From: a virus
Lineage: Duplodnaviria > Caudoviricetes
IMG/VR virus record: IMGVR_UViG_3300019371_000265
Span: 62,320 to 126,319 of that record
Direction: 5' to 3' (one strand)
DNA length: 64,000 bases
Shown here: piece after piece, positions 1 to 64,000 of the stretch
Layout of the letters: the number at the start of each line of letters is the position of its first letter
Numbering within the stretch: the stretch's first letter is position 1
Made by a program: the position numbers and the translations under genes
Notes under the pieces: generated by a model
The model's input: the letters and a program-made list of their open reading frames with translations, nothing else
What the model was told of the DNA's origin: nothing
Database searches by the model: none

Positions 1-201
1 ATACACATACTTTTTAGGATTTATTTATCTGACCTCATATCCCTCTGCCCTTGCGTAGCTATTGTTAGGGTAATGGCTGATATTACACCAATAAACCTGT
101 AACATAGGTAACACTACTCCAATTACTCCAGATAATACCGTTATTACATATGTGTATTGTCATTGTGCTTGTCGTGCCGTTCAATCAGGGATTACATGTG
201 G

Positions 202-245
202 GAACAAATGTTTCGGATTGAGTTTCCGGTGAAATGTGATAGAAT
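202..245 (+). promoter_or_regulatory. LexA/SOS-box-like site with adjacent sigmaA-like promoter
   Basis: GAACAAATGTTT at 202-213; TTGAGT(218-223)-16 nt-TAGAAT(240-245) with extended TG. Confidence 0.4.
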
Positions 246-321
246 GATTTTGACGTTATCTATACGCTTCACATTTGTTCTGGGAGTGGCAGGAAGTTTG
301 AGGCTTCCCGCCGTTTGGTGA

Positions 322-423
322 TTAACTTATGTATTCCAGATACTCGGATTCCGTTGCAAATAGTTGGTAGCTGTTATTGACGTAACCCATGTAACCGGAA
401 GCAACATAGTAGCCTTTAGGCAT
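322..423 (-). CDS. 33-aa phage early protein MPKGYYVASGYMGYVNNSYQLFATESEYLEYIS
   Basis: Manual translation; strong SD GGGAGGTGA before ATG; below the ORF-track cutoff. Confidence 0.75.
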   Translation of the reverse strand: MPKGYYVASGYMGYVNNSYQLFATESEYLEYIS

Positions 424-571
424 TCATATCACCTCCCATATGTAATTTTGGTTGAGTCTGACAGTTGGTAGCTGTTGGACTCTTTTCCGTTCTATGGTGG
501 AAACAAGCGTTTCACTTGTTGATTGGTCTATTTGCTTTGATGCTACAGGCTCGCCCTGATAGACCGTTATT

Positions 572-730
572 TCATTCTTCCCAAATACCGCTTATACTGT
601 CTATGGTGTAGCCTTTCTTTTTGAAATGAGATTGCACCTTCTTTTGCGTACACTCTTGGCTACAGTAAAACCTATGATACGTTGGCTCACCTTCTGAAAC
701 AGTTGTCACTGTGTAATAATATCTTGTCAT
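572..730 (-). CDS. 52-aa hypothetical early protein
   Basis: SD AAGGAGGG then ATG ACA AGA TAT TAT, open to TGA at 572-574. Confidence 0.65.
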   Translation of the reverse strand: MTRYYYTVTTVSEGEPTYHRFYCSQECTQKKVQSHFKKKGYTIDSISGIWEE

Positions 731-813
731 TTTAAATCCCTCCTTATTTAATTTGTAATAGCCTGTGTGGGAATTGCACCCACCCCCATGATGTTCTACG
801 GGTAAGACTTGAG

Positions 814-1002
814 TTAAGGCTTAATGTTTAGGTATGGCTTAATGTTGATTGTGTCGGAAATGTCGGACAGTTTGGAACAAAGAACGTTTTCTATTTCCTC
901 ATTGATGTTTACAGGAAATGCGAGTGATTTGAATACCTTCTTGCACTTCTTTACAATCTCGTCTTGGATTGCTTGCGGTAGCTGACATACGTATACTGCC
1001 AT
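814..1002 (-). CDS. Hypothetical early protein
   Basis: ORF track; SD AAGGAGG. Confidence 0.75.
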   Translation of the reverse strand: MAVYVCQLPQAIQDEIVKKCKKVFKSLAFPVNINEEIENVLCSKLSDISDTINIKPYLNIKP

Positions 1003-1015
1003 GATGGAAACCTCC

Positions 1016-1219
1016 TTAACATGTTTTTAAAAACACTCTTTCGGAAAATTTGTATTTTCCTGTTTCGTCGTTTAAAGGATAGTAAAACACTTGACATTCC
1101 CCGTCTGTTTCAATTAATCGCTTACGTGCAATTTTCTTAATCTCATTAAGGCTGTCGGCATAACCTAGAGTTTCTTTCCCGTCATATAAATCTACGACCT
1201 TAAATTTCTTATTTTCCAT
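1016..1219 (-). CDS. Hypothetical early protein (MENKKFKVVDLYD...)
   Basis: ORF track 1016..1309; SD AAAGGAGG supports ATG at 1219. Confidence 0.75.
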   Translation of the reverse strand: MENKKFKVVDLYDGKETLGYADSLNEIKKIARKRLIETDGECQVFYYPLNDETGKYKFSERVFLKTC

Positions 1220-1470
1220 ATGCAATCCTCCTTTAATAAGTGATTGTGAAAATAAATAATCAACACCTATGTAGCAATCGCCACCTTTTAGCCTCAACCT
1301 AAATGACACAATGATTTAGGAATGCAAATTTTAAATACAAGATTTTGTATTTACGTCCTAGCAGTTTATAAGGCTTCACCGTCCGCAAGTTTCATATTGA
1401 TTATTTAATTTTGAAATGCCTAGTCAGGACTTGACACCTGACTGAACGTTTGGCGTTTAGGCTTGTAGTT

Positions 1471-1629
1471 CTATTCAACAATTTCTGTAAAATAATTTTC
1501 CAGTACAACTTTATCGCCTATTTGTAATTGGTCTTTGCTTACTGTTGAAATACCTCTAACAGAATTATCTTTCTTGCTGAATGTATTAGATTCCATTTCC
1601 ATAATTTCATTAATAGTAATTGTCCTCAT
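1471..1629 (-). CDS. Hypothetical early protein (MRTITINE...)
   Basis: SD AAAGGCGG supports ATG at 1629. Confidence 0.7.
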   Translation of the reverse strand: MRTITINEIMEMESNTFSKKDNSVRGISTVSKDQLQIGDKVVLENYFTEIVE

Positions 1630-1688
1630 ATGATTACCGCCTTTCGATTGACTTGTTTGTGTGTATTTGTATCTCTTAACTTGATATA

Positions 1689-1773
1689 AGTATACCATAT
1701 TGCTTTACTTTAGTCAATACTTTTATTGTACTTTATAAAAACAATTTACTTTTGTATTCTGATATGATATACT
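1689..1773. promoter_or_regulatory. Back-to-back sigmaA promoters
   Basis: Minus strand TTGACT-17-TATACT (1717..1689); plus strand TTTACT-17-TATACT (1745..1773); both have extended TG. Confidence 0.7.
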
Positions 1774-1804
1774 GAAAGACTACCAACGAAAGGAGTAATA
1801 TACC

Positions 1805-2011
1805 ATGAATGAATTAGCATGTATTGTGAGTGACTATATTGACCGTAAAGGCATTAAGAAGCAACACATAGCGGATAGTATTGGATTGACCAAACAAGGC
1901 TTATATGGCTTAATGAGGAAGAAACAATTCGGAGTGGCTGAAGCTAATCGGATATTGAATGCTATTGACTGTCAATTGATGATTGGCATAGTACCAATGG
2001 ACAAAGAGTAA
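1805..2011 (+). CDS. XRE/Cro-like HTH regulator
   Basis: GIKKQHIADSIGLTKQGLY helix-turn-helix pattern; SD AAGGAG. Confidence 0.8.
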   Translation: MNELACIVSDYIDRKGIKKQHIADSIGLTKQGLYGLMRKKQFGVAEANRILNAIDCQLMIGIVPMDKE

Positions 2012-2052
2012 TGTTTGACTTATATGGCTGTCATATGGTGCGTCTGACGAAC

Positions 2053-2105
2053 AGAACATTTGTTTGTCTGGGATAATAATATCATAGTGGAAATGTGATT
2101 GTCAA
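2053..2105 (-). promoter_or_regulatory. Leftward sigmaA promoter with SOS-box-like site just downstream
   Basis: TTGACA(2105-2100)-18 nt-TATTAT(2081-2076) with TG; AGAACATTTGTTTG at 2053-2066. Confidence 0.5.
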
Positions 2106-2439
2106 TAGAGGGAAATAAAACGCTTAATATCTATAAATGGATATTATTTATTGATGAATGAAACTATAATATGTGGTTATAGATTGATGTATCTATATAA
2201 GATATGGTTATGAGTTGGGATTGAGCGTGGAATGGTGATGGTGAAATGGATCTGAATGAATATATAAGATGTATTTATGTGTGACTGGATTATTATAAGT
2301 TATGATTATGATTAGATTACGTTGTGATTACAACGGAAATGGTGATTCATAGTGATGTAATATAGATATGACTAGTGGAATATAGTTCACAATTGAACTA
2401 TTATGGTGCAGATGTGTCATACTATATTACATATAGCAT

Positions 2440-2565
2440 TGTGGATATCTTTGTGGATTATTTGTTGATATGTGGATAAGTATGTGGATAAGTATATATT
2501 ATACAGCGTATAGTATTGTGGATAGCTAGGAATAATTGTGGATAACTTTAATTCAGTTGTACACA
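2440..2565. repeat. DnaA-box cluster
   Basis: Perfect TGTGGATAA at 2471, 2483, 2537; one-mismatch boxes at 2440, 2452, 2517; inverted TTGTACACA at 2557. Confidence 0.85.
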
Positions 2566-3553
2566 ACCAAATATATCCGAACGATTTTATATGTCTGACA
2601 ACTCGCTCCATTATCAATCCACCTGACACAATATTTTGACCACTATATCAGGAATTACTACCAATATTATCACCTGATTTAAGCCATTCACAACGTTCTT
2701 TTATGATGGAAAACCACGTTACCATGAAACAATGCCCATAGGTGGGGGATATTTTACATTTGAACCGGACTAATACCAGGTCAAAAGTCGTCTATCTATT
2801 CCACGCACACCTCACCTATAATTTTCCATTATTGTCAGATAACTCACCATCAAATTTACCCAAATACTTCGGATATACCTTCGAGCAGTACCCATATTTA
2901 AGCCAAAAAATGAATTGTGTCTCACCTCACACAATTTAAAATGACCACTCAAACACCCAACAAATCCCATAGATAAGCCAGATTCTCGAACCCGACCACT
3001 TTTTACATTATCCACCAGATCTGCTAAATAATTAATTCAGAAATATTACTTCTCATACACCCAACAAACGTAACTACAACAAGCGTTTCTTCCATGTTTT
3101 AGATCATAATTTCAACCTCTCTCCCGAACCCTGGCTATTTTAATTTTAATACAACTCACTTCACCAAGTTAAACTAAATTGTACACAAAATGATACACAA
3201 TATTACTGAATCATGCCTCCAGCATCAAGCACTTCCTATATATAAGCCAAAAATAAATGTGTTAAAATTTATACATCTACAGACACCTCTCAGCAGCTAT
3301 ATATATCACCCATATAAATCTAATATCCCATCTAATTACCACTCTCTCATTACCATAATACTCACAAAGCGTTATATGACACGTAAATCGTCTTAACCTC
3401 TCATTGGCACATTTATCCACTGAATCTATTTTGAACGGAATATGAGTATCATATGACGGTCAAACAACTATATTCTTCTTATGTCTATATAACGCCAGTT
3501 CAGCAGCAAGAATATAGGTGTAAAAATTAATTTTAATAGTTTGAAATAAAATG

Positions 3554-3582
3554 TTGACATGGTGATATATGGGTGCTATACT
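3554..3582 (+). promoter_or_regulatory. Strong sigmaA promoter for the rightward rep-yonO operon
   Basis: TTGACA-17-TATACT with extended TG. Confidence 0.75.
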
Positions 3583-3906
3583 ATGGATAGGTAATAGATG
3601 GAAATAAAATTTAGCAAGGAGGTATGGGTATGATTACATTCATAGATAACAGCATCTACAGACAGGTACTCTACTGAAAAATATTCAACTATACATATAA
3701 GGTATTTGGCGATACCAGTTAAAACAGGACTTGAAGTTTGTATCAGATTAATAATCCAGATAAAATGTAACAGAAAATTATGTAAGGAAAATATAGATGA
3801 TAAAGGTGTTTTTCTGCGAAGATTTAACGTGAGTTAAGTCGAAGCAATAAGTACTCTTTTTATATATATTCTTTCTTTACAGGGGACTGTAAAAATTAAT
3901 GGTGAA

Positions 3907-3949
3907 AATGTCACTGTCTAACACCAAAATTACCTCAGACAGTGACATT
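3907..3949. repeat. 13-bp perfect inverted repeat upstream of the Rep-like gene
   Basis: AATGTCACTGTCT-17 nt-AGACAGTGACATT. Confidence 0.7.
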
Positions 3950-4121
3950 AAAACGTACTATGGAAATTTTATAAGGCAAAGGAGATGGAATTTTTATTGA
4001 AGAAAAAAGTAAGGACAAAGGATAATCTAGTTTCAGTCCTAGATATTTGTAGCTATGAGTGGAAGTTTAAATTATTACAAAAGGAATACACGTCTCCTAT
4101 TAATGGGAAGGTGAATGAGCC

Positions 4122-4925
4122 TTGCAGTTCGTAAAAGTACCAAGGGAACTAATTTATGCAAGCACAGTTAGTGAGAAGCGAGCTTCATGTTTCTCCTACC
4201 TGATATTTAATTCTACTCTTCAAGACACGGTTGCTTACAGCGCAAAACAAATAATAACGTGGTGTGGATTTAAGCCAAACTGGAATCGCAGTAAAACCAA
4301 AGCAAACATATACGATAAATTCTTAGACTGTATGACCTGGATATACCAAAATGGATACATCTTAAATTTTGAAGATACTGAATTTACCGGAAACAACTAC
4401 TGTTACTCACTTCTCAATACAGATAAAATGTTTCCATCAGATAATTTTGGAATAATTTATGATTTTGAAATTGAGAAAATAAAGAATTACAAATCAAAAT
4501 ACAGGACTCTCACTCAAAGCACTATATTGCTTATACTCTCATACATAAGAGTTAATCTATGGAAGCGGAGCGCTAATTTAGAATTTCAGGAAGAAAAGTT
4601 AAAAAAAGAAAAGCCTGAAATATGCAATAAACAAATATTGGAAATATCAAATGACATTGGGATTTCAGAAAGATTAATTTCTCGCTCCATAGATATTTTG
4701 GTCGAGTTAGACATTATTGACATGTCACCTATGCCACGATTCCAAGACGAACTGGGGAACTGGCACACTGAAGATAGCATATTTGTGAATAAATATAAGT
4801 TCATAAGAAACGAACATGGAGTAATTATAAAAGATAACTCCTATGATTATGAAAGTGAATTAAGTAATGGAATCGATTTTATTAGAAAACGAAAATATGT
4901 TAGTAGAAAATTTTATCAAAAATAA
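4122..4925 (+). CDS. Putative winged-helix replication initiator-like protein
   Basis: N-terminal FVKVPRELI and C-terminal wHTH-like ISNDIGISERLISRSIDILVELDII; TTG start with SD GAAGGTGA. Confidence 0.5.
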   Translation: MQFVKVPRELIYASTVSEKRASCFSYLIFNSTLQDTVAYSAKQIITWCGFKPNWNRSKTKANIYDKFLDCMTWIYQNGYILNFEDTEFTGNNYCYSLLNTDKMFPSDNFGIIYDFEIEKIKNYKSKYRTLTQSTILLILSYIRVNLWKRSANLEFQEEKLKKEKPEICNKQILEISNDIGISERLISRSIDILVELDIIDMSPMPRFQDELGNWHTEDSIFVNKYKFIRNEHGVIIKDNSYDYESELSNGIDFIRKRKYVSRKFYQK

Positions 4926-4944
4926 TAAGGAGAAAATACATACA

Positions 4945-5145
4945 ATGACAAAAACTAAGAAGACCACACCAAGCCCAGTTCCATCAAGAGAGGAATTTCA
5001 CAGAGAATTTGCAGGATTTGTATCAGAAAGAGACTTTGAATCAGACGAGCGTTATGGATATCGTACATATGGATACTCTTATCCAACACTAACAGAGTAT
5101 AAAAACCGTAAATCACGCAACAAATCACAGGGAGGAAATAAATAA
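4945..5145 (+). CDS. Hypothetical protein
   Basis: SD AAGGAG supports ATG at 4945. Confidence 0.65.
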   Translation: MTKTKKTTPSPVPSREEFHREFAGFVSERDFESDERYGYRTYGYSYPTLTEYKNRKSRNKSQGGNK

Positions 5146-5146
5146 T

Positions 5147-5452
5147 ATGACTACTATTGAACACAACCAGGACAACAATAATGAAAACTGTATTGAATTT
5201 CTTACAAACATGCGTAAAATTTCATTCACATTCACAGCTCGTAAGTGGATCAACAAGGTAAAGAAGTTAAAAGAGGAACATCCAGATGACATTGACTATG
5301 TGGAGAATCCTGATGGCAGTATCTTCGGTCACGCACCTATAAAATATTTTAAGTTGTCGGCTCCACGAAAAGTTGAATTATCTGAAGAACAGAAAATTGA
5401 GCGTGCTGCCAGAATGAGAACTATTGCAAAAAATAGAATTGATAACAAATAA
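5147..5452 (+). CDS. Hypothetical phage protein
   Basis: ORF track; SD GGAGG. Confidence 0.75.
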   Translation: MTTIEHNQDNNNENCIEFLTNMRKISFTFTARKWINKVKKLKEEHPDDIDYVENPDGSIFGHAPIKYFKLSAPRKVELSEEQKIERAARMRTIAKNRIDNK

Positions 5453-5596
5453 CATTGGCATGTTGAAAACTACAAGATGAGTATTCAAATCAAGCATCAA
5501 TTTCGGCTCAAACATATGAGCATGAACATTTTATCACTAACTACTTAAAACCGTAAATCGGTACAAATTTTATGAGAATATAAAGGAGAATATGAA

Positions 5597-5917
5597 ATGC
5601 CAAATTATAAGAAATTAACAAGTGTAGAGGTATCTGTAAATGAGAATTATGCAATTATCGCAGAAGTAAATAATGATGAAGTAGATACAAATAAATTCCA
5701 CTGTGATTTATGGATTCAGGATACGGAAGCTGGTTTAAGAATCCTGATCAAAGAAAATGTAATCGTAAACTCATCTCCCGCTTCTATGTGCGACAAGGTT
5801 GCAGGATATCTTGAAACTCTGATTAACAATGGATATTTCAGCGATGATGTCAAGACTATGGAAAACTTTATCAGCTACGTCGAAAAATTAAAAGACACTG
5901 TTAATAGTTTGAAATAA
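5597..5917 (+). CDS. Hypothetical protein
   Basis: ORF track; SD AAGGAG. Confidence 0.75.
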   Translation: MPNYKKLTSVEVSVNENYAIIAEVNNDEVDTNKFHCDLWIQDTEAGLRILIKENVIVNSSPASMCDKVAGYLETLINNGYFSDDVKTMENFISYVEKLKDTVNSLK

Positions 5918-6022
5918 AATTGATCGATTACATAAAAGGCATTGGCGTGCCTGTAGAACAAGACTTTGATGCAGAAATAAAATCCATTATAAAATAAAAA
6001 TAACTAGATAAGGGAGCATTTA

Positions 6023-9016
6023 ATGAACAATATAAATAGAGATGTTCGTTCAAAATACTCTACATATGGGAACGGGAAATCCATAATTGAAATTTTGAAC
6101 ATAGGATTTGAGCCACTATTAACAAAAAGGGAATACAGGATATACAAAGAAATCGGTGAGATTAAGTATAGAATCAATCCATATAAAAAATCGCTTGCAT
6201 TTATTGAATCAAAATTAGAAGATCCAAGTAACTCAAGTTATTATAATAAATGGCTTGAAGGATGGATTCCAGCATTAAAAGGCAAACTTAAAATTCTAAA
6301 AGACATTGAAAAGAAAAAAGATGATCAATTCAGAACTTTGCTTGCCAAAAACATTAACAAATGCCGCACATTATATACAAAGAGAGAATTCAAAAACGAG
6401 GATCAATTTCGTAATATCAAGATTTTTGAAAGTGACTTAACACGGTGTTTTGGTTGTAAAGACATAGAGCACAGCGATGATATTATAAGTGTGGTTACAT
6501 ACTATACTGAAATTTTTGATTCAATTATACATAATGGATTTTATTACAAGGGTAAAAAGTTCGTATTCTTCACAGCTGGAGCAGGACAGACACGTTGTAA
6601 AAAAAGCACATTCGTTTCAGAAGACAAACTAAACGAAAACTTTAACCGTCTTTTCTGTGGACTCACCAGAGAAGAAATAAACAGACAAGGGGGTATGAAT
6701 ACAAATAAATACTTGGCATACACCAGTCTGTGTCAAACTAATAGTGAGATTTGGTCAGATTTCAATATTGATAGAGCAATTGTTGTTGATGATATAGAAT
6801 ATCAGGTTCCAGATCAGCAAGTTAGATATATTTATACTGAAAGTCCAGAAGACAAAGAAAAAGTAAGATTGCTACAAGACAAAATTGACGACATAGACAA
6901 TAGGCTAAGTCTGATAAGAGAAAATAGAAAATCTCGCCCAAGGGGGTGTAGACGTAAGAAAGACGAGATTTTGTTGGAGAAACAAGAGGTATGTCAAAAT
7001 ACAAATCAGAAAGTGTTTTTGATTGGTGAGATAAACAAGATAAAGTCAAAATATCACAAGTCTGAGATTAAAAATATGCCAATCACCATTCCATTTACCG
7101 ATGGATTTGGCATTTCTCTTAAAAAAACGGATTCATCAATGATAAGGTTGCCATTTATCAAAGGATTAATTGCTTACTGTCCTCGCAGAGTATTTATGAA
7201 TTGGTGTTCAGAAAATAATATTCCAATACACCAAATTGTAGATATTTATGGTAAAAAGCATTCGATAACTGATGTGGATTATATTCTAACTAAATCACAA
7301 TTTAAGATGTGGAAGTATTATAACAACATAGAAGATGTTGATGGCAATGTGATTCAAACTGGATGGGAGGTTTACAAGGAGAATTTCAAAAAATATAAAT
7401 GTGATGCTTGTCGTTGCAACGTAGAAAGACATGTGAAATTAAACGCCAAGACAAATTATCAAACGCTACTTACTCTCACCACAGAAATGACTGATGATGA
7501 TATTCTTGAATTATCAAAATATGATATAACTAACTTAAACAGCATTGGTCGTAATGTGAACTCAATGTTAAATGTACTGGGAGCCGACGAAAAGAAAAAT
7601 GACAATCTCACATGGTTGCAGAAATCATTGATTATTTATCCTGAGATGTTAAAGGATTTTTATGTTAGAACTCTATTGAAAAACACCAAAGATAGTATGA
7701 TCAAAAAAATGAGAAGCGGAAAATTTAATATAAATGGTGCCTATACATTCGCTATACCAGACACATTAGCATGCTTGCAGTGGTGGTTTACTGATACGGA
7801 CAAATCGAATTTAGATAATTTTGGTTTTGTAAAAGAAGGTAACGTTTCTTGTGGATTATTTGATGACGAGGAAGAAGTTGACTGTCTCAGATCACCACAT
7901 CTTGACCACGCCCACTGTATTAGAAAAAATCAAACTGATGAAAATTCTAAAAAGTGGATTAAGTCATCTGGCGTATATATCGCTATGAAAGATATAATGA
8001 GCAAACTTCTTATGTACGATAATGACGGAGACAAATTGCTCTTACATAATAACAAAACTATAATCAATTGTGCTAAATCGTTCCAAAAAAAATACGGTAT
8101 GATCCCAAACTATTATGATATGCCAAAGGCCAATCCACAATTATTAACGAATAATTCTTTATTTGAAGGTATTGTTATGGCTTATCATCATGGCAATATT
8201 GGAACCCCCAGTAATGAAATAACAAAAGTTTTTATGACTTTAAATCCTAATAGTACAAGAGATGAAATTATGGAAGCTATCGATGTTGTTGCGCTGCGGT
8301 GCGCGGATGTGAACTATACAATTGACTTCGCAAAGACCTTATACAAACCAACTATTCCAGACGATGTAATTGCAAGATATAAAAAATATAGTGGCAGGAA
8401 AGTACCTCATTTTTTTATTCATGCGAAGAATAAAAAAGCAGATCAAGTTGAAAAAATTGGAGAATGCAATATTGATAGAATTTCAAATGTCGTAAAAAGT
8501 AATCGGATTGTTTTCAAGGATTTACTAGGATCTTATTCTTATAAAATGCTCACAAGTGATCCAGAAAATGTTGTTGATATTAACGAAGGTAAAGCGGTTG
8601 AAATCTTAAATTTATATAATGAACTAAACGGCGTTAATATTAGGAAATTGTCGCATTTAGATGTGGATTCTATGGAGATTGATGAAAAGAAAAAAACTCA
8701 GCTTAACTTGGAATATGATTCAAAGAAACAAAGAGATTTATTTTTAGAAATAGTAAACGAGTCGGTAGAATACATAACAGATGTGCTTGTCAAAGGGTTA
8801 CAAAATGATGTAAATAAAGACACGCTGTGGAGATTATTTGGAGACGTTATTTATAGTAATCTGGAAAGGAATTTAAAGGGTACAAAAATATGCTGTAAAT
8901 GCAATAATAGATTTAATTCCAATAATAATAAAATGAAATATTGTATGAACTGTGCATATGAAAATCAATTGAATTTAACAAAGAAATATAAAGAAAAGAT
9001 CAAATCTTGCATCTAA
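6023..9016 (+). CDS. yonO: YonO-like single-subunit (double-psi barrel) DNA-dependent RNA polymerase
   Basis: Catalytic DxDGD (LMYDNDGDKLL), LRSPH, FTDGFG, IRLPFIKG, NYTIDFAKT, C-terminal Zn ribbon CCKC..YCMNC; directly upstream of the late genes as in SPbeta. Confidence 0.88.
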   Translation: MNNINRDVRSKYSTYGNGKSIIEILNIGFEPLLTKREYRIYKEIGEIKYRINPYKKSLAFIESKLEDPSNSSYYNKWLEGWIPALKGKLKILKDIEKKKDDQFRTLLAKNINKCRTLYTKREFKNEDQFRNIKIFESDLTRCFGCKDIEHSDDIISVVTYYTEIFDSIIHNGFYYKGKKFVFFTAGAGQTRCKKSTFVSEDKLNENFNRLFCGLTREEINRQGGMNTNKYLAYTSLCQTNSEIWSDFNIDRAIVVDDIEYQVPDQQVRYIYTESPEDKEKVRLLQDKIDDIDNRLSLIRENRKSRPRGCRRKKDEILLEKQEVCQNTNQKVFLIGEINKIKSKYHKSEIKNMPITIPFTDGFGISLKKTDSSMIRLPFIKGLIAYCPRRVFMNWCSENNIPIHQIVDIYGKKHSITDVDYILTKSQFKMWKYYNNIEDVDGNVIQTGWEVYKENFKKYKCDACRCNVERHVKLNAKTNYQTLLTLTTEMTDDDILELSKYDITNLNSIGRNVNSMLNVLGADEKKNDNLTWLQKSLIIYPEMLKDFYVRTLLKNTKDSMIKKMRSGKFNINGAYTFAIPDTLACLQWWFTDTDKSNLDNFGFVKEGNVSCGLFDDEEEVDCLRSPHLDHAHCIRKNQTDENSKKWIKSSGVYIAMKDIMSKLLMYDNDGDKLLLHNNKTIINCAKSFQKKYGMIPNYYDMPKANPQLLTNNSLFEGIVMAYHHGNIGTPSNEITKVFMTLNPNSTRDEIMEAIDVVALRCADVNYTIDFAKTLYKPTIPDDVIARYKKYSGRKVPHFFIHAKNKKADQVEKIGECNIDRISNVVKSNRIVFKDLLGSYSYKMLTSDPENVVDINEGKAVEILNLYNELNGVNIRKLSHLDVDSMEIDEKKKTQLNLEYDSKKQRDLFLEIVNESVEYITDVLVKGLQNDVNKDTLWRLFGDVIYSNLERNLKGTKICCKCNNRFNSNNNKMKYCMNCAYENQLNLTKKYKEKIKSCI

Positions 9017-9341
9017 ATGTTCTATTTATATCCATATTATTTGCAAAATAATAATAAAACCTAGTAAAATCAAGGGTTTAAGAGGTTTTTTATCATTCTC
9101 TTAAAATTGAGATAATTACATAAAGGGGGAGTGTAAAAATGTAATTAAAATGTCAGAACGTGGTTGCATTCCCCTCTCTACACAAAAGATATCTTATACT
9201 TCATTCTTCATATGCTCTGCGCTTGGCTTTATATTCTGAGTTGAGCGCAGACGCTCTCCTTAGTCGGCAGAATTGTCGGCTATTTTTAATTAAACTACTC
9301 TCCCATCGGGAGAAATATAAAATGAAAGCGAGTGAATTCTT

Positions 9342-9518
9342 CTGAAATCAATTTCTAAAACAGACGTAGAAAAACTTATTAAAAATGGTTATTTGAGAAA
9401 CACATGTAATGGCTATATGAATCGTAAAGGTGAGCCGGTAGGTGTTTATCGTACTAAATCAAGTGCAAAGCGTAGATATATTGAGGATTGGTATGCTGAT
9501 AAGGCAAAGACCTTGTAA
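9342..9518 (+). CDS. 58-aa basic hypothetical protein with probable CTG start
   Basis: In-frame TGA at 9333; SD-like AAAGCGAGTGA; CTG AAA TCA ATT TCT ... ACC TTG TAA. Confidence 0.6.
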   Translation: MKSISKTDVEKLIKNGYLRNTCNGYMNRKGEPVGVYRTKSSAKRRYIEDWYADKAKTL

Positions 9519-9548
9519 TACTATATTTCAGGAAAGGTGGTTTTGACC

Positions 9549-10979
9549 ATCGCAAAGAAAAAAGACAAAATTACGGTATCATTTGTTGATGAACCTGCCA
9601 GTGAAGACGTAACGGGTAGCTGTGTTTATGTTGAAACTCCAAATCATAAGTTATTGTTGGATTTTGGTTTACATCAGTCAAATTGTAAATATGATGATTT
9701 CTTAGTAAACAATAGAAAACCTGCGAAATTCAAAGCAAAAGATATTGATTTGGTGTTTATATCACATTTGCACGGCGATCACTGTCTCGCGGTTCCAAAG
9801 TTATACAGAGATGGATTTAGAGGAGCTACGGTGCTTCCCATGAACTCTAAAAGCGTATTTAAGACTATGGAAAGTGATTCGGCATATATTGCAGAACGGG
9901 ATATAGTCGTTATAAACACTCAAAATAATAAAAATTATAGTCCACTTTATGATATATCAGACGTAAATACAATGCTTGAATACACGATTGAACGACCAAT
10001 TAATAAGAAAATCATGATAGATGACGAATTATCATTCATGTTTGTTCCAAGCGGTCATTTGCTTAATAGCTGCCAGATTGTTTTATATATTACGGTTGAT
10101 GGATTAACCAAAACAATCGTATATACGGGTGATATCGGAAATAAAAACATAGATAATTATTTTGTTGGAAAGTTTGAATCAGTGCCATCATGCGATTTAC
10201 TAATTGGTGAATCTACATACGGCGATAGACCTGACTTAAAAACTGGCAAAAAAGAACGTGAAAATGATTTAAATAAGTTGAAGTCAATCATTGATACTCA
10301 GATTAAAGAAATGAACGGGCGTGTACTCATTCCTTCATTTGCTCAATCTAGGATTCAACAGTTAGCATTAATGGTATATGAACTTTACAAAGATGAGCCA
10401 TGGCAGCCAAAGGTATACATTGATTCTCCTCTTGCAATTTCAATATTTAAAGATTATGCGGAAATATTGGAAGGTGAGGACAAGAAGAAATTCGATGAAA
10501 TGCTTAAATGGGATAATTTAGTGTTCGTAAAAGAACCAGAATCCAGTAAAGCACTGGTATCTTCCCCTGAACCTTGCTGCATCATGAGCACAGCGGGAAT
10601 GTGCCAGGTTGGAAGGGTACGTCATCATTTAAAGGCTTTAGTTGGAAATCCTAACGCTACTATCCTGTTCGTTGGATTTAGTACTGAAGGTAGTCTTGCG
10701 AGCATGTTAAAGGATAATAAGAGAAAAACAATCACCATCGACACGAAAGAATATAATTGTAGATGCAGTTCTTATAGTTTAAAAAGCATGTCTGGTCATG
10801 CTCCATTTGACCAATTAGTGAATATTTATTCATCTGTGAATTGTAATAAGATTGTGCTGCATCATGGAAGTAAACAAGCAAAAGAGACGTTGGCTACTGC
10901 ATTGAAAAAAGAATTAGAAAATAAATGCAAATCTACAAGAGTAGTCGTTGCTAATTCAAGTTTGAAATTCTCATTATAA
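9549..10979 (+). CDS. Metallo-beta-lactamase beta-CASP ribonuclease (YSH1/CPSF73-like)
   Basis: HLHGDH, SGH, TGD, ESTYG, SGHA, LHHG motifs intact, with His in motif C (RNA-type); SD GAAAGGTGG places the start at ATC 9549 (track uses GTG 9537 inside the SD). Confidence 0.9.
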   Translation: MAKKKDKITVSFVDEPASEDVTGSCVYVETPNHKLLLDFGLHQSNCKYDDFLVNNRKPAKFKAKDIDLVFISHLHGDHCLAVPKLYRDGFRGATVLPMNSKSVFKTMESDSAYIAERDIVVINTQNNKNYSPLYDISDVNTMLEYTIERPINKKIMIDDELSFMFVPSGHLLNSCQIVLYITVDGLTKTIVYTGDIGNKNIDNYFVGKFESVPSCDLLIGESTYGDRPDLKTGKKERENDLNKLKSIIDTQIKEMNGRVLIPSFAQSRIQQLALMVYELYKDEPWQPKVYIDSPLAISIFKDYAEILEGEDKKKFDEMLKWDNLVFVKEPESSKALVSSPEPCCIMSTAGMCQVGRVRHHLKALVGNPNATILFVGFSTEGSLASMLKDNKRKTITIDTKEYNCRCSSYSLKSMSGHAPFDQLVNIYSSVNCNKIVLHHGSKQAKETLATALKKELENKCKSTRVVVANSSLKFSL

Positions 10980-11006
10980 AATAAACTACAGGAAGAAGGT
11001 TTTATT

Positions 11007-11621
11007 ATAGACGAATTATTATTAACACTCCCAGCAAACTTAGAAAACATGCAGTTACCATCTCCAGAAATGGTGAATTATTGGAGATTAGCTGAAAATC
11101 GCACATTTTATATTGATTACGAGATTGATGAAGGTGTATTAGAAGTTCAGAGATCTATTATAAATATCAATCGTGAAGATAAAGGTAAACCAATTGAAGA
11201 AAGAATTCCGATTAAAATTTTTATTCAGTCTCCTGGCGGTTGTTTATATAGCACATATAGCTTAGCTGATACAATGCTTGCGTCCACTACTCCAATTGTT
11301 ACCGTAAATATGGGGATTGCGCTTTCCGGTGGATTTCTGTTATTTCTTGCGGGTACTCACAGATATTGCCTCTCTCGTTCTCAGGCTATGTTACATACCG
11401 GGTCTACTGGTGTTCAGGGAACGTTTGAGCAGGTAGAGGAATCACAGAAGACATACCGCAAACAAATTCAACAGATGTGTGACTATGTATTATCACGTAC
11501 AAAAATTGATCAGAAAACTTTCAACAAGAATAAGAGTAAAGATTGGTACTTTGATGCAGATGAGCAGGTTGAATATGGAATTGCTCATAGTATTCTCAAA
11601 AGTATTGATGAAATCATTTAA
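11007..11621 (+). CDS. ClpP-family serine protease
   Basis: IQSPGG, ALSGG (Ser), MLH (His), KDWYF (Asp); SD GGAAGAAGGT precedes in-frame ATA 11007, while ATG 11049 has no SD. Confidence 0.88.
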   Translation: MDELLLTLPANLENMQLPSPEMVNYWRLAENRTFYIDYEIDEGVLEVQRSIININREDKGKPIEERIPIKIFIQSPGGCLYSTYSLADTMLASTTPIVTVNMGIALSGGFLLFLAGTHRYCLSRSQAMLHTGSTGVQGTFEQVEESQKTYRKQIQQMCDYVLSRTKIDQKTFNKNKSKDWYFDADEQVEYGIAHSILKSIDEII

Positions 11622-11738
11622 TTTTTTATACCGATTTTTTCGCCTATTCTCACATATATAACACTAACATACATTTTGTAAATAGTATATGGTAATGTTT
11701 CACAAAAAATACAATGAACAATTGGAGGATTTATATAA

Positions 11739-11900
11739 ATGATTGAGAACCACATTTGTAAAAACTGTAATCATCACTCTGTCTGTAAGAATAATACGGT
11801 ACTCGTAAACTTTGATTCAGATTCAAAGAAATTTATCGGAGTAGATATTACTATTAAAAATTGCGATGCCTACTCTCCTATTGAAGAAAATGAAGAATAA
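11739..11900 (+). CDS. 53-aa Cys-rich protein (CKNCNHHSVC)
   Basis: SD GGAGG, manual translation. Confidence 0.7.
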   Translation: MIENHICKNCNHHSVCKNNTVLVNFDSDSKKFIGVDITIKNCDAYSPIEENEE

Positions 11901-11913
11901 GGTGGTGTGAACG

Positions 11914-12888
11914 ATAGAGACTATTAGATTAAATAATGAAACAGATTTTGAATATAAGTTGCGATTATGCAAGATGAAATTAAATAGAGAGATTGATTTG
12001 GATTGGCAGGAAATTGTTGATGTTCTGAATTTAGGCGTATCGGCAGATCACCTCAGAAAAACCGCTTATGGACTACTGGAATACGATGAATATATTCATG
12101 GATTTGAAGGGGTGGCTACTACCATTCTATCAATTTCTGATTTACATGTCCCGTTCCAATTACCAATAACTACATTTTCTGATTATGCAGGTAAAGTGGA
12201 TATATTGCAGATAAACGGAGACGTGGTGGATTGCCAAGCTCTTTCGAAGTTCCCAAAGCAGTATCGTATTTCGCCAAAAGAAGAAATAATTACGGCAAGA
12301 CAATATTTAATTGATCTTTTTGAGTATATAAATCCTAAAAAGGTTGTTATAAATTGGGGAAATCATGACAAGAGATTTGCAAATTATCTTGCCAAGAATT
12401 TAGATACAGATATGTTGGAACTTTTACCAGATACATCACTTGATCTCATTATTGATGATGGAATTAGACATTATAATAAGGTTTCAAAATCAAAAGTTTT
12501 TTATGAGCCATTGAAAAATGTATTCAAGGACACTATTGATATTGAATTCGTAGATGATTGGAAGTCTAAAATCGGAAAGACGTGGTTTGTGCATCCTCTT
12601 GCATATAAGAGTGGAACACTCGCTACAGCTGAACAGGCTAAGAATTATCTACAGGATACATATAAAGAATCTTTCGATACGGTAGTTATGGCTCATACAC
12701 ACGCAATAGGAGACACGAAGAAAGGCTTTATTAGATTGTTTGAACAAGGTGCATGTTGCGATGTGACAAAACTTAATTACATGGACGGACGGCTCTCGAA
12801 GCCACAAAAAGAAGGATTCTGTATTATCTGCCAGGATAATGATGGAAATTTAATTGAAGGCAAATCAAAAGTTGTAACGCTAAATTAA
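11914..12888 (+). CDS. Calcineurin-like metallophosphoesterase
   Basis: SDLH, NGDVVD, GNHD, AHTH motifs; SD AAGGTGGTG precedes in-frame ATA 11914 (in-frame TGA at 11908). Confidence 0.88.
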   Translation: METIRLNNETDFEYKLRLCKMKLNREIDLDWQEIVDVLNLGVSADHLRKTAYGLLEYDEYIHGFEGVATTILSISDLHVPFQLPITTFSDYAGKVDILQINGDVVDCQALSKFPKQYRISPKEEIITARQYLIDLFEYINPKKVVINWGNHDKRFANYLAKNLDTDMLELLPDTSLDLIIDDGIRHYNKVSKSKVFYEPLKNVFKDTIDIEFVDDWKSKIGKTWFVHPLAYKSGTLATAEQAKNYLQDTYKESFDTVVMAHTHAIGDTKKGFIRLFEQGACCDVTKLNYMDGRLSKPQKEGFCIICQDNDGNLIEGKSKVVTLN

Positions 12889-12911
12889 TCACACCAAAGG
12901 AGGTATTAAGT

Positions 12912-13136
12912 ATGTACAGGATTTTAGACTTAGCCGACAAACGTGATAACTACGCTAGTCTCTACAAATATATGATAAAGACCAATGAAGCGAATCAGGT
13001 TTTACCTGTTGAGTTTGCAACCGATACAGAACTTGATACTTTCGTTGATGACTTGTTAAATAATAAGGGTTACGCAAAATCAGATTTCATGATTATCACA
13101 ATCAAAGATTACGGAGTGAGTGCTGATATCGTCTAG
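12912..13136 (+). CDS. Hypothetical protein
   Basis: ORF track; SD AAGGAGG. Confidence 0.75.
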   Translation: MYRILDLADKRDNYASLYKYMIKTNEANQVLPVEFATDTELDTFVDDLLNNKGYAKSDFMIITIKDYGVSADIV

Positions 13137-13199
13137 TATATATCTGACTACTACTCTTCTATTAAAAAAAATAAAAGGATAAAAGGAGATTTACATAAT

Positions 13200-13481
13200 A
13201 TGAACAAACCACAGGTTTTAGAAGAAATTGTATTAAAAACAGGCGAGAGTAAGAAAGCTTCAGATGCAGTTATTTCTGCGCTTTTCGAAGTAATTTCAGA
13301 AACACTCGCAAAAGGTGAAGATGTACAGTTTGTTGGATTTGGCACATTTAAGGCATCAGAAGTGGGCGAAAAGGTTGGAACTATTCAGTTTGGCCAAAAA
13401 GCCGGACAGTCTTATACTACTCCTGCACATAAAAAAGTTTCATTTAAAGTGGGCAGCAAGTTAAAAGAGGCGGTGAAGTAG
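13200..13481 (+). CDS. hup: HU-family DNA-binding protein (SPbeta YonN-like)
   Basis: MNKPQVLEEI, VQFVGFGTF, SFKVGSKLKEAV. Confidence 0.92.
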   Translation: MNKPQVLEEIVLKTGESKKASDAVISALFEVISETLAKGEDVQFVGFGTFKASEVGEKVGTIQFGQKAGQSYTTPAHKKVSFKVGSKLKEAVK

Positions 13482-13482
13482 C

Positions 13483-13626
13483 GTGTATGATGAAATTATA
13501 AAGTCGGTTGATTTGTCGTCCGATGAGATTGAGTTATTAATTACTCTGCTCGAACCGGAGATTGATAATTGTATTTCGGTTGGCGCGGAATTAACAGTTA
13601 GAGGATTATTAGATAAGTTGATTTAA
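13483..13626 (+). CDS. 47-aa acidic hypothetical protein
   Basis: GTG start after SD GAGGCGGTGA; manual translation. Confidence 0.5.
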   Translation: MYDEIIKSVDLSSDEIELLITLLEPEIDNCISVGAELTVRGLLDKLI

Positions 13627-13742
13627 TTTAGAGGAGCAGATGTCACAGTCTGCTCTTTTATTATGCCATTTTGGCGACAGAGAAAACTGGTAGATGGATG
13701 AGAAGATTCTGCTATTGCAATGAACGAAAGGAAGTGATTTAT

Positions 13743-14786
13743 ATGGCTGCAAGAGAAACATATTTTAAGAAAATTACAAGTCCAGAATTAATAGAAAAAA
13801 TCAATCCAGTAAACAAGAAGTTTGTTGATAAATATTTACGCAACTTTGCAACTAAGCGTTCTCCTAGAAGCGTAAAGGCATATAAATCAAACTTCAATAT
13901 ATTCTTCTGCTGGAATATTCTTTATAACGATAACGCTGATTTTACTGATGTGAGAAAAATGGAAATGCAGGATTTCTTTGATTTTGGACTAACTGAGTTA
14001 AAATGGAGTCCAAATAGATATGCACAAGTACATAGTAGTTTGTCTGAGCTTTCGAAATTTATTGAGAAATTCTACGATGAACAGTATCCGACATATAGGA
14101 ACTTGATGATTTATATTGAGAAATTACCAAAGAAGGCTGTACGTAAAAAGTCAGTGTTTAAGAAAGAAGAACTGGATCATTTGATGGAATGTTTAGAAGG
14201 AAGACCTAACGAACAGTGTCTTTTGGCTTTAATTATGAGTTCTGGAACAAGAATTAGTGAACTTGTACGATTTACTACAGACTTAATTGACTATGACAAT
14301 ATTGCTTTTGACGGATTGTTCTTGGAAACTACAGAAGAAATCCAAGTTAAAGGTCATGGAGTTGATGGAAATCATATAAAGAGATATTTGATAAAAGACT
14401 TATTTGTTCCGTGGTATGAGCAATATTTGCCAGTTAGAAAAGAAATTATGGATAAAAATGGGGAAGAGCATAACTATATTTTCGTAAAAAGAGATGGAAA
14501 GCCCGCTACGGTTCATACAATAAGCGCATGGATGGAAAAATGGGACAATTATTTATCTCAGCATTGGTATGCTCATGCAGGAAGACATTTCTGGTGCAGT
14601 TACCTTATTGGTATTGGCTTAGAAAAACAGTTGGTGCAAGAACTTCAGTCATGGTCTAGCGATTCTCTCGTAGATCTATACAATGACAACACCGCCAAAG
14701 ATGTAAAATGGAAAGGTCTTGAAAAATTAAAAGTACAATTGGAAAAAGAAAAACAATCTCTGATTGAAGAAACTGACTCCGATTAA
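13743..14786 (+). CDS. Tyrosine recombinase (Xer/integrase family)
   Basis: SGTRISEL (R), VKG (K), HAGRH, W, LY catalytic set; SD GAAAGGAAGTGA supports ATG 13743. Confidence 0.9.
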   Translation: MAARETYFKKITSPELIEKINPVNKKFVDKYLRNFATKRSPRSVKAYKSNFNIFFCWNILYNDNADFTDVRKMEMQDFFDFGLTELKWSPNRYAQVHSSLSELSKFIEKFYDEQYPTYRNLMIYIEKLPKKAVRKKSVFKKEELDHLMECLEGRPNEQCLLALIMSSGTRISELVRFTTDLIDYDNIAFDGLFLETTEEIQVKGHGVDGNHIKRYLIKDLFVPWYEQYLPVRKEIMDKNGEEHNYIFVKRDGKPATVHTISAWMEKWDNYLSQHWYAHAGRHFWCSYLIGIGLEKQLVQELQSWSSDSLVDLYNDNTAKDVKWKGLEKLKVQLEKEKQSLIEETDSD

Positions 14787-14852
14787 CAAGAAGATTCCTA
14801 ATCAATCTACTGTTTTACAGACAAAATAAAGAGGAGAATATTTCATCTCCTC

Positions 14853-15275
14853 TTACTCTTCCCACTCTACTTTTACATCGATCTCAATATTACAAAGTTC
14901 TAACATAATAAATATCATTGTTCTAGTAAATAAAACGCTTCCTAAAATAATCCACATTAAATCGCCTGTTAACAGGACAGTATGTTTTGGTTCGCTAAGA
15001 TAAAATCCGAGAAATATAATTCCAATACATATAAGCATCTTGGTAATTCTTGTAGATTGCCTTTTATGATCTTTGGTAAGATCTTTATATTTCCCTGTTT
15101 TTATGTTTTCGAAAACTATGGTGGATATTATAAGCAAAGTAATAACTATGCATATCACACCGTAGGTTAAATTTGTTTGTGCTTTATGGCTTAATAATCC
15201 AATCGCGATAATGCCTACACTTCTCGGTATATTGGTAATTAATTCCTTTTGCACGAGTGTTAGTTTTTTATTCAA
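14853..15275 (-). CDS. Four-TM membrane protein (moron)
   Basis: Hydrophobic segments; SD GGAGG. Confidence 0.7.
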   Translation of the reverse strand: MNKKLTLVQKELITNIPRSVGIIAIGLLSHKAQTNLTYGVICIVITLLIISTIVFENIKTGKYKDLTKDHKRQSTRITKMLICIGIIFLGFYLSEPKHTVLLTGDLMWIILGSVLFTRTMIFIMLELCNIEIDVKVEWEE

Positions 15276-15378
15276 AATACATTAACCTCCAATATAAAGT
15301 ATTCACAATATACAATACAGTATATCCATGTTGTGATCAATATATTCCATAAATTATATGTGGTAATTTAGGATAGCA

Positions 15379-15582
15379 CTACTCATCATATCGGAACAAT
15401 TCTTCCACGGCAACATTAAACACTTTTGCAATATCCATGGCAAGTTTTAATGATGGATTATATTGCCCTTTCTCCAATCTAACAATGGTTTCTCTCCTGA
15501 CATTAACCATATAAGCAAGTTCAGCCTGACTTAAATTTAGCTGTTCTCTCTTGGATTTGATTTGGGTTATTAATTTGGGCAT
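15379..15582 (-). CDS. XRE-family HTH regulator
   Basis: LSQAELAYMVNVRRETIVRLEKGQYNPSL. Confidence 0.92.
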   Translation of the reverse strand: MPKLITQIKSKREQLNLSQAELAYMVNVRRETIVRLEKGQYNPSLKLAMDIAKVFNVAVEELFRYDE

Positions 15583-15585
15583 AAT

Positions 15586-15993
15586 CTATTCCTCCGTCAG
15601 GTTGGAATTTTTGCGCTCAATCCAAACATATGCAAATGTCTGAAACAAACCAATAAAACCAGCAATAATAAGAATGGTGCTCGATGTAATTGTGATTCCG
15701 TTTCTAGTTATACCCAAAATCAAGCCAAGTACCACAATCATAAGATAAATAAGATTCATTGTAATTTTTCTTGCTTCATTATAATACTCTTTGGTCATTT
15801 CGTCCCACGGTTCAGTTTTAACTTTTCTGAATAAAAAACTTATAGCGGTGATCACAAGTATAATCGTTCCAATTATAACTGTCCATAATTGTGGTTCCTT
15901 AACCGTACATAGTATACCCATTAATATCGTCCCACTATATGCAATGCCATCTGTAATTAATGTTTTTTGAACAATACCGTATTTTTTGTCCAT
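15586..15993 (-). CDS. Four-TM membrane protein (moron)
   Basis: Hydrophobic segments with EPWDEM loop; SD GGAGG supports ATG 15993. Confidence 0.7.
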   Translation of the reverse strand: MDKKYGIVQKTLITDGIAYSGTILMGILCTVKEPQLWTVIIGTIILVITAISFLFRKVKTEPWDEMTKEYYNEARKITMNLIYLMIVVLGLILGITRNGITITSSTILIIAGFIGLFQTFAYVWIERKNSNLTEE

Positions 15994-16027
15994 TATACCT
16001 ACCTCCAATGTGATGTATTTGTATCAT

Positions 16028-16062
16028 GTGATAAATATATCACTGTGTTGGTAATGTGTCAA
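16028..16062 (-). promoter_or_regulatory. Moron promoter with palindromic operator
   Basis: TTGACA-17-TATATT; GTGATAAATATATCAC (16028-16043) overlaps the -10. Confidence 0.7.
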
Positions 16063-16271
16063 TAGATAATTTAATAAATTTTCAAGTTGGAATTCGGAGA
16101 CTTTAAACCTATGCCATCGGAACAGAAAATTCTAAATCAGTGTGGTACTACTTAGTGTACGATTCAAAATTTGGTGTTTCGCAGCCATTAAGTGAGAAAC
16201 GTTAAATCTTTAATTAGTGAATGACTGCTGTGCGGTCAAATTAGGGAGAGTTCGATACTCTCCTATTTTAT

Positions 16272-16345
16272 TGGAATGTAGTTCAGTTTGGTGGAGCGCC
16301 TGATTTGGGATCAGGAGGTCGCAGGTTCGAATCCTGTCATTCCAA
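16272..16345 (+). tRNA. tRNA-Pro (TGG), CCA not encoded
   Basis: Cloverleaf: TGGAATG/CATTCCA acceptor, CCTGA-TTTGGGA-TCAGG anticodon arm, GCAGG-TTCGAAT-CCTGT T arm. Confidence 0.92.
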
Positions 16346-16350
16346 TTGTC

Positions 16351-16378
16351 AGACAGTCACTATATGGCTGTCTTTTTT
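16351..16378 (+). terminator. Intrinsic terminator after the tRNA
   Basis: AGACAGTCA-CTATA-TGGCTGTCT followed by T run. Confidence 0.75.
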
Positions 16379-16525
16379 ATTATGCAAATATGAATAGAAT
16401 CTTGGACTTCATTAGTCGGTATTTGCTTCGTGGAAGAACATGTGACTTTGCAAATCATATGGGTATGGAACTCCAACATACTCTTCCCCTATTACTAATT
16501 TGGAGTATTATTTAGGAGGATAATA

Positions 16526-17302
16526 ATGAGGCGAATTGGAAACGCGAAAAAAGATACCGCGGAAGATGTTTTTATGTCAATGATGGATAATATTGATGGA
16601 ATGGTAAAATTTATAATAGAAATCGAAGAATTAGAAAAAAGAGAATTTGAATGTGAAGATGTATATAATTATGTAATGAAAAATGAGAATGGATTAGTCA
16701 AGATTGGTATAAGTAAAGATATAGACACTAGGCAGAATACGTTGGAGCATACTAGCGGATATAAAATTATTGATATATTTTATACTAAGCCAAAGAGAAA
16801 AGCTTTGATTGTAGAGGCGGAATTACATAGATACTTTTCAAATTACAGAAAACTTGGAGAATGGTTTTATTTGGAGTTCGATGACGCAGTTGAAAAGACT
16901 AAAGAATTATCAAGCATAGATTGTGAAATCGAAGATGAGAAAAATAAATCATATGAAGATCATATCTTAGATGTACTGATACTTATCGGCAAATTGGGTA
17001 AAAGTGATGAAGACATATTAGATTATCTTGTTGTATCAAAAACTTTAAAATGTGGAGACATAAATAGAATACAAAAATTAGCAAAACTTTACGCTGAAAA
17101 ATATATAGAAACGGGTGAAGAAGTATTTAACTTGTTTACGTTATATTTATTATTAAAGATTAAAACTGATTATAAAATGGACGTTGTAAAATTTGAAAAT
17201 GGTGACGAATTATTCATTTCAGGATATACCGCTTGTTTCTATGAAAAGAAAACTGATTTTTGTGAATGTTTAGATTTCTATAGCTCAATATATGGAAAAT
17301 AG
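16526..17302 (+). CDS. GIY-YIG (T5orf172-like) nuclease-domain protein
   Basis: YVMKNENGLVKIGIS..R...EAELHRYF..RKLGEWF. Confidence 0.8.
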   Translation: MRRIGNAKKDTAEDVFMSMMDNIDGMVKFIIEIEELEKREFECEDVYNYVMKNENGLVKIGISKDIDTRQNTLEHTSGYKIIDIFYTKPKRKALIVEAELHRYFSNYRKLGEWFYLEFDDAVEKTKELSSIDCEIEDEKNKSYEDHILDVLILIGKLGKSDEDILDYLVVSKTLKCGDINRIQKLAKLYAEKYIETGEEVFNLFTLYLLLKIKTDYKMDVVKFENGDELFISGYTACFYEKKTDFCECLDFYSSIYGK

Positions 17303-17378
17303 CAATGTAAATATTTTATATAAGAAGGTACAGAACGTGGCTTAACCGCCACGTTCTTTTGTTCAGGAAGGAGACTCT

Positions 17379-18158
17379 ATGAGAGATATAACATTGTGTC
17401 ACCCTAGATTGCAGAAATTAGCATCACAATTAACCTCAGAATGTGGTAAGCAAGGATTAAAAATTGCCATAGGTGAAACTTTTCGTACTGTGTCAGAGCA
17501 GGACGCTCTTTACGCGCAAGGCAGAACTGCTCCAGGCAACAAAGTAACCAATGCTCCAGGTAGTACATATAGTTCCTATCATCAATGGGGAACAGCTTTC
17601 GATTTTTACCGGAATGATGGACAGGGTGCTTATAACGAAGCTGGGGACTTCTTCGGGAAAGTTGGCGCAATAGGCGTGAGTATTGGATTGGAATGGGGAG
17701 GAAACTGGAAGTCTCCCGTTGATAAACCGCATTTTCAACTTCCAGACTGGGGAAGTTCAACGAGTGGTATTAAAAAAGTGTACGCAAACCCAGATGAGTT
17801 TAAGAAGACATGGAGTAAAGAAGTCCCAGAGGAAAAGAAATCTGGTTGGATTCAGACTTCAGATGGTTGGTCATATTACAACGGCGACACCGGATTACCT
17901 GTATGTAATGATTGGGTTGAGTATAAAGGTAAATGGTATTGGTTCAACGCCGCAGGAATCATGGTTACAAACGTATGGTATCAGTATAATAACGCATGGT
18001 ATTTCCTCGGAGCAGACGGCGCAATGTGTCAGTCACAGTTAGTTGCTGATTCTGGTAAGATTTATGCCGTAGATGCTGACGGGAAAATGATTACTGGCGA
18101 AGTATTGGTTTCAACGTTAAGTGACGGATCATTACAATATGAAGGATTAGCTAATTAA
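17379..18158 (+). CDS. Endolysin: M15-family L-Ala-D-Glu peptidase plus cell-wall-binding repeats
   Basis: RTVSEQDALYAQGRT, SYHQWGTAFD, WGGNW, DKPHFQ; C-terminal WYWF/WYFL..G.M repeats. Confidence 0.9.
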   Translation: MRDITLCHPRLQKLASQLTSECGKQGLKIAIGETFRTVSEQDALYAQGRTAPGNKVTNAPGSTYSSYHQWGTAFDFYRNDGQGAYNEAGDFFGKVGAIGVSIGLEWGGNWKSPVDKPHFQLPDWGSSTSGIKKVYANPDEFKKTWSKEVPEEKKSGWIQTSDGWSYYNGDTGLPVCNDWVEYKGKWYWFNAAGIMVTNVWYQYNNAWYFLGADGAMCQSQLVADSGKIYAVDADGKMITGEVLVSTLSDGSLQYEGLAN

Positions 18159-18229
18159 ATAATTATACATACAAAGACAGTCGTTAATTCGGCTGTCTTA
18201 TTTTAATGGAATAAAAGGAAGGTGATTTT

Positions 18230-19249
18230 TTGGCTCAAGGTGGCAGACCAAAGGGAAGTATCAAACCAAAGGAAAGTTTATTGGTAATTGCAACAGCAAA
18301 TAAAGATGCAGTTACTAAACCAACAATAATCTCTCCTAAAAAAACAGAAGTTGAAGAAAGCTTAATTAAAAAACCACACAAATGCGTAACATGTGGAACT
18401 AGGTATGCGAAACAAGAAGGTAATTTTTCGTTCAGTCAGTCTCCGTTCTTTAAGGGGAATAATTCATATTTGCCGATTTGTAATGATTGCATTGATTCAC
18501 TGGTTAAACAATATCAAGAAATACTTGGAGATCAAGATGCAGCAATTAAAAGAGTTTGCCTACACTGGGATATTTATCAGAATGATAGTATTTTATCTGC
18601 AAGCAAAAAAAGCGGTGCTCAACGTTCACGTATAAAAGAATATGTTCGCCAGTGTAATTTAAATCAGAATTCAGGTAAAACATATGATGATTATTTATAT
18701 GAACAGAACAATAACCTTATACTGTCAGAATCAGATATTGAGAATATGGAAGAGCCAGACGCTAAAAAATTACAAAAAAATATGAAGAGATGGGGAATCG
18801 GTTATTCTGAAGCAGAATATGACATGCTTAATGAGCATTATAAGCTTTATAAAGATAGTATTGATGAGGAAAATGCAACACAGGCTACATTGTTAAACGA
18901 TCTATGTGAACAATATGTGCTTAAAGCAAGAGCCAGGCAAGATAAAGATATGGATAGATACGACAAAGTATCTAAACTATACCAACAAACACTTGGAAAC
19001 GCAAATTTAAAACCAAAAACAAATGGTGATACAGCGATAAACAATCCAGATGAGTGTTGGGGTAATTTCACTAAAATTATAGAAACTATGTCTCCTGCCG
19101 AATATTTTAAGGATAAGTCAATATTCAAAGATTATGATGAACAAGATGAATATTATAGGCGTTTTGTAGAAAGACCAACAAACAATTTAATAAATGGTAC
19201 TTCAGCAATGGATGAAGAATATTCCATCAAGGTAACGGAAGATGAATAA
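18230..19249 (+). CDS. Probable terminase small subunit (SPbeta YonG position), with CxxC pairs
   Basis: Overlaps the terL start; CVTC and CNDC. Confidence 0.6.
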   Translation: MAQGGRPKGSIKPKESLLVIATANKDAVTKPTIISPKKTEVEESLIKKPHKCVTCGTRYAKQEGNFSFSQSPFFKGNNSYLPICNDCIDSLVKQYQEILGDQDAAIKRVCLHWDIYQNDSILSASKKSGAQRSRIKEYVRQCNLNQNSGKTYDDYLYEQNNNLILSESDIENMEEPDAKKLQKNMKRWGIGYSEAEYDMLNEHYKLYKDSIDEENATQATLLNDLCEQYVLKARARQDKDMDRYDKVSKLYQQTLGNANLKPKTNGDTAINNPDECWGNFTKIIETMSPAEYFKDKSIFKDYDEQDEYYRRFVERPTNNLINGTSAMDEEYSIKVTEDE

Positions 19250-21044
19250 CGAAAGTTTATTAGATGAACGTCAATTAAATGCCCATAAGAATGTTACAGA
19301 GGGACATTGGTTATCAAACAAAAATAATTTAATGCATTTTTACGAATGGAATACGTTTTTTAAAAGAAATATAAATCGTTATGCTGAAATGTATTTTGGT
19401 TTTAATTTATATCCATACCAACACTTGGAATTATATGAAATGAACACCAATTCTTCAAATGTAATAGTTGGTTCACGAGCAGTTGCCAAATCATATGTTG
19501 TTGCGATTTTTGGTTGTAGCAAAGCATCTCTGTATCCAAACAGCAAAATTGTAATAGCAAGCGCAACTAAAGGACAATCTAAACTTATTGTTACTGAAAA
19601 AATAAAAAATGAACTTATGAGTCAATCTCCTAATCTCCGGAGGGAAATACTTAGCATTAAAGATAATCAAAACGATACAGTTGTAAATTTTAGAAATGGA
19701 AGCACGATTAAGGTTGTTCCTGCGAATGATAATGCCAGAGGTAACAGAAGTACGTGTATTATATATGAAGAGTTTCGTATGATAGATAAGTTTGTTGTAG
19801 ACTCAGTTCTGTCGCCATTCCAAATTATAAGACCAGTCCCATATTTGAAATTCGACGAGTATTCAGCTCTGGCGGAAGAACCAACGGATATTTATATAAG
19901 TTCGGCGTGGTACTCATCTCACTGGATGGGGAAACTATTAGAAGATACCATGGTAGAAGTACGTAATGGAAAAGATCAGTGTGTCCTTGGATTTGATTAC
20001 AGTTTAACCTTGAAACATAATATAAAAACACGAAATCAGATATATAAGGATATGAAGAAGTTTGACCCCATTACATTTGCTATTGAATACAAGAATCAAA
20101 TGATAAAAGAAAATACTACGGCTTATTTCAAATACAAAATGTTTACTGATAATCAAAGATTAAGAAAACCATTTTATCCAAGATTAACATTAGATGTTCT
20201 GAATAGAAAAAAGAACCCACACGCTATACCAAAACAAGATGGAGAAATAAGAATAATATCTTGTGATATGGCTTTTGTTGAAAATAAAAATAATGATAAT
20301 TCAATTTTCAGCTGCATTAGGCTTATTCCAGAAAGTATTACCTATACATCTCAAAGTATAGAGGGATCTGGCAAGGAAATTAAACAAGGATATCGCAGAA
20401 TGCTATGTTATCTTGAAGCAATACAAGGCGGAGATACTACAAAGCAAGCCATTCGTATAAAACAGCTTTTTGAGGACTTTGATGCGGACTATTGTGTTCT
20501 TGATATGCGTAATGGTGGTATAGCTGTTTATGACTTATTGGCAAAAGTAATGTACGACGAAGAGAGAGATAAAGAATATAGACCGTGGGTTTGTTTCAAT
20601 GATGAAAAAATAGCGAATCGTATTAAGAGTGCGGGGGCAACCCCAGTACTCTTTTCTATTGTGGCATCTCAAAAACTCAACAGCGATATAGCACAAGAAT
20701 TTAGGTTAAGTCTGGTTGAGAATAAAATAGATTTTCTTGTTGGATATAATGATGCTGTGGAAAATATTTTACCAAAGATACCAGAATATATGGAGAATTT
20801 TGATTTAGATAGTCAGTTATTCTATGAAGCTCCATTCCTTGACACTCAAGAATTAATTTCAGAAAGTGTTGAGTTGGTATATGAGAAGAAACCACAAACA
20901 GATATCGTAGTTATTAGCGAGCAAGGTTCTAACAGAAAGGATAGGTATACATCGGTTTCTTATGGAAATTATTTTGCCAGTTTACTTGAGCAAGATTTAC
21001 TGTCTGATTCTTCAGACTATGATTTTCTACCACTATATAATTAA
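19242..21044 (+). CDS. terL: Terminase large subunit
   Basis: Walker A SRAVAKS, ARGNR, Walker B IIYEE, ISSA, nuclease ISCDMA and KDRY. Confidence 0.9.
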   Translation: MNNESLLDERQLNAHKNVTEGHWLSNKNNLMHFYEWNTFFKRNINRYAEMYFGFNLYPYQHLELYEMNTNSSNVIVGSRAVAKSYVVAIFGCSKASLYPNSKIVIASATKGQSKLIVTEKIKNELMSQSPNLRREILSIKDNQNDTVVNFRNGSTIKVVPANDNARGNRSTCIIYEEFRMIDKFVVDSVLSPFQIIRPVPYLKFDEYSALAEEPTDIYISSAWYSSHWMGKLLEDTMVEVRNGKDQCVLGFDYSLTLKHNIKTRNQIYKDMKKFDPITFAIEYKNQMIKENTTAYFKYKMFTDNQRLRKPFYPRLTLDVLNRKKNPHAIPKQDGEIRIISCDMAFVENKNNDNSIFSCIRLIPESITYTSQSIEGSGKEIKQGYRRMLCYLEAIQGGDTTKQAIRIKQLFEDFDADYCVLDMRNGGIAVYDLLAKVMYDEERDKEYRPWVCFNDEKIANRIKSAGATPVLFSIVASQKLNSDIAQEFRLSLVENKIDFLVGYNDAVENILPKIPEYMENFDLDSQLFYEAPFLDTQELISESVELVYEKKPQTDIVVISEQGSNRKDRYTSVSYGNYFASLLEQDLLSDSSDYDFLPLYN

Positions 21045-21059
21045 GGAGGTGATACTTAA

Positions 21060-22748
21060 ATGCCAGAAACAACAAATGAACCCAGGAAAAGAGGTAGACC
21101 AAAAGGTTCGAAAAGTAAAAACAGCGTCAATGACATTAATACTACAGCAGAAATTAATCAAGGAAGCATCACATTGGACGACAAATTCTCACATGAATTT
21201 AACTCGGCAATTCCAGTATCACTCTCCGTTGGCGATACAGTAATAGATTGTCCAGTAGACTTAGATATGATATCGGAGTATAAAGCAAATCCAATGATCT
21301 ATAATCAGCAGTTACGTAGATTATCTTGGTGGGCTTATCGTACAAATGGAACCATCTCTAGCGGTCTTGACTATATGAGGTCAATGCATACTCTGGATAA
21401 AGTTGTTTATACAACGGTTCCTAACACATCTGATTCATTTAAGAAACGCAGAATGTCAAATAAAAAGAAATTCGAATCTGCTCTCGATGCAATTAAATAT
21501 AAGAAATTTATTCGTGATGCCTTATTAAAAGATTTTAATGATGGCATTATTTTTTATTATCTTGAAACTACAAAACCAGTAGCAGAAAATAAGAAATTTC
21601 TTTCAGACGAAGAAGTCTTGAATATATTCGAGATTAATGAATTGGGCATAAATGCATCAATTATAGCGTTGCCAGTTGATTATTGCAAAATTATAAGTAG
21701 GAAGAATGGTTCTCCGCTAGTAGCATTTGATTTAAGGTACTTCTCTCAATATTGTGGAGACAGATTAAAAAGAAAACTTAGATCATTCCCAAAAGAAATC
21801 AGAGATGGTTGGGTCAAATATGATGCTGGAAAACAGATTCAACCGTGGTTGCTCTTGAATAATGATAATACAATTTGTCACAAGATTAAGTCTGCTGATA
21901 GTGAACCATGGGGAATACCTATGCCGATTGCTTCTCTTGATGACATTTTATATGCCAATCATTTTATCAATACGAAAAGAAGTGTCTTAGACGATTTAAA
22001 TAACCAAATTTTCTATGAGACTTATCCAGAAGGTGAAAGGAAAGGCAGTTCTTCTCTCTCTCAGCCTCAACAGACAGCGCAGCATAATATGATTAAAGGC
22101 GCTTTATTTAACAATAACAATCGTTATGGTAAAGCATTTTTCTCTTTAGCTACTGGTACTAAACTTGACCAAATAAAAGTTGATACCACTATTTTTGATG
22201 AAAAAAATGAGGTAAATGTAAAAAATAATATATCTCAAGACCTCGGTATCGAAGCGGCTATTGTTGGTGGAAAATCAAGTGCTAACTTTGCTACGGCTAC
22301 GCTTAATATTGAATGTATCTCCTCTTCTATTTATTCGTACATTACAGAAATTGTAGACGAATTAAATAAGGTGATAAACGCCAATATCATAAATGATAAT
22401 TCATGCCCGACCAAGATGTCAATATTACCGACTACTTTTGTAAATAGAGACAAAATGGTTAAGTATATGAGTGATTTATATGCAAGGGGTAAAGGTAGTT
22501 TACAGGCGTGGATTTCGAGTACAGGAGTTGACCCAGAATGCTATTTAGCTCTCATGGAAGAAGAATTAGAACAGGACGTTGAGAATCGCTTTCCCGTACA
22601 TAAAATTAGTTATAATTTGTCTAGCAAAGATTCTGCTCCAAGTGATATTGATAAAAGCGCTGGGAGACCTGAAGATACAAGTAATTCAAACGAAAATACA
22701 ATTGTATCAAAATCAAATGACGCTAATGGAATGCCAAAAACAAAATAG
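21060..22748 (+). CDS. Portal protein
   Basis: Position after terL, size, PWGIP motif. Confidence 0.75.
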   Translation: MPETTNEPRKRGRPKGSKSKNSVNDINTTAEINQGSITLDDKFSHEFNSAIPVSLSVGDTVIDCPVDLDMISEYKANPMIYNQQLRRLSWWAYRTNGTISSGLDYMRSMHTLDKVVYTTVPNTSDSFKKRRMSNKKKFESALDAIKYKKFIRDALLKDFNDGIIFYYLETTKPVAENKKFLSDEEVLNIFEINELGINASIIALPVDYCKIISRKNGSPLVAFDLRYFSQYCGDRLKRKLRSFPKEIRDGWVKYDAGKQIQPWLLLNNDNTICHKIKSADSEPWGIPMPIASLDDILYANHFINTKRSVLDDLNNQIFYETYPEGERKGSSSLSQPQQTAQHNMIKGALFNNNNRYGKAFFSLATGTKLDQIKVDTTIFDEKNEVNVKNNISQDLGIEAAIVGGKSSANFATATLNIECISSSIYSYITEIVDELNKVINANIINDNSCPTKMSILPTTFVNRDKMVKYMSDLYARGKGSLQAWISSTGVDPECYLALMEEELEQDVENRFPVHKISYNLSSKDSAPSDIDKSAGRPEDTSNSNENTIVSKSNDANGMPKTK

Positions 22749-22761
22749 GGAGTTGATAAAT

Positions 22762-22920
22762 ATTAAATACAAACTAATTTTTGAGCCAAGAGTTGCTAGG
22801 TATTTATTGAAATGCGGACACGTAATTTACGATATAAAACCAAATAAAAATAATTCCGAAAGGACAATATTTGTATTTAAATTAACAGAAAAACTTAAAG
22901 ATGATTTAGCTAGTGTTTAA
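22762..22920 (+). CDS. Small DUF5659-like phage protein with probable ATT start
   Basis: KLIFEPRVARYLLKCGHVIYDIKPNK...TIFVF; SD AGGGAG; no ATG in the conserved-looking part. Confidence 0.6.
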   Translation: MKYKLIFEPRVARYLLKCGHVIYDIKPNKNNSERTIFVFKLTEKLKDDLASV

Positions 22921-22965
22921 AACACTAGCTTTTTTATTTAAAAAAATTCATTAGAAAGGTCAAAA

Positions 22966-24078
22966 ATGAAAAAGACTCATGAAAAATATGAAAGCGAACT
23001 TTCAATTAAAAATCCAAATTTAAAATTACTAAATAAATATTCTGGGGGACACAAAAAAGTTAAATACATATGCTTAAAATGTGGAAACGAGAACGAAGCA
23101 GATGCTTCCGGTTTACTTGCGGGTCATGGCTGCCCTACTTGCGGAATTGAAAAAATGAAATTATCACAAAGACGTACTAACTCAGAATTCATAAATGAAA
23201 TGAAGAAAACTCAACCTACATTAGAAATTTTGAGTGAATATGTGAATTCAAATACAAGGATAAAGGTAAGATGTATTATTTGTGGGAATGAATATACCAC
23301 GATTGCATCAAACTTATTAAGCGGTTATTCATGTAGAAGTTGTTATGATAAAAATAGAACGCGTTCTCACGAAGAATACGTAGATATAATGAAAGATAAA
23401 AAACCAAATATATTAGTATTAGGAAAATATGTTACAAATGATACAAGAATTAAAGTAAAGTGCAAAGTTTGTGGACATGTTTGGAACCCACTTGCTGGTG
23501 CAGTATTAAACCAACATGGCTGCCCCATATGTGCTGGAGTAAAAATAATGCCAACTTCCATGTTTAAAAATAAAATGAAAAATATAAACAATAATATAGA
23601 ATTATTTGGTGACTATCTGGGGTGTAAAGAACCTATGTTGTGTAAGTGTAAAAAGTGCGGGAATGAATGGTATGATACTCCAGATAAAATGTTAAACTTT
23701 GCCTTCAAGTGCCCTATATGTGAAAGAATAAAATCTAATATGGAAGCATATATAGAAGACTTTCTAATTTCTAACAATATAAAATATGAAACACAGAAGA
23801 AATACTTAGGATTAATTGGCGTTGGAGGCAGACAACTTTCGTATGATTTTTATTTACCTGATTTCAATATATTGATAGAAGCGCAAGGGAAGCAACACGA
23901 AAAACCAATAAAATTTTTTGGTGGAGTTAAAGGTCATAAAATACAGAAGGAACATGATAAAAGAAAAATGGATTACGCGAGAAATCATAACATTAGACTT
24001 ATTGAGATCTGGTATTACGACATTGATGACATAAATAACATTTTAGATAATCTATTGTTATCTCGATTAGTAATTTAA
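22966..24078 (+). CDS. Free-standing homing-endonuclease-like protein: Zn-ribbon repeats plus Vsr/DUF559-like nuclease
   Basis: Four CxxC..CxxC repeats; LSYDFYLP..IEAQGKQH..DKRK..LIEIWY. Confidence 0.8.
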   Translation: MKKTHEKYESELSIKNPNLKLLNKYSGGHKKVKYICLKCGNENEADASGLLAGHGCPTCGIEKMKLSQRRTNSEFINEMKKTQPTLEILSEYVNSNTRIKVRCIICGNEYTTIASNLLSGYSCRSCYDKNRTRSHEEYVDIMKDKKPNILVLGKYVTNDTRIKVKCKVCGHVWNPLAGAVLNQHGCPICAGVKIMPTSMFKNKMKNINNNIELFGDYLGCKEPMLCKCKKCGNEWYDTPDKMLNFAFKCPICERIKSNMEAYIEDFLISNNIKYETQKKYLGLIGVGGRQLSYDFYLPDFNILIEAQGKQHEKPIKFFGGVKGHKIQKEHDKRKMDYARNHNIRLIEIWYYDIDDINNILDNLLLSRLVI

Positions 24079-24102
24079 ATAAGTTAGAGGAGGTGATTAC
24101 AT

Positions 24103-25275
24103 TTGGATCTGAATTTAATAGAAATATCTCAACAGGTGTCTCCTGATGGTAGACGTAGAGCAAGGTTTGCATTACACGAAGTTTACCCAGATGAAACTCA
24201 ATGTAATTTGAATGGAATTACATATTTAGAAGAACCAACGAGAATAAATGCGAACAGTGTTATTGGTATGCCAATATGCGCAACGTTTTTGGACGAGAAC
24301 AAAGATATTCCATATGATCATGGATTAACCGGACAAGAAGAAAATATGCCAGTATTTGAAGATTCTGTGCAAGTTGGAACTGCTGATGGTTGGAGTATTG
24401 AAAACATCACTGTCGATGGAGAAGAAAAACGAGCATTGGTTTGCGACTGCTACATTAATCAGCAAAGATATCCGCTGTTCGTAGAGTGGTTAGAAGCTTG
24501 CAGACAAAACGGAGTAACGGTACATGGAAGTGTTGAGTTCGTAGGAACCAAAGAAAACGGTCGTATCATTTATAAAGATGGTAAGACGCAAGATGATAAA
24601 TATCGAGTACCTATAGAATACGTTTATAGTGCATTCTGTGTAATCACTGTAAAGGCGAGTGATTCTACTGCTATTATGGTTGAATTAAATCAACTTAATA
24701 ATAAAGAAATAAATCAAAATAACAAGGAGGAAAATTTAATGGATGAGAAACAGATTGAACAGCTCATTTCAAATGTAAAAAGTGCTGTCGCTGAAACTAA
24801 TTCTAAGAATTCCGAATATGAAGCAAAAATTGCTGAATTAAATTCTATGCTTGAAACAAAGGACACTGAAATTGCAGAATTAAATGCAAAAAATGTGTCC
24901 CTCGAAGAAGGTGCAAACGAGAAGGATAAGGAAGTCGCAGAATTAAATGCAATGGTTGAAAAGATTACAAAGGAATTAAATGCGTGCATGAAAGATAATG
25001 CTATCAATGAATTAAATTCCGCACTAAAAGATTTTACTGATGAGGAAAAGAAGGCTGCTGAAGCTGAAATCAACTCTTTCAATGAGGATTTCACCAAGGT
25101 TCCAGTTGAGAAAATTGTTGACAAGATTAATGCCGCTATTGGCGCAAAAGTAAAAGAGAGACAGATTGCTGAAATTAATTCTGCAAAAGAAAAGAAAGCT
25201 GATGACATCTTTGGATACATGGATGATGCGGATTCTGATGCAAATAATTCAGATCTTGATGAAATTTTTGAATAA
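24103..25275 (+). CDS. Prohead protease/scaffold
   Basis: PYDHG and GSVE in the N-domain, coiled-coil EIAELN repeats in the C-domain; position before the capsid genes. Confidence 0.7.
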   Translation: MDLNLIEISQQVSPDGRRRARFALHEVYPDETQCNLNGITYLEEPTRINANSVIGMPICATFLDENKDIPYDHGLTGQEENMPVFEDSVQVGTADGWSIENITVDGEEKRALVCDCYINQQRYPLFVEWLEACRQNGVTVHGSVEFVGTKENGRIIYKDGKTQDDKYRVPIEYVYSAFCVITVKASDSTAIMVELNQLNNKEINQNNKEENLMDEKQIEQLISNVKSAVAETNSKNSEYEAKIAELNSMLETKDTEIAELNAKNVSLEEGANEKDKEVAELNAMVEKITKELNACMKDNAINELNSALKDFTDEEKKAAEAEINSFNEDFTKVPVEKIVDKINAAIGAKVKERQIAEINSAKEKKADDIFGYMDDADSDANNSDLDEIFE

Positions 25276-25293
25276 TAAGGAGGAAATTAAATT

Positions 25294-25752
25294 ATGTTAA
25301 AATTTAGAGAATTAGGAACCTACAAAGTAGCCCAGAATAACGGTTACTGCACTTGCGCTTCTGTTTTAAAGAATGGATATGGCGTTACTGTAGATGAAGC
25401 AACTAAAGTTGCAGCACTTCCAACATCAACTACTACAAAAGGAGATGTCTGGATCGTATTAAACAGAATTGATAAACCGGAAACTCATGAACCAAACGAT
25501 TACAAAATTGAGATCGGAGAGTATCCAAGATTGTTTAGAGTAAAATCTTTAGATGGTCGTATTATCGACATGGATATGGATGCTGTTACTACTGCATACG
25601 CAGATGTTGCAGTAGGTGATAAATTAACTTTTGGAACAGATGGTAAATTAGTCGAAACCGCAGATGTAACCGGATATGATACATATTTTGAAGTTACTGA
25701 GAAGACGGTTTTTGGTGGGGCAGGTTTAGCGGTAAAGGTTGTAGTAGCTTAA
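25294..25752 (+). CDS. Capsid cement/decoration protein
   Basis: Position before MCP; beta-rich composition. Confidence 0.55.
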   Translation: MLKFRELGTYKVAQNNGYCTCASVLKNGYGVTVDEATKVAALPTSTTTKGDVWIVLNRIDKPETHEPNDYKIEIGEYPRLFRVKSLDGRIIDMDMDAVTTAYADVAVGDKLTFGTDGKLVETADVTGYDTYFEVTEKTVFGGAGLAVKVVVA

Positions 25753-25828
25753 ATAAAAAATATCAATTAGCATGGAACACCCCTCATGGGTGTCTTTTTT
25801 ATGCGCAAAAATAAGGAGGAAATTTTTA

Positions 25829-26923
25829 ATGAATACATCTTTTGAATTAAATAATGCAAGAAAAGACGACATTCAGGTCAAAGACCAGAAGAAATTAAAT
25901 AGAGTGGTTGAGATTTGTTCAGCCATTTTTCACGGAGATGATTTAGCAAAATATGGTAAAGAAGTTGATGCCGTAGTAACAAGACTTAAAGATCTTGGCA
26001 ACAGAGCAGACAACGGTGATTGGAGAGCTAGAGCTGAAATAAACTCATATGTAAAGTTTATGATTCAGCCAAAATTACTTGAGTCCATGAAGGTATTTTC
26101 CTTCCTTGGTAACTATAAAGAAATTGGATATGATCAGCAAGCAATGGTGAAAACATACAATTACGAAGGACTCGATGCAAAGATGCAGGCTTCTGGTTCT
26201 GACGTAAGTTTTGCAGGAAAGAACTGGATTGAATATCCAATTACCACAAAGACAATCTCTAGTGGTATGGCAATTGATTATAGAGAATTGGCAAGTGGAA
26301 ACTTTGGTGGAACTATCGCCGAAGAAACTGCACAGGTTCAGATCGACATGAACAACAAGGCAGTTGCCTACGTATTAGAAGTACTTAGCAAGGCTATTAA
26401 AGAAAATACAAAATATGTAAAATTCTATTCTGAATATGATACCGTTCCCACTCAGAGTGGCGTAAATGCAATGATCGCAAATATGAGAAAAATGGGTAAA
26501 GTGGGCATCGCAGGTGATTTCTCTGTTCTTTCTACTATTTGTGATTGGAATGGATATAAGACCGTAGGAGACGCTAGCATACCGTTCTACACACCAGAGC
26601 AGGTAAATGAAATTGCGAAGGCGGGATTAAATGGTTTCTATAAGGGAGCTTCTCTTGTTGAGCTTGAGAATCCATATAACTTTACAAAACCGCTGGCTGA
26701 TAAAACTTCTTTTGAGACGTATTATGATTCTGATAAACTGTATTTCACAGCACAGGGCAATACCTCTCCACTCAACATCTTTAGACGTGGTGGAATTATG
26801 ACTATGAGTGGAAATGATGTTGAAACTGGTGTCGTTAAGACACGCTTCGATATTGAGGTTGGAGCAGATGTTGTTAGGGGTAGAGAATTTGAGATTGGTA
26901 TGATTGCTAAAAAGGTAGTTTAA
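25829..26923 (+). CDS. Major capsid protein
   Basis: Position and size; SD AAGGAGG supports ATG 25829; flanked by hairpins. Confidence 0.75.
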   Translation: MNTSFELNNARKDDIQVKDQKKLNRVVEICSAIFHGDDLAKYGKEVDAVVTRLKDLGNRADNGDWRARAEINSYVKFMIQPKLLESMKVFSFLGNYKEIGYDQQAMVKTYNYEGLDAKMQASGSDVSFAGKNWIEYPITTKTISSGMAIDYRELASGNFGGTIAEETAQVQIDMNNKAVAYVLEVLSKAIKENTKYVKFYSEYDTVPTQSGVNAMIANMRKMGKVGIAGDFSVLSTICDWNGYKTVGDASIPFYTPEQVNEIAKAGLNGFYKGASLVELENPYNFTKPLADKTSFETYYDSDKLYFTAQGNTSPLNIFRRGGIMTMSGNDVETGVVKTRFDIEVGADVVRGREFEIGMIAKKVV

Positions 26924-26995
26924 TTTATTTACCATAGGAGGGGCATTTGCCTCTCCTTTTTATAAAAATAATAATCATTTAAAGGAGAGAGTTAA

Positions 26996-27481
26996 ATGGC
27001 TCAAGTTAAATTAACTGATAGAGTTAGTATTGATAATTTAAGGAGTTGGAATCTTGATTTTAGAGCAACTGAATCTAATAGAGATATTACAATTCCTGCA
27101 AATGTGAAAGGCTATAAACAGCTTACTGTAGCTGAGATTGATGGACAAGTAAAAATGGGGAATTTATTCTTTGTTGGTAAAGATGGTTTTGGAAATAATG
27201 CAGATATCAGAATCAATGACAAAGCAGTTGTAGCATTTGTATTTGGAGAAGGTTCAGAGGAAGATGAATCTCCTGCTTCTACTTTACTCACAAAGGAAAG
27301 CGTATCAGTGCTTTTGAATGCATCTCCAAAAGCTAAATTCCAAGAACAACTTGAAAAGTTAGTGGCTACAGAAGCAGAAAAGAAAACTATTATTCCAATG
27401 GCAAAAGAAGTTGGAATTGATAACGTTGAAGCATATAAAATTGCTGCAATTGAAAAGATTTCAGGATATAAATTCGACTAA
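26996..27481 (+). CDS. Virion/head-associated hypothetical protein
   Basis: ORF track, synteny. Confidence 0.6.
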   Translation: MAQVKLTDRVSIDNLRSWNLDFRATESNRDITIPANVKGYKQLTVAEIDGQVKMGNLFFVGKDGFGNNADIRINDKAVVAFVFGEGSEEDESPASTLLTKESVSVLLNASPKAKFQEQLEKLVATEAEKKTIIPMAKEVGIDNVEAYKIAAIEKISGYKFD

Positions 27482-27498
27482 TACAAGGAGGGTTGAGT

Positions 27499-27888
27499 AT
27501 GAATACAACCTATCAAGATGTATTGTCTTCGTTTCATTCCAACCCGATGTCAAAATATATTCTTGCTGATGAATTGGTTTATCAATGGTTTATAGATGCT
27601 CTTGGTGTTTATGAATTAGAAATTGATGCGTTGGAATTTGACGAAGTTGAACAAAAATTTACCACAAGGTTAAAGCAATACCAGGTTAAAACTCTTGGAT
27701 TGATAATGTACACTTTTTACTTAACCAGAGAATTGAGTCGTGTTGAAAAGTTGCAAGGAATTTCAAGCAAAGGCATTAGCATTACTGGTAATGATGAATC
27801 TAAAAGAATCACTTACAAAGATTTGGAATTAGAATTAAAAAGAGTTGACGAGATGCTACATAAACAAAAAAATAACTGTAATTATTAG
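27499..27888 (+). CDS. Putative head-tail adaptor
   Basis: Synteny; SD AAGGAGGG supports ATG 27499. Confidence 0.5.
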   Translation: MNTTYQDVLSSFHSNPMSKYILADELVYQWFIDALGVYELEIDALEFDEVEQKFTTRLKQYQVKTLGLIMYTFYLTRELSRVEKLQGISSKGISITGNDESKRITYKDLELELKRVDEMLHKQKNNCNY

Positions 27889-27898
27889 GTGGTGAATT

Positions 27899-28954
27899 AT
27901 GGCTGTAGAATGGTATTTAATGAATAATCCACCTAATAGATATAGTGGATTTGAAAATGATGATTTTGAAAACTTTGCACAAGAAGGGTTTAATGAACTC
28001 TTAGATTCTCCTATTGCAGAAGAAATTGAAATTTTTAATTATGATTTGTCAGTGTCATCAACTATAAAAGCAATTATCCATGGCAAAGAAGCCAATACAG
28101 ATCTGAAGTCTCACGAAAGAGAAGTCTATGTAAACGTCGGCACTCTAAAAGCGGGCATGTATATTAAGTACCGCAATATGTACTGGCTCGTAACTGGATT
28201 TGTAGACAATGATAAAATGTGCTCTAAGGCGTTGGTTTCATTATGTCAATACTTATTAAAATGGCAAAATGCTAATGGAACTATAATCGAAAGATGGGTT
28301 CATGCTGCCAGTGCTAGTAAATATGATGTTGGTGAAGATGGCAATAAAACAATTGTTGTGTCTTCAAATACATTTGCTATTATGATTCCAAATGATGATG
28401 AGTCTATGAATCTTGAAGAAAAAAGAGTGTTTATTGATAAGCGTAAAACTAACCCTACGAAGATATTCAAGATAACCAGGAACGATGATGTCTTGAGTGA
28501 TTATGAACATGGTGATGGTGGAGGCATATTAAATCTCATCGCTGATAAAAATTCATTCAACAAAGATACTGATAATCAGGAACTGAGAATCTGTGACTAC
28601 ATCTCTCCCACTACTCCACCCGACCCAGGCGAACCAAGTCAATCGGGCATTTTATGTACAATTACATATAAGGGTGATGCAAGTATAATCGTTGGTGGAA
28701 ATGCTAAGACGTTTACTGCTGTCTATAAAGATGCTGATGGAAATGATGTTAGTAGTAATTATGTGACTGTGTGGAGTATTGTCGGTAATCCGATAAGCGA
28801 GTTATCTCTCGCTCCCACTATAAATTCCGTGAAGATAAAATGTGCGGAGAATGATAAATTGATTAACACTACGTTTACATTAAAAGCAACTGGAAATCAC
28901 AACGCAGAAACCATTGAAACTATGACAATCATTAAACTTTCAAGTATATATTAG
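27899..28954 (+). CDS. Putative head-closure/neck protein with C-terminal Ig-like region
   Basis: Synteny; Pro-rich linker then beta-rich domain. Confidence 0.5.
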   Translation: MAVEWYLMNNPPNRYSGFENDDFENFAQEGFNELLDSPIAEEIEIFNYDLSVSSTIKAIIHGKEANTDLKSHEREVYVNVGTLKAGMYIKYRNMYWLVTGFVDNDKMCSKALVSLCQYLLKWQNANGTIIERWVHAASASKYDVGEDGNKTIVVSSNTFAIMIPNDDESMNLEEKRVFIDKRKTNPTKIFKITRNDDVLSDYEHGDGGGILNLIADKNSFNKDTDNQELRICDYISPTTPPDPGEPSQSGILCTITYKGDASIIVGGNAKTFTAVYKDADGNDVSSNYVTVWSIVGNPISELSLAPTINSVKIKCAENDKLINTTFTLKATGNHNAETIETMTIIKLSSIY

Positions 28955-28966
28955 GGGGGTGCAAAT

Positions 28967-29581
28967 TTGGACATAGATTCGAGAAACTTAAATTTCGTAG
29001 GAACTTACAAAAACAAAATTATTACTCGTCTGACATCAGATGAATTGGTAGTAAAATTGTTGAATCCAGCGGAACACCCTTATCTTGAAACATATGATGT
29101 TTTACTTGGCGGTAAATTTTATTTTGACGAATATGGACATTCTGTTATCCCAGGGCAAGGTAAAGAACAAATACTACAACCTTATGTGTTTGACTATATG
29201 TTTGTAACAGGCACGACTTCTGATCAAAAAACCTTTATTACAGTAGATGTGGTCGTAGATACAGTAGAATATAACATGTTTAACAGGTTTAAATTGATAT
29301 TAAACATATTTGCACACAAAGATTTAGTCTCTTTAAATAAATACAGTGTTCCAACAAAACAGGAAATGGAACAATTGGGGCATATGGGAAATCGTATAGA
29401 CCAATTATGTGGGATAGTTGATATTTCTATAAATGGCGCAGATGTTAAAGCATTGGGGAAAATAAGTCCAAACGAAAGAGGATATTACAGTATTTATTGT
29501 CCAAATGATAATTACTATGGAAAACAATTAGTATATACGGTGACTGGATATAACGAAAGTGGTGATGATTGTGGAAATTAA
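28967..29581 (+). CDS. Putative tail terminator/neck protein
   Basis: Synteny; RIDQLC motif. Confidence 0.45.
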   Translation: MDIDSRNLNFVGTYKNKIITRLTSDELVVKLLNPAEHPYLETYDVLLGGKFYFDEYGHSVIPGQGKEQILQPYVFDYMFVTGTTSDQKTFITVDVVVDTVEYNMFNRFKLILNIFAHKDLVSLNKYSVPTKQEMEQLGHMGNRIDQLCGIVDISINGADVKALGKISPNERGYYSIYCPNDNYYGKQLVYTVTGYNESGDDCGN

Positions 29582-30344
29582 GAAGGAATTGTTATATCCA
29601 TTTCTTATATTCGATAAACCAATCAGATACAAAGAGAACATCACATTTAATCCAGTAAAGATGAAAAACATTATTGAATTCCAACAAAGTTCTCTCTCAA
29701 TCACATTTCCAAAAGATAGTATAGTGACGGAAAAACAACTGATAAAAATGTCATATTTTGATTTCATAAAATATGCTCACGAAAACAAAGAACTTGCTGA
29801 AAAATATGATTCTCCACTTCTTCCATATTATTGGACTTGGGCTTTATCTTTAATTAGATTGACGCTTGATGAAAATATAGAATTAAAATACAATCAGCAG
29901 AATCTTTCAATATTCATAAATGATGAAGAGATATCATCTGAAATATTTGACGATATAAGAAAGATAATTATTTTACAAAATGATATTGATTACGATGTTG
30001 ATGAATTTATGAACAAAGATACAATTCAAGCTCTTGAAAAAGCAAGAGAATTTGAAATGAAAAAAAGAAAAGAAAAGTCCGATATTGAAGACTACATTGA
30101 CTCTATGGTTGTTGGGCTAAAAGTCACAGAAGAATACATATCTAATTTGAGCATTAGAAAATTTTGGAGATACATAAAAAGATTGAATAAGCACGAAGAC
30201 TATCTGGCATGTAGAAGTGGTGAGATGAGTGGAATGGTTACGTTCAAAGAGCCATATTCGCATTGGATGTCTACAATTAGTACTGACGACAAATATGAAA
30301 ACTTAAAAGCAGATGAAGGTGAATTAAGAGGTAAGGTTGGTTAA
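29571..30344 (+). CDS. Conserved tail-region protein (possible assembly chaperone)
   Basis: IRKIIILQN, IRKF, HWM; synteny. Confidence 0.55.
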   Translation: MEIKKELLYPFLIFDKPIRYKENITFNPVKMKNIIEFQQSSLSITFPKDSIVTEKQLIKMSYFDFIKYAHENKELAEKYDSPLLPYYWTWALSLIRLTLDENIELKYNQQNLSIFINDEEISSEIFDDIRKIIILQNDIDYDVDEFMNKDTIQALEKAREFEMKKRKEKSDIEDYIDSMVVGLKVTEEYISNLSIRKFWRYIKRLNKHEDYLACRSGEMSGMVTFKEPYSHWMSTISTDDKYENLKADEGELRGKVG

Positions 30345-30397
30345 CGACTTTACTTCTTTTTATTTTAAATCAAAAATAAGAAAGTGAGGAAATAAAA

Positions 30398-31378
30398 ATG
30401 GCAAAAGATTTTTTAGTGTCAACGGCTGACGTTGCATTTATGCACAACAATATGCTTGCATTTACTGGAACTACCTCTATTACTACAAGCCTTTCCGTAT
30501 CTATGGAAGACCAGGAGGTTACTGGTGGCAAGGGTCAGAAAACTTTATACAAATTTAAGTATGGCAGAAAACTTACCGCATCCATTGAAATGGCTGAATG
30601 GAACCTGGCTTACATTGCTGCAAATGCTGGATCTACTATTTCAGAAAGCCTTAAAGATGTATATAAGGTAGCAGAATGTGTCACTCTCACAAATGGTGTG
30701 GGCACCCTTGCAAAAACTCCGGTTGGGCATGTATTTGTTGAAAAAGAAGATGGTACTATTTCAGAAGTAACTCCATCTAGTTCTACCATCACCGTTGGAA
30801 CAATTAATGGAAAAGTAAAAGTTACATACAAATTTAATACCACAGCAAAGAGAGTTACCATTGATGCAGACTCTACCCCATTGGTCGGCAAACTTATTTT
30901 AAGTGCAGACAAACACAACAATGGTGTTGGCAAGGTTGCAGAGATTCAGGTGGAAGTTCCTTCATTCCAGTTGAATGGTACTTTTGATATTTCAATGGAA
31001 TCAGGTGGTGTTTCTACAACAAAATTAGATGGAGATGCGCTTGCGGTTGAAGGCGATAGCTGTGTAGATGGTTATGTATATGCATACATCACAGAAATTC
31101 CATCTGTTGCATCTAGTGTTGCTGTAGCTGATATTGCGGCTACTCCCTCTGTAGTTTCTCTGACAGTAGGCGGAACTCAGGCAATCACCGTAATTGGACT
31201 TAAAGGTGGTATGTATAGTAATGTAAGTGTCGATGTAGCTGATTGTACTATTACTTCTGGTACACCTGCCATTGCTACTGTTGCAGGTGGCGTGATTACT
31301 GGCGTATCCGCGGGTACAGCATTAATTAACATTACTTACAATGGACTCAAAGATGTAATTAGTGTTACCGTAGCGTAA
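30398..31378 (+). CDS. Major tail tube protein with C-terminal Ig-like (Big_2) domain
   Basis: EVTGGKGQ motif; SGTPAIATVAGGVITGVSAGTALI. Confidence 0.75.
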   Translation: MAKDFLVSTADVAFMHNNMLAFTGTTSITTSLSVSMEDQEVTGGKGQKTLYKFKYGRKLTASIEMAEWNLAYIAANAGSTISESLKDVYKVAECVTLTNGVGTLAKTPVGHVFVEKEDGTISEVTPSSSTITVGTINGKVKVTYKFNTTAKRVTIDADSTPLVGKLILSADKHNNGVGKVAEIQVEVPSFQLNGTFDISMESGGVSTTKLDGDALAVEGDSCVDGYVYAYITEIPSVASSVAVADIAATPSVVSLTVGGTQAITVIGLKGGMYSNVSVDVADCTITSGTPAIATVAGGVITGVSAGTALINITYNGLKDVISVTVA

Positions 31379-31441
31379 GACTATGGGTAGAAGGGTTTAT
31401 CGCTCTTCTACCCTAATCACACTAAAATGGAGGTGGCATTA

Positions 31442-31690
31442 ATGGATAACAGAGAAGAAGTTAAAGCGAAAGAATTACCAAAAAAACAAAGAGATTTATT
31501 TAAAGTAGAAAAATGTAAAGTTTTAAAGTATGACAGCTTAACAAATGCTTTGGATTTTGATTTTTTAGGATATGGTTTGAGATTATATGATGTTGAAAAT
31601 TTCAGTGGAGATACTGTTGATATAAAGTATAAAGGCACAATTGGGAAACCGGATTTCGTGTGTAAATTATGGAATAGCGACAATGTGTAA
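31442..31690 (+). CDS. Hypothetical protein
   Basis: SD GGAGGTGG supports ATG 31442. Confidence 0.65.
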   Translation: MDNREEVKAKELPKKQRDLFKVEKCKVLKYDSLTNALDFDFLGYGLRLYDVENFSGDTVDIKYKGTIGKPDFVCKLWNSDNV

Positions 31691-31874
31691 ATATGCTTAT
31701 GAGGATTTCTCTGATAGAGCTAAAAAGATAATGATATTCTGTCATCTGAAAGATAATGAAAATTCAGAAATGCTCAAACTATGTACATCTCAAAGGTATT
31801 GTAATAATGAAGATAAATATATTCCATACAAGCAAAAGGAAAATTGTAAATATTGTGAGCGAAAAATAGATTAG
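31683..31874 (+). CDS. Small Cys-rich protein
   Basis: ATG 31683 coupled to the upstream stop. Confidence 0.6.
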   Translation: MCKYAYEDFSDRAKKIMIFCHLKDNENSEMLKLCTSQRYCNNEDKYIPYKQKENCKYCERKID

Positions 31875-31963
31875 TGAATATATAGGCAAGTTATATTCTA
31901 ATCTATTCACAGATTATTATTGTAACTTGCCTATTTTTTACGATAATGAAAGGGGTTGAGTGA

Positions 31964-32143
31964 TTGAAAATAGACCCGGAGTATTCTTGCAATTGGGCGG
32001 CAGAAATGCAATATCTATTAAACAATGGAATCAGGTATACGTTTGTCAAAACTGAAAATGGCATTACTATTTGGAAGTATAAAAAGAACATGGAATTATT
32101 TAGTAGTTTAAGTGATTTTTACAAAGAGGTATATAGTAAATAA
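31964..32143 (+). CDS. 59-aa phage protein (TTG start)
   Basis: SD AAAGGGG; MKIDPEYSCNWAAEMQYLLNNGIRYTFVK... Confidence 0.65.
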   Translation: MKIDPEYSCNWAAEMQYLLNNGIRYTFVKTENGITIWKYKKNMELFSSLSDFYKEVYSK

Positions 32144-32211
32144 AACTCAAATTTGATAGACAGTCGTAGTCACTACTACGGCTTATTTTTATGTAAAAGG
32201 GGCGATAAATC

Positions 32212-32751
32212 ATAGCACAAAATGTAGGAAAAGTTTTCGAAAATAACTGGAAAAATAGTTGTCCAGACTGGCTACTCGTACACCGTCCACCAGACGCAGC
32301 ACAATCATTTGATAAGGGAGACGAATCAGCCGAGCCTAAAAAGCACTCACCTCTCCGATTCTCGGCACACAGCCCATGCGACTACATAATGTTTAACGGA
32401 TACTCTTCTACTTTCTATGCAACCGAACTTAAAACGAGTGCAGGAGCATTTTCATTTGAGCGCACCAAAGAAGACAAAGGAATGATCCACCTGCACCAGA
32501 TTGAGAGCTTGAAAAAATTCGCTACATATAAAAATGTAGTAAGCGGATTCATTCTCGACTTTCGCAAATCAAATAATACATATTTCATATATATAGAAGA
32601 TTTTCTGCGAATGATTGGACACGTCGACAAGAAAAGTTTCAATGAAACAGATTTATTAACCTATGGAAATCCTGTGTTAATCAGCAAAACAAAGCTACGA
32701 GTAAACTACAGGTATGATGTTGAAAAATTCCTAAATGATGTAAAAGCATAA
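32212..32751 (+). CDS. recU: RecU-like Holliday junction resolvase (ATA start)
   Basis: NVGKVFE and SPCDY lie upstream of the first ATG (32389); ELKT and HQIE follow; in-frame TAA at 32206, SD AAAAGGGGCGA. Confidence 0.78.
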   Translation: MAQNVGKVFENNWKNSCPDWLLVHRPPDAAQSFDKGDESAEPKKHSPLRFSAHSPCDYIMFNGYSSTFYATELKTSAGAFSFERTKEDKGMIHLHQIESLKKFATYKNVVSGFILDFRKSNNTYFIYIEDFLRMIGHVDKKSFNETDLLTYGNPVLISKTKLRVNYRYDVEKFLNDVKA

Positions 32752-32873
32752 AACACTACTGCTCTACCAAGACAATGGTAGCTAAGTTTATACGCAGTCG
32801 TAATTGTGAGCCGAGCGACAGGAAGTAAGGCAATAGACAATCAAGACGGTATAGAAGCAGAATCGAGGTAAAA

Positions 32874-33059
32874 ATGACAGATCCAGAAATCGAGCAATAT
32901 GTAGAAAATCGCAATGGCGAATTGTGTCAGAGTGAAATATTGGAATTATTGGATATATCTAAAAATCCGCAAATTGATCATTTTGCGTATGAGAATTTTC
33001 GGTACGCCATGTGGAGTAAATACGGAAACTCGTTCACATTTACAAAGAGAAATTGGTAG
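32874..33059 (+). CDS. Hypothetical protein
   Basis: ORF track; SD GAGGT. Confidence 0.65.
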   Translation: MTDPEIEQYVENRNGELCQSEILELLDISKNPQIDHFAYENFRYAMWSKYGNSFTFTKRNW

Positions 33060-33071
33060 GAGGATAAAATC

Positions 33072-33254
33072 ATGAAAGAAAAATTAGCAAAATTAATAGA
33101 TGTTAAGTCGCTTGTAACCTTATTCTTAACGATTGGATTTCTTGCGCTGGCGGGGCTAAACAGAATTACTGGTGAACAATTTCTTAGCATTTTCACGGTA
33201 ATTATAGCTTTTTATTTTGGAACGCAGTCACAGAAATCGAATAAACAAGATTAA
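33072..33254 (+). CDS. Putative holin (2 TM)
   Basis: KLIDVKSLVT, two TM helices, FYFGTQ. Confidence 0.7.
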   Translation: MKEKLAKLIDVKSLVTLFLTIGFLALAGLNRITGEQFLSIFTVIIAFYFGTQSQKSNKQD

Positions 33255-33286
33255 GATAAGATCCTACAGAAACGGGGTATAAACAT

Positions 33287-33646
33287 GTGAGTATAACAGA
33301 TAAAGATTTTACAGAGCTATCAGTAAAGGTTGAAAGTATAAATAAACGTTCAGAGTCAAATGGACATAGGATTAATGACCTAGAGAACGAAGTAAAAGAT
33401 GTTAAGGACATACAGATAACATTGGTTAAAATGGCAAACGGAATCGAAAACATGGGTAACGAGATAAAAGAAGTAAGGCTTGGGCAGGAAAAGTTGTCAG
33501 AGAAGGTAAATGAAATTGAAAATCGTCCTGCTAATGAAGCCAAGGCGTTTCTCGACACAATTACCGGAAAAATTATTTCAGTAGTTGCGGGAGGTTTGAT
33601 ATTTTATATTCTTGGGACTATGTTCCCTATGATACCATGGAGGTAA
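33287..33646 (+). CDS. XhlA-like coiled-coil membrane protein (lysis-associated)
   Basis: SNGHRINDLE coiled coil plus C-terminal TM. Confidence 0.6.
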   Translation: MSITDKDFTELSVKVESINKRSESNGHRINDLENEVKDVKDIQITLVKMANGIENMGNEIKEVRLGQEKLSEKVNEIENRPANEAKAFLDTITGKIISVVAGGLIFYILGTMFPMIPWR

Positions 33647-33649
33647 TGA

Positions 33650-33883
33650 ATGATCAAATATTTTAAATTGAAATTTAGAAAATTACGTGCGGAAGTTCTA
33701 ATCTTAGAGACGATTGCAGAATTAATTCTTGTGGTTAAAGATAATGAAAATGTGCAGTTACTTACTAAATTATCCCAGTTATTGAAGACTACACCGGAGA
33801 GCGAATGGGTTAAAGTCATTGTCGATGGTATAAAATCGACAAAAAACGACGTTCAGGAGCAAAAAAACGACGTTCGCGACTAG
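33650..33883 (+). CDS. Hypothetical protein
   Basis: ORF track; SD GGAGG. Confidence 0.6.
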   Translation: MIKYFKLKFRKLRAEVLILETIAELILVVKDNENVQLLTKLSQLLKTTPESEWVKVIVDGIKSTKNDVQEQKNDVRD

Positions 33884-33900
33884 GTTTCCAATTGGAAACC
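33883..33900. promoter_or_regulatory. Perfect 18-bp palindrome, candidate operator
   Basis: GGTTTCCAATTGGAAACC upstream of an extended -10 (TGCTATAAT, 33938-33946) and an XRE gene. Confidence 0.55.
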
Positions 33901-34007
33901 CAATCAGTAAAAATGTATTTATTTTACATTTTATTAATGCTATAATATACATAACAAGCTCGTTATTGTAAACACTATTTATTACTATTTAATAAGGTGG
34001 TGTTTAC

Positions 34008-34223
34008 ATGATAGTTAATCTGCGCAGTATTAGACTAAAACGCCATATTCCGATGAAGAAATTAGCAAAGGATTCTGGTATAGCAAAATCAACAATAAGC
34101 AAAATTGAGAACCGCACAATGACTCCGTCTATTGAGGTGCTGTGTAAACTTTGTAATGCTTTGGGTGTTGATATTGACGACATGTTAGACTGCGAAAGGG
34201 GAAACTGTGATGAAAACGAATAA
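34008..34223 (+). CDS. XRE-family HTH regulator
   Basis: LAKDSGIAKSTISKIENRTMTPSIEVLCKLCNAL. Confidence 0.9.
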   Translation: MIVNLRSIRLKRHIPMKKLAKDSGIAKSTISKIENRTMTPSIEVLCKLCNALGVDIDDMLDCERGNCDENE

Positions 34224-34410
34224 TGGGGTAAACAAAGAATGTGGAATGTATTTTAACATGGTATGTGAAGAAATGTGTATTACTGGTGGTAAGGTTATTC
34301 ATATTGACAGGACTGCAAGTGAAGAAGAGGTTCACAGCACATTTTGGGATAACGTGCGGAAACACCCAAATGCAAAATGGGAAATTTATCCCATGTACAT
34401 AAAGAATTAA
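34207..34410 (+). CDS. Hypothetical protein
   Basis: ORF track; SD AAAGGGG. Confidence 0.6.
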   Translation: MMKTNNGVNKECGMYFNMVCEEMCITGGKVIHIDRTASEEEVHSTFWDNVRKHPNAKWEIYPMYIKN

Positions 34411-34493
34411 ATGAAGCAATTGTTCTAGCACTCATGCTGTCGTAGGCGTGGGTGCTATTTTTGTGCAAAAAATTATATGGGGAGGGAAAATTA

Positions 34494-34694
34494 ATGGTAA
34501 CGCTTCAGAAAATGGGGAACGGGTTCAATAGAAACATACTTGAAATTGTTTGCAAAAGCACTGACGTTAAGCCACTCAATTCAACGGGAGGGATTGATGG
34601 GCAGATGATTGATAATGGGTCGTCATTATTTCAGATGGACGATTCAAGAGTGTTCTTGTTTGATTATGACGGCGACGAGTGGATCGAAATTTGA
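34494..34694 (+). CDS. Small virion-associated-type protein preceding fibre genes
   Basis: SD GGGGAGGG; STDVKP..NGS...MD...F.FD....W pattern. Confidence 0.6.
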   Translation: MVTLQKMGNGFNRNILEIVCKSTDVKPLNSTGGIDGQMIDNGSSLFQMDDSRVFLFDYDGDEWIEI

Positions 34695-34723
34695 TTATAG
34701 CATTGTAGAAAGGATGTGAAGGG

Positions 34724-37700
34724 GTGGATTTAATTACATTTTCAAAAGTAAAAAAGGCAGTTAGTATAGCTCCAAATAACAAATTTTCCAATGATGCAGA
34801 AAGAGACGCTTATTTTACAGCAAATCCCACTGAATTAAAAAATAATATGTACATATTTAATGCAGATAAATTACAACAGTATTCTAACTCAACATGGCAC
34901 GACGCTACTCCTGCCATTAAAGGAGACAAAGGGGAACGAGGTGCACAGGGAACAAAAGGAGATAAAGGCGACAAGGGAGATCCTTCAACAGATCCTATAA
35001 GCGCAGAGAATATAACGTTGAACAAAGAAGAATTTGCAGAAATATTAAAAGATTACACTGGAGACGATATTCAGTCACTGCTCAATTATATTGATAAGGT
35101 AAACGAACTTCCTGGCGGAATAATCTATATTGGTGAAAAAGATGAAATAAATTCTTGGGAAATAAAAAAGGTAGGTCAAGGATTGGCGTTCAGCAGATTT
35201 CAAGATGGTAGTTATGACTTGATATATACAATTGAGAATTCTGCAACTACCGATAATTATTTCATAAATTGTCCAGAAGGTCGTCTTGCATATATTACAG
35301 AAGATAAAAAGATTCACACATTAATCAAATCTAGTACTGACCTACAAGGATGTCAACTTAATAACATAGACGGTAGAATATCACTTATACATAATGGAAC
35401 AGTTGCATCTTATAGTCCAATCGGTAGCAAAACAAAAGTTGATATTAATAAGATAACAGAAGAAGAAGGGATTGCAGAAGCACAGTTTGTTCAGTCATAT
35501 ACTCAAGAAGTGGTAATAAGTGAAAATTTATTATTGTTTGGAGTTAATGAATATTATGTTGTAGAGTGTGAACCAAATACTACGGCTAGATTGTATATTA
35601 CAGATAAAGCAACTGGAAATTTATTGGCTCAAAATTGCAGTGTTGGTCAATTCTATGGTGGAAAGGGTAAATTAGTAACAGTTGGTATTAACACTATAGA
35701 TTTCTCAGAAGCGCTTCCAATATTAGAAGGTAGAGACGTGTTACTTCATGCAGACTTTACAGACGTAGTGTGTGTACAGGGCAAATTTAAAGGAGAAGGA
35801 GCAGATAATAGATTTTATATTAGATTTAATACTTTTGTCCAACCATTAAAAGAAGAAAATATGGCTACTAAAGAATGGGTAGATGATGATGTCCACAAAG
35901 GCTTTAAAGTTGTTGGCGATCACCCACAACTTTGTTATACCGGAAGTGGTAAAGTAAATGAGAAAGTTATAAATTTGATAATGAACTCTTCTGATAGCGA
36001 AACAATAGTTGGAAATCTTGAATATAAGACAATCGTTCAATCTCCTTCTGGAAAACTTATCTCACGTAGGAACAAAGGGTTAAATAATATAATTTTACAA
36101 CCAATCAAAAATACAATAGTAAAAGGTGGAGATTATAGTTTTCCTCTTGAAAATAAGACACAAGGGAAAATTGTAATAGATTCAATTGAACTTGTCGTAG
36201 CAAAATCTTGCACTGCAAGCTTTTATATTTATTCAGCTGACCCAGTTGTTTTAAAAATGGATGCTGGGGATTTCACCATAAATAATAATTGTATACAAGC
36301 ATTTGACGTTGGAGAATCTCTAAATATGTATTTAACTTCAAATGATGACGTGGATTATTTGATGGGAGATGGAACAAATCCATACGTAAAAATCAATTAT
36401 TTTATGTTGGAAGACGGAGAGATATTTAATAGTTCAAACTTAATTGGCGGAACCAATATATCTATTGACAAAGTAGATGATAATTTTGTTATTAATTCAT
36501 CTGGTGTTTCTAGTGAATGGGATATGAATGTAGATTTAAGCAAATCTGAAAATATCAAGGTAATTTCACAAGGTGACATAAAATATACACATTTTCACGA
36601 CATTCCATTTGAAAGAAATAGTGAATGGGTGGCTAATGAATATATTGAGATTGCTAATCATATACCACACGAAGATATTTCAGTTTGTACCTATTTTACA
36701 TTAAAGGGAAGAGAACCATATAAAGAAAATTATACTGATTTAACATCTAAGTTTAGATTGAGAATTGAAAAAGAAGATGGCATTGTAAACATTGATTGCG
36801 TTGCGTCTACTGGGATACCCGATATATATAACAAAATAGAAATTCCTATACCTATGACTGCAAAAGTTGGACTATGGTGCAATTGTTTAAGCAATCCTAA
36901 TGGGTATCTTCCTAACAATGAATTTACTATTGGTTTTTATACGTCAACTGGCATAGAGAGTGTAACAACCCCACTGTTTGATGCAAAGACTGGCTTAGTT
37001 AATGAAAATATTTTACCTACTTCTGGTGGAAATAAATTTAATGAAATAAAATTATATGACGTTCCAGATGCTTCCGCTAAAAATGGAGTTAAAAATCCAG
37101 CTATATTATATGATTCTGAAAACTTTGGATACACTTCCATACTTTCGGCAAATTCTGGAAGAGGAATGGGTATTACTTTAGGAAATATTATGTCCGAATT
37201 TGACATTATGACAAATGCGAAAGAAGGTCTACGTACGTGGTATTTTTCTAAAAGCGCAGAAATAGGTATAGGTGAAGAACCGTCTAGTGATCCAATGGAG
37301 GGAACTAGTTGGACTAGAAAATTCTCAACACAAAAAGATGTGGATTCTATAGTTGGATTTGTATTTTTGGCTGGAGCCGGAACAAAAGTGAATCTTAAAG
37401 TGCACTCCATGTTAAATCAAGGTTTAATATTAGAAAAAGAGTTTTCGTTTGATAAGATTACGGAACCTGCTTCTCCTGCTTATGCAATAGTGTCTGATGG
37501 AACAAGTGGGTTCGATACAGTAAATCAGGGAGATTACGAAATAGAGGTTACATTACTTTCTGGTTCATTGTACGGAGCCGATTTCCCGTATTGTACTCTG
37601 GTAATGGGAAAGTTGACCAGTGATACTATTGCACATAATTCAACATTAGAATCACAGGCGATGTTGAAAACAAAAGTAGATTCATTTATAATAGATGAAA

Positions 37701-38194
37701 ACGCTACAAATAAAATAAGTAAGTTTGAAGACCATAATGACGTTTATTGTGATAAAATTGTTATTCCAAAAATCTCTTCTAATAAAATGGCAATTAATAT
37801 AATAGGTGACAATGTATTTGAGTACTCATCGCTAAGCGGAAAGCCAGTTTATGTATATGCTGATTTATCAGAGGTCGGAGTTGGCAATTTTAGAGATGAA
37901 AGTGGAAATCAAGTTGATATTTATATTAGCCCAAACAATATAAGTACTTGGAAAGTATTTGAGTCTATGGGGTATAAAATTACGCCAATAGAACTTCCAA
38001 TCGCAACAACAAAGCAATCAATATTAACAAATGACGAAAACGGTGTTATTGATTGGACTGTTAATCCATTAAGAGATGGCTGCATCTATCTGAGTGCCAA
38101 AAATAGGATAAAGAGCATAGAAGGACAGGGATTTATCTTTGAGGTCTTTTTAGCAAACAACGAATGGCATGAGGTTACTAGGTTTGAAATTTAA
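34724..38194 (+). CDS. Large fibre-like protein with collagen-like GXY segment
   Basis: GDKGERGAQGTKGDKGDKGDP followed by long beta-rich domains. Confidence 0.6.
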   Translation: MDLITFSKVKKAVSIAPNNKFSNDAERDAYFTANPTELKNNMYIFNADKLQQYSNSTWHDATPAIKGDKGERGAQGTKGDKGDKGDPSTDPISAENITLNKEEFAEILKDYTGDDIQSLLNYIDKVNELPGGIIYIGEKDEINSWEIKKVGQGLAFSRFQDGSYDLIYTIENSATTDNYFINCPEGRLAYITEDKKIHTLIKSSTDLQGCQLNNIDGRISLIHNGTVASYSPIGSKTKVDINKITEEEGIAEAQFVQSYTQEVVISENLLLFGVNEYYVVECEPNTTARLYITDKATGNLLAQNCSVGQFYGGKGKLVTVGINTIDFSEALPILEGRDVLLHADFTDVVCVQGKFKGEGADNRFYIRFNTFVQPLKEENMATKEWVDDDVHKGFKVVGDHPQLCYTGSGKVNEKVINLIMNSSDSETIVGNLEYKTIVQSPSGKLISRRNKGLNNIILQPIKNTIVKGGDYSFPLENKTQGKIVIDSIELVVAKSCTASFYIYSADPVVLKMDAGDFTINNNCIQAFDVGESLNMYLTSNDDVDYLMGDGTNPYVKINYFMLEDGEIFNSSNLIGGTNISIDKVDDNFVINSSGVSSEWDMNVDLSKSENIKVISQGDIKYTHFHDIPFERNSEWVANEYIEIANHIPHEDISVCTYFTLKGREPYKENYTDLTSKFRLRIEKEDGIVNIDCVASTGIPDIYNKIEIPIPMTAKVGLWCNCLSNPNGYLPNNEFTIGFYTSTGIESVTTPLFDAKTGLVNENILPTSGGNKFNEIKLYDVPDASAKNGVKNPAILYDSENFGYTSILSANSGRGMGITLGNIMSEFDIMTNAKEGLRTWYFSKSAEIGIGEEPSSDPMEGTSWTRKFSTQKDVDSIVGFVFLAGAGTKVNLKVHSMLNQGLILEKEFSFDKITEPASPAYAIVSDGTSGFDTVNQGDYEIEVTLLSGSLYGADFPYCTLVMGKLTSDTIAHNSTLESQAMLKTKVDSFIIDENATNKISKFEDHNDVYCDKIVIPKISSNKMAINIIGDNVFEYSSLSGKPVYVYADLSEVGVGNFRDESGNQVDIYISPNNISTWKVFESMGYKITPIELPIATTKQSILTNDENGVIDWTVNPLRDGCIYLSAKNRIKSIEGQGFIFEVFLANNEWHEVTRFEI

Positions 38195-38212
38195 TAAGGA
38201 GGGATGTCATAA

Positions 38213-39343
38213 ATGGGAAATATAACAGTTGATAAATTAAACGGAAAATCCGTCAACGATGAATTTATGAACATTTCTCCCATTCTGAGAGGTGGCGATT
38301 TATGTTCTCAATGTGATGGTAAAAATGGATTGTTCAGAGTATTCAACGCAATATCATCTATTCCTCCAAGTGAAATAAGTGGTGACAATGACTATTTTGT
38401 AAACTCTTATAAGTGTGACGTGAATTATCATAAAATAGTGTGTTATAACGCAAGAGGTGATCAGGTCTGGGAAAGAATTAAAACAAACGGTATATGGATG
38501 GATTGGGTTAGTATCCAAAATGAAATACAAGTAAACGATAAGTTATCCAAAAAAGTAGATGTTGTCAGTGGGAAGCAATTATCGGATGAGAATTACACAC
38601 TGTCAGAAAAGCAAAAACTTGCCAATGTTACTACACATTTTAAAGGATTATTTAATTCTTACACTGAACTGGTCGCTGACGGATGTGTAACTGGTGATTA
38701 TGCTTTTGTCAAGGGAGATCCCAATGCTTCTATTTGGTATTTTAAAGACGGAGCATGGAAAGACAGCGGAAGCACATTGGGTGGGTCAATGATGAAGGAA
38801 ATCTATGATCCATATAATGTCGCCAAGGATATGTATGCGAGATCAAATCATACTGGTACGCAACCAATATCAACAATTGAATTGCTTCAGGCAACACTCG
38901 ACGCAAAATTGAACAAAACAGAAAAGACCAAGGTTGTTGACAACTTTGAGTCATCTAGCGGTACGGACGCATTAAGCGCAAATTGTGGCAATGTGCTTAA
39001 CAAAACCATTCACTCAATTATGACCGATGCTACGAGCATAGATTATGGAAGCTATTTTGGAGAAACTGGTGGGTATGCGAAATTAACATCTGGACTGATT
39101 ATTCAGTTTGGTCAGGTTAAAACTGCATCTAATACCGCCAAACAGGATTTCGTATTCCCCATTCCATTTCCAAATAAATGCTATGTAGTTTTGGCGACTT
39201 GTGAAAGTGGCAGTAGTTCCGGTAGTGGCGTTGATGGTGTATACGCAAGCGTAATTGATAAAACAAAAGCTTCTATTGTGCATGATTATAAAAATGTTTC
39301 TGTTGGAACTTTGAATCATTATGTGCTAGCGATTGGAAATTAG
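38213..39343 (+). CDS. Fibre protein with C-terminal gp53-like (GLIIQFG...FPIPF) domain
   Basis: GKQLSDENYT..EKQKL, NHTGTQ, DALSA, GLIIQFG motifs typical of phage fibres. Confidence 0.7.
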   Translation: MGNITVDKLNGKSVNDEFMNISPILRGGDLCSQCDGKNGLFRVFNAISSIPPSEISGDNDYFVNSYKCDVNYHKIVCYNARGDQVWERIKTNGIWMDWVSIQNEIQVNDKLSKKVDVVSGKQLSDENYTLSEKQKLANVTTHFKGLFNSYTELVADGCVTGDYAFVKGDPNASIWYFKDGAWKDSGSTLGGSMMKEIYDPYNVAKDMYARSNHTGTQPISTIELLQATLDAKLNKTEKTKVVDNFESSSGTDALSANCGNVLNKTIHSIMTDATSIDYGSYFGETGGYAKLTSGLIIQFGQVKTASNTAKQDFVFPIPFPNKCYVVLATCESGSSSGSGVDGVYASVIDKTKASIVHDYKNVSVGTLNHYVLAIGN

Positions 39344-39587
39344 CTGAATAAAATGAGTATTCTACGGGACTTATAGGAGTCAAATCCTATAGGTCTTTTT
39401 ATATTGAAGTGAGTTAGATTACTACTCTCCTACTTCTTTATATGACCATTATAATACGTTCACTTTTGGGAGCGAATTTCCCAAATGGAAAAATTAATCC
39501 CAGTAAAATGTGTCTTTTACATAGAGCAGTTGAGTGGTGATATTTTACTACTCTCCTGCTCTATTTTTGATTAGAAGGGAGTATGCC

Positions 39588-40115
39588 ATGCCAATTATTA
39601 CAAATGAATCCGAAGCAAGAAAATATATGGAGTTGGAAATAAAAAAATCGATGATAAATGTTCAAAACAAAGTATATATGATTATCGATAAATTCATAAA
39701 GGAATATTACTCCGATTATGATCCAGTTGAGTATATTAGAACGAAGGCTTTCTATAATTCTCTAGTTAAAAGTGATATTAGGAAAGTAAGGAATGGGTAT
39801 GAATGTGACGTGTATATTGATTTGGATTCAATGGATTATTATAGACACGACGCTTATGTTGTTGTAGATATGATTAACAGGGGGTATCATGCTTGGTCTG
39901 CCCTAAATGGTGGTACTAGAAGACCAGGTGGAGTAACACAAAGCGGAAGACCATTGAATGATCCATATTACACTGACGATATATTAGTTGAATTAGAGAA
40001 TGGAGAAGGTCGACATTTTTGGGACGATTCGATAGAGATTTTCAAAAAAGGTAATTTTATAATAAATAGTTTTATCCAATATATGAGAAATAGTGGAATA
40101 AAAATTGTAAACTAA
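39588..40115 (+). CDS. Tail-region hypothetical protein
   Basis: SD AAGGGAG supports ATG 39588; YDPVEYIRT. Confidence 0.65.
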   Translation: MPIITNESEARKYMELEIKKSMINVQNKVYMIIDKFIKEYYSDYDPVEYIRTKAFYNSLVKSDIRKVRNGYECDVYIDLDSMDYYRHDAYVVVDMINRGYHAWSALNGGTRRPGGVTQSGRPLNDPYYTDDILVELENGEGRHFWDDSIEIFKKGNFIINSFIQYMRNSGIKIVN

Positions 40116-40177
40116 TAAACAAGCACCTTTCAAATGGGTGCTATTTTTATGCAAAAATTTGAAAGGAGTTGGTTTAT

Positions 40178-43100
40178 ATGGACGAATTTAAAGTCGCACT
40201 AGGTGGCTATATACTCGATAAAGCAAAGATTCAAACGGAGTTAGATAAGACAAAAGATTTACATGTAAAAATTAGCGATATTGTTTTTGATGGTAAGGCA
40301 TTAGAAAAGATACAATCAGCTTTAAATAACTCAAAGGTGAGTCTAAATATTCAGTCCAATTTAAACAACTCTGATTTGCAGAGACAGGGGCAACAGCTTG
40401 GTCAAACCGTAGGGCAACAGATAACAAGTGGAATAAACAACACTATTCAGCGTGGTAGCTTTGAAAAGATATTTAATCCAAGTAGCATTAATACCGCTGC
40501 AAAAGAGGCTGAAAAATACTTCCAGACAATATCTAAGAGTGTATCTGTAACAGAAAATTTGGGAGCAAATAACAATCTCACAAGTTTTATAGTTTCTCTT
40601 AAAAATGCAGATGGTGTCGTTGAGAAGTTAAGATATAACCTCCAAACTTTAAAAGATGATGATGGTAATATTACTAGTAAATTCTTTCAATATTCTGGTG
40701 GTAATATTAACGACAATGGTGTGATTCAGCAGTTTACAAAAATATCAGCAAAAGCAGACGATCTCACTCTTAAATTAGATAAGGTTAAATCTGCATATAG
40801 TGACATTAATTCTCCAAAAGCAATTAAGAATGAGCAAAATGTATCACAATTGGCTTCTCAATATGACAAAGTAGTTCAGTCTATTGCTTCATTAAGAAAT
40901 GCTGATGATTCAACATTCTCAGCAATGACAGCTAATGTGAATAAAGAAATATCTTCATTGGAAAATATGGTGAAGCAATTTAAGAATGCCGAATATGCCG
41001 CCACTTCTTTGAGAACAAAAGATATTTCCACCATCAAGGTTGACGAAGGTAATTCATTAAATACTTTTGTTGAAAAAATGAAGCAGTCTGGCAATTATAC
41101 TGTTGAGTTACAAGGAAAAGTTTCCGACTTAAAGGGTGAACTTTCGAAAGTATTTGATTCAAATAGTTTAACAAACTATCTCAACAAACTTAGCAATGTG
41201 AAATCTGAATTTGATTCAGTAAATGCTGCGGCGAATACCGTTGGCAAAGCAACAAAATTACAGACTAACGTCGAGATGGAGTTAAATAAGCTAAGAAATT
41301 ATAGACAAGAACTAGAGTCAAATGGAACAATGACTGATGTTCTTAGACAGAAATTCGATGGTCTTGAAACTTCATTAAATAAGGTTGGAACTTCAACGGG
41401 ACTCACTACATGGCGAGCTGAAATGAAGTCTGTACAGAGTGACGTTGATGCGACGAAAAATAAATTTAACGAATTAGCCAATGTAGAAAAATTAGCTTTA
41501 CAAAAAACAAATGTAAAATCTAACATAGATGAATTTTTAGCCACAAACACGAAATTAACCGGAGATTTACGTAATAGATTTTTAGAGTTAAGAACTGCAA
41601 TTGATTCAGTTGATGATAATAAAGCTCTCGCTAATGTAAAAACCCAACTTTCCACGTTAAAGAACGAAGCGAAGTCGGCGGGAATGATTGGAAAATCTCT
41701 TGGAGATACATTTAAAGAGAACATTTCTGCATTTACCAACTGGTTTGGGATAGGAACGTTAGTTGCGGGAAGTGTCAGGGTACTCAGAGACATGTATAGA
41801 GCAGTGTATGACATAGATACCGCAATGACCAATTTATATAAGGTTACAGATGAAACGAACCAAAAATATAACCAATTTCTGAATGGGGCAACGACAAAAG
41901 CACAGGAACTTGGAAGATCGGTTTCGAGCCTCGTTGAGCAAACTGCTACTTGGGCGAAATTGGGATTTGGCATAGATGAAGCAGCTAAACTAGCGCAAAT
42001 ATCATCAATATATTCGAATGTTGGAGAAGTTGATGATAAGACTGCGGTATCCGATCTGGTTACAGCTATAAAAGCATTCAATATTGAAAGTTCAAAAAGT
42101 ATTACGATTGTTGATTCTCTCAACAAATTAGGCAACGAATTTGCAACTGATGCTGGATCTCTAGGCGAGGGGCTTAAAAATGCGGCTTCGGCTTTGGCTC
42201 TCGGTGGAATGGATATTAATAAATCTTTGGCTTTACTTACTGGTGGTTCTGAAATAACCCAAAACGCAGGTGAACTTGGTAATGCATTAAAGATTGGTCA
42301 AATGCGCGTAATGGGAATGAAAGGTGCATTGGAGCAACTTGGTGAAGAGTCAGAAGGATTAGAGTCTGTAAGTAAGATCCAGACACATATACTTAACATC
42401 ACAAAGGGTCAAGTTAATATCATGAAGGAAGCTGACCCTACAAAATTTAGAGATTATTATGATATATTGGAAAGTGTATCAAATGTATATGATAAATTAG
42501 ATCAGACAAAACAGGCAGATTTGTTGGAAACACTTTTCGGGAAACAACGTGGAAATCAAGGCGCAGCTATACTTCAAGCATTTCAATCCGGACAAGTACA
42601 GAAGGCATTAGAAGCGTCGAAGAATGCTGCTGGCAGTGCATACGAAGAACAAGCCAGATGGTTAGATAGTTTAGAGGCAAAAACACAACAGTATGGTGCT
42701 TCGTTCCAGTCATTATCTCAGACTATTTTAAATTCTAATTTTTTTAAGGGACTAATTGATTCTGGTACGGGTTTTAATAATATTTTAGAATCGATAATAC
42801 ATACTATTGGATTGCTTCCAGCTTCTGCTGGAGTAGTTGGCTTGGGCGCATTCATTAAAAACTTTGATAATCTAAAAAATGTGTCTCTTGCTTCTACCGC
42901 ATTAAAAGATTTTAATTCCGTTGCACAAGCTGGAAGTATTTCATATTCTGCTTTGGCTGACACATTAAAATCAGTAGATAACCAAACAAAAATTAATATT
43001 GTTTCACAAAGCGCCTTAACGACTGAGCAAAAATTAACAACTTTACAAACTGCGGGTCTTTCTACAGCGGAATTAAATACGGTAATTTCAACAAATGCTC

Positions 43101-46100
43101 TCTCCGCTTCTCAGGTTGGTGCTACCGCTACTGCCGGAGGATTGTCTCTCGCATTAAAAGGTCTATGGGCTACAATGTTGGCGAATCCGATATTAGCTGT
43201 TGGCATGGTGCTTACTGCTGGAATTTCGATATGGAGTAGATATAAACAATCTGTAGAAGAAACCAGACAGGCGACGCAAGATGCTGCCAATGTTTTTAAT
43301 GATTCATCATCTTCTATTCAGGAATATACGGATAAATATAAAGCGCTACATGACGAATTAACAAAATCAAATACCACAGAGGAACGCCAGCATGAAATAA
43401 AAACTCAGCTACTCTCTCTCCAAAAAGAATTGAATGAGAAGTATGGTGATGAATATGGGCGTTTAAATCTCGTTACAGATGCATACAAAGATCAAACAGA
43501 TGCAATCAAAGAGTTAAATACGGAGTCAGCAAAGAAATATCTGCTTGAAAACAGAGAAGGTATTGAATCTGCTACTCGAAAAATGGAGCAAGATAGAACA
43601 TATTCTCTCGGTAGTACTGGATACATGTCAAATGATTATGCAAAACAATTATATGATATTGCATCAAAGTATCAAGATCAAGGTATTAACTTAGAGCAGT
43701 TTAATGCTGGGAGCGAAACCGGATATACGATTAAATTCACTGGTGATGCGGAACAAGCAGATAAAGTAATCCACGAACTCGCAAGTCAGGTGCAGGATTT
43801 ACAAAAGAAGTTTGGAGACAATAATTTTGTACAAAGCTTCTTGAATAACTCTGCGAATGCACTAAAAGAAAATAATAAAGTATTAGATAAATATCAAGAG
43901 ATATATGACAGTTCTTTAATGGCACAAATTGCGTCAGACAATAAGTTGTCAGAAGGATATAACTCTGCTACTACGGCTGTTAAAAATTATAATGATGCGG
44001 TTGCGTCTGGAGACGAAAGTAAAATTGCTACGGCAAGAAAAGATCTCGATGATGTCAAAAATTCCATTGATTTAACGAGTGATGACTGGAAGCGTTATGG
44101 CGCAGTGATAACCGACGTATTTAGTCAAGCTGATACAAAATTATATGATTTTTCTGATGCACTAAAATCTAATCAGAATGGAATAATGGATCTTACAAAT
44201 TCTCTCAGCGGAATGTCAAAAGAAGATTTATTATCAATGGCAGATGACGGAAGCGTTGATAATTTTGACAAGTTGGTTGAAGCTGGGAAATCTTATGGGT
44301 TAACTGTTGAAGACGTGATTTCTGTCTTAGAAAAGCTGAAGATAGTTCAAGGCGAAGTCACTCAGTCAGGAGAGAATGTATTTACTCCTCTTTCAAAACA
44401 AGACGTTATTGCAAACATAAATTCGTTATCTGAAGGTTTTGAATCTCTCGACAAGATAATGAATAGTATGCAAAGCAAAGATCCTTTCGATTATTCTTTG
44501 CTTGATGATGATAAATTTAAGAAAACATTTGGAGAACTTGGTGAATCTTATTCTGACTTCATTGAAAAAATATCATCTTCACCAAAAGATATTAAGGGTA
44601 CACAATCTGCATTCAATGATCTTGTAACCGAGTGGATTGATAGTTCTGGTGTGTTAAATGGACTTACCGAAGATAATGCTAGTCTAGCGACCACAATGCT
44701 TAAAAATATGGGTGTTGCAAACGCAGAAGAAGTCGTAACAAATAGACTAACAGTGGCACAAGAACATTTGGCTGCACAAAAGGCTTATACGGCAGACATG
44801 AGCAACACCTTAACTAATGCAACGGCTGACGAAATACCAAATATCATAGAAGAGGCAACTCAAAGTGATATAGCAAAGGTTGCACTTGCTGGACTTGCAA
44901 TCGAAAAGGCAAATGTAAATAATACGGCTCTTGACACCAGTGGAGATATTGAAAACATCATAGCTCTAACCGGAGTTATTGGAACCGCAAATTCTGCATT
45001 AAAAGCATTAAATATCTTGAAATCTGGCGGAAACGTTGGATATGGTCTTGGTGGAAAAGAAGGATATGATGCAGTTGTGGCGGCTGCGCAAAAAGAAGTA
45101 GACGATGCCATAAAAGCCGCAGAAGATTACAAAGGCAAAGGCACAAGTGCAAACGTTACATACACAGGCGGAACTAAAACAAATAAGGCATCTGGTTCTG
45201 GAGCATCTAAATCTTCACAAAAGGATACTTCTGAGACATTTGACTGGATAGCTGTAGATGTCAAAAATAGAATAGATGATCTTGATAAATTAAAAGATAA
45301 ACTTGACGAGATAGACAGTTGGAAGTCTAAAAACAAGGCAACCGATGAACTTCTCGGAAATATGTCTTGGCAACTTGGAGAATTAGAAAAGGCTGCAAAC
45401 ACATACCAAACAAACGCAAACGAATATGCTGAAAAACTCAATAAAACGTACATAAGCAAGATTGAAGACGGATCTCTTGAAGTTGAGAAAATTACGGACG
45501 ATGTGGTAGTCAACAATGTCAAAGGTTATCAGGAGTGGTACGAAAAGTCTAAAGATGTAAAAGAAAAAATAGATGATGTTAAAAAGTCAATGACAGAACT
45601 TGCAAAATCAAAAATTGACAACATCATCAACGCTTTTGATTCATTGATATCACTCATGAATAAAACCGCTTCTTCTAGCAAAGAAGTGCTAAATATTCAA
45701 AAAGAATTGGGCGAAGAAATTACTTCTGATGATTATAAAAATTTAATTAACCAACAGGAAGATATTTATAATCAACTAGAAAATAAGTATGAGTCATTGA
45801 GTAAGGAATTGTCAAAGGCTGTAAGTAAAGGAACGATTAAGGCAGGAACCGAGGAATGGCGCAAGTATCAGGAAGAATTGATTAGTGTAAAAGATTCTAA
45901 GAACGACGCTGTTTCGGAAATGAATAATCTGCGCCAGACCATGATTGATTTGCCATTTGATGAGGTTAGCAAATATGCTGACGAATTAGACAGAGCCAAT
46001 GATTCAATTAGTACTATGAGTGATTTAATTGGTGACGAAGGTTTAATAGATAATGGTGCAATTACATCTAAAGGACTTGCTAAGATTGCGCTGTATGGTC

Positions 46101-47722
46101 AACAGTATGCCAATGCTAAACAAAAGGCCGCTGAATATGCCAATGCTATTGATGCTTTGAATGAAATGTACGATGAAGGTTCTCTTACACAAGATGAATA
46201 TAACCAAAGATTGAAAGATCTTGAGCAGAATCAATTATCGGCGGTTAAGGCTACAAAAGAAGCTGAAACAGCAATTTTACAGTTTAGGAAAAATGCTATT
46301 CAGGCACAGATTGATGATATGAATGATCTAGTGTCTGCAAAGAAAGAAGCATTACAAGCCGAAAAAGATTATCAGGATTATCTCGATAGTGTCAATAAAA
46401 AGCAGACGAATATTAATAATCTGCAAGCAAAAATCAATGAATTGTCATTGAGATCAGATTCTAGTGATAGAACCGCATATGCTATGAAGTTGCAATTAGA
46501 AAAGCAATTAAAAGATGCGAAGGACGAATTGGCAAAAGAACAGGCGGATAATGCTTATAACCAACAGCTTGACGCATTAGATAAAGAAGCAGAGAATTAT
46601 TCAAATGCCAAGAATGACGAACTGGATGAATTGGAAAACAATTACGATAAACAGCAAAAAGTAATCTCAGACTATCTCTCTGATGTGAAAAACAATTATA
46701 ATACTGTCTACAAAACCTTAACAGAATATGGTGAAAACTATAACTTGGCAACAACAGACGATCTTACATCTCCGTGGGAATCCGCTAGTAGTGCCGTTGA
46801 CACGTTCCAGTCTGCCGTTGGCGATGCCATTGCACAAATCAACATCGATATTGCAAGCATTGACTTATCAGGTCTTACAGAGTTAGTAAGTACGATGCAA
46901 GGATTTTCAGGAGGATCTTCCGGTGGTGGATTTGAAGATGTTACTGGTTCTGGAACATGGCAAAAGACATCAAAGGGTTATTGGTATGGTTCTTCTAATG
47001 ACGATTATGTATCTGATGGTGTTTATACTATTGGCGGAAAACAGTACAACTTCAACGAAGATGGTTATATGAAAACTGGCTGGGACGACAGTACTGGTGA
47101 TTGGCGATATTTCGAGCCAGAAAACGGTCAGATGGTTAAGTCTACGTGGAGAAATGGTAAAGATGGTAAACAATATTATCTGAAGTCTGATGGCACTATG
47201 GCTACCGATATGGCTATTAAAGCTAAAAACGGAAGTGGCTATTATTATGTAAATGATGATGGCACTTGGGACGGAAAGACTTTATCTTATGATGAAGTTA
47301 AGCGTAGCAACATTACGGTTGGTTATGCAAGTGGAACTCTTTCTGCTAAATCTGGTCTTGCATATGTTGATGAGCCAGGGGTGGGAAGCGAATTAATGCG
47401 GGATAATACTGGAACACTCATGCAATTTAAAGGTGGCGAAACGGTATTCAATTCTGGCATGACAAAAACGCTATATGATATAGCTTCTGATTCAAACGGT
47501 TATATCATGAAAACTCTTATGTCAAACCTACCAACGCTCGATACCACGAAAATCACACCAAACAACAATGGTATTGCGTTAAGCATTACAAGTCCACTGA
47601 TAACTATCGATAGACTTGATAGTTCGATGGAGAGTTATATAGATGCCAAAATTAATGCGTTGCCAGGAATGATCGTAGACCAAATGAATAGCGCATACAA
47701 AACAAAAGGAACACAAAGGTAA
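40178..47722 (+). CDS. Tape measure protein with C-terminal cell-wall-binding repeats
   Basis: About 2,500 aa helical; IDTAMTNLYKVTD, LNKLGNEFA, FGKQRGN core; YG-type repeats near 46,950-47,280. Confidence 0.92.
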   Translation: MDEFKVALGGYILDKAKIQTELDKTKDLHVKISDIVFDGKALEKIQSALNNSKVSLNIQSNLNNSDLQRQGQQLGQTVGQQITSGINNTIQRGSFEKIFNPSSINTAAKEAEKYFQTISKSVSVTENLGANNNLTSFIVSLKNADGVVEKLRYNLQTLKDDDGNITSKFFQYSGGNINDNGVIQQFTKISAKADDLTLKLDKVKSAYSDINSPKAIKNEQNVSQLASQYDKVVQSIASLRNADDSTFSAMTANVNKEISSLENMVKQFKNAEYAATSLRTKDISTIKVDEGNSLNTFVEKMKQSGNYTVELQGKVSDLKGELSKVFDSNSLTNYLNKLSNVKSEFDSVNAAANTVGKATKLQTNVEMELNKLRNYRQELESNGTMTDVLRQKFDGLETSLNKVGTSTGLTTWRAEMKSVQSDVDATKNKFNELANVEKLALQKTNVKSNIDEFLATNTKLTGDLRNRFLELRTAIDSVDDNKALANVKTQLSTLKNEAKSAGMIGKSLGDTFKENISAFTNWFGIGTLVAGSVRVLRDMYRAVYDIDTAMTNLYKVTDETNQKYNQFLNGATTKAQELGRSVSSLVEQTATWAKLGFGIDEAAKLAQISSIYSNVGEVDDKTAVSDLVTAIKAFNIESSKSITIVDSLNKLGNEFATDAGSLGEGLKNAASALALGGMDINKSLALLTGGSEITQNAGELGNALKIGQMRVMGMKGALEQLGEESEGLESVSKIQTHILNITKGQVNIMKEADPTKFRDYYDILESVSNVYDKLDQTKQADLLETLFGKQRGNQGAAILQAFQSGQVQKALEASKNAAGSAYEEQARWLDSLEAKTQQYGASFQSLSQTILNSNFFKGLIDSGTGFNNILESIIHTIGLLPASAGVVGLGAFIKNFDNLKNVSLASTALKDFNSVAQAGSISYSALADTLKSVDNQTKINIVSQSALTTEQKLTTLQTAGLSTAELNTVISTNALSASQVGATATAGGLSLALKGLWATMLANPILAVGMVLTAGISIWSRYKQSVEETRQATQDAANVFNDSSSSIQEYTDKYKALHDELTKSNTTEERQHEIKTQLLSLQKELNEKYGDEYGRLNLVTDAYKDQTDAIKELNTESAKKYLLENREGIESATRKMEQDRTYSLGSTGYMSNDYAKQLYDIASKYQDQGINLEQFNAGSETGYTIKFTGDAEQADKVIHELASQVQDLQKKFGDNNFVQSFLNNSANALKENNKVLDKYQEIYDSSLMAQIASDNKLSEGYNSATTAVKNYNDAVASGDESKIATARKDLDDVKNSIDLTSDDWKRYGAVITDVFSQADTKLYDFSDALKSNQNGIMDLTNSLSGMSKEDLLSMADDGSVDNFDKLVEAGKSYGLTVEDVISVLEKLKIVQGEVTQSGENVFTPLSKQDVIANINSLSEGFESLDKIMNSMQSKDPFDYSLLDDDKFKKTFGELGESYSDFIEKISSSPKDIKGTQSAFNDLVTEWIDSSGVLNGLTEDNASLATTMLKNMGVANAEEVVTNRLTVAQEHLAAQKAYTADMSNTLTNATADEIPNIIEEATQSDIAKVALAGLAIEKANVNNTALDTSGDIENIIALTGVIGTANSALKALNILKSGGNVGYGLGGKEGYDAVVAAAQKEVDDAIKAAEDYKGKGTSANVTYTGGTKTNKASGSGASKSSQKDTSETFDWIAVDVKNRIDDLDKLKDKLDEIDSWKSKNKATDELLGNMSWQLGELEKAANTYQTNANEYAEKLNKTYISKIEDGSLEVEKITDDVVVNNVKGYQEWYEKSKDVKEKIDDVKKSMTELAKSKIDNIINAFDSLISLMNKTASSSKEVLNIQKELGEEITSDDYKNLINQQEDIYNQLENKYESLSKELSKAVSKGTIKAGTEEWRKYQEELISVKDSKNDAVSEMNNLRQTMIDLPFDEVSKYADELDRANDSISTMSDLIGDEGLIDNGAITSKGLAKIALYGQQYANAKQKAAEYANAIDALNEMYDEGSLTQDEYNQRLKDLEQNQLSAVKATKEAETAILQFRKNAIQAQIDDMNDLVSAKKEALQAEKDYQDYLDSVNKKQTNINNLQAKINELSLRSDSSDRTAYAMKLQLEKQLKDAKDELAKEQADNAYNQQLDALDKEAENYSNAKNDELDELENNYDKQQKVISDYLSDVKNNYNTVYKTLTEYGENYNLATTDDLTSPWESASSAVDTFQSAVGDAIAQINIDIASIDLSGLTELVSTMQGFSGGSSGGGFEDVTGSGTWQKTSKGYWYGSSNDDYVSDGVYTIGGKQYNFNEDGYMKTGWDDSTGDWRYFEPENGQMVKSTWRNGKDGKQYYLKSDGTMATDMAIKAKNGSGYYYVNDDGTWDGKTLSYDEVKRSNITVGYASGTLSAKSGLAYVDEPGVGSELMRDNTGTLMQFKGGETVFNSGMTKTLYDIASDSNGYIMKTLMSNLPTLDTTKITPNNNGIALSITSPLITIDRLDSSMESYIDAKINALPGMIVDQMNSAYKTKGTQR

Positions 47723-47789
47723 TTTAGGATCGTATGGTTTCATCGCCATACGGTCTTTTTCTATTAATAAGAAGAAAGGAAGTGAAAAT

Positions 47790-48578
47790 ATGTATAGAGG
47801 TTCATTTACATTCGGCAATTGGTGCAGTGATGAATTTGGTATTATGGCTGTTAGTCTTGAGTCAGCGCTGAACCGTTTCAATAAAGGGCAAGTATCGGAA
47901 ATCGTAATTGATAAAGCAGCACAAGCAATTGAGTACCAGAAAATATCACAGAGTTATAAGGAGCCAATGGAATTCACTTTGCAAGTAATTAACAAAGATG
48001 GATCAGATATTTCGGCAGAACAGGAACGTGCCATGAGTAAAGCGTTCTGTAATCGTGGTGACTATGAGTGGTTATTTATTCATGACGAAAGATTTGGAGA
48101 TGCATGGGTAAGAGCGAAGTTCTATAATCCTCAAACGTGGACTGTTATGGAAGTAAAAGGAATCCAGTACACAGTTCAGACCTCCTCTCCTGTCGCATTC
48201 TCTGACGAGTATGAAAACACATATTCCATTACTGATACAGTTAAGACAATGAGTATCTATGTAAATAACGATGAAGAATTGGAAATATATCCAGAACTAC
48301 AAATTACTATGCAGTCGGCTGGCAAACTCATTGTATCAAATTCTGCTGAAACAGACAGCGCATATAAGACAGAAATTAGTAATTTACAAGTAGGCGAAGT
48401 AGTTACTATTAAAGATGAAAATATCACAAGTAGTTTATCTGCGCATGACATTATGAGTGATTCAAATTTAATATGTCCACGCCTCTACGACGAAGAAAAT
48501 ACTCTCACGTTTAACTTAAACTGTACTGTTTTAGTTAAGTATCGTGAGTACAGAAAGTTGGTGATTAACTTCTTATGA
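47790..48578 (+). CDS. Distal tail protein (Dit)
   Basis: Position after TMP; TSSPVAFS, PRLYDEEN. Confidence 0.7.
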   Translation: MYRGSFTFGNWCSDEFGIMAVSLESALNRFNKGQVSEIVIDKAAQAIEYQKISQSYKEPMEFTLQVINKDGSDISAEQERAMSKAFCNRGDYEWLFIHDERFGDAWVRAKFYNPQTWTVMEVKGIQYTVQTSSPVAFSDEYENTYSITDTVKTMSIYVNNDEELEIYPELQITMQSAGKLIVSNSAETDSAYKTEISNLQVGEVVTIKDENITSSLSAHDIMSDSNLICPRLYDEENTLTFNLNCTVLVKYREYRKLVINFL

Positions 48579-51421
48579 AATTTACTTTTAACTCTTATAA
48601 TAATGCAGATCCAGCAAAGGTATATTTATCGTATCCAAACAAGAAAATAATTTGTAAACTTAATGCATTACATATGAAAGCTTCATTATATGTGAACGGT
48701 ATATCAAGCTTTAAATTCCAGATGTATAAGTATAATGGATCACAAGAAAATCTTGGATATAGCAAGGTTTCAATTGGTAAATACTTTAAAGTAAGTAATG
48801 CGGGTTGGTTTAGAATAACCGATATAAAGCGTACAGACGATGGAGTAAATCCTCTCATTGAAGTTACTGGGTATGATTTAGTAACAGAATTAACACAAAC
48901 TCTCCTGACCTCCTTCGGATCGCTTGGAACTGAAGACGATGAACAAGGTGGATTAGATAGATATGCGTTATATGATGCGGCTGACACAGCACATAGTATC
49001 GCTCATGTATTTATGTCTAAGAATCCAGGGTGGACATTTAAGTACATAGACGATGCTATTTCAAAAGGGCGAAGGAGTTTTAGCAATGATAGTATCTCCT
49101 CTTACAAATTCCTTACTGAAGACGTAGCGAAAGCGTTTGAATGTATATTTAAGTTTGACAGTAATGATAGATCTGTAAGCGCTTATAAACTAGAAAATTT
49201 TGGCAAAACAGTTCCGGTGGTATTGTCGTTCCACAATTTGCTGAAACAGTTAGATATTTCATGGAGTGAAGATGCCATTAAGACAATGTTGTATGTTACA
49301 GGTGGAAATGATGCAACTGGAACTCCCCTATCTATCGCAGGAGTTAATGCGAGTGGAAACGGATATATAACCAATTTCAGCTACTTCTATGAAGATATGA
49401 GCGTAGAACTTAAAACCAAATTAGAAGAATACTATCAGTTGATGGAAACCAATGGAACGTTAATATCTACTGCTCTCTCACAGCTTAATACATTATATAC
49501 GGAATTGTACAATCTGAACAATAAAATGCCTACAGACGAATCAAGTACCGATTGGACGCAATATGGACTTGTAGGATTGAAAAGTAAAGAGAAAACATAT
49601 TTGAACAATATGTCTTTGTATACCGATAAGATGGGAGGCGATCCTACTTCCGCACAGGCATATACGACAAACAATACTCTCTGGAATCAAGTAACTGCTG
49701 AAATTATAGTGAGAGAATCACAGACAACTGCAAAGAACGCACAGATCACAGCAAAACAAACTGAAATACGGTCTTATACTGTAGATATTAAATCTGTTCT
49801 TGGAGAAAATTTATACGTAGAATTACAGCCATTTATTCGTGAAGATAAATTATGCGATGACTCATATATTGCAACAGATATTATGACAGATGCAGAAGTT
49901 CTTGCTATGAAGAAAGATTTATATGAGCATGGAATGAACGAACTGTCAAGAGTGTGTTTTCCACAGTTTGAAATGACTGTTGATGCGGTGAATTTTCCGA
50001 TGCTGTTTGATTATAAAGACTGGACGGAACAACTTGAACTTGGTGATATTGTAAGGATTAAATATTCAGATACGGCTTATTTTTCTGCCAGACTATTGAA
50101 GATGGAATTAGATTGGGATAATTTCAAGAACTTCTCTCTCACTTTCAGTTCTAAGACATCTTTGGAAGACGGATTCTTTGAATTTGAGACCATTAAGAAT
50201 ATGGTAAATCGATCTAGTACTACTCTTGATTACAAAACCTCTGGTTGGAACGAAGCTAGTAAACAGGCTACAACTGCATACAATGCTACGAAGAAGGAAA
50301 TCCTTGACCTGAGTCTACAGCAGATTCAAAGTAATGCAAACAATATTGTAACAGATTTAAGTGATGCAGGACTTCTATTCAGAAAGTACTTACCAGAACA
50401 AAGTAAATTTGCGCCAGAAAAACTTTGGATTACCAATAGACAAATATTATTGTTTGAGGAACCAGATGGAACGAATTTAAAGACTCCTAAAGTTGCAATA
50501 GGAAAAGTGTATAAGACTGTGAACGGTGTGACGAAAGAATTCTACGCTGTTGCTGCCGATGTGATTGCTGGCGATATGTTTTTCGGTGAATCACTTTCCA
50601 TTCAGAATAAGAATAACACTCTTACACTTAACGAAAATGGATTTATAGCTTCCGCAACCAATGGATTCAGAGTGCAGATTAACCCCGATGATCCAGCTAA
50701 TATTTTGAACATCTCCAAGAATGGAACAAAACTCTTCTATATAGATGCGGTCACAAACAAGTTAGTGTTCAAAGGTAGAGCAGAAATTGACGAAGGTTTG
50801 ATTGCCAACTGGACTATTGCAACGAATAAACTGTATTCTGGTAATGTCGGTATGAGTTCTGATGCCACCTCCGGTGCGATTGCTTTCTGGGCGGGTAACG
50901 CCACGCCAGCAAGCGCTCTGTTTAGGGTAACAAATCAAGGTTATCTGTATGCCGCAAATGCCAATATCTCTGGAACTGCGAATATAACATCTGGATTGAT
51001 CGGTGGTTGGAGAATAGAAAATCAAAATCTAGTAGCTATAAGTGACGACAGCCAAATTCAGAGTGGTCAGTTTTGGGGGAAGGTTATTGGAGTGGGATCT
51101 TTTTATGCAGATAATGATCATATTACATTTTGTGGATTTGAAGCAGACGATGATTATTTAATGTCTTCTGGCGAGCAGGTTGGAATTAGATCAGCCGCCA
51201 GTGGAAATGAATTTTGGTTATGGGCAGGATATAATGGGCTAGGTGAAGAAGAAATTAGCAACTATGCACTTGCAGTAGATGCCGCCGAAATGACATATGT
51301 AAAAGAATTAACTATAACCGGAGATTCGTGGTGGGAAAATTGGACTTTAACGCAGACCATGAGAAGGGCTTATGAGAGAATAGAAGATTTAGAAGCTAGA
51401 GTTTCTAATATGGGCGGTTGA
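48575..51421 (+). CDS. Tail-associated (Tal/baseplate hub) protein
   Basis: Position after Dit; LELGDIV, IGGW-type beta repeats. Confidence 0.7.
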   Translation: MKFTFNSYNNADPAKVYLSYPNKKIICKLNALHMKASLYVNGISSFKFQMYKYNGSQENLGYSKVSIGKYFKVSNAGWFRITDIKRTDDGVNPLIEVTGYDLVTELTQTLLTSFGSLGTEDDEQGGLDRYALYDAADTAHSIAHVFMSKNPGWTFKYIDDAISKGRRSFSNDSISSYKFLTEDVAKAFECIFKFDSNDRSVSAYKLENFGKTVPVVLSFHNLLKQLDISWSEDAIKTMLYVTGGNDATGTPLSIAGVNASGNGYITNFSYFYEDMSVELKTKLEEYYQLMETNGTLISTALSQLNTLYTELYNLNNKMPTDESSTDWTQYGLVGLKSKEKTYLNNMSLYTDKMGGDPTSAQAYTTNNTLWNQVTAEIIVRESQTTAKNAQITAKQTEIRSYTVDIKSVLGENLYVELQPFIREDKLCDDSYIATDIMTDAEVLAMKKDLYEHGMNELSRVCFPQFEMTVDAVNFPMLFDYKDWTEQLELGDIVRIKYSDTAYFSARLLKMELDWDNFKNFSLTFSSKTSLEDGFFEFETIKNMVNRSSTTLDYKTSGWNEASKQATTAYNATKKEILDLSLQQIQSNANNIVTDLSDAGLLFRKYLPEQSKFAPEKLWITNRQILLFEEPDGTNLKTPKVAIGKVYKTVNGVTKEFYAVAADVIAGDMFFGESLSIQNKNNTLTLNENGFIASATNGFRVQINPDDPANILNISKNGTKLFYIDAVTNKLVFKGRAEIDEGLIANWTIATNKLYSGNVGMSSDATSGAIAFWAGNATPASALFRVTNQGYLYAANANISGTANITSGLIGGWRIENQNLVAISDDSQIQSGQFWGKVIGVGSFYADNDHITFCGFEADDDYLMSSGEQVGIRSAASGNEFWLWAGYNGLGEEEISNYALAVDAAEMTYVKELTITGDSWWENWTLTQTMRRAYERIEDLEARVSNMGG

Positions 51422-51427
51422 TGATAA

Positions 51428-51456
51428 TTGACTATTTTTATGAATAGTATTATAAT
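51428..51456 (+). promoter_or_regulatory. Moron sigmaA promoter
   Basis: TTGACT-17-TATAAT. Confidence 0.75.
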
Positions 51457-51499
51457 AATTGTATAAATTATAATACTATTATGTAAAAGGAGTGTAACA

Positions 51500-52264
51500 A
51501 TGAAAAATATAAAAACATTAATTTATGCCGTACTATTATCAGTAACATTCTGTATTAGTGCTATGGCGGGTGAGTGGAAAACAGATACCTATGGATGGAA
51601 ATATCAAAATGATGATGGATCATACGTTGCTAGTTCATGGAAAGAAATTAGCGGAAAATGGTATTATTTTAATGAAGGAGGTTACATGCTTAGAAATGCG
51701 AAGACTCCTGATGGGTACAGTGTAAATGAATCAGGTGAATGGATACAACCAACTGAAACAGCAAACGAAATTAAAAATGCAGACGTTAAATATATTTTTG
51801 AAGAATCTGGAGAATGGGTTAAAGAAGGTGATATACCAGAAGGTGAATATATATATTATCCTCAAAAATCAACTAAAAAGCCAGTAGTGAAGGGGTCTTC
51901 GTGTATTGCAAATAACTTTAACTACATGAAACTGTACAGAGATGATATCGTGTATCCAGGAACTTATGTTCCAGTTGACAACATAGGTGATCTTGATATA
52001 GCAAGCCAAGGGATGTTTAAGGTGGGAAAAGATATTAAGGCTGGCACTTATAAGTTAACATCTTTTAAATCAGATGAATCCAAGCTGATCATACCAACAT
52101 GTTTAGTTTACAATACAATACCATCGAGTCAAGATGAATTTGCGCCACAAAAAAATGTTGATAAAAATTTTACCGTTGGAATAGCAATAAGAAATACTAT
52201 AGAAGTTAAAGATGGACAGTATGTGCAACTGATTGATTGTACTGCCGATTTCGTAAGACCATAA
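51500..52264 (+). CDS. Secreted protein with cell-wall-binding repeats (moron)
   Basis: Signal peptide ending AMA-G; GWKYQNDDGSY, WYYFNEGGYM; GMFKVGKDIKAGTY. Confidence 0.8.
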   Translation: MKNIKTLIYAVLLSVTFCISAMAGEWKTDTYGWKYQNDDGSYVASSWKEISGKWYYFNEGGYMLRNAKTPDGYSVNESGEWIQPTETANEIKNADVKYIFEESGEWVKEGDIPEGEYIYYPQKSTKKPVVKGSSCIANNFNYMKLYRDDIVYPGTYVPVDNIGDLDIASQGMFKVGKDIKAGTYKLTSFKSDESKLIIPTCLVYNTIPSSQDEFAPQKNVDKNFTVGIAIRNTIEVKDGQYVQLIDCTADFVRP

Positions 52265-52373
52265 ATGTTAAGTTTAGAGAGTAGATTAAGTTCTACTCTC
52301 TTTTTAATACCTTTCTGGAAATCCCTATCAAAATATGTTATAATAATTAAAAACATAAGAATTGGGGGATTTG

Positions 52374-52967
52374 ATGAAAAAATTAATTTTATGGTTATTA
52401 TGTATTGTTGTGTGCTTACAAATAACGGCGTGTAATAAGAAAGATTCATTTAATACAACGAAAAGTTCAGAAACAACAACGGAGTCCGATACGAGCCTAT
52501 CAGAAGATCAACAAAAGGCAGAATTAGATGAAATTTATACTGAAATCGACGAAGCGAATGAATTATGTAACGCTCTGACAAAATTGGTATATACTTATTG
52601 GGGCTATAATGGATATGAAGCATTTTTCGATCATGATATTTTTTTGGAAAAGGATAAGAAATTTAATACGAAAAAAGATTATAAAAGTGGAAGCTTTTAT
52701 GGTGACGCAAACACCTGTTATCAATATCGAGATAAAATCGAAAAAACCATGGAAGATGCTCATACTAGATTAAAAGAGTTAACAGTCTCTGATAATGTAC
52801 AAAAATATTATGATTCTGTAAAGAAGTTATATTTAAACGTAGATACATATTATAGTTTTGCATCTAGTTTTCCAGAAGGATATTCCAAGATAACGTATTC
52901 ACAAACATTTAGCAATCATCAATCGGAATATGATTCATTAATAAGTGAACTAAAATTTGACAAATAA
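52374..52967 (+). CDS. Lipoprotein (moron)
   Basis: MKK plus hydrophobic stretch plus lipobox ITAC. Confidence 0.75.
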   Translation: MKKLILWLLCIVVCLQITACNKKDSFNTTKSSETTTESDTSLSEDQQKAELDEIYTEIDEANELCNALTKLVYTYWGYNGYEAFFDHDIFLEKDKKFNTKKDYKSGSFYGDANTCYQYRDKIEKTMEDAHTRLKELTVSDNVQKYYDSVKKLYLNVDTYYSFASSFPEGYSKITYSQTFSNHQSEYDSLISELKFDK

Positions 52968-53104
52968 TTATTAACCATTACTTATTTGCAAGGAAAATTT
53001 TTGGGATGACTAATATTATGAAAATATACGACGAATTAATAAAATAACAGGTTTGTGCAAAAATATACAGAGCCACCTACGTTAAGTAGACTGGCTCTTT
53101 TGTA

Positions 53105-53707
53105 TTAATTAGGAGCATCTTTATATTTGCTTAAAATGTCGGATACAAATTTATCTGCCTTATAATCATCTGGCACTCCAAAAATATCATATCTGGCAGA
53201 TAACCATAAATCATAAAGATCAGAATAATCGGCATCTTGTAATACCGGCAAACTATCTGAATTTGGTTGAAGATATATTTCCAAATCCATTTCCTCAAAT
53301 CTACCATGCCTTATAGTATATTGCACTACTAGATAAAGATAGCCACCTGCTAGTTCAGTCCATATAATTTCATGATCATCTTGATAAATTTCAAGATTTT
53401 CTATATCAGTTGGGAAAGAAAACATTTCCCCATCTTTCCACGTAATTTTTTTAGTTTGTGTAAGTTTTAATAATAACGGAATTAAACTCTCCGCATCTTG
53501 CCTACGTACTCTTCTTCCAACTAATACATCTAATGAGACATAAAAATAATTTGCTATATCAATTATTTTACCGAGCGATGGATCCGCTTTAGTCCAACGG
53601 CTTATTAACCCAGATCCGAAACCAAGATCTTTTTCAAGTTGAGAAATTGGGATATTATTAGTCTTGCAAAGATTTTTTATATTAGAAACAAGTAACTCGT
53701 TGTCCAA
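53105..53707 (-). CDS. XRE-family repressor
   Basis: ISQLEKDLGFGSGLISRW...IANYFYVSLDVLVGR. Confidence 0.88.
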   Translation of the reverse strand: MDNELLVSNIKNLCKTNNIPISQLEKDLGFGSGLISRWTKADPSLGKIIDIANYFYVSLDVLVGRRVRRQDAESLIPLLLKLTQTKKITWKDGEMFSFPTDIENLEIYQDDHEIIWTELAGGYLYLVVQYTIRHGRFEEMDLEIYLQPNSDSLPVLQDADYSDLYDLWLSARYDIFGVPDDYKADKFVSDILSKYKDAPN

Positions 53708-53763
53708 ATAAATGCCTCCGTTTCTGATTTTACTTCATTTTTGTATTATTTTCATTTTTATTA

Positions 53764-53822
53764 TTGACAAGTTCGTAAAACAGTCATATAATGATTATAA
53801 TACATATTTGTATTAATTTCAA
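53764..53822. promoter_or_regulatory. Face-to-face consensus promoters with central palindrome
   Basis: Plus TTGACA-17-TATAAT (53764-53792); minus TTGAAA-17-TATAAT (53822-53794); AATAC-N6-GTATT at 53799-53814. Confidence 0.75.
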
Positions 53823-53959
53823 TAGAAAATCCTTGCCACACCGACCAAAGTTTAGCAAGGATTGAGGAAGTGTACTGTAATACGCTTCATATTATACATA
53901 AAATATTATAGCACACTTCTTCTGAAACAATCAACCTATTTTTCAGAAGGAGGCTCAAT

Positions 53960-54673
53960 ATGGGCGAATTAATGGAAGTGAATGGTATTAGTTTTGAATC
54001 AAAAATGTGGAATAACAAGCGAGTGATAACATTTTCCGATGTCGACTTGGTACATAACAAAGTTAACGGAACAGCGAAGGCAAGATTTTATAAGCATAAA
54101 GATAGGTTTATTAAGAACGAAGACTTCTTTATAATTAAACCATCTGACATTCTAAAGTATACCAAAGATACTTTAGGAATTAAAAAGATTCCGAATAGAG
54201 GACTCGTTTTATTAACAGAATCAGGCTATTTGATGACGGTAAAAACATACGATGATGATATTGCATGGAATGTACAGAGAAAACTCATTAATTCTTATTT
54301 TAAGTTAAATGAACTTTCGGGAAAATCAACTGAGGTTTTGGCGTTACAAAGAGATCTAGGTGTGGTATTTGCTCAAGTGAACAACATGGAAATTATGCTC
54401 GAAGAACAATCTGAACTGCTCTCTTCTGTAATGGACAATATGACAATATCCACTCGTCAGCAAGAAAAAATTCTTAAAGCCGCAAGGAACAGGGTTAATT
54501 ATTTATTAGGCGGTGCACACTCACCGGAGTACTTGTTAATGGGTAGAACCTACTTAGCTAATCTCTGGAATAATTTCAAGTCAGAGTTACATTGTGGCAG
54601 TAGCTACAAGGATCTTAACCCAGTGGATTTCAATAAGGCTCTGGATTGGATCAGTGAATGGGTATATGTATAG
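53960..54673 (+). CDS. Antirepressor-like protein (ORF6N plus ORF6C domains)
   Basis: RVITFSDVDLVH, LLTESGYLMTVK..DDIAWNVQR, SYKDL...F..A..WI..W. Confidence 0.85.
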   Translation: MGELMEVNGISFESKMWNNKRVITFSDVDLVHNKVNGTAKARFYKHKDRFIKNEDFFIIKPSDILKYTKDTLGIKKIPNRGLVLLTESGYLMTVKTYDDDIAWNVQRKLINSYFKLNELSGKSTEVLALQRDLGVVFAQVNNMEIMLEEQSELLSSVMDNMTISTRQQEKILKAARNRVNYLLGGAHSPEYLLMGRTYLANLWNNFKSELHCGSSYKDLNPVDFNKALDWISEWVYV

Positions 54674-54766
54674 ACATAAGTATGAGCGAGATAAATTCTC
54701 GCTCTTTTAATGTGGAAATTCGCCACCTGTTGATATATAATGATAAAAAAGAAAGAAGGATTTAAT

Positions 54767-55702
54767 ATGTCTTCCGATAAATTGGAACAAGAATTTATAG
54801 AATTTTATGACACTTTGTTATTAGAAAACATAGATCATCTTAAAATGAGCTACAAAGATATGTTTTCAAACATTTCAGATAATATTTTGTCTGAAATTTA
54901 CACCACCTATCTCATGAAAACATCGATAAAACCGTCTTTTGTTTATTTTATATATAATAAATATACAAAGTTTGTTAAGATTGGAATGACAAACGACCCA
55001 TTGAAAAGGTTTAATACTTTAAATTCAATGTTCAAAACTCATTTTGGAGCAAACGATGCTTTAGAATTGTTAGGAGTAAAATTTATTCAATCTTCAAAAC
55101 ATGGTATAGTTGAAAAAATGTATCATGAAAAATTTAAAGAATTAAGAGAGTTTGGTGAGTGGTTTAGATTGGATAGGAATTACGTTTTAAATGAAATATT
55201 AATAGGTGATATAAACATTGGGTTTAAAATTGATTATGATACTGATTCCTTTTTAAAAAATGAAGGGTTTGACGAAAAAATATCGTTTATGGATGTAGAC
55301 GAATATACGTATAGTATGTTTGCTCTCGATGCATTGGACGAATATACGCTTAAAATTTCAAATAATAATAGAGAAGCATCTTTATTTTTAAAAAAGTTAA
55401 TTGCAGATAATTTGTGTAAAAAATATAATAAAAATGTTTATAAATTTTTTGGTTTAGATACAAGAACTTTAGATATGCCTTTTTCTGATTGCACAAAGAA
55501 TAAAACATGGGAAATGTTTAAATGGTTATACATTAATAAAGATAAATACTGTCTGTCTTCTTATTATGATATGAACACAGGCACCGGAGATGTATCGAAG
55601 AAGGTAATCGGATTTAATAAAAATGTGAAAGTTTTAGATTGTTTCGAAATAGTTCATGGATTTGTCAATGACTACTTCGGTATGATGATCAGCAATAATT
55701 GA
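54767..55702 (+). CDS. GIY-YIG (T5orf172-like) domain protein
   Basis: FVYFI..KIGMTNDPLKR..EKMYHEKF..RE.GEWF. Confidence 0.8.
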   Translation: MSSDKLEQEFIEFYDTLLLENIDHLKMSYKDMFSNISDNILSEIYTTYLMKTSIKPSFVYFIYNKYTKFVKIGMTNDPLKRFNTLNSMFKTHFGANDALELLGVKFIQSSKHGIVEKMYHEKFKELREFGEWFRLDRNYVLNEILIGDINIGFKIDYDTDSFLKNEGFDEKISFMDVDEYTYSMFALDALDEYTLKISNNNREASLFLKKLIADNLCKKYNKNVYKFFGLDTRTLDMPFSDCTKNKTWEMFKWLYINKDKYCLSSYYDMNTGTGDVSKKVIGFNKNVKVLDCFEIVHGFVNDYFGMMISNN

Positions 55703-55786
55703 TTGAAGCGTAATTTCAGAGCAGGATTAATCTCCTGCTCTTTTTTGTTGTCTAAAAATAAGTGAATAACAGGAGGAAATAAAAAT

Positions 55787-56221
55787 TTGAAATTAAAGCT
55801 TTATGAAATTGTGAATACCACAAATATATTTGAAGAGATGTGCAAGATAAAAACTCCAAGCAGAGTTACATATTGGCTTATGAGGAATATTAAATTGATC
55901 AGAGATGATTATGCATTTTATGAAAAAGATAATATTAGAATAATCAACGAATATCTTGAGAAAAATGAAGATGGCACATTTGTAATTAAAGATGATGAAG
56001 GAAATGTAATAAAAGATGAAAATGGAAATCCTATGTTAAACTACAAGGACGTAAATAAGAAAGGTGAATATATAGATGAATTGGAGAAACTAAATAATCT
56101 CGACATAGAAATATCACCATACATACTTGATTACAGTAAGGTGGTCGAGGAATCTCCATCTTTCAGTATTGAACCAATGTATCTAGTTCCATTAATGGAT
56201 AAATTCATAAAGGTAGATTAA
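55787..56221 (+). CDS. Hypothetical tail-region protein
   Basis: TTG start, SD GGAGG. Confidence 0.65.
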   Translation: MKLKLYEIVNTTNIFEEMCKIKTPSRVTYWLMRNIKLIRDDYAFYEKDNIRIINEYLEKNEDGTFVIKDDEGNVIKDENGNPMLNYKDVNKKGEYIDELEKLNNLDIEISPYILDYSKVVEESPSFSIEPMYLVPLMDKFIKVD

Positions 56222-56280
56222 CTAGAACGTCGAAAGGCGTTCTTTTTTAATACAAAAAAAATAAAAAAGGAGGCGATAAA

Positions 56281-57147
56281 ATGGGTGTTTTACAAATAAT
56301 GAAAGCAGATATATCTAAGCCTAGAGATTATATGTATTTACTTTCAAAGCAATACGACAATATGTCACGTACATACAAACTTATATTCACAAATAACGGT
56401 TCGCTATATTCAGAAATGACATCTAACACGTTAGTCAGAATACGCATGTGGGCGGAAGGAGAGGCTTCTCCTTATGTAGATAAGTGGCTTGATGATCCAT
56501 GGGTAGAGGGATGTCCTGTTCTTACTTTTACAAATAATATGTTATCCAAAGTTGGAAAAGTAACCTACGAGTTTATATTACAGGAACCAGGTTCAATGGT
56601 TACAGTTAGCACAATGCCTCAAAACTTGGAAATTAAACAATCCTTAACTAATTATCTTGGGTTAATTGAAAGCGACGACTTTGATGTACTCTCCCATCTT
56701 ATTGCAGAAGCAGAAACAATTCCTCAAATGTTAGCAGATGTAAATTCTACTAAAGAGGAAGTTGAGGCTTTGGTTATAAGTATTAATACGCAAATGGCAG
56801 TATACGAAACTGAGTTTAATCAAATGAGTACTGATTTACAAAATCTAATGACTTCAGTACAAGCCTATATGACTAACATTGAAAATACAGCAATTACAAA
56901 TGCAAAACTATCAGAGAGTTTTGCTCGTGGTGGAACAGGGGTCAGGACTGGAGAAAACACTGACAACGGTCAATATTATTATCAACAAGCAAAAATTGAA
57001 GCAGATAAGGCAGCGATATATGCGGAAATAGTGATTCCAACTTTTTCTGTTGATTTAGTCAATGGACATCTTATATATTCAGACGATTCTACTTTAATTT
57101 TTAATATAAATTACACCACAGGCCACTTATTATACACCGTAGCTTAA
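56281..57147 (+). CDS. BppU-like upper baseplate protein
   Basis: KQYDNMSR, IESDDFDVL, ESFARGGTGVRTGENTDN. Confidence 0.7.
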   Translation: MGVLQIMKADISKPRDYMYLLSKQYDNMSRTYKLIFTNNGSLYSEMTSNTLVRIRMWAEGEASPYVDKWLDDPWVEGCPVLTFTNNMLSKVGKVTYEFILQEPGSMVTVSTMPQNLEIKQSLTNYLGLIESDDFDVLSHLIAEAETIPQMLADVNSTKEEVEALVISINTQMAVYETEFNQMSTDLQNLMTSVQAYMTNIENTAITNAKLSESFARGGTGVRTGENTDNGQYYYQQAKIEADKAAIYAEIVIPTFSVDLVNGHLIYSDDSTLIFNINYTTGHLLYTVA

Positions 57148-57160
57148 AGGAGGAGTTAAC

Positions 57161-58600
57161 ATGGCAGATGCAGGAAGAATTATACCAATGTATAAAGGAG
57201 ATTGGGTTCTTCACGGAACATATGAATTTTTAGATCAAGTGACAAATGCTGGTTCTACATATACGGCAATAAATAATATAGCAGATAGTACAACGGCTCC
57301 CAATTTAGATACTACAAATTGGTTTTGTAGCTCGAAAGGATTTGTTGGGAGTGCTTTATCTGATATTACGGCTATCGATACAAATGGCTTACTTGGAACA
57401 CCCGGAGCGTCAGTAGACGGACAAGATTTATCTGATGAAGTATCGGATAGAATAAAGAACGATTTACTTGAAAAAACGAGTGTAGTAAATAACGCCACAA
57501 CAACCGAACCTGGATACCCATTAGATGCAAGACAGGCAAATCCAAATGAAAATGGAAGTTTAGCGCAGCAAATTATTCAAACAAATAATAGCTTGGATAT
57601 TATAAGAACGTTTAAAAATAAGAAAATATTAATATTGGGAGATAGCATAAGCGATGAAGCATTAACTGGCAATTATGCTCCCAACTGGGTTGCCCAATTA
57701 CGTACAAAGTTAAGCGGAATTGCTAACACAATAACAAATAATTCGTTAGCCGGAAGACGGATGATTGAATTGCCGGGAGTAATATCATCATATTCTTCTT
57801 TGGATTATGATATTGTCATAGTGTTTATTGGAACAAACGACTGGAGTAATAATGCGCCCTTGGGAAGCTATGGATCAGATTATACAGTAAAATATAGCGA
57901 TGCTATTAGGCAGTCATTTGAAAGTATAAACAATAAATCTGGTGAGCACAAACCGTTGATTTATTTTGTAACACCATTATGGAGAAATAATACAAGCAAT
58001 AATACTTTGGGTTATAATCTTAATTTTTATAGAAAACCAATAATTGGATTTTGTAAAAGATGGGGGGCTAAATGGATAAACGGAGAGGGATTTCCATTTA
58101 TGTCTGAGTATTACAAAATAAACGGAGGCATATATATAGATGATATTCATCCAAATTCATGGTACGCTGGATTTGTATGTAATCATATAATTAATAAAAT
58201 AATTACAGGCGGAGACGCAGATTATAACAATGGATCTCTCGTAAAAAATATATCTGGGAAATATTCATCTGGTAATATCGGAACAGCATATACTTATTTT
58301 AATAACGAAGAATTACATATAAGGTGTAGTTTTACAAGAACTCCCGCCAGCGCGGAAACGTGGTTTACTGTAATGGAAGGTTTGGAAGAAATGACATCTG
58401 ATATTATGGGAGACATATTATATACTCCGGGCGTATTTTATAATAGTACAACAAGTAAAACCGGAAGTGGTTTTGTTTTCCGTTCAAGCAACGGTGTGCT
58501 ACAGTTCAAAGCAGATACGGCTATGACAAGCGAGTCAACATCATTTGAATTTGATTTAAAATGTAAACCTAAGTGGTGCAACATATTAAAAGAATTCTAA
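57161..58600 (+). CDS. Receptor-binding/tail protein with SGNH (GDSL) esterase domain
   Basis: Blocks GDSIS, LAG, GTND, DIHPN intact after a phage-type N-terminal anchor. Confidence 0.82.
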   Translation: MADAGRIIPMYKGDWVLHGTYEFLDQVTNAGSTYTAINNIADSTTAPNLDTTNWFCSSKGFVGSALSDITAIDTNGLLGTPGASVDGQDLSDEVSDRIKNDLLEKTSVVNNATTTEPGYPLDARQANPNENGSLAQQIIQTNNSLDIIRTFKNKKILILGDSISDEALTGNYAPNWVAQLRTKLSGIANTITNNSLAGRRMIELPGVISSYSSLDYDIVIVFIGTNDWSNNAPLGSYGSDYTVKYSDAIRQSFESINNKSGEHKPLIYFVTPLWRNNTSNNTLGYNLNFYRKPIIGFCKRWGAKWINGEGFPFMSEYYKINGGIYIDDIHPNSWYAGFVCNHIINKIITGGDADYNNGSLVKNISGKYSSGNIGTAYTYFNNEELHIRCSFTRTPASAETWFTVMEGLEEMTSDIMGDILYTPGVFYNSTTSKTGSGFVFRSSNGVLQFKADTAMTSESTSFEFDLKCKPKWCNILKEF

Positions 58601-58610
58601 TCTATATCAT

Positions 58611-58650
58611 AATAAAAGACAAATCATCAAATCAGAGATTTGTCTTTTAT
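58611..58650. terminator. Bidirectional terminator between convergent genes
   Basis: AATAAAAGACAAATC...GATTTGTCTTTTATT. Confidence 0.8.
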
Positions 58651-58664
58651 TATTCTTGCAGTTT

Positions 58665-59738
58665 TTATTTTACAACAAATATATTTCCACGTTTAAATTT
58701 ATTAAAACATATAGTTATAATATCTATAATCATAATATTTATTATAGAAACAAGTGTGCATATGAGCAAATAAAACACTGTAACCTTTATATAATTATAA
58801 TCTTCTAATATAATTTTCTTATATCTGAAAATTTCCATAATTTCCATGTGGCTAAGAAATAATGAAATGGCAAACTTGCTTAAATATTTCGTGTTAATAA
58901 TTTTATTGATTATAATTGTTAAAATTCCAATTTGACTAAAGGTTATGCAAATAGAAATACCTAAAAACAACAATATAATTACGCTAATATCTTCATAATT
59001 TTTCCATGCGAATAATATAGTAAAAAAATAACCAAATAATTCTAAAATACTTAATGTTACCACTCCAATATGTGTAAAATTTTTGTTTTTAATATAATTA
59101 CAAACACTATATAAAGTACATCCAAAACATATTTCGGCTATTGCTCGTTTAAGTCCATCAAAAGTAAAATATGAATATTGGTCAATCACTAAAATTGTCC
59201 CATGTGTCTGAATTAAATATCCAATCAATAATATACTAATTATTGGAAAACAAGTCTCACTCATTGCTTTTCGATTGAGTTTTAGCAAAGGATAAAGTAA
59301 AATTATCGCAAGTATCATTACAGACAAATACCAAGATGCGCCATTTATACCCCATAGTTCTTTTGAGAATCCAAAAAATCTTGTAAATGTTAGTTCTGAA
59401 AAGAACATTTTTATGCCTAGTGTTATAATCTGACTTAATCCCCATTTATTTATATAGATTTTTTCTACAAATATTATTAGTGATGTTATAAATACATAAG
59501 GGAAAAGTTTTAAGACTTTTTTATAAATAAAAGAAAATGTCGTGTCTTCATGCGAGTGCTCCAACGATTGATTCATTAAAATTCCAGTTACAATAAAGAA
59601 AAACTCAACCCCAATTGCACCTCCTTTAAACCACGATATATCTTGATTAATGAAATTATTACTATGTAAGCAAACAATTATATAGCAAAAAATAACTTTC
59701 CAAAAATCAATAGCATAATTATATTTTTTCATACGCAT
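58665..59738 (-). CDS. Acyltransferase-3 (OafA/Oac-like) membrane O-acyltransferase
   Basis: IDFWK..CLH, GVEFFFIVTG, KKVLKLFP, SWYL, S..LFLSH; about 10 TM; very low GC. Confidence 0.88.
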   Translation of the reverse strand: MRMKKYNYAIDFWKVIFCYIIVCLHSNNFINQDISWFKGGAIGVEFFFIVTGILMNQSLEHSHEDTTFSFIYKKVLKLFPYVFITSLIIFVEKIYINKWGLSQIITLGIKMFFSELTFTRFFGFSKELWGINGASWYLSVMILAIILLYPLLKLNRKAMSETCFPIISILLIGYLIQTHGTILVIDQYSYFTFDGLKRAIAEICFGCTLYSVCNYIKNKNFTHIGVVTLSILELFGYFFTILFAWKNYEDISVIILLFLGISICITFSQIGILTIIINKIINTKYLSKFAISLFLSHMEIMEIFRYKKIILEDYNYIKVTVFYLLICTLVSIINIMIIDIITICFNKFKRGNIFVVK

Positions 59739-59803
59739 GCGCTATAAAAATAATTGAAACTATTTTTATAGCAACCTCCTTAGAATATTATTATATGTTT
59801 ATT

Positions 59804-59832
59804 ATGATAAAGCTTACAGATACTTTTGTCAA
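59804..59832 (-). promoter_or_regulatory. sigmaA promoter of the acyltransferase
   Basis: TTGACA-17-TATCAT. Confidence 0.7.
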
Positions 59833-59979
59833 TGTAAATAAAATACTCCTCTTTAGTCTTCGTATTGAATATTAATTTTAATTAATAGTTACAATATAAA
59901 ATTGCACTTTGATGGAGTTTGTCGAAATAATGATTTCAACAACTATTGTAATTATATCCATAAATGATATAATATAACT

Positions 59980-60033
59980 GTAGCCTTTATCGGTTGCGCT
60001 CACATGTGAAGCCACTCTTTATGGGTGGTTTTT
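59980..60033 (+). ncRNA. Candidate ~55-nt small RNA
   Basis: TTGTAA-16-(TG)TATAAT at 59946-59973; GTAGCC/GGTTGC hairpin; terminator AGCCACTC/GGGTGGTT plus T run; no ORF. Confidence 0.45.
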
Positions 60034-60089
60034 CTATTGCACAAAAATTATAAGCCAGATATTCTCATAATGAGAGTCTGGCTTATTTT

Positions 60090-60323
60090 TTACGATTTTT
60101 TATTGTTGATTAAAAGTTCTTTTGCGTCTTCAAGCGACATTCCACTCTCTTCTATAAGAACAGATAACTCTTTAAGTTTTTCAACTTTGATTTCCTCTTC
60201 TATTTGTCTTCCCTTTTCTTCCAGTGTTTTTATTGCGGATTTATGAGATGATATTTCTTCCAGTGTATTTTGCAATTCATTTTGCAATCTTTCTATCGGT
60301 GATCTGCGAACTCCTCTTGGCAT
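60090..60323 (-). CDS. 77-aa coiled-coil protein next to the prophage end
   Basis: SD AAAGGAG supports ATG 60323; own terminator at 60050-60090. Confidence 0.75.
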   Translation of the reverse strand: MPRGVRRSPIERLQNELQNTLEEISSHKSAIKTLEEKGRQIEEEIKVEKLKELSVLIEESGMSLEDAKELLINNKKS

Positions 60324-60424
60324 AGCAATATTCTCCTTTACTGGTATAATGATATATAATATATGGATTATACCACAAATTCGACATGATATAAACAAAT
60401 AATTAAATATTTATAGCTTAGCGA

Positions 60425-60560
60425 TGTTGCTTCTGTTGTCAAAACGTTGTCATTTTTATATAGTTAAAATTAAAATTTCCCTTTGTTTATAATGGTTCTT
60501 TGATATTGTTAAATTAAATTGTAGTTATTCAGATTTCAAAACAATATTTTTATAAAAATA
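60425..60560. other. Probable attR region
   Basis: Arm-site-like direct repeats TGTTGC/TGTTGTCA/CGTTGTCA (60425-60452); 16-bp palindrome at 60545-60560; GC shift. Confidence 0.5.
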
Positions 60561-61445
60561 AGCAAGAATTTTTTCTGCCGTCCACCCTTCCTCACTTTTA
60601 CATTTTGCACCGTACTGGCTAAAGCCATATCCATGTCCGATCCCCCGGCATACCGCTCTCACACTGCCCTCATAATCTTCAAATTCAAAGGAAGGAGACG
60701 GAAGGGAAAGTGCATACTGGACCTGATCTCCTGTGAGGGTATGGGTACCGATCTGGATCTGTACCACGTAACCGGAATCATCCCGCTGAACAATCTGAAT
60801 GCTTTGGGGGATCTGATCTGCTTTTACAGAACCATCTCCTGAGATCTTGTTGATTTTTTTCGCAAAGTCTTCTTTGCTGAACTGAAGAATTGTTAAAAAA
60901 CCCTCTGCCTCCACATCCTTTTTGCATTCCACCGGCTGTATGTATGGGTGGTTTGAATCTCCCGCTCTTGTCATTCCGTTGCTGGCACGATGAAACAACG
61001 GTTCAATTAAATTATCGTTACAGGTGATCACCGTACCTGTGGTAGAGCGTACCGCATCTTCAATTGCCTGATAGCTGGTGACAAAAGCCTCGCTTCCCCA
61101 CATCTTCTCCATCTGCTTCAGCTCTAAATAATCCATATGGAGATCCGATTCTTTTACTTCCTTTTGTCCGTTCATTTTACCATAAATATAGGTCCGGGCG
61201 ATGATTGCCTGGGCTCGGAGTGCTTCTTTCCCGTAATCTGCCGGCATCTGCTTTGCTACCACTCCTGGAAGATATTCCTCCACATCCATGGAGGTTTCAC
61301 CGCCTTTTCTGTCTAAGATCACACGTTTTCCACTGAGTGTAATGGGCATTTCTTTTTTCTCCTCAATTTTCCCGGTCCACGCCAGAGTTATAATATATGG
61401 AAACAAAAATGCCAGTATACATGCCATTAAAATCTTCTTACCCAT
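60525..61445 (-). CDS. spoIID: SpoIID/LytB-domain protein (host)
   Basis: EEYLPGVVAKQM, EALRAQAIIARTY, GIGHGYGFSQYGA, ILAYFY. Confidence 0.85.
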   Translation of the reverse strand: MGKKILMACILAFLFPYIITLAWTGKIEEKKEMPITLSGKRVILDRKGGETSMDVEEYLPGVVAKQMPADYGKEALRAQAIIARTYIYGKMNGQKEVKESDLHMDYLELKQMEKMWGSEAFVTSYQAIEDAVRSTTGTVITCNDNLIEPLFHRASNGMTRAGDSNHPYIQPVECKKDVEAEGFLTILQFSKEDFAKKINKISGDGSVKADQIPQSIQIVQRDDSGYVVQIQIGTHTLTGDQVQYALSLPSPSFEFEDYEGSVRAVCRGIGHGYGFSQYGAKCKSEEGWTAEKILAYFYKNIVLKSE

Positions 61446-61491
61446 GTTCCCGCCGCCTTTCTTTCAGTCTGAACCCTTGTTCAATATATGC

Positions 61492-61529
61492 GAAAAAGCG
61501 CCCCGGAATCACTTCCGGAACGCTTTTTC
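61492..61529. terminator. Terminator after glgP
   Basis: GAAAAAGCG..CCGGAA/TTCCGG..CGCTTTTTC. Confidence 0.7.
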
Positions 61530-61546
61530 AGAAACCTTCATATGGA

Positions 61547-64000
61547 TCAGAGTTCCACATTTACCTTTTCCAAATGCCAGATGTCTCTGACATATTCAAG
61601 AATAGTACGGTCTGATGTAAATTTACCGCTGTTTGCTACATTTAAAATGGCAGCTTTTGCCCACCAGGATTCATCTGCGTATGCCTGATCGATGCGTTTT
61701 TGTGCCTCCCCATAAGAAGGAAGATCCTTTAAAATAAAGTACGTATCGGCACGGTCACTGCTCATGGTGTTAAGCAGGGAATTATAAATATCACGGAACA
61801 GCTCCGGATCCTGTGGGGAATAATAGCCGTTAATCAGCTGCATCAAAACTCTGCGGATCTCATAATTATTGTTGAAAATCTCCATGGGATCGTATCCACC
61901 TTCCCGCTCATAACGGATCACCTCATCGGATGTCAGACCGAAAATAAATGCATTCTCCGCTCCCACTTCCTCTACGATCTCCACATTGGCACCATCCAGG
62001 GTTCCAAGGGTCAGGGCACCGTTTAACATAAATTTCATATTGCCAGTCCCGGAGGCTTCTTTGCTGGCAGTTGATATCTGTTCACTGACATCTGCCGCAG
62101 CGAATATGATTTCTGCATTAGAAACCTTGTAGTCTTCAATAAATACAACTTTTATTTTACCGCCGATGCTTCTGTCGTTGTTAATCACCTCTGCTACAGA
62201 ATTGATCAGCTTGATGGTAAGCTTCGCCCTGCGATAACCGGCAGCAGCTTTGGCTCCGAAAATAAAGGTCCGTGGAACCATATCCAGATTAGGATTATCC
62301 TTCAGCTGATTATACAGATACATCACATGAAGGATATTCATCAGCTGTCGTTTATACTCATGAAGACGTTTTACCTGCACATCAAATATGGATCTGGGAT
62401 CAACTTCTATGCCGTTATGTTCCTTAATATATCTTGCCAGCCGGACCTTGTTCTGATATTTAATATCCATAAATTCCTGCTGACATTTGGGGTCATCTGC
62501 GTAAACAGCCAGGCGGTGAATATGAGGCAGATTGGTGATCCATTCATTTCCGATTTTCTTCGTCACCCACTCAGACAAAAGAGGATTTCCATGTAAGAGA
62601 AAACGTCTCTGGGTAATACCATTGGTTTTATTATTAAATTTCTCCGGCATCATCTCATAGAAATCTTTCAGCTCCTGATTCTTTAAGATCTCCGTATGAA
62701 GTCTGGCTACACCGTTAACGGAAAAGCCTCCAACAATGGCAAGATTGGCCATTCGTACCTGACCGTCATAAACAATGGCCATTTTACGTACCTTATCCTG
62801 ATTTCCCGGATACATCTGGCTGATCTTTAGCTGAAAACGGCGGTTGATTTCTTCCACAATCTGATAAATTCTTGGAAGGAGTCTGGAAAACAGCTCAATG
62901 GGCCATTTTTCCAGAGCCTCTGACATAATGGTGTGGTTGGTATAAGCACAGGTCCTGGTAGTAATCTCCCATGCCTCATCCCAGCTTAATCCGTAGTCAT
63001 CAAGGAGAATCCGCATCAGCTCCGGTACAGCCACTGTCGGGTGGGTATCGTTTAACTGAAATACGTTCTTCTCATAGAATTTATGGATGTCATCATGGTT
63101 TTCCATATACTTTATGACTGCTCTCTGCACGCTGGCAGAGATAAAGAAGTACTGCTGCTTTAAGCGCAGCTCCTTGCCTGCATAGTGGTTGTCATTGGGA
63201 TAGAGGACTTCAACAATGGTTTTAGCCAGGTTCTCCTGCTCCACTGCCTTTTGGTAGTCCCCCTTGTCAAAAGAATCCAGGCTGAAGGTGTTAATGGCCT
63301 GGGCATCCCAGATACGCAGAGTATTTACTACGTTATTGCCATATCCTATGATGGGCATGTCGTAAGGAACCGCCAGGACGGACTGATAGCCCTCCTGAAC
63401 AAACCGCTCCTTACCATTCTCCCGTACCACCTTTACATATCCCCCGAATTTAACTTCAGTAGCATATTCTGCCCTGCGGATCTCAAAGGGATATCCGTTT
63501 TTCAGCCAGTCATCCGGGATTTCCACCTGGTAACCGTTCTCGATTTTCTGTTTGAACATGCCGAAACGATACCGGATTCCACAGCCGTAAGCCGGATATC
63601 CCAGTGTTGCCAGTGAATCAAGAAAGCATGCCGCAAGACGGCCAAGCCCTCCGTTTCCAAGAGCCGGATCCGGCTCCTGGTCTTCAATTGCATTTAAGTC
63701 AAACCCAAGTTCCTCTAACACTTCCTTTACATCAGGCTGTGCCATGAAACTTATGATGCTGTTGCCAAGAGCACGACCCATTAAAAACTCCATGGATAAG
63801 TAATACAGGGTTTTTACATCCTGCTTTTCGTACTCTTTGTGGGTTGCGATCCATTCATCTATGATCACATCTTTTACTGCATAGGCGACTGCCTGGTACA
63901 TCTGCTCTTTGGTTGCCTCATCTACTGTTTTACGAAACACGTTCTTCATATTAAACAAGACACTTTTTTTAAAGGTTTCCTTATCAAATCCCATGCTCAT
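61547..64000 (-). CDS. glgP: Glycogen/starch phosphorylase (host)
   Basis: LGNGGLGRLAACFLDS, QLNDTHP, KRLHEYKRQ, PLP site EASGTGNMKF. Confidence 0.97.
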   Translation of the reverse strand: MSMGFDKETFKKSVLFNMKNVFRKTVDEATKEQMYQAVAYAVKDVIIDEWIATHKEYEKQDVKTLYYLSMEFLMGRALGNSIISFMAQPDVKEVLEELGFDLNAIEDQEPDPALGNGGLGRLAACFLDSLATLGYPAYGCGIRYRFGMFKQKIENGYQVEIPDDWLKNGYPFEIRRAEYATEVKFGGYVKVVRENGKERFVQEGYQSVLAVPYDMPIIGYGNNVVNTLRIWDAQAINTFSLDSFDKGDYQKAVEQENLAKTIVEVLYPNDNHYAGKELRLKQQYFFISASVQRAVIKYMENHDDIHKFYEKNVFQLNDTHPTVAVPELMRILLDDYGLSWDEAWEITTRTCAYTNHTIMSEALEKWPIELFSRLLPRIYQIVEEINRRFQLKISQMYPGNQDKVRKMAIVYDGQVRMANLAIVGGFSVNGVARLHTEILKNQELKDFYEMMPEKFNNKTNGITQRRFLLHGNPLLSEWVTKKIGNEWITNLPHIHRLAVYADDPKCQQEFMDIKYQNKVRLARYIKEHNGIEVDPRSIFDVQVKRLHEYKRQLMNILHVMYLYNQLKDNPNLDMVPRTFIFGAKAAAGYRRAKLTIKLINSVAEVINNDRSIGGKIKVVFIEDYKVSNAEIIFAAADVSEQISTASKEASGTGNMKFMLNGALTLGTLDGANVEIVEEVGAENAFIFGLTSDEVIRYEREGGYDPMEIFNNNYEIRRVLMQLINGYYSPQDPELFRDIYNSLLNTMSSDRADTYFILKDLPSYGEAQKRIDQAYADESWWAKAAILNVANSGKFTSDRTILEYVRDIWHLEKVNVEL

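Follow-up and report, generated by a model that had tools for sequence, protein, structure and literature searches.

The window, as we term the whole 64,000-nucleotide stretch analyzed here (positions 62,320 to 126,319 of IMG/VR record IMGVR_UViG_3300019371_000265), contains at 6023-12888 the junction of the RNA polymerase gene with the late genes of a large SPbeta-like temperate phage, and the host of the prophage is a spore-forming gut Firmicute. Five open reading frames, encoding YonO, a beta-CASP nuclease, a ClpP-like protease, a protein of 53 residues and a metallophosphoesterase, are all located on the plus strand with intact catalytic motifs, so that the gene identities and common orientation proposed in an earlier note were borne out by Pfam, PHROG and alignments. 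The junction and the region downstream comprise the following features:

6023..9016, plus strand: YonO-type single-chain two-barrel RNA polymerase, 997 aa (phrog_8308, E 2.7e-171)
9107..9144, plus strand: conserved motif TTGAGATAAnnACATAAAGGGG(N)ATG-TAA, with a start-stop mini-ORF behind a strong Shine-Dalgarno sequence
9261..9290, plus strand: terminator-like hairpin (9261-9282; 9 bp, 4 GC pairs) with T run (consensus scan)
9296..9390, plus strand: leader segment travelling with the nuclease gene (DNA comparison of loci)
9537..10979, plus strand: minimal CPSF73/aCPSF/TTHA0252-type beta-CASP metallo-nuclease, 480 aa (Pfam, PDB profiles, NCBIfam, AF2 model)
11049..11621, plus strand: ClpP-like serine protease, 190 aa (Pfam CLP_protease, 5.9e-26)
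11739..11900, plus strand: 53-aa protein, four Cys, two of them in a CxxC (translation)
11959..12888, plus strand: calcineurin-like metallophosphoesterase, 309 aa, a short member of the SPbeta YonJ family (Pfam Metallophos, 3.2e-9)
13200..13481, plus strand: HU-type DNA-binding protein (Pfam Bac_DNA_binding, 6.9e-20)
13671..14786, plus strand: tyrosine recombinase (Pfam Phage_integrase, 8e-16)
18230..22748, plus strand: start of the packaging block, with a phrog_3314 protein, large terminase and portal (PHROGs; order kept in related loci)

The genes for YonO, HU and the YonJ-type phosphoesterase belong to the backbone of the SPbeta-like phage supergroup, and the nuclease gene, mostly with clpP right behind it, is an accessory insert. 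The yonO-yonN-yonK-yonJ junction of SPbeta (Forrest et al. 2017, PMC5467207) shares the backbone of YonO, HU and YonJ-type phosphoesterase followed by terminase and portal. In SPbeta the late operon is started by YonO upstream of yonK, and a structured gap of 1.7 kb with no ORF occupies the place where the phage group of the window has nuclease and ClpP. The HU gene is the counterpart of SPbeta yonN and is found downstream of yonO in SPbeta, c-st and D-1873, and, based on the SPbeta map, the packaging block is equivalent to yonG-yonF-yonE. The recombinase occupies the same slot, between HU and packaging genes, in 45 related loci. From 9537 to 14786 the intergenic gaps measure 24-190 bp with no strong terminator on the plus strand; yonO and the nuclease gene are separated by a 520-bp spacer and are thus not tightly coupled.

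YonO of the window is 37-38% identical to its SPbeta homolog over 80% of the length (E 6e-86) and 36% identical to that of Clostridium phage D-1873. The aspartates D666, D668 and D670 of its DNDGD motif (residues 666-670) are invariant across 19 very divergent homologs, and the C-terminal part carries a CxxC...CxxC arrangement. In L001, a near-identical phage, homology to the window stops at 5994 and restarts at 9195; yonO thus behaves as a swappable cassette. The TTGAGATAAnnACATAAAGGGG(N)ATG-TAA motif, which occurs only once in the window, is located 100-130 nt past the YonO stop codon in all seven of seven loci whose YonO shares 58-78% identity with that of the window; it is kept even where the downstream genes differ and, hence, travels with this YonO allele. 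The motif was not found in SPbeta or D-1873, and it may represent a YonO promoter or 5' leader. Further downstream, the hairpin between yonO and the nuclease gene resides in a segment (9195-9328) that is 86% identical in L001, and no Rfam family matched the hairpin region. A counterpart of the adjacent leader segment (72-74% identical DNA) precedes the nuclease gene by about 180-270 bp in loci L023-L029, L045, L056, L072 and L167, whose YonO alleles are unrelated.

The nuclease, whose probable start is the TTG at 9543, 6 nt past GGAAAGG, belongs to the minimal CPSF73/aCPSF/TTHA0252 type and has all its catalytic residues in place. Pfam identified Beta-Casp (3.7e-25), RMMBL (6.5e-8) and Lactamase_B (6e-7) domains, and none of the residues H77-x-H79-x-D81-H82, H174, D199, E225, H421 or H442/H443 varies among 16 homologs. 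The histidine of motif C and the RMMBL domain both mark the RNA-acting branch of the family. The nearest solved relative is TTHA0252 of Thermus thermophilus (PDB 2dkf, 3iek), a minimal CPSF-type beta-CASP RNase that matches over its full length (E 2e-40, approximately 26-30% identity), consists of the same single module of MBL and beta-CASP domains with no extra domains, and aligns one-to-one in its metal and motif residues; it was also the best Foldseek match of the AF2 model (pLDDT 83; TM 0.78/0.86). TTHA0252 differs in being a cellular housekeeping enzyme rather than phage-borne, about 50 residues shorter and with no link to a polymerase gene. Profile matches in the PDB included Cas14 (9.6e-41), TTHA0252 (3.1e-40), aCPSF (7.5e-38), CPSF73 (3.8e-29), FttA (2.4e-27) and INTS11 (2.3e-26). 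Cas14, the beta-CASP effector of type VII CRISPR-Cas (PDB 8yhd, 9j9e), gave the best PDB and NCBIfam profile match (NF045584, E 2.5e-70 over the nuclease module); the score was 237 bits against a family cut-off of 800, and the C-terminal part of Cas14 (about 180 residues) is missing. No Cas family was detected by PHROG and Pfam scans among the window neighbors or in a few related-locus gene clusters and no CRISPR array was noted. The enzyme is not an RNase J, which belongs to a different beta-CASP branch and appeared neither in the PDB sequence matches nor in the listed top fold matches. The NCBIfam model of the ligase-associated DNA exonuclease matched only weakly (E 1.3e-8) and over a part.

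The ClpP-like protein has an intact Ser, His, Asp triad when aligned to solved ClpP, and scored 86 bits for the ClpP subfamily against 47.5 bits for the NCBIfam model of the ClpP-related head protease. It is encoded in 48 of 73 nuclease loci, usually directly 3' of the nuclease gene, while a third have the nuclease without ClpP; among YonO-anchored loci it occurs in 7 of 11 with and 4 of 69 without the nuclease. The 53-aa protein, with no Pfam match above threshold and no PHROG family, is 89% identical in L001 and 40% in L046, and fills the slot of small proteins that precede yonJ elsewhere. The phosphoesterase has a generic MPE fold. Across 28 relatives its catalytic residues D61/H63, N135-H136, H212 and H248 never vary, and H246 hardly does. 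It is related to a 400-aa family of the same slot (hhalign 97.9%, E 3.6e-13) and, through this family, to SPbeta YonJ (100%, E 6.5e-41). As a YonJ-type gene lies downstream of yonO in 57 of 60 informative YonO loci, the phosphoesterase is a backbone late gene and not, as had been proposed earlier, part of a module with the nuclease.

All occurrences of this nuclease lineage are in elements that encode YonO, and its gene nearly always lies 3' of yonO in the same orientation. Among IMG/VR nuclease loci with at least 7 kb of upstream sequence, which we considered informative, yonO lies upstream on the same strand in all 59, at a distance of 0.5-5.6 kb in 58 and of about 12 kb in one (L069). Both genes also occur in two phage records and two bacterial genomes; MT835469 encodes a 35%-identical nuclease with yonO 2.7 kb upstream, c-st has a split yonO, HU and then a nuclease fragment interrupted by an IS, Mediterraneibacter hominis carries the pair, and in genome G003 both reside on one contig. 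The YonO-linked nucleases group in a single clade (local support 100%); no YonO lies within 16-25 kb of the outgroup phage beta-CASP proteins, whose identity is at most 31%. Thus, an independent distribution of the nuclease does not apply, but the linkage runs one way: the nuclease is present in only 11 of 80 YonO-anchored IMG/VR loci and in one of 34 YonO-bearing genomes of one sampled family, and is absent from D-1873, from SPbeta and from each of the 24 SPbeta-type records of Bacillus. Transcription by YonO can therefore do without the nuclease, which cannot be the general termination system of YonO that the earlier note had envisaged. On the YonO tree, no fewer than 5-7 gains or losses are needed to explain its presence, each of them in the same slot. 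The YonO lineages next to it are 14-20% identical to one another, and it lies upstream of yonJ in all but one lineage. The yonO-to-yonJ interval itself is variable and holds, depending on the phage, HU, PhoH, IS elements, homing-endonuclease-like genes and numerous unassigned small genes. Descent in one supergroup with conserved gene order might be all that lies behind the restriction to YonO phages.

Locally, the nuclease gene is by far the best conserved, with a median pairwise identity of 54-70% as compared to 17-32% for its neighbors (YonO 19, ClpP 32, YonJ 26, HU 29, recombinase 22, terminase 20). Where complete phages share the nuclease at 59-72% identity, no portal counterpart can be detected, and a terminase counterpart either goes undetected as well or reaches at most 30% identity. 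L001 shares with the window an identical terminase (100%) and a 95% identical nuclease with a YonO of 23% identity; conversely, L088-L093 have YonO 58-68% and nucleases 32-36% identical. Nucleases of 59-95% identity accompany YonO forms of 14-23% identity. Nuclease and YonO alleles thus reassort freely, which argues against allele-specific docking and against a co-adapted protein pair.

By sequence profile and fold, the nuclease belongs to the clade of FttA/aCPSF1, CPSF73, Ysh1 and INTS11, enzymes that cleave the nascent transcript behind a two-barrel RNA polymerase, and its gene is likewise tied genomically to a two-barrel polymerase. This kinship and the strict, if unidirectional, linkage to yonO would fit a dedicated cleavage-coupled terminator or 3'-end factor docking on YonO, the leading idea of the earlier note. 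However, FttA, CPSF73 and INTS11 are recruited to their polymerases by KH domains, a C-terminal domain or a partner subunit, and the window nuclease lacks the N-terminal KH domains of aCPSF1/FttA as well as the eukaryotic C-terminal domain (as in CPSF73/INTS11) and paralogous partner (CPSF100, INTS9). Given also the reassortment of alleles, and that YonO works without the nuclease in SPbeta and most relatives, unlike in FttA/CPSF73-type settings, such a factor appears improbable. Somewhat less doubtful, but still unlikely, is a lineage-restricted accessory gene with no tie to transcription, for instance in counter-defence against an RNA-based system of the host or as a DNA nuclease, whose position would reflect a hot spot of recombination in the yonO-yonJ interval. 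The variable content of this slot and the repeated gain and loss are in line with such a gene, and some beta-CASP enzymes, such as SNM1/Artemis, do act on DNA; yet motif C and the RMMBL domain point to RNA, the DNA exonuclease model matches weakly, and such strong constraint is unusual for arms-race genes.

Nearly as likely as the reading we prefer is that nuclease and ClpP form a host takeover pair, the former degrading host mRNA for shut-off and nucleotide recycling, the latter removing or redirecting host proteins via host Clp ATPases. The YonO link would then be indirect, as phages with their own polymerase can afford destroying host transcripts. The adjacency of both genes in most loci, the enrichment of ClpP in nuclease-positive YonO loci, the minimal architecture devoid of recruitment domains, the lack of allele-specific co-evolution with YonO, and a conservation fitting a conserved, generic substrate are all consistent with this possibility. 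A generic shut-off RNase, however, would help any phage, and yet this clade turned up nowhere but in YonO elements, each time in one and the same slot, although mosaicism is heavy; in addition, a third of the loci have no ClpP, and phage transcripts would have to be spared in some way.

We tentatively favor, at a probability of roughly 35%, a late-phase nuclease that processes or clears RNA and acts through the RNA. Its RNA-type family and intact active site, repeated association with yonO, exceptional constraint, position and confinement all count for this reading; the frequent pairing with ClpP suits general degradative host takeover at least as well. In SPbeta, YonO transcription starts between yonN and yonK-yonJ (PMC5467207), and the window nuclease gene lies between yonO and the yonJ homolog. 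YonO bypasses pause signals and has no RNA cleavage activity (PMC5467207), and the likeliest substrates would be the very long transcripts of such a polymerase. The nuclease would be made with YonO or just afterwards, and its gene may be the first of the YonO-driven late transcript if the 9107-9144 motif is a promoter or leader. In the late phase it would cut RNA endonucleolytically and then degrade it in 5'-to-3' direction, thereby processing long YonO transcripts or clearing stalled complexes in a torpedo-like fashion. In Bacillus subtilis, RNase J1 reportedly removes stalled RNA polymerase as such a 'torpedo'; action of a beta-CASP 5'-to-3' exonuclease on transcription complexes through the RNA, with no dedicated docking, is likewise the mode proposed for the window nuclease. 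Since alleles reassort freely, the nuclease would work through RNA rather than allele-specific YonO contact, and, since most YonO phages do without it, it would represent an optional enhancement.

The beta-CASP nuclease of this provirus is confined to phages that encode the RNA polymerase YonO, in which it is an optional gene in a single slot between yonO and yonJ, the latter encoding a metallophosphoesterase in phage SPbeta. The IMG/VR provirus record spans 126 kb, of which the window is the right-hand 64 kb. A SpoIID gene in the host flank marks the host as a spore-forming Firmicute, and human-gut samples are the main source of related prophages and contigs, with one prophage residing inside Mediterraneibacter hominis. 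The five genes that the earlier note had assigned to a gene-expression module are found as described, all on the + strand, among the following features:

6023-9016, + strand: YonO-type RNA polymerase, 997 aa
9107-9144: motif downstream of yonO
9261-9282: terminator-like hairpin
9393-9518: small ORF
9537-10979, + strand: beta-CASP nuclease, 480 aa
11049-11621, + strand: ClpP, 190 aa
11739-11900, + strand: small protein with four Cys, 53 aa
11959-12888, + strand: calcineurin-like phosphoesterase, 309 aa
13671-14786: tyrosine recombinase, between HU and packaging genes
16526-17302 and 22966-24078: homing-endonuclease-like genes, T5orf172/MUG113 GIY-YIG-type and HNH, within the late region

The hairpin lies in the 520-bp spacer between yonO and the nuclease gene, and the only counterpart of the small ORF in the same spacer is in a single other locus. 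Between the nuclease gene and the recombinase gene, intergenic gaps are short and a strong terminator was not found; the sole match of an Rfam scan was a tRNA-Pro gene. Copies of the HNH family are dispersed over related loci, some of them between yonO and the nuclease gene. The tyrosine recombinase gene is located mid-genome and not at a prophage end, a slot which is conserved in 45 related loci, and its product may serve dimer resolution or integration.

The nuclease comprises Lactamase_B, Beta-Casp (Pfam, 3.7e-25) and RMMBL (6.5e-8) domains. Its metallo-beta-lactamase motifs 1-4 (H77-x-H79-x-D81-H82, H174 and D199) show no variation among 16 homologues and align with those of TTHA0252, as do the beta-CASP motifs A, B and C (E225, H421 and H443). 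Motif C is a histidine in RNA-acting beta-CASP members and a valine in the SNM1/Artemis DNA branch. A profile search of solved structures returned type VII Cas14 (9.6e-41), TTHA0252 (3.1e-40), archaeal CPSF (7.5e-38), CPSF73 (3.8e-29) and FttA (2.4e-27), followed by INTS11 and Ysh1, and neither RNase J nor SNM1/Artemis. Similarly, the AlphaFold (AF2) model of the nuclease (pLDDT 83, pTM 0.87) was best matched in Foldseek by TTHA0252 (TM 0.78/0.86), then by aCPSF, CPSF73, FttA, INTS11 and Cas14, and the top matches listed all belong to these proteins or to Ysh1. The predicted fold is nearer to CPSF-type than to RNase J-type enzymes, and an identity as RNase J was rejected, as none occurred among the PDB sequence matches or the top fold matches listed. 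With every catalytic residue in place, these profile and fold matches bear out the earlier description of a CPSF73/YSH1-type enzyme with all motifs intact, and suggest an active-looking CPSF-type RNA nuclease. FttA and aCPSF1 differ from it in their N-terminal KH domains, which the nuclease lacks, its MBL domain starting directly; residues 21-449 align with residues 8-406 of TTHA0252, and with aCPSF only from residue 190 onward. The protein is a bare catalytic module, devoid of KH domains and of a C-terminal domain. Ligase-associated Lhr/MPE/Exo clusters pair a beta-CASP exonuclease with a phosphoesterase, and a DNA-repair pair of this kind was considered. It was rejected because the exonuclease model TIGR04122 matches only partially (E 1.3e-8, compared to 2.5e-70 for the Cas14 and 1.2e-56 for the aCPSF1 model of NCBIfam, both of which score far under their family cut-offs), and also because the phosphoesterase is a YonJ that is present with or without the nuclease.

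The protein of 997 aa was identified as a YonO-type RNA polymerase (phrog_8308, E 2.7e-171; tblastn to YonO, E 6e-86), with an identity of 37-38% to SPbeta YonO and of 36% to the homologue of Clostridium phage D-1873. The DxDGD loop (D666, D668 and D670) and the basic residues of the second barrel (R375 and K380) are invariant. The loop, which had been described as intact, reads DNDGD throughout homologues that are otherwise just 13-38% identical. YonO-type enzymes are the simplest relatives of cellular RNA polymerases known. Many relatives carry yonO as two or three separate ORFs, often with an unrelated ORF between them, which may reflect a group I intron with a homing endonuclease, an intein or a true split (loci L001, L016, L037, L046, L057, L059, L062, L070, L076, L078 and L080, and Clostridium phage c-st, CST179/178/177, at L085 2560-6493). 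Pause signals are ignored by the SPbeta enzyme, which is incapable of cleaving the RNA that it makes; its promoter and any factors were left open in that study (PMC5467207).

The association of the nuclease with YonO was followed in both directions. An IMG/VR search with the homologue alignment yielded 70 nuclease loci, on contigs of mostly ~40-206 kb, whose ORFs were searched for YonO with an iterated profile. A strong nuclease match and 7 kb or more of upstream DNA were available for 59 loci. In 58 of these, a same-strand upstream YonO ends 0.5-5.6 kb ahead of the nuclease gene, and in the 59th (L069) YonO is located ~12 kb upstream. Even GenBank MT835469, whose nuclease is just 35% identical, carries yonO 2.7 kb upstream; in c-st, a split yonO is followed by an IS, HU and a nuclease fragment that is interrupted by another IS, and one bacterial genome (G003) harbors nuclease and YonO on one contig, 48 kb apart. 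All YonO-linked nucleases fall into a single clade (local support 100%), and for distant phage beta-CASPs outside this clade (at most 31% identical) no YonO was found within 16-25 kb upstream. The nuclease is therefore not distributed independently of YonO, a distribution which the earlier note had named among its grounds for refutation.

Seen from YonO, the picture is different: co-occurrence, the check suggested in the earlier note, holds on the nuclease side (59/59 loci) but not on the polymerase side, where only 11 of 80 YonO-anchored IMG/VR loci contain the nuclease, in a set built from a closer YonO alignment and hence biased towards window-like YonO. The nuclease was detected in none of 24 Bacillus SPbeta-type records, nor in Psychrobacillus phage Perkons, D-1873 or the Enterocloster phages. 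Within the M. hominis family (301 species genomes), 34 have YonO and one of those has the nuclease clade. On a tree of 93 distinct YonO proteins, the presence of the nuclease requires at least 5-7 changes, and the nearest relative of the window's YonO (L087, 80% identical over aligned columns) has no nuclease within 10 kb downstream. As most YonO phages, SPbeta included, are nuclease-free, YonO works without the nuclease in most phages, and by this genomic proxy the nuclease would not be a general requirement of YonO for termination. A second, host-type beta-CASP (~545 aa, ~226-244 bits against the phage profile) occurs in some genomes of the M. hominis family, namely G012 (C1:288870-290222), G017, G121, G139, G149 and G264, the last five of which have no YonO.

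Clustering of the ORFs of 81 loci revealed a common gene order, in which upstream genes (including dCMP deaminase) are followed by YonO (with HU sometimes next), the nuclease, ClpP, a small protein, a ~400-aa protein, HU, a 206-aa protein, the recombinase, a phrog_3314 protein, terminase and portal. The ~400-aa protein is a metallophosphoesterase and the orthologue of SPbeta YonJ (hhalign 100%, E 6.5e-41, 387 columns). Its slot is occupied in the window by the phosphoesterase, which is homologous to it (97.9%, E 3.6e-13) and is linked to YonJ via this 400-aa family, as direct comparison matches the N-terminal 37 columns only. The window protein has five phosphoesterase motifs, plus the N-terminal helical domain that it shares with YonJ. 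The window protein is without the coiled-coil insert of ~80 residues, and its catalytic residues are intact: D61-x-H63, N135-H136, H212 and H248 are invariant and H246 is nearly so, and the four closest relatives all retain the GD motif (G87-D88). Its fold matches are generic (TM 0.3-0.46 to GpdQ, Mre11, PolD DP1, Vps29 and MJ0936). A YonJ-type gene is present in 72/73 nuclease loci and also in 57 of the 60 YonO-anchored loci that extend far enough downstream, the majority of them nuclease-free. The phosphoesterase is, therefore, part of the YonO-phage backbone and, contrary to the earlier note, not of a nuclease module. The YonJ-type protein, with its N-terminal helical domain, coiled coil and MPE domain, is the most constant neighbor of YonO and often follows yonO immediately (SPbeta yonJ, L171 14704-15921; a homologue, for example, at L105 12909-14096).

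ClpP, in contrast to this backbone gene, is accessory. Its triad, previously reported as intact, was confirmed by alignment with solved ClpP (Ser in GIALSGG, His in MLHTG, Asp in KDWYF), and Pfam positions 10-180 of 182 are matched, indicating a full-length fold. As every NCBIfam score is under the equivalog cut-off, it is a divergent member. The gene occurs in 48/73 nuclease loci and is enriched beside the nuclease in the YonO-anchored set (7/11 nuclease-positive versus 4/69 nuclease-negative loci). A role as prohead protease is unlikely, given that true ClpP models score 86 bits compared to 47.5 for the ClpP-related head protease, that the gene lies 9 kb ahead of the portal gene, and that one locus in three lacks it. 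The unit that is truly accessory is the nuclease, either alone or together with ClpP. In SPbeta, the position at which this unit is inserted here is instead a 1.7-kb ORF-free structured gap with the YonO start site. This yonN/yonK gap (L171 12815-14496) is G+C-rich and looks highly structured, and an unannotated RNA has been reported there in addition to the start site; yonK-yonJ open the SPbeta late operon transcribed by YonO (PMC5467207).

The nuclease is by far the most conserved protein of the region, with a median pairwise identity of 54-70%, as opposed to 19% for YonO, 32% for ClpP, 26% for YonJ, 29% for HU, 22% for the recombinase and 20% for terminase. In three complete phages with nucleases 59-72% identical to that of the window, the portal is undetectable and the terminase either undetectable or at most 30% identical. 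Correlations of pairwise identity with the neighbors are weak, in part since the latter are near saturation, and the case for reassortment hence rests on individual cases. Locus L001 and the window have terminases, portals and nucleases that are 100%, 93% and 95% identical, respectively, while the split YonO of L001 is only ~23% identical; DNA homology stops 29 bp ahead of the YonO start and is picked up again 180 bp past its stop (exchanged stretch: window 5994-9195, L001 4137-9592), with 84-93% identity in the flanking DNA on both sides. Conversely, phages with a YonO 58-68% identical to that of the window have nucleases just 32-36% identical. These cases show that the nuclease does not co-evolve with a particular YonO allele. 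The yonO gene behaves as a swappable cassette and moves together with a short conserved downstream motif.

This motif is located 100-130 nt past the YonO stop in 7/7 loci with a YonO allele close to that of the window, and consists of TTGAGATAAnnACATAAAGGGG, 6-9 nt, a start codon and, directly, TAA, that is, a strong Shine-Dalgarno sequence with a start-stop. It occurs once in the window (9107-9144; further copies at L087 13075-13094, L091 13057-13076 and L092 4645-4664) and accompanies the YonO allele even beside unrelated downstream genes. A search of SPbeta and D-1873 did not recover it, so that there is no tie to the mapped SPbeta start site. It might be speculated that the element is a YonO promoter, a 5' leader or a 5' stabiliser of the late transcript. 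If it were a cognate promoter or leader, the exchange of polymerase alleles would be explained, the hairpin at 9261-9282 would halt the host polymerase but be read through by YonO, and the nuclease would be the first late gene.

Allele reassortment is not expected of a co-adapted protein-protein pair, but would be if the enzyme worked through RNA or had a conserved target in the host. We tentatively favor, at a probability of roughly 0.35, a late-phase RNase that processes or clears long YonO transcripts. Its substrate would be the long transcripts of a polymerase that ignores pauses and is unable to cleave its own RNA, and it would act through RNA, cutting first and degrading 5' to 3' afterwards. 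Nearly as likely is a shut-off of host mRNA by the nuclease, combined with ClpP-driven proteolysis, which only phages with their own polymerase could afford. A function unrelated to transcription is a more doubtful prospect.

An ambitious form of the transcript-directed reading, which we regard as improbable, is that the CPSF73/FttA-type phage nuclease cuts the nascent RNA of the phage's own minimal polymerase, a single-chain two-barrel enzyme, and subsequently drives this polymerase from the DNA, with the late transcript's 5'-terminal Shine-Dalgarno/start-stop element possibly shielding the phage's own message. This would be a bacterial-virus version of archaeal and eukaryotic cleavage-and-torpedo termination, but with interchangeable polymerase alleles. 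Least probable is a dedicated terminator that docks on the polymerase in the manner of FttA or CPSF73: the catalytic domains are of that kind, but YonO usually manages without the nuclease, alleles undergo reassortment, and the protein has no recruitment domains.

Our literature search found no paper that ties a beta-CASP enzyme to YonO or describes a phage CPSF73-type nuclease. The nuclease adds a phage-borne member to a well-known family; its one-way linkage to YonO, its extreme conservation and the corrected structure of the module are new observations, while a functional partnership with YonO is hypothesized. As a YonO-linked enzyme whose clade terminates transcription in archaea and eukaryotes, and whose gene is the most constrained of its region, the nuclease offers a testable handle on the initiation, ending and processing of YonO transcripts, and a cultured carrier exists in the prophage of Mediterraneibacter hominis NSJ-55 (L002). 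Even if the nuclease is a host shut-off enzyme, the module is redrawn, with YonJ and not the nuclease as the near-universal neighbor of YonO, and with the nuclease and ClpP as an optional insert. Should the nuclease target YonO transcripts, nascent RNA would be handled in a cleavage-coupled manner in bacterial viruses as well.

Follow-up and report, generated by a model that had tools for sequence, protein, structure and literature searches.

Which codon opens a phage gene that carries a ribosome-binding site and no suitably placed ATG, GTG or TTG? The question is raised by several genes in the 64,000-nucleotide stretch of DNA analysed here (the window), which comes from a single metagenome-derived provirus record. 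The phage is a distant relative of SPbeta, with which it has YonO, terminase, portal, tape measure, YotM and other genes in common. The initial annotation had listed six genes in which a good Shine-Dalgarno sequence (SD) is followed by a near-cognate codon, without a well-placed canonical one. Read directly from the letters, ATC 9549, ATA 11007, ATA 11914, ATT 22762 and ATA 32212 are near-cognate codons lying 7-8 nt past an SD core, and these five of the six noted sites are also the 5' ends of conserved reading frames. The sixth, CTG 9342, is a weak case, with a mediocre SD and an ambiguous start. We consider that the genes are probably translated from SD-held AUA, AUU and AUC starts (probability about 0.8). 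The features concerned are listed below.

9322..9345, plus strand: upstream ORF of 7 codons (ATG AAA GCG AGT GAA TTC TTC TGA) with its own SD, GGGAG, at 9308-9312
9336..9518, plus strand: small gene of 58-60 aa, candidate start ATT 9336 or CTG 9342; no usable canonical start; TGA in frame at 9333
9530..9540, plus strand: SD of the beta-CASP gene (AGGAAAGGTGG), score 20, spacing 8 to ATC 9549
9549..10979, plus strand: beta-CASP metallo-beta-lactamase nuclease gene, putative start ATC 9549 (Pfam Beta-Casp, RMMBL, Lactamase_B)
10990..10999, plus strand: SD of the ClpP-like gene (AGGAAGAAGG), score 19, spacing 7 to ATA 11007
11007..11621, plus strand: ClpP-family protease gene, putative start ATA 11007, alternative ATT 11004 (Pfam CLP_protease)
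11899..11907, plus strand: SD of the phosphoesterase gene (AAGGTGGTG), score 17, spacing 8
11914..12888, plus strand: calcineurin-like metallophosphoesterase gene, putative start ATA 11914 (Pfam Metallophos)
22746..22752, plus strand: SD of the DUF5659-like gene (TAGGGAG), score 19, spacing 8 (8-9 nt to ATT 22762)
22762..22920, plus strand: 52-aa DUF5659-like gene, putative start ATT 22762 (weak Pfam DUF5659 match, 22 bits, below cut-off)
32195..32203, plus strand: SD of the RecU-like gene (AAAAGGGGC), score 16, spacing 8 to ATA 32212 and 5 to ATC 32209
32212..32751, plus strand: RecU-type Holliday junction resolvase gene, putative start ATA 32212 (phrog_843, Pfam RecU, orthologue starts)

Start sites in the window and in related genomes

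The frame of the RecU-type resolvase is bounded by a TAA at 32206 and has its first ATG at 32389, where public gene calls place the start of a 120-aa protein. Both GKxFE and the catalytic Asp of the P-C-D motif are encoded upstream of this ATG, which bears out the earlier claim that the gene must start non-canonically. The encoded protein matches phrog_843 from residue 3 (1e-20) and Pfam RecU at 28.7 bits (cut-off 25), matches SPbeta YotM distantly, and retains the catalytic Asp...Glu-x-Lys, with D57, E72 and K74 invariant in the alignment. In the window its SD is no more than moderately strong (score 16), and ATC 32209, adjoining ATA 32212, is an alternative near-cognate start. The ATA is kept in ~38 related IMG/VR contigs and three bacterial genomes, with ATC and ATT in two others; more distant homologues have ATG or GTG at the aligned codon. 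At least five switches between ATH (ATA/ATT/ATC) and ATG are seen in the RecU tree, 5-6 being needed when ATH is counted against canonical starts.

Ordinary starts might have been overlooked, either at a downstream ATG or TTG or at a GTG or TTG inside or beside the SD, and public calls do use such codons: ATG 32389 for RecU, ATG 11049 for ClpP (190 aa), and TTG 9543 or GTG 9537 for beta-CASP. We judge this very unlikely. A resolvase begun at ATG 32389 would lack GKxFE and the invariant Asp57. For beta-CASP, ATC 9549 stands 8 nt after GGTGG (9536-9540), and the string ATC GCx AAG AAA AAA is conserved in four genomes (G000, G006, G005 and G003) at 33-37% protein identity. The in-frame TTG 9543 and GTG 9537 precede this ATC, inside the SD core or 2 nt from it, and both are missing from the G005 and G003 orthologues, which keep the ATC; G003 has a TAA two codons upstream of it, and in G005 neither TTG nor GTG occurs in frame close by. 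For ClpP, the SD and the following TTT ATT ATA are conserved in G005 (56% identity), the codons thereafter diverging as coding sequence, and the ATA is aligned in three genomes. The G003 homologue has an ATG start further upstream and a CTA codon at the position of ATG 11049, and the protein is conserved on the upstream side of that ATG as well.

The phosphoesterase start shows the same geometry. Its SD overlaps the stop of a 53-aa upstream gene (11739-11900), a TGA stands in frame at 11908, and ATA 11914 follows GGTGG (11901-11905) by 8 nt. At the aligned position the orthologues have ATT in G009 (67% identity) and ATC in G001 (42% identity), each 8 nt past its SD core. No SD was found before ATG 11049 of ClpP, nor before TTG 11959 or ATG 11974 of the phosphoesterase, although 180 of the 200 ORFs of the genome have a canonical start with an SD. 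The first codon of the DUF5659-like gene aligns with an ATG in the G006 orthologue (56% identity); in the window the in-frame TTG 22753 abuts the SD.

Start-codon conservation among homologues, which the initial annotation had proposed as a check, was thus seen for RecU, beta-CASP and ClpP, the phosphoesterase varying among ATA, ATT and ATC. The homologues are not all ATG, as error or decay would have it: these codons are found again in dozens of independent assemblies, isolate genomes included, and the frames remain open and diverge as coding sequence does. Even for a window taken from one metagenome-derived provirus record, then, errors of sequencing or assembly, or the decay of prophage genes into pseudogenes, are an extremely improbable source of these codons. 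The comparisons give good support to the near-cognate starts being real and functional and to the exclusion of error and decay.

The small gene at 9336-9518 is less clear. Its first canonical codon is TTG 9393, and the alignment with a G001 homologue (48% identity) begins at residue 7, before this TTG, so that a non-canonical start would still be needed. CTG 9342 has a mediocre SD (AAAGCGAGTGA, score 15), and ATT 9336 is an equally possible start. The 7-codon ORF ends in a TGA (9343-9345) that overlaps CTG 9342 as cTGa. In a G006 relative (locus L048), the ATG AAA G and SD of this upstream ORF are conserved, and a different small gene then starts at an ATA 8 nt after GAAGG. An upstream ORF with a good SD ending on the candidate start suggests recoding, that is, a frameshift from the short ORF or termination-reinitiation coupling, without near-cognate initiation; L006-type relatives likewise carry an out-of-frame ATG in the spacer before the RecU ATA. 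As a general explanation this is very unlikely. Before RecU, neither the window nor L003 has an upstream ATG or an open alternative frame, while the ATG of the L006-type phages directly adjoins its SD-like sequence and is not shared throughout the ATA clade. We rejected a frameshift from that ATG, which is absent in the window/L003 lineage where the ATA is kept. When upstream regions were checked for a conserved ORF in a different frame, with a slippery or overlap site, only the overlapping ORF at 9322-9345 came up, and the feature conserved in beta-CASP, ClpP and the phosphoesterase is the SD-to-ATH geometry.

Frequency and architecture of ATH starts in the lineage

Relatives were compared as whole related records; a scan with the single beta-CASP protein gave one relative only. 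No close sequenced relative was found when a 24-kb region was compared with the phage collection by megablast, the tRNA-Pro being the only match. The first screen applied one 4-10 nt spacing range to all codons, flagged codons adjacent to real ATGs, and was replaced. Among ~1160 ORFs of six related phages we obtained 47 near-cognate candidates, 43 of them ATA or ATT. In ORFs lacking an ATG/GTG/TTG with an SD, 48 of 79 strong SDs had an in-frame ATA, ATT or ATC 5-10 nt further on, compared with 190 of 1363 (14%) SD-like sites inside genes (Fisher p = 4e-20). Such starts are used far more often in prophage than in host genes: one Lachnospiraceae isolate genome has 15 among 243 ORFs of its prophage regions and 0 among 489 of its host regions (p = 5e-8). 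Bacillus phage SPO1 has 0/128 and SPbeta 5/190, three of the latter already annotated so in RefSeq (yomF CTG, youA ATT, yotK ATT).

Near-cognate starts carry longer SDs (GGAGGTGAT) at a fixed 8-nt spacing. Under an identical filter, the TGAT extension of the SD accompanies 21/47 ATH and 30/426 ATG starts, spacing is exactly 8 nt at 29/47 and 128/426, and the SD score reaches 20 or more at 60% and 30%, respectively. The near-cognate sites of the window other than CTG 9342 fit this pattern of strong SD pairing at a suitable spacer length (scores 16-20, spacing 7-8), RecU only moderately. About 45% of the family-wide candidates have an in-frame GTG 9 nt upstream, inside the extended SD, and there the letters alone are compatible with a GTG start. 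This favours overlooked ordinary starts, many GGTGAT SDs containing such a codon; however, GGTGAT with an 8-nt spacing makes the GTG unavoidable, and an SD engaged in pairing keeps any GTG within it out of the P site.

In the HAD_SAK_2, PHP, Metallophos, NT5C and GIY-YIG proteins with ATH starts, the Pfam match sets in at residues 2-6, and orthologue alignments pair ATA with ATG for an antirepressor and a DNA polymerase III alpha. The ATH-started genes include the resolvase, beta-CASP, ERCC4 and GIY-YIG nucleases, metallophosphoesterases, HAD and NT5C phosphatases, ClpP, an integrase, an antirepressor and one DNA polymerase III alpha. The proposed association with accessory enzymes therefore holds as a bias towards enzymes and regulators, but many ATH-started genes encode small proteins whose function is not known. 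Packaging and virion genes have canonical starts; within the window, terminase, portal, a virion structural protein and a tail fibre protein begin at ATG, as had been stated for structural genes.

Several candidates were discarded. The ATA at genome position 2157, outside the window, heads an ORF that is the C-terminal part of NrdD, a G000 fragment that reflects a split gene rather than a start. ATC 14845 falls within a terminator-like hairpin between convergent genes. An RNA ligase candidate in G003, whose Pfam match begins at profile position 19, is doubtful and probably false.

Taken together, putative AUA/AUU/AUC starts account for ~3-6% of genes in this SPbeta-like Lachnospiraceae prophage and its relatives. 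The trait is common to SPbeta-like phages, densest in the gut Lachnospiraceae clade and weaker in SPbeta itself. SPbeta shows the same SD-8 nt-ATT layout; it has such starts in ~3-5 of 190 genes, mostly ATT or CTG, and its YotM resolvase starts at TTG. The gut clade differs in its preference for ATA, in a roughly twofold density of such starts and in the genes that carry them.

Putative mechanism and the question of regulation

The AUA, AUU and AUC codons are presumably read by the ordinary initiator tRNA. Long SD pairing, often over the full GGAGGUGAU and reaching toward the start codon, would keep the 30S subunit in register at a spacing fixed at ~8 nt from the GGAGG core. No initiator-like tRNA or translation RNA was found in the phage, which has tRNA-Pro(TGG), tRNA-Gln(TTG) and no other Rfam family, and a search for IF3_N, IF3_C and IF1 domains returned no IF3 or IF1 homologue.

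Near-cognate initiation of this type is familiar from infC, the gene for IF3, which is autoregulated through an AUU start in E. coli and many other bacteria; pcnB also starts at AUU. The near-cognate codon makes infC expression depend on IF3 proofreading. The Lachnospiraceae host has an infC of the form GGAGGTG-9 nt-ATT. At infC the product is IF3 itself and closes a feedback loop, whereas the phage genes encode a nuclease, protease, phosphoesterase and resolvase and form no loop. In Staphylococcus aureus, infC, ccpN, cvfC1 and citZ have AUA or AUU starts, all with extended SDs, and yield 10-30% of AUG output in reporters (Nat Commun 2026, PMC13009471). The phage sites resemble these four in their codons, in the long SD reaching toward the start, in suitable spacing and in cross-species conservation. 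They differ in number, at ~6-12 in 126 kb and 3-6% of genes across the lineage against four sites in the whole S. aureus genome, and in lying on nucleases, phosphoesterases, a protease and regulators; they are also known here from sequence alone. Other Firmicute phages have AUU or CUG starts sporadically: Streptococcus thermophilus phage TP-J34 has one of each in 60 ORFs (PMC3952083). The mechanism is thus already known, and what is new is its density and conservation within a phage lineage.

Judging by the S. aureus and infC publications, the phage sites would initiate several times less efficiently than AUG and would be subject to IF3 proofreading. Resolvase, nucleases, phosphoesterases, ClpP and some regulators would then be produced in small, catalytic quantities although their operons are highly transcribed. 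It is plausible that the near-cognate starts throttle expression or respond to IF3, and the proposed gate on toxic enzymes would fit both the S. aureus reporter output and the layout of the host infC. The adaptive form of this reading is weakened by the repeated ATH/ATG switches in the RecU tree and by the AT-richness of the phages.

The same initiation could also serve no regulatory purpose, with AT-biased mutation turning ATG into ATA or ATT, near-neutrally where a long SD leaves expression sufficient, and drifting in both directions. The phage GC content of 33-34%, against 42-46% in most host stretches, agrees with this, as do the RecU switches and the predominance of ATA and ATT among the candidates. 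Conversely, the beta-CASP ATC persists in four divergent genomes although AT pressure does not favour ATC, and SPbeta, with the same GC (34.6%), has fewer such starts and a single candidate ATA. The class is moreover biased to enzymes and regulators and absent from packaging and virion genes, and the co-occurrence of longer SDs and fixed spacing with ATH starts indicates selection on the sites. We regard purposeless drift as a doubtful though appreciable possibility. Equally tentative is a far-reaching form of regulation, a genome-wide translational regulon in SPbeta-like phages, above all in the gut Lachnospiraceae clade. Here dozens of enzyme and regulator genes would deliberately be kept on AUA/AUU/AUC codons with full-length SDs, and their output would be set, perhaps timed in infection or induction, by host IF3 proofreading and not by transcription.

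Implications for annotation and phage biology

Standard gene callers accept only ATG, GTG and TTG. Consequently, the resolvase appears in public collections as a catalytically dead 120-aa fragment and ClpP lacks its N-terminus, and some small genes may go entirely uncalled. Several percent of the proteome would be mis-called in a widespread family of large gut prophages. More than 47 conserved candidate AUA/AUU/AUC sites, with ATG-bearing orthologues as built-in controls, form a large natural set for studying how, in Firmicutes, a weak start codon can be offset by the length and spacing of the SD. Should the weak starts be adaptive, a phage could in this way keep DNA- and RNA-cutting enzymes at trace levels while transcribing their operons strongly.

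Probable near-cognate start sites in the window

The genome leans heavily on Shine-Dalgarno (SD) sites, with 180 of its 200 candidate ORFs carrying a canonical start (ATG, GTG or TTG) and an SD 3-12 nt upstream. The six genes to which the initial annotation had assigned near-cognate starts all belong to the 20 ORFs lacking this combination, and a direct reading of the sequence bore out every codon and coordinate.

CTG 9342, short ORF: mediocre SD; ATT 9336 is an alternative
ATC 9549, beta-CASP: 8 nt past the SD core; in-frame GTG 9537 and TTG 9543 lie inside the core or 2 nt from it
ATA 11007, ClpP: SD of score 19; ATG 11049 has no SD
ATA 11914, phosphoesterase: TGA 11908 shuts the frame right before ACG ATA; no SD precedes TTG 11959 and ATG 11974, the earliest canonical codons
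ATT 22762, DUF5659-like gene: 8 nt past TAGGGAG; TTG 22753 adjoins this SD
ATA 32212, RecU-like gene: frame opens at 32209, after TAA 32206; first ATG at 32389

Judged from the sequence, ATA, ATT and ATC (together ATH) are very probably, at roughly 80%, the true start codons of at least five of the six genes. In the RecU-like frame, the phrog_843 resolvase profile matches from residue 3, and going by the invariant residues D57, E72 and K74, the catalytic Asp is encoded ahead of the first ATG. CTG 9342 is the weakest of the six and doubtful as a start. It is overlapped by a seven-codon upstream ORF (9322-9345) with a good SD, ATG 9322 and TGA 9343-9345, whose stop meets the CTG as cTGa, an arrangement that could permit termination-reinitiation. 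The first codons and SD of this small ORF are kept in the related record G006, where the gene that follows differs.

In public collections the RecU product runs for 120 aa from ATG 32389 (window 32389-32748), that of ClpP for 190 aa from ATG 11049 (window 11049-11618), and beta-CASP begins at TTG 9543 or GTG 9537 (window 9543-10976); compared to the ATH starts, these versions are N-terminally truncated or otherwise started. One source contig measures 321 kb, so the prophage is also present within a longer bacterial contig.

Two further sites were observed. At 22762-24078, genes for the 52-aa DUF5659-like protein and for an HNH homing endonuclease of 370 aa (phrog_559) lie between the portal and the next structural genes, and the pair looks like a mobile insertion within the packaging module. 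On the minus strand (59600-59640), a near-perfect SD, AAAGGAGGTG (score 25), sits about 40 codons into the acyltransferase-3 ORF (58665-59738), with ATT/GGG after it; this could mark a start within the gene or have arisen by chance.

Frequency and SD architecture

We examined ORFs of six phages, the window's whole record (G000) and five related records, that had no canonical start with an SD but an SD score of at least 15. An in-frame ATH codon 5-10 nt past the SD was present in 48 of 79, compared to 190 of 1363 SD-like sites deep inside genes (p = 4e-20). A stricter filter left 47 candidates in about 1160 ORFs (ATA 26, ATT 17, ATC 3, CTG 1). Under this filter, a Lachnospiraceae isolate yielded 15 of 243 ORFs in low-GC prophage-like regions and none of 489 host ORFs on the same contig (p = 5e-8), Bacillus phage SPO1 none of 128 ORFs, and SPbeta 5 of 190, three of them RefSeq annotated starts (yomF CTG, youA ATT, yotK ATT). 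Looser scanning and orthologue checks raise the G000 count to about 11-12, the additions including an ERCC4 nuclease, a HAD phosphatase, an antirepressor and small proteins.

ATH and ATG starts were compared under one filter (SD score ≥16, spacing 6-9 nt). The 3' TGAT extension of the SD (full GGAGGTGAT) occurs at 21 of 47 ATH but 30 of 426 ATG starts, a spacing of exactly 8 nt at 29 of 47 against 128 of 426, and an SD score of at least 20 at 60% against 30%; TTG and GTG genes are intermediate. In Staphylococcus aureus, infC (AUA), cvfC1 (AUU), ccpN (AUA) and citZ (AUA) all have extended SDs and conserved codons, with reporter output at 10-30% of AUG (PMC13009471). The phage starts share this layout, and the initiation mechanism is therefore already known. 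The hosts' own infC reads GGAGGTG-9 nt-ATT.

Conservation and lability among relatives

The provirus record comprises 126,319 bp at 33-34% GC, of which the window is the right half; its right end is host DNA (~44% GC) with SpoIID and glycogen phosphorylase. By its sequence matches, the phage is distantly related to Bacillus phage SPbeta: 14 ORFs match, among them YonO (37% identity), terminase YonF, portal YonE, tape measure YomI, polymerase YorL, antirepressor YoqD and resolvase YotM. Genomes carrying relatives belong to Lachnospiraceae and other Clostridia. In SPbeta itself (NC_001884), RefSeq annotates no gene at 59153-60833 (1.7 kb, between yonK and yonN). The phage carries tRNA-Pro(TGG) and tRNA-Gln(TTG) (window 16271-16346; genome 44295-44367), the former ~91% identical to tRNA-Pro of unrelated large coliphages. 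Some 60 kb to the left of the window, a separate minus-strand ORF (G000 1666-2184; locus L090, 1666-2157) covers only positions 415-560 of the 562-position profile of NrdD, the anaerobic ribonucleotide reductase; the gene is split, possibly by an intron, intein or mobile insertion.

Aligning homologues, the check proposed initially, revealed ATH kept at the aligned codon in RecU, beta-CASP, ClpP and the phosphoesterase. Of 45 RecU loci found by a protein scan of IMG/VR, about 38 have ATA at this codon, at 60-80% protein identity, while the preceding codon varies (ATC, ATT, GTT, CTT); more distant loci have ATG exactly at the aligned position. Bacterial genomes have ATA (3 loci), ATC (1) or otherwise ATG/GTG there. 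Relatives of the L006 type (locus L006, ~2985-3003) carry an out-of-frame ATG in the spacer between SD and RecU ATA (ggaATGaatagttATA), opening a short +1-frame ORF over an A-rich stretch; the window's lineage is without it.

In comparisons with the five whole related records, the beta-CASP ATC is conserved in G000, G006, G005 and G003 at 33-37% identity, with a stop two codons upstream in G003, and G005 retains the ClpP SD-TTT-ATT-ATA (56% identity). The phosphoesterase starts at ATA (G000), ATT (G009) or ATC (G001), always 8 nt from the SD core. Pfam models (HAD_SAK_2, PHP, Metallophos, NT5C, GIY-YIG) begin at residues 2-6 of ATH-read proteins.

In a maximum-likelihood RecU tree, every ATH row falls within one 36-row clade with all-canonical outgroups, and 5-6 state changes are needed; ATH has therefore persisted in seven or more separate lineages, yet is labile. 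ATT of the DUF5659 gene is ATG in G006 and, outside the window, ATA of the Rha/ANT antirepressor (G000) is ATG in G009 and ATA of DNA polymerase III alpha (G006) is ATG in G001. This repeated switching, together with the AT-rich composition, leaves room for near-neutral drift of the start codon.

Functional bias and possible selection for low output

Selection for low output is favoured by several points, although less certain than the starts themselves. ATH starts are biased towards nucleases, phosphoesterases, protease, integrase, antirepressor and homing endonucleases, while terminase, portal and virion genes use canonical starts; furthermore, the beta-CASP ATC is deeply conserved, and the SPbeta YotM resolvase starts at TTG. 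The earlier proposal of a translational gate, which would restrain potentially toxic enzymes or link them to IF3 status, is a reasonable hypothesis. Searches of the phage turned up neither an IF3 or IF1 homologue nor a tRNA of initiator type; in a putative IF3 link, the host factor would be the agent. The phenomenon as such is real and extends over the whole phage lineage, and what is new is how densely it occurs in a phage family, how well it is conserved there and its bias to certain functions.
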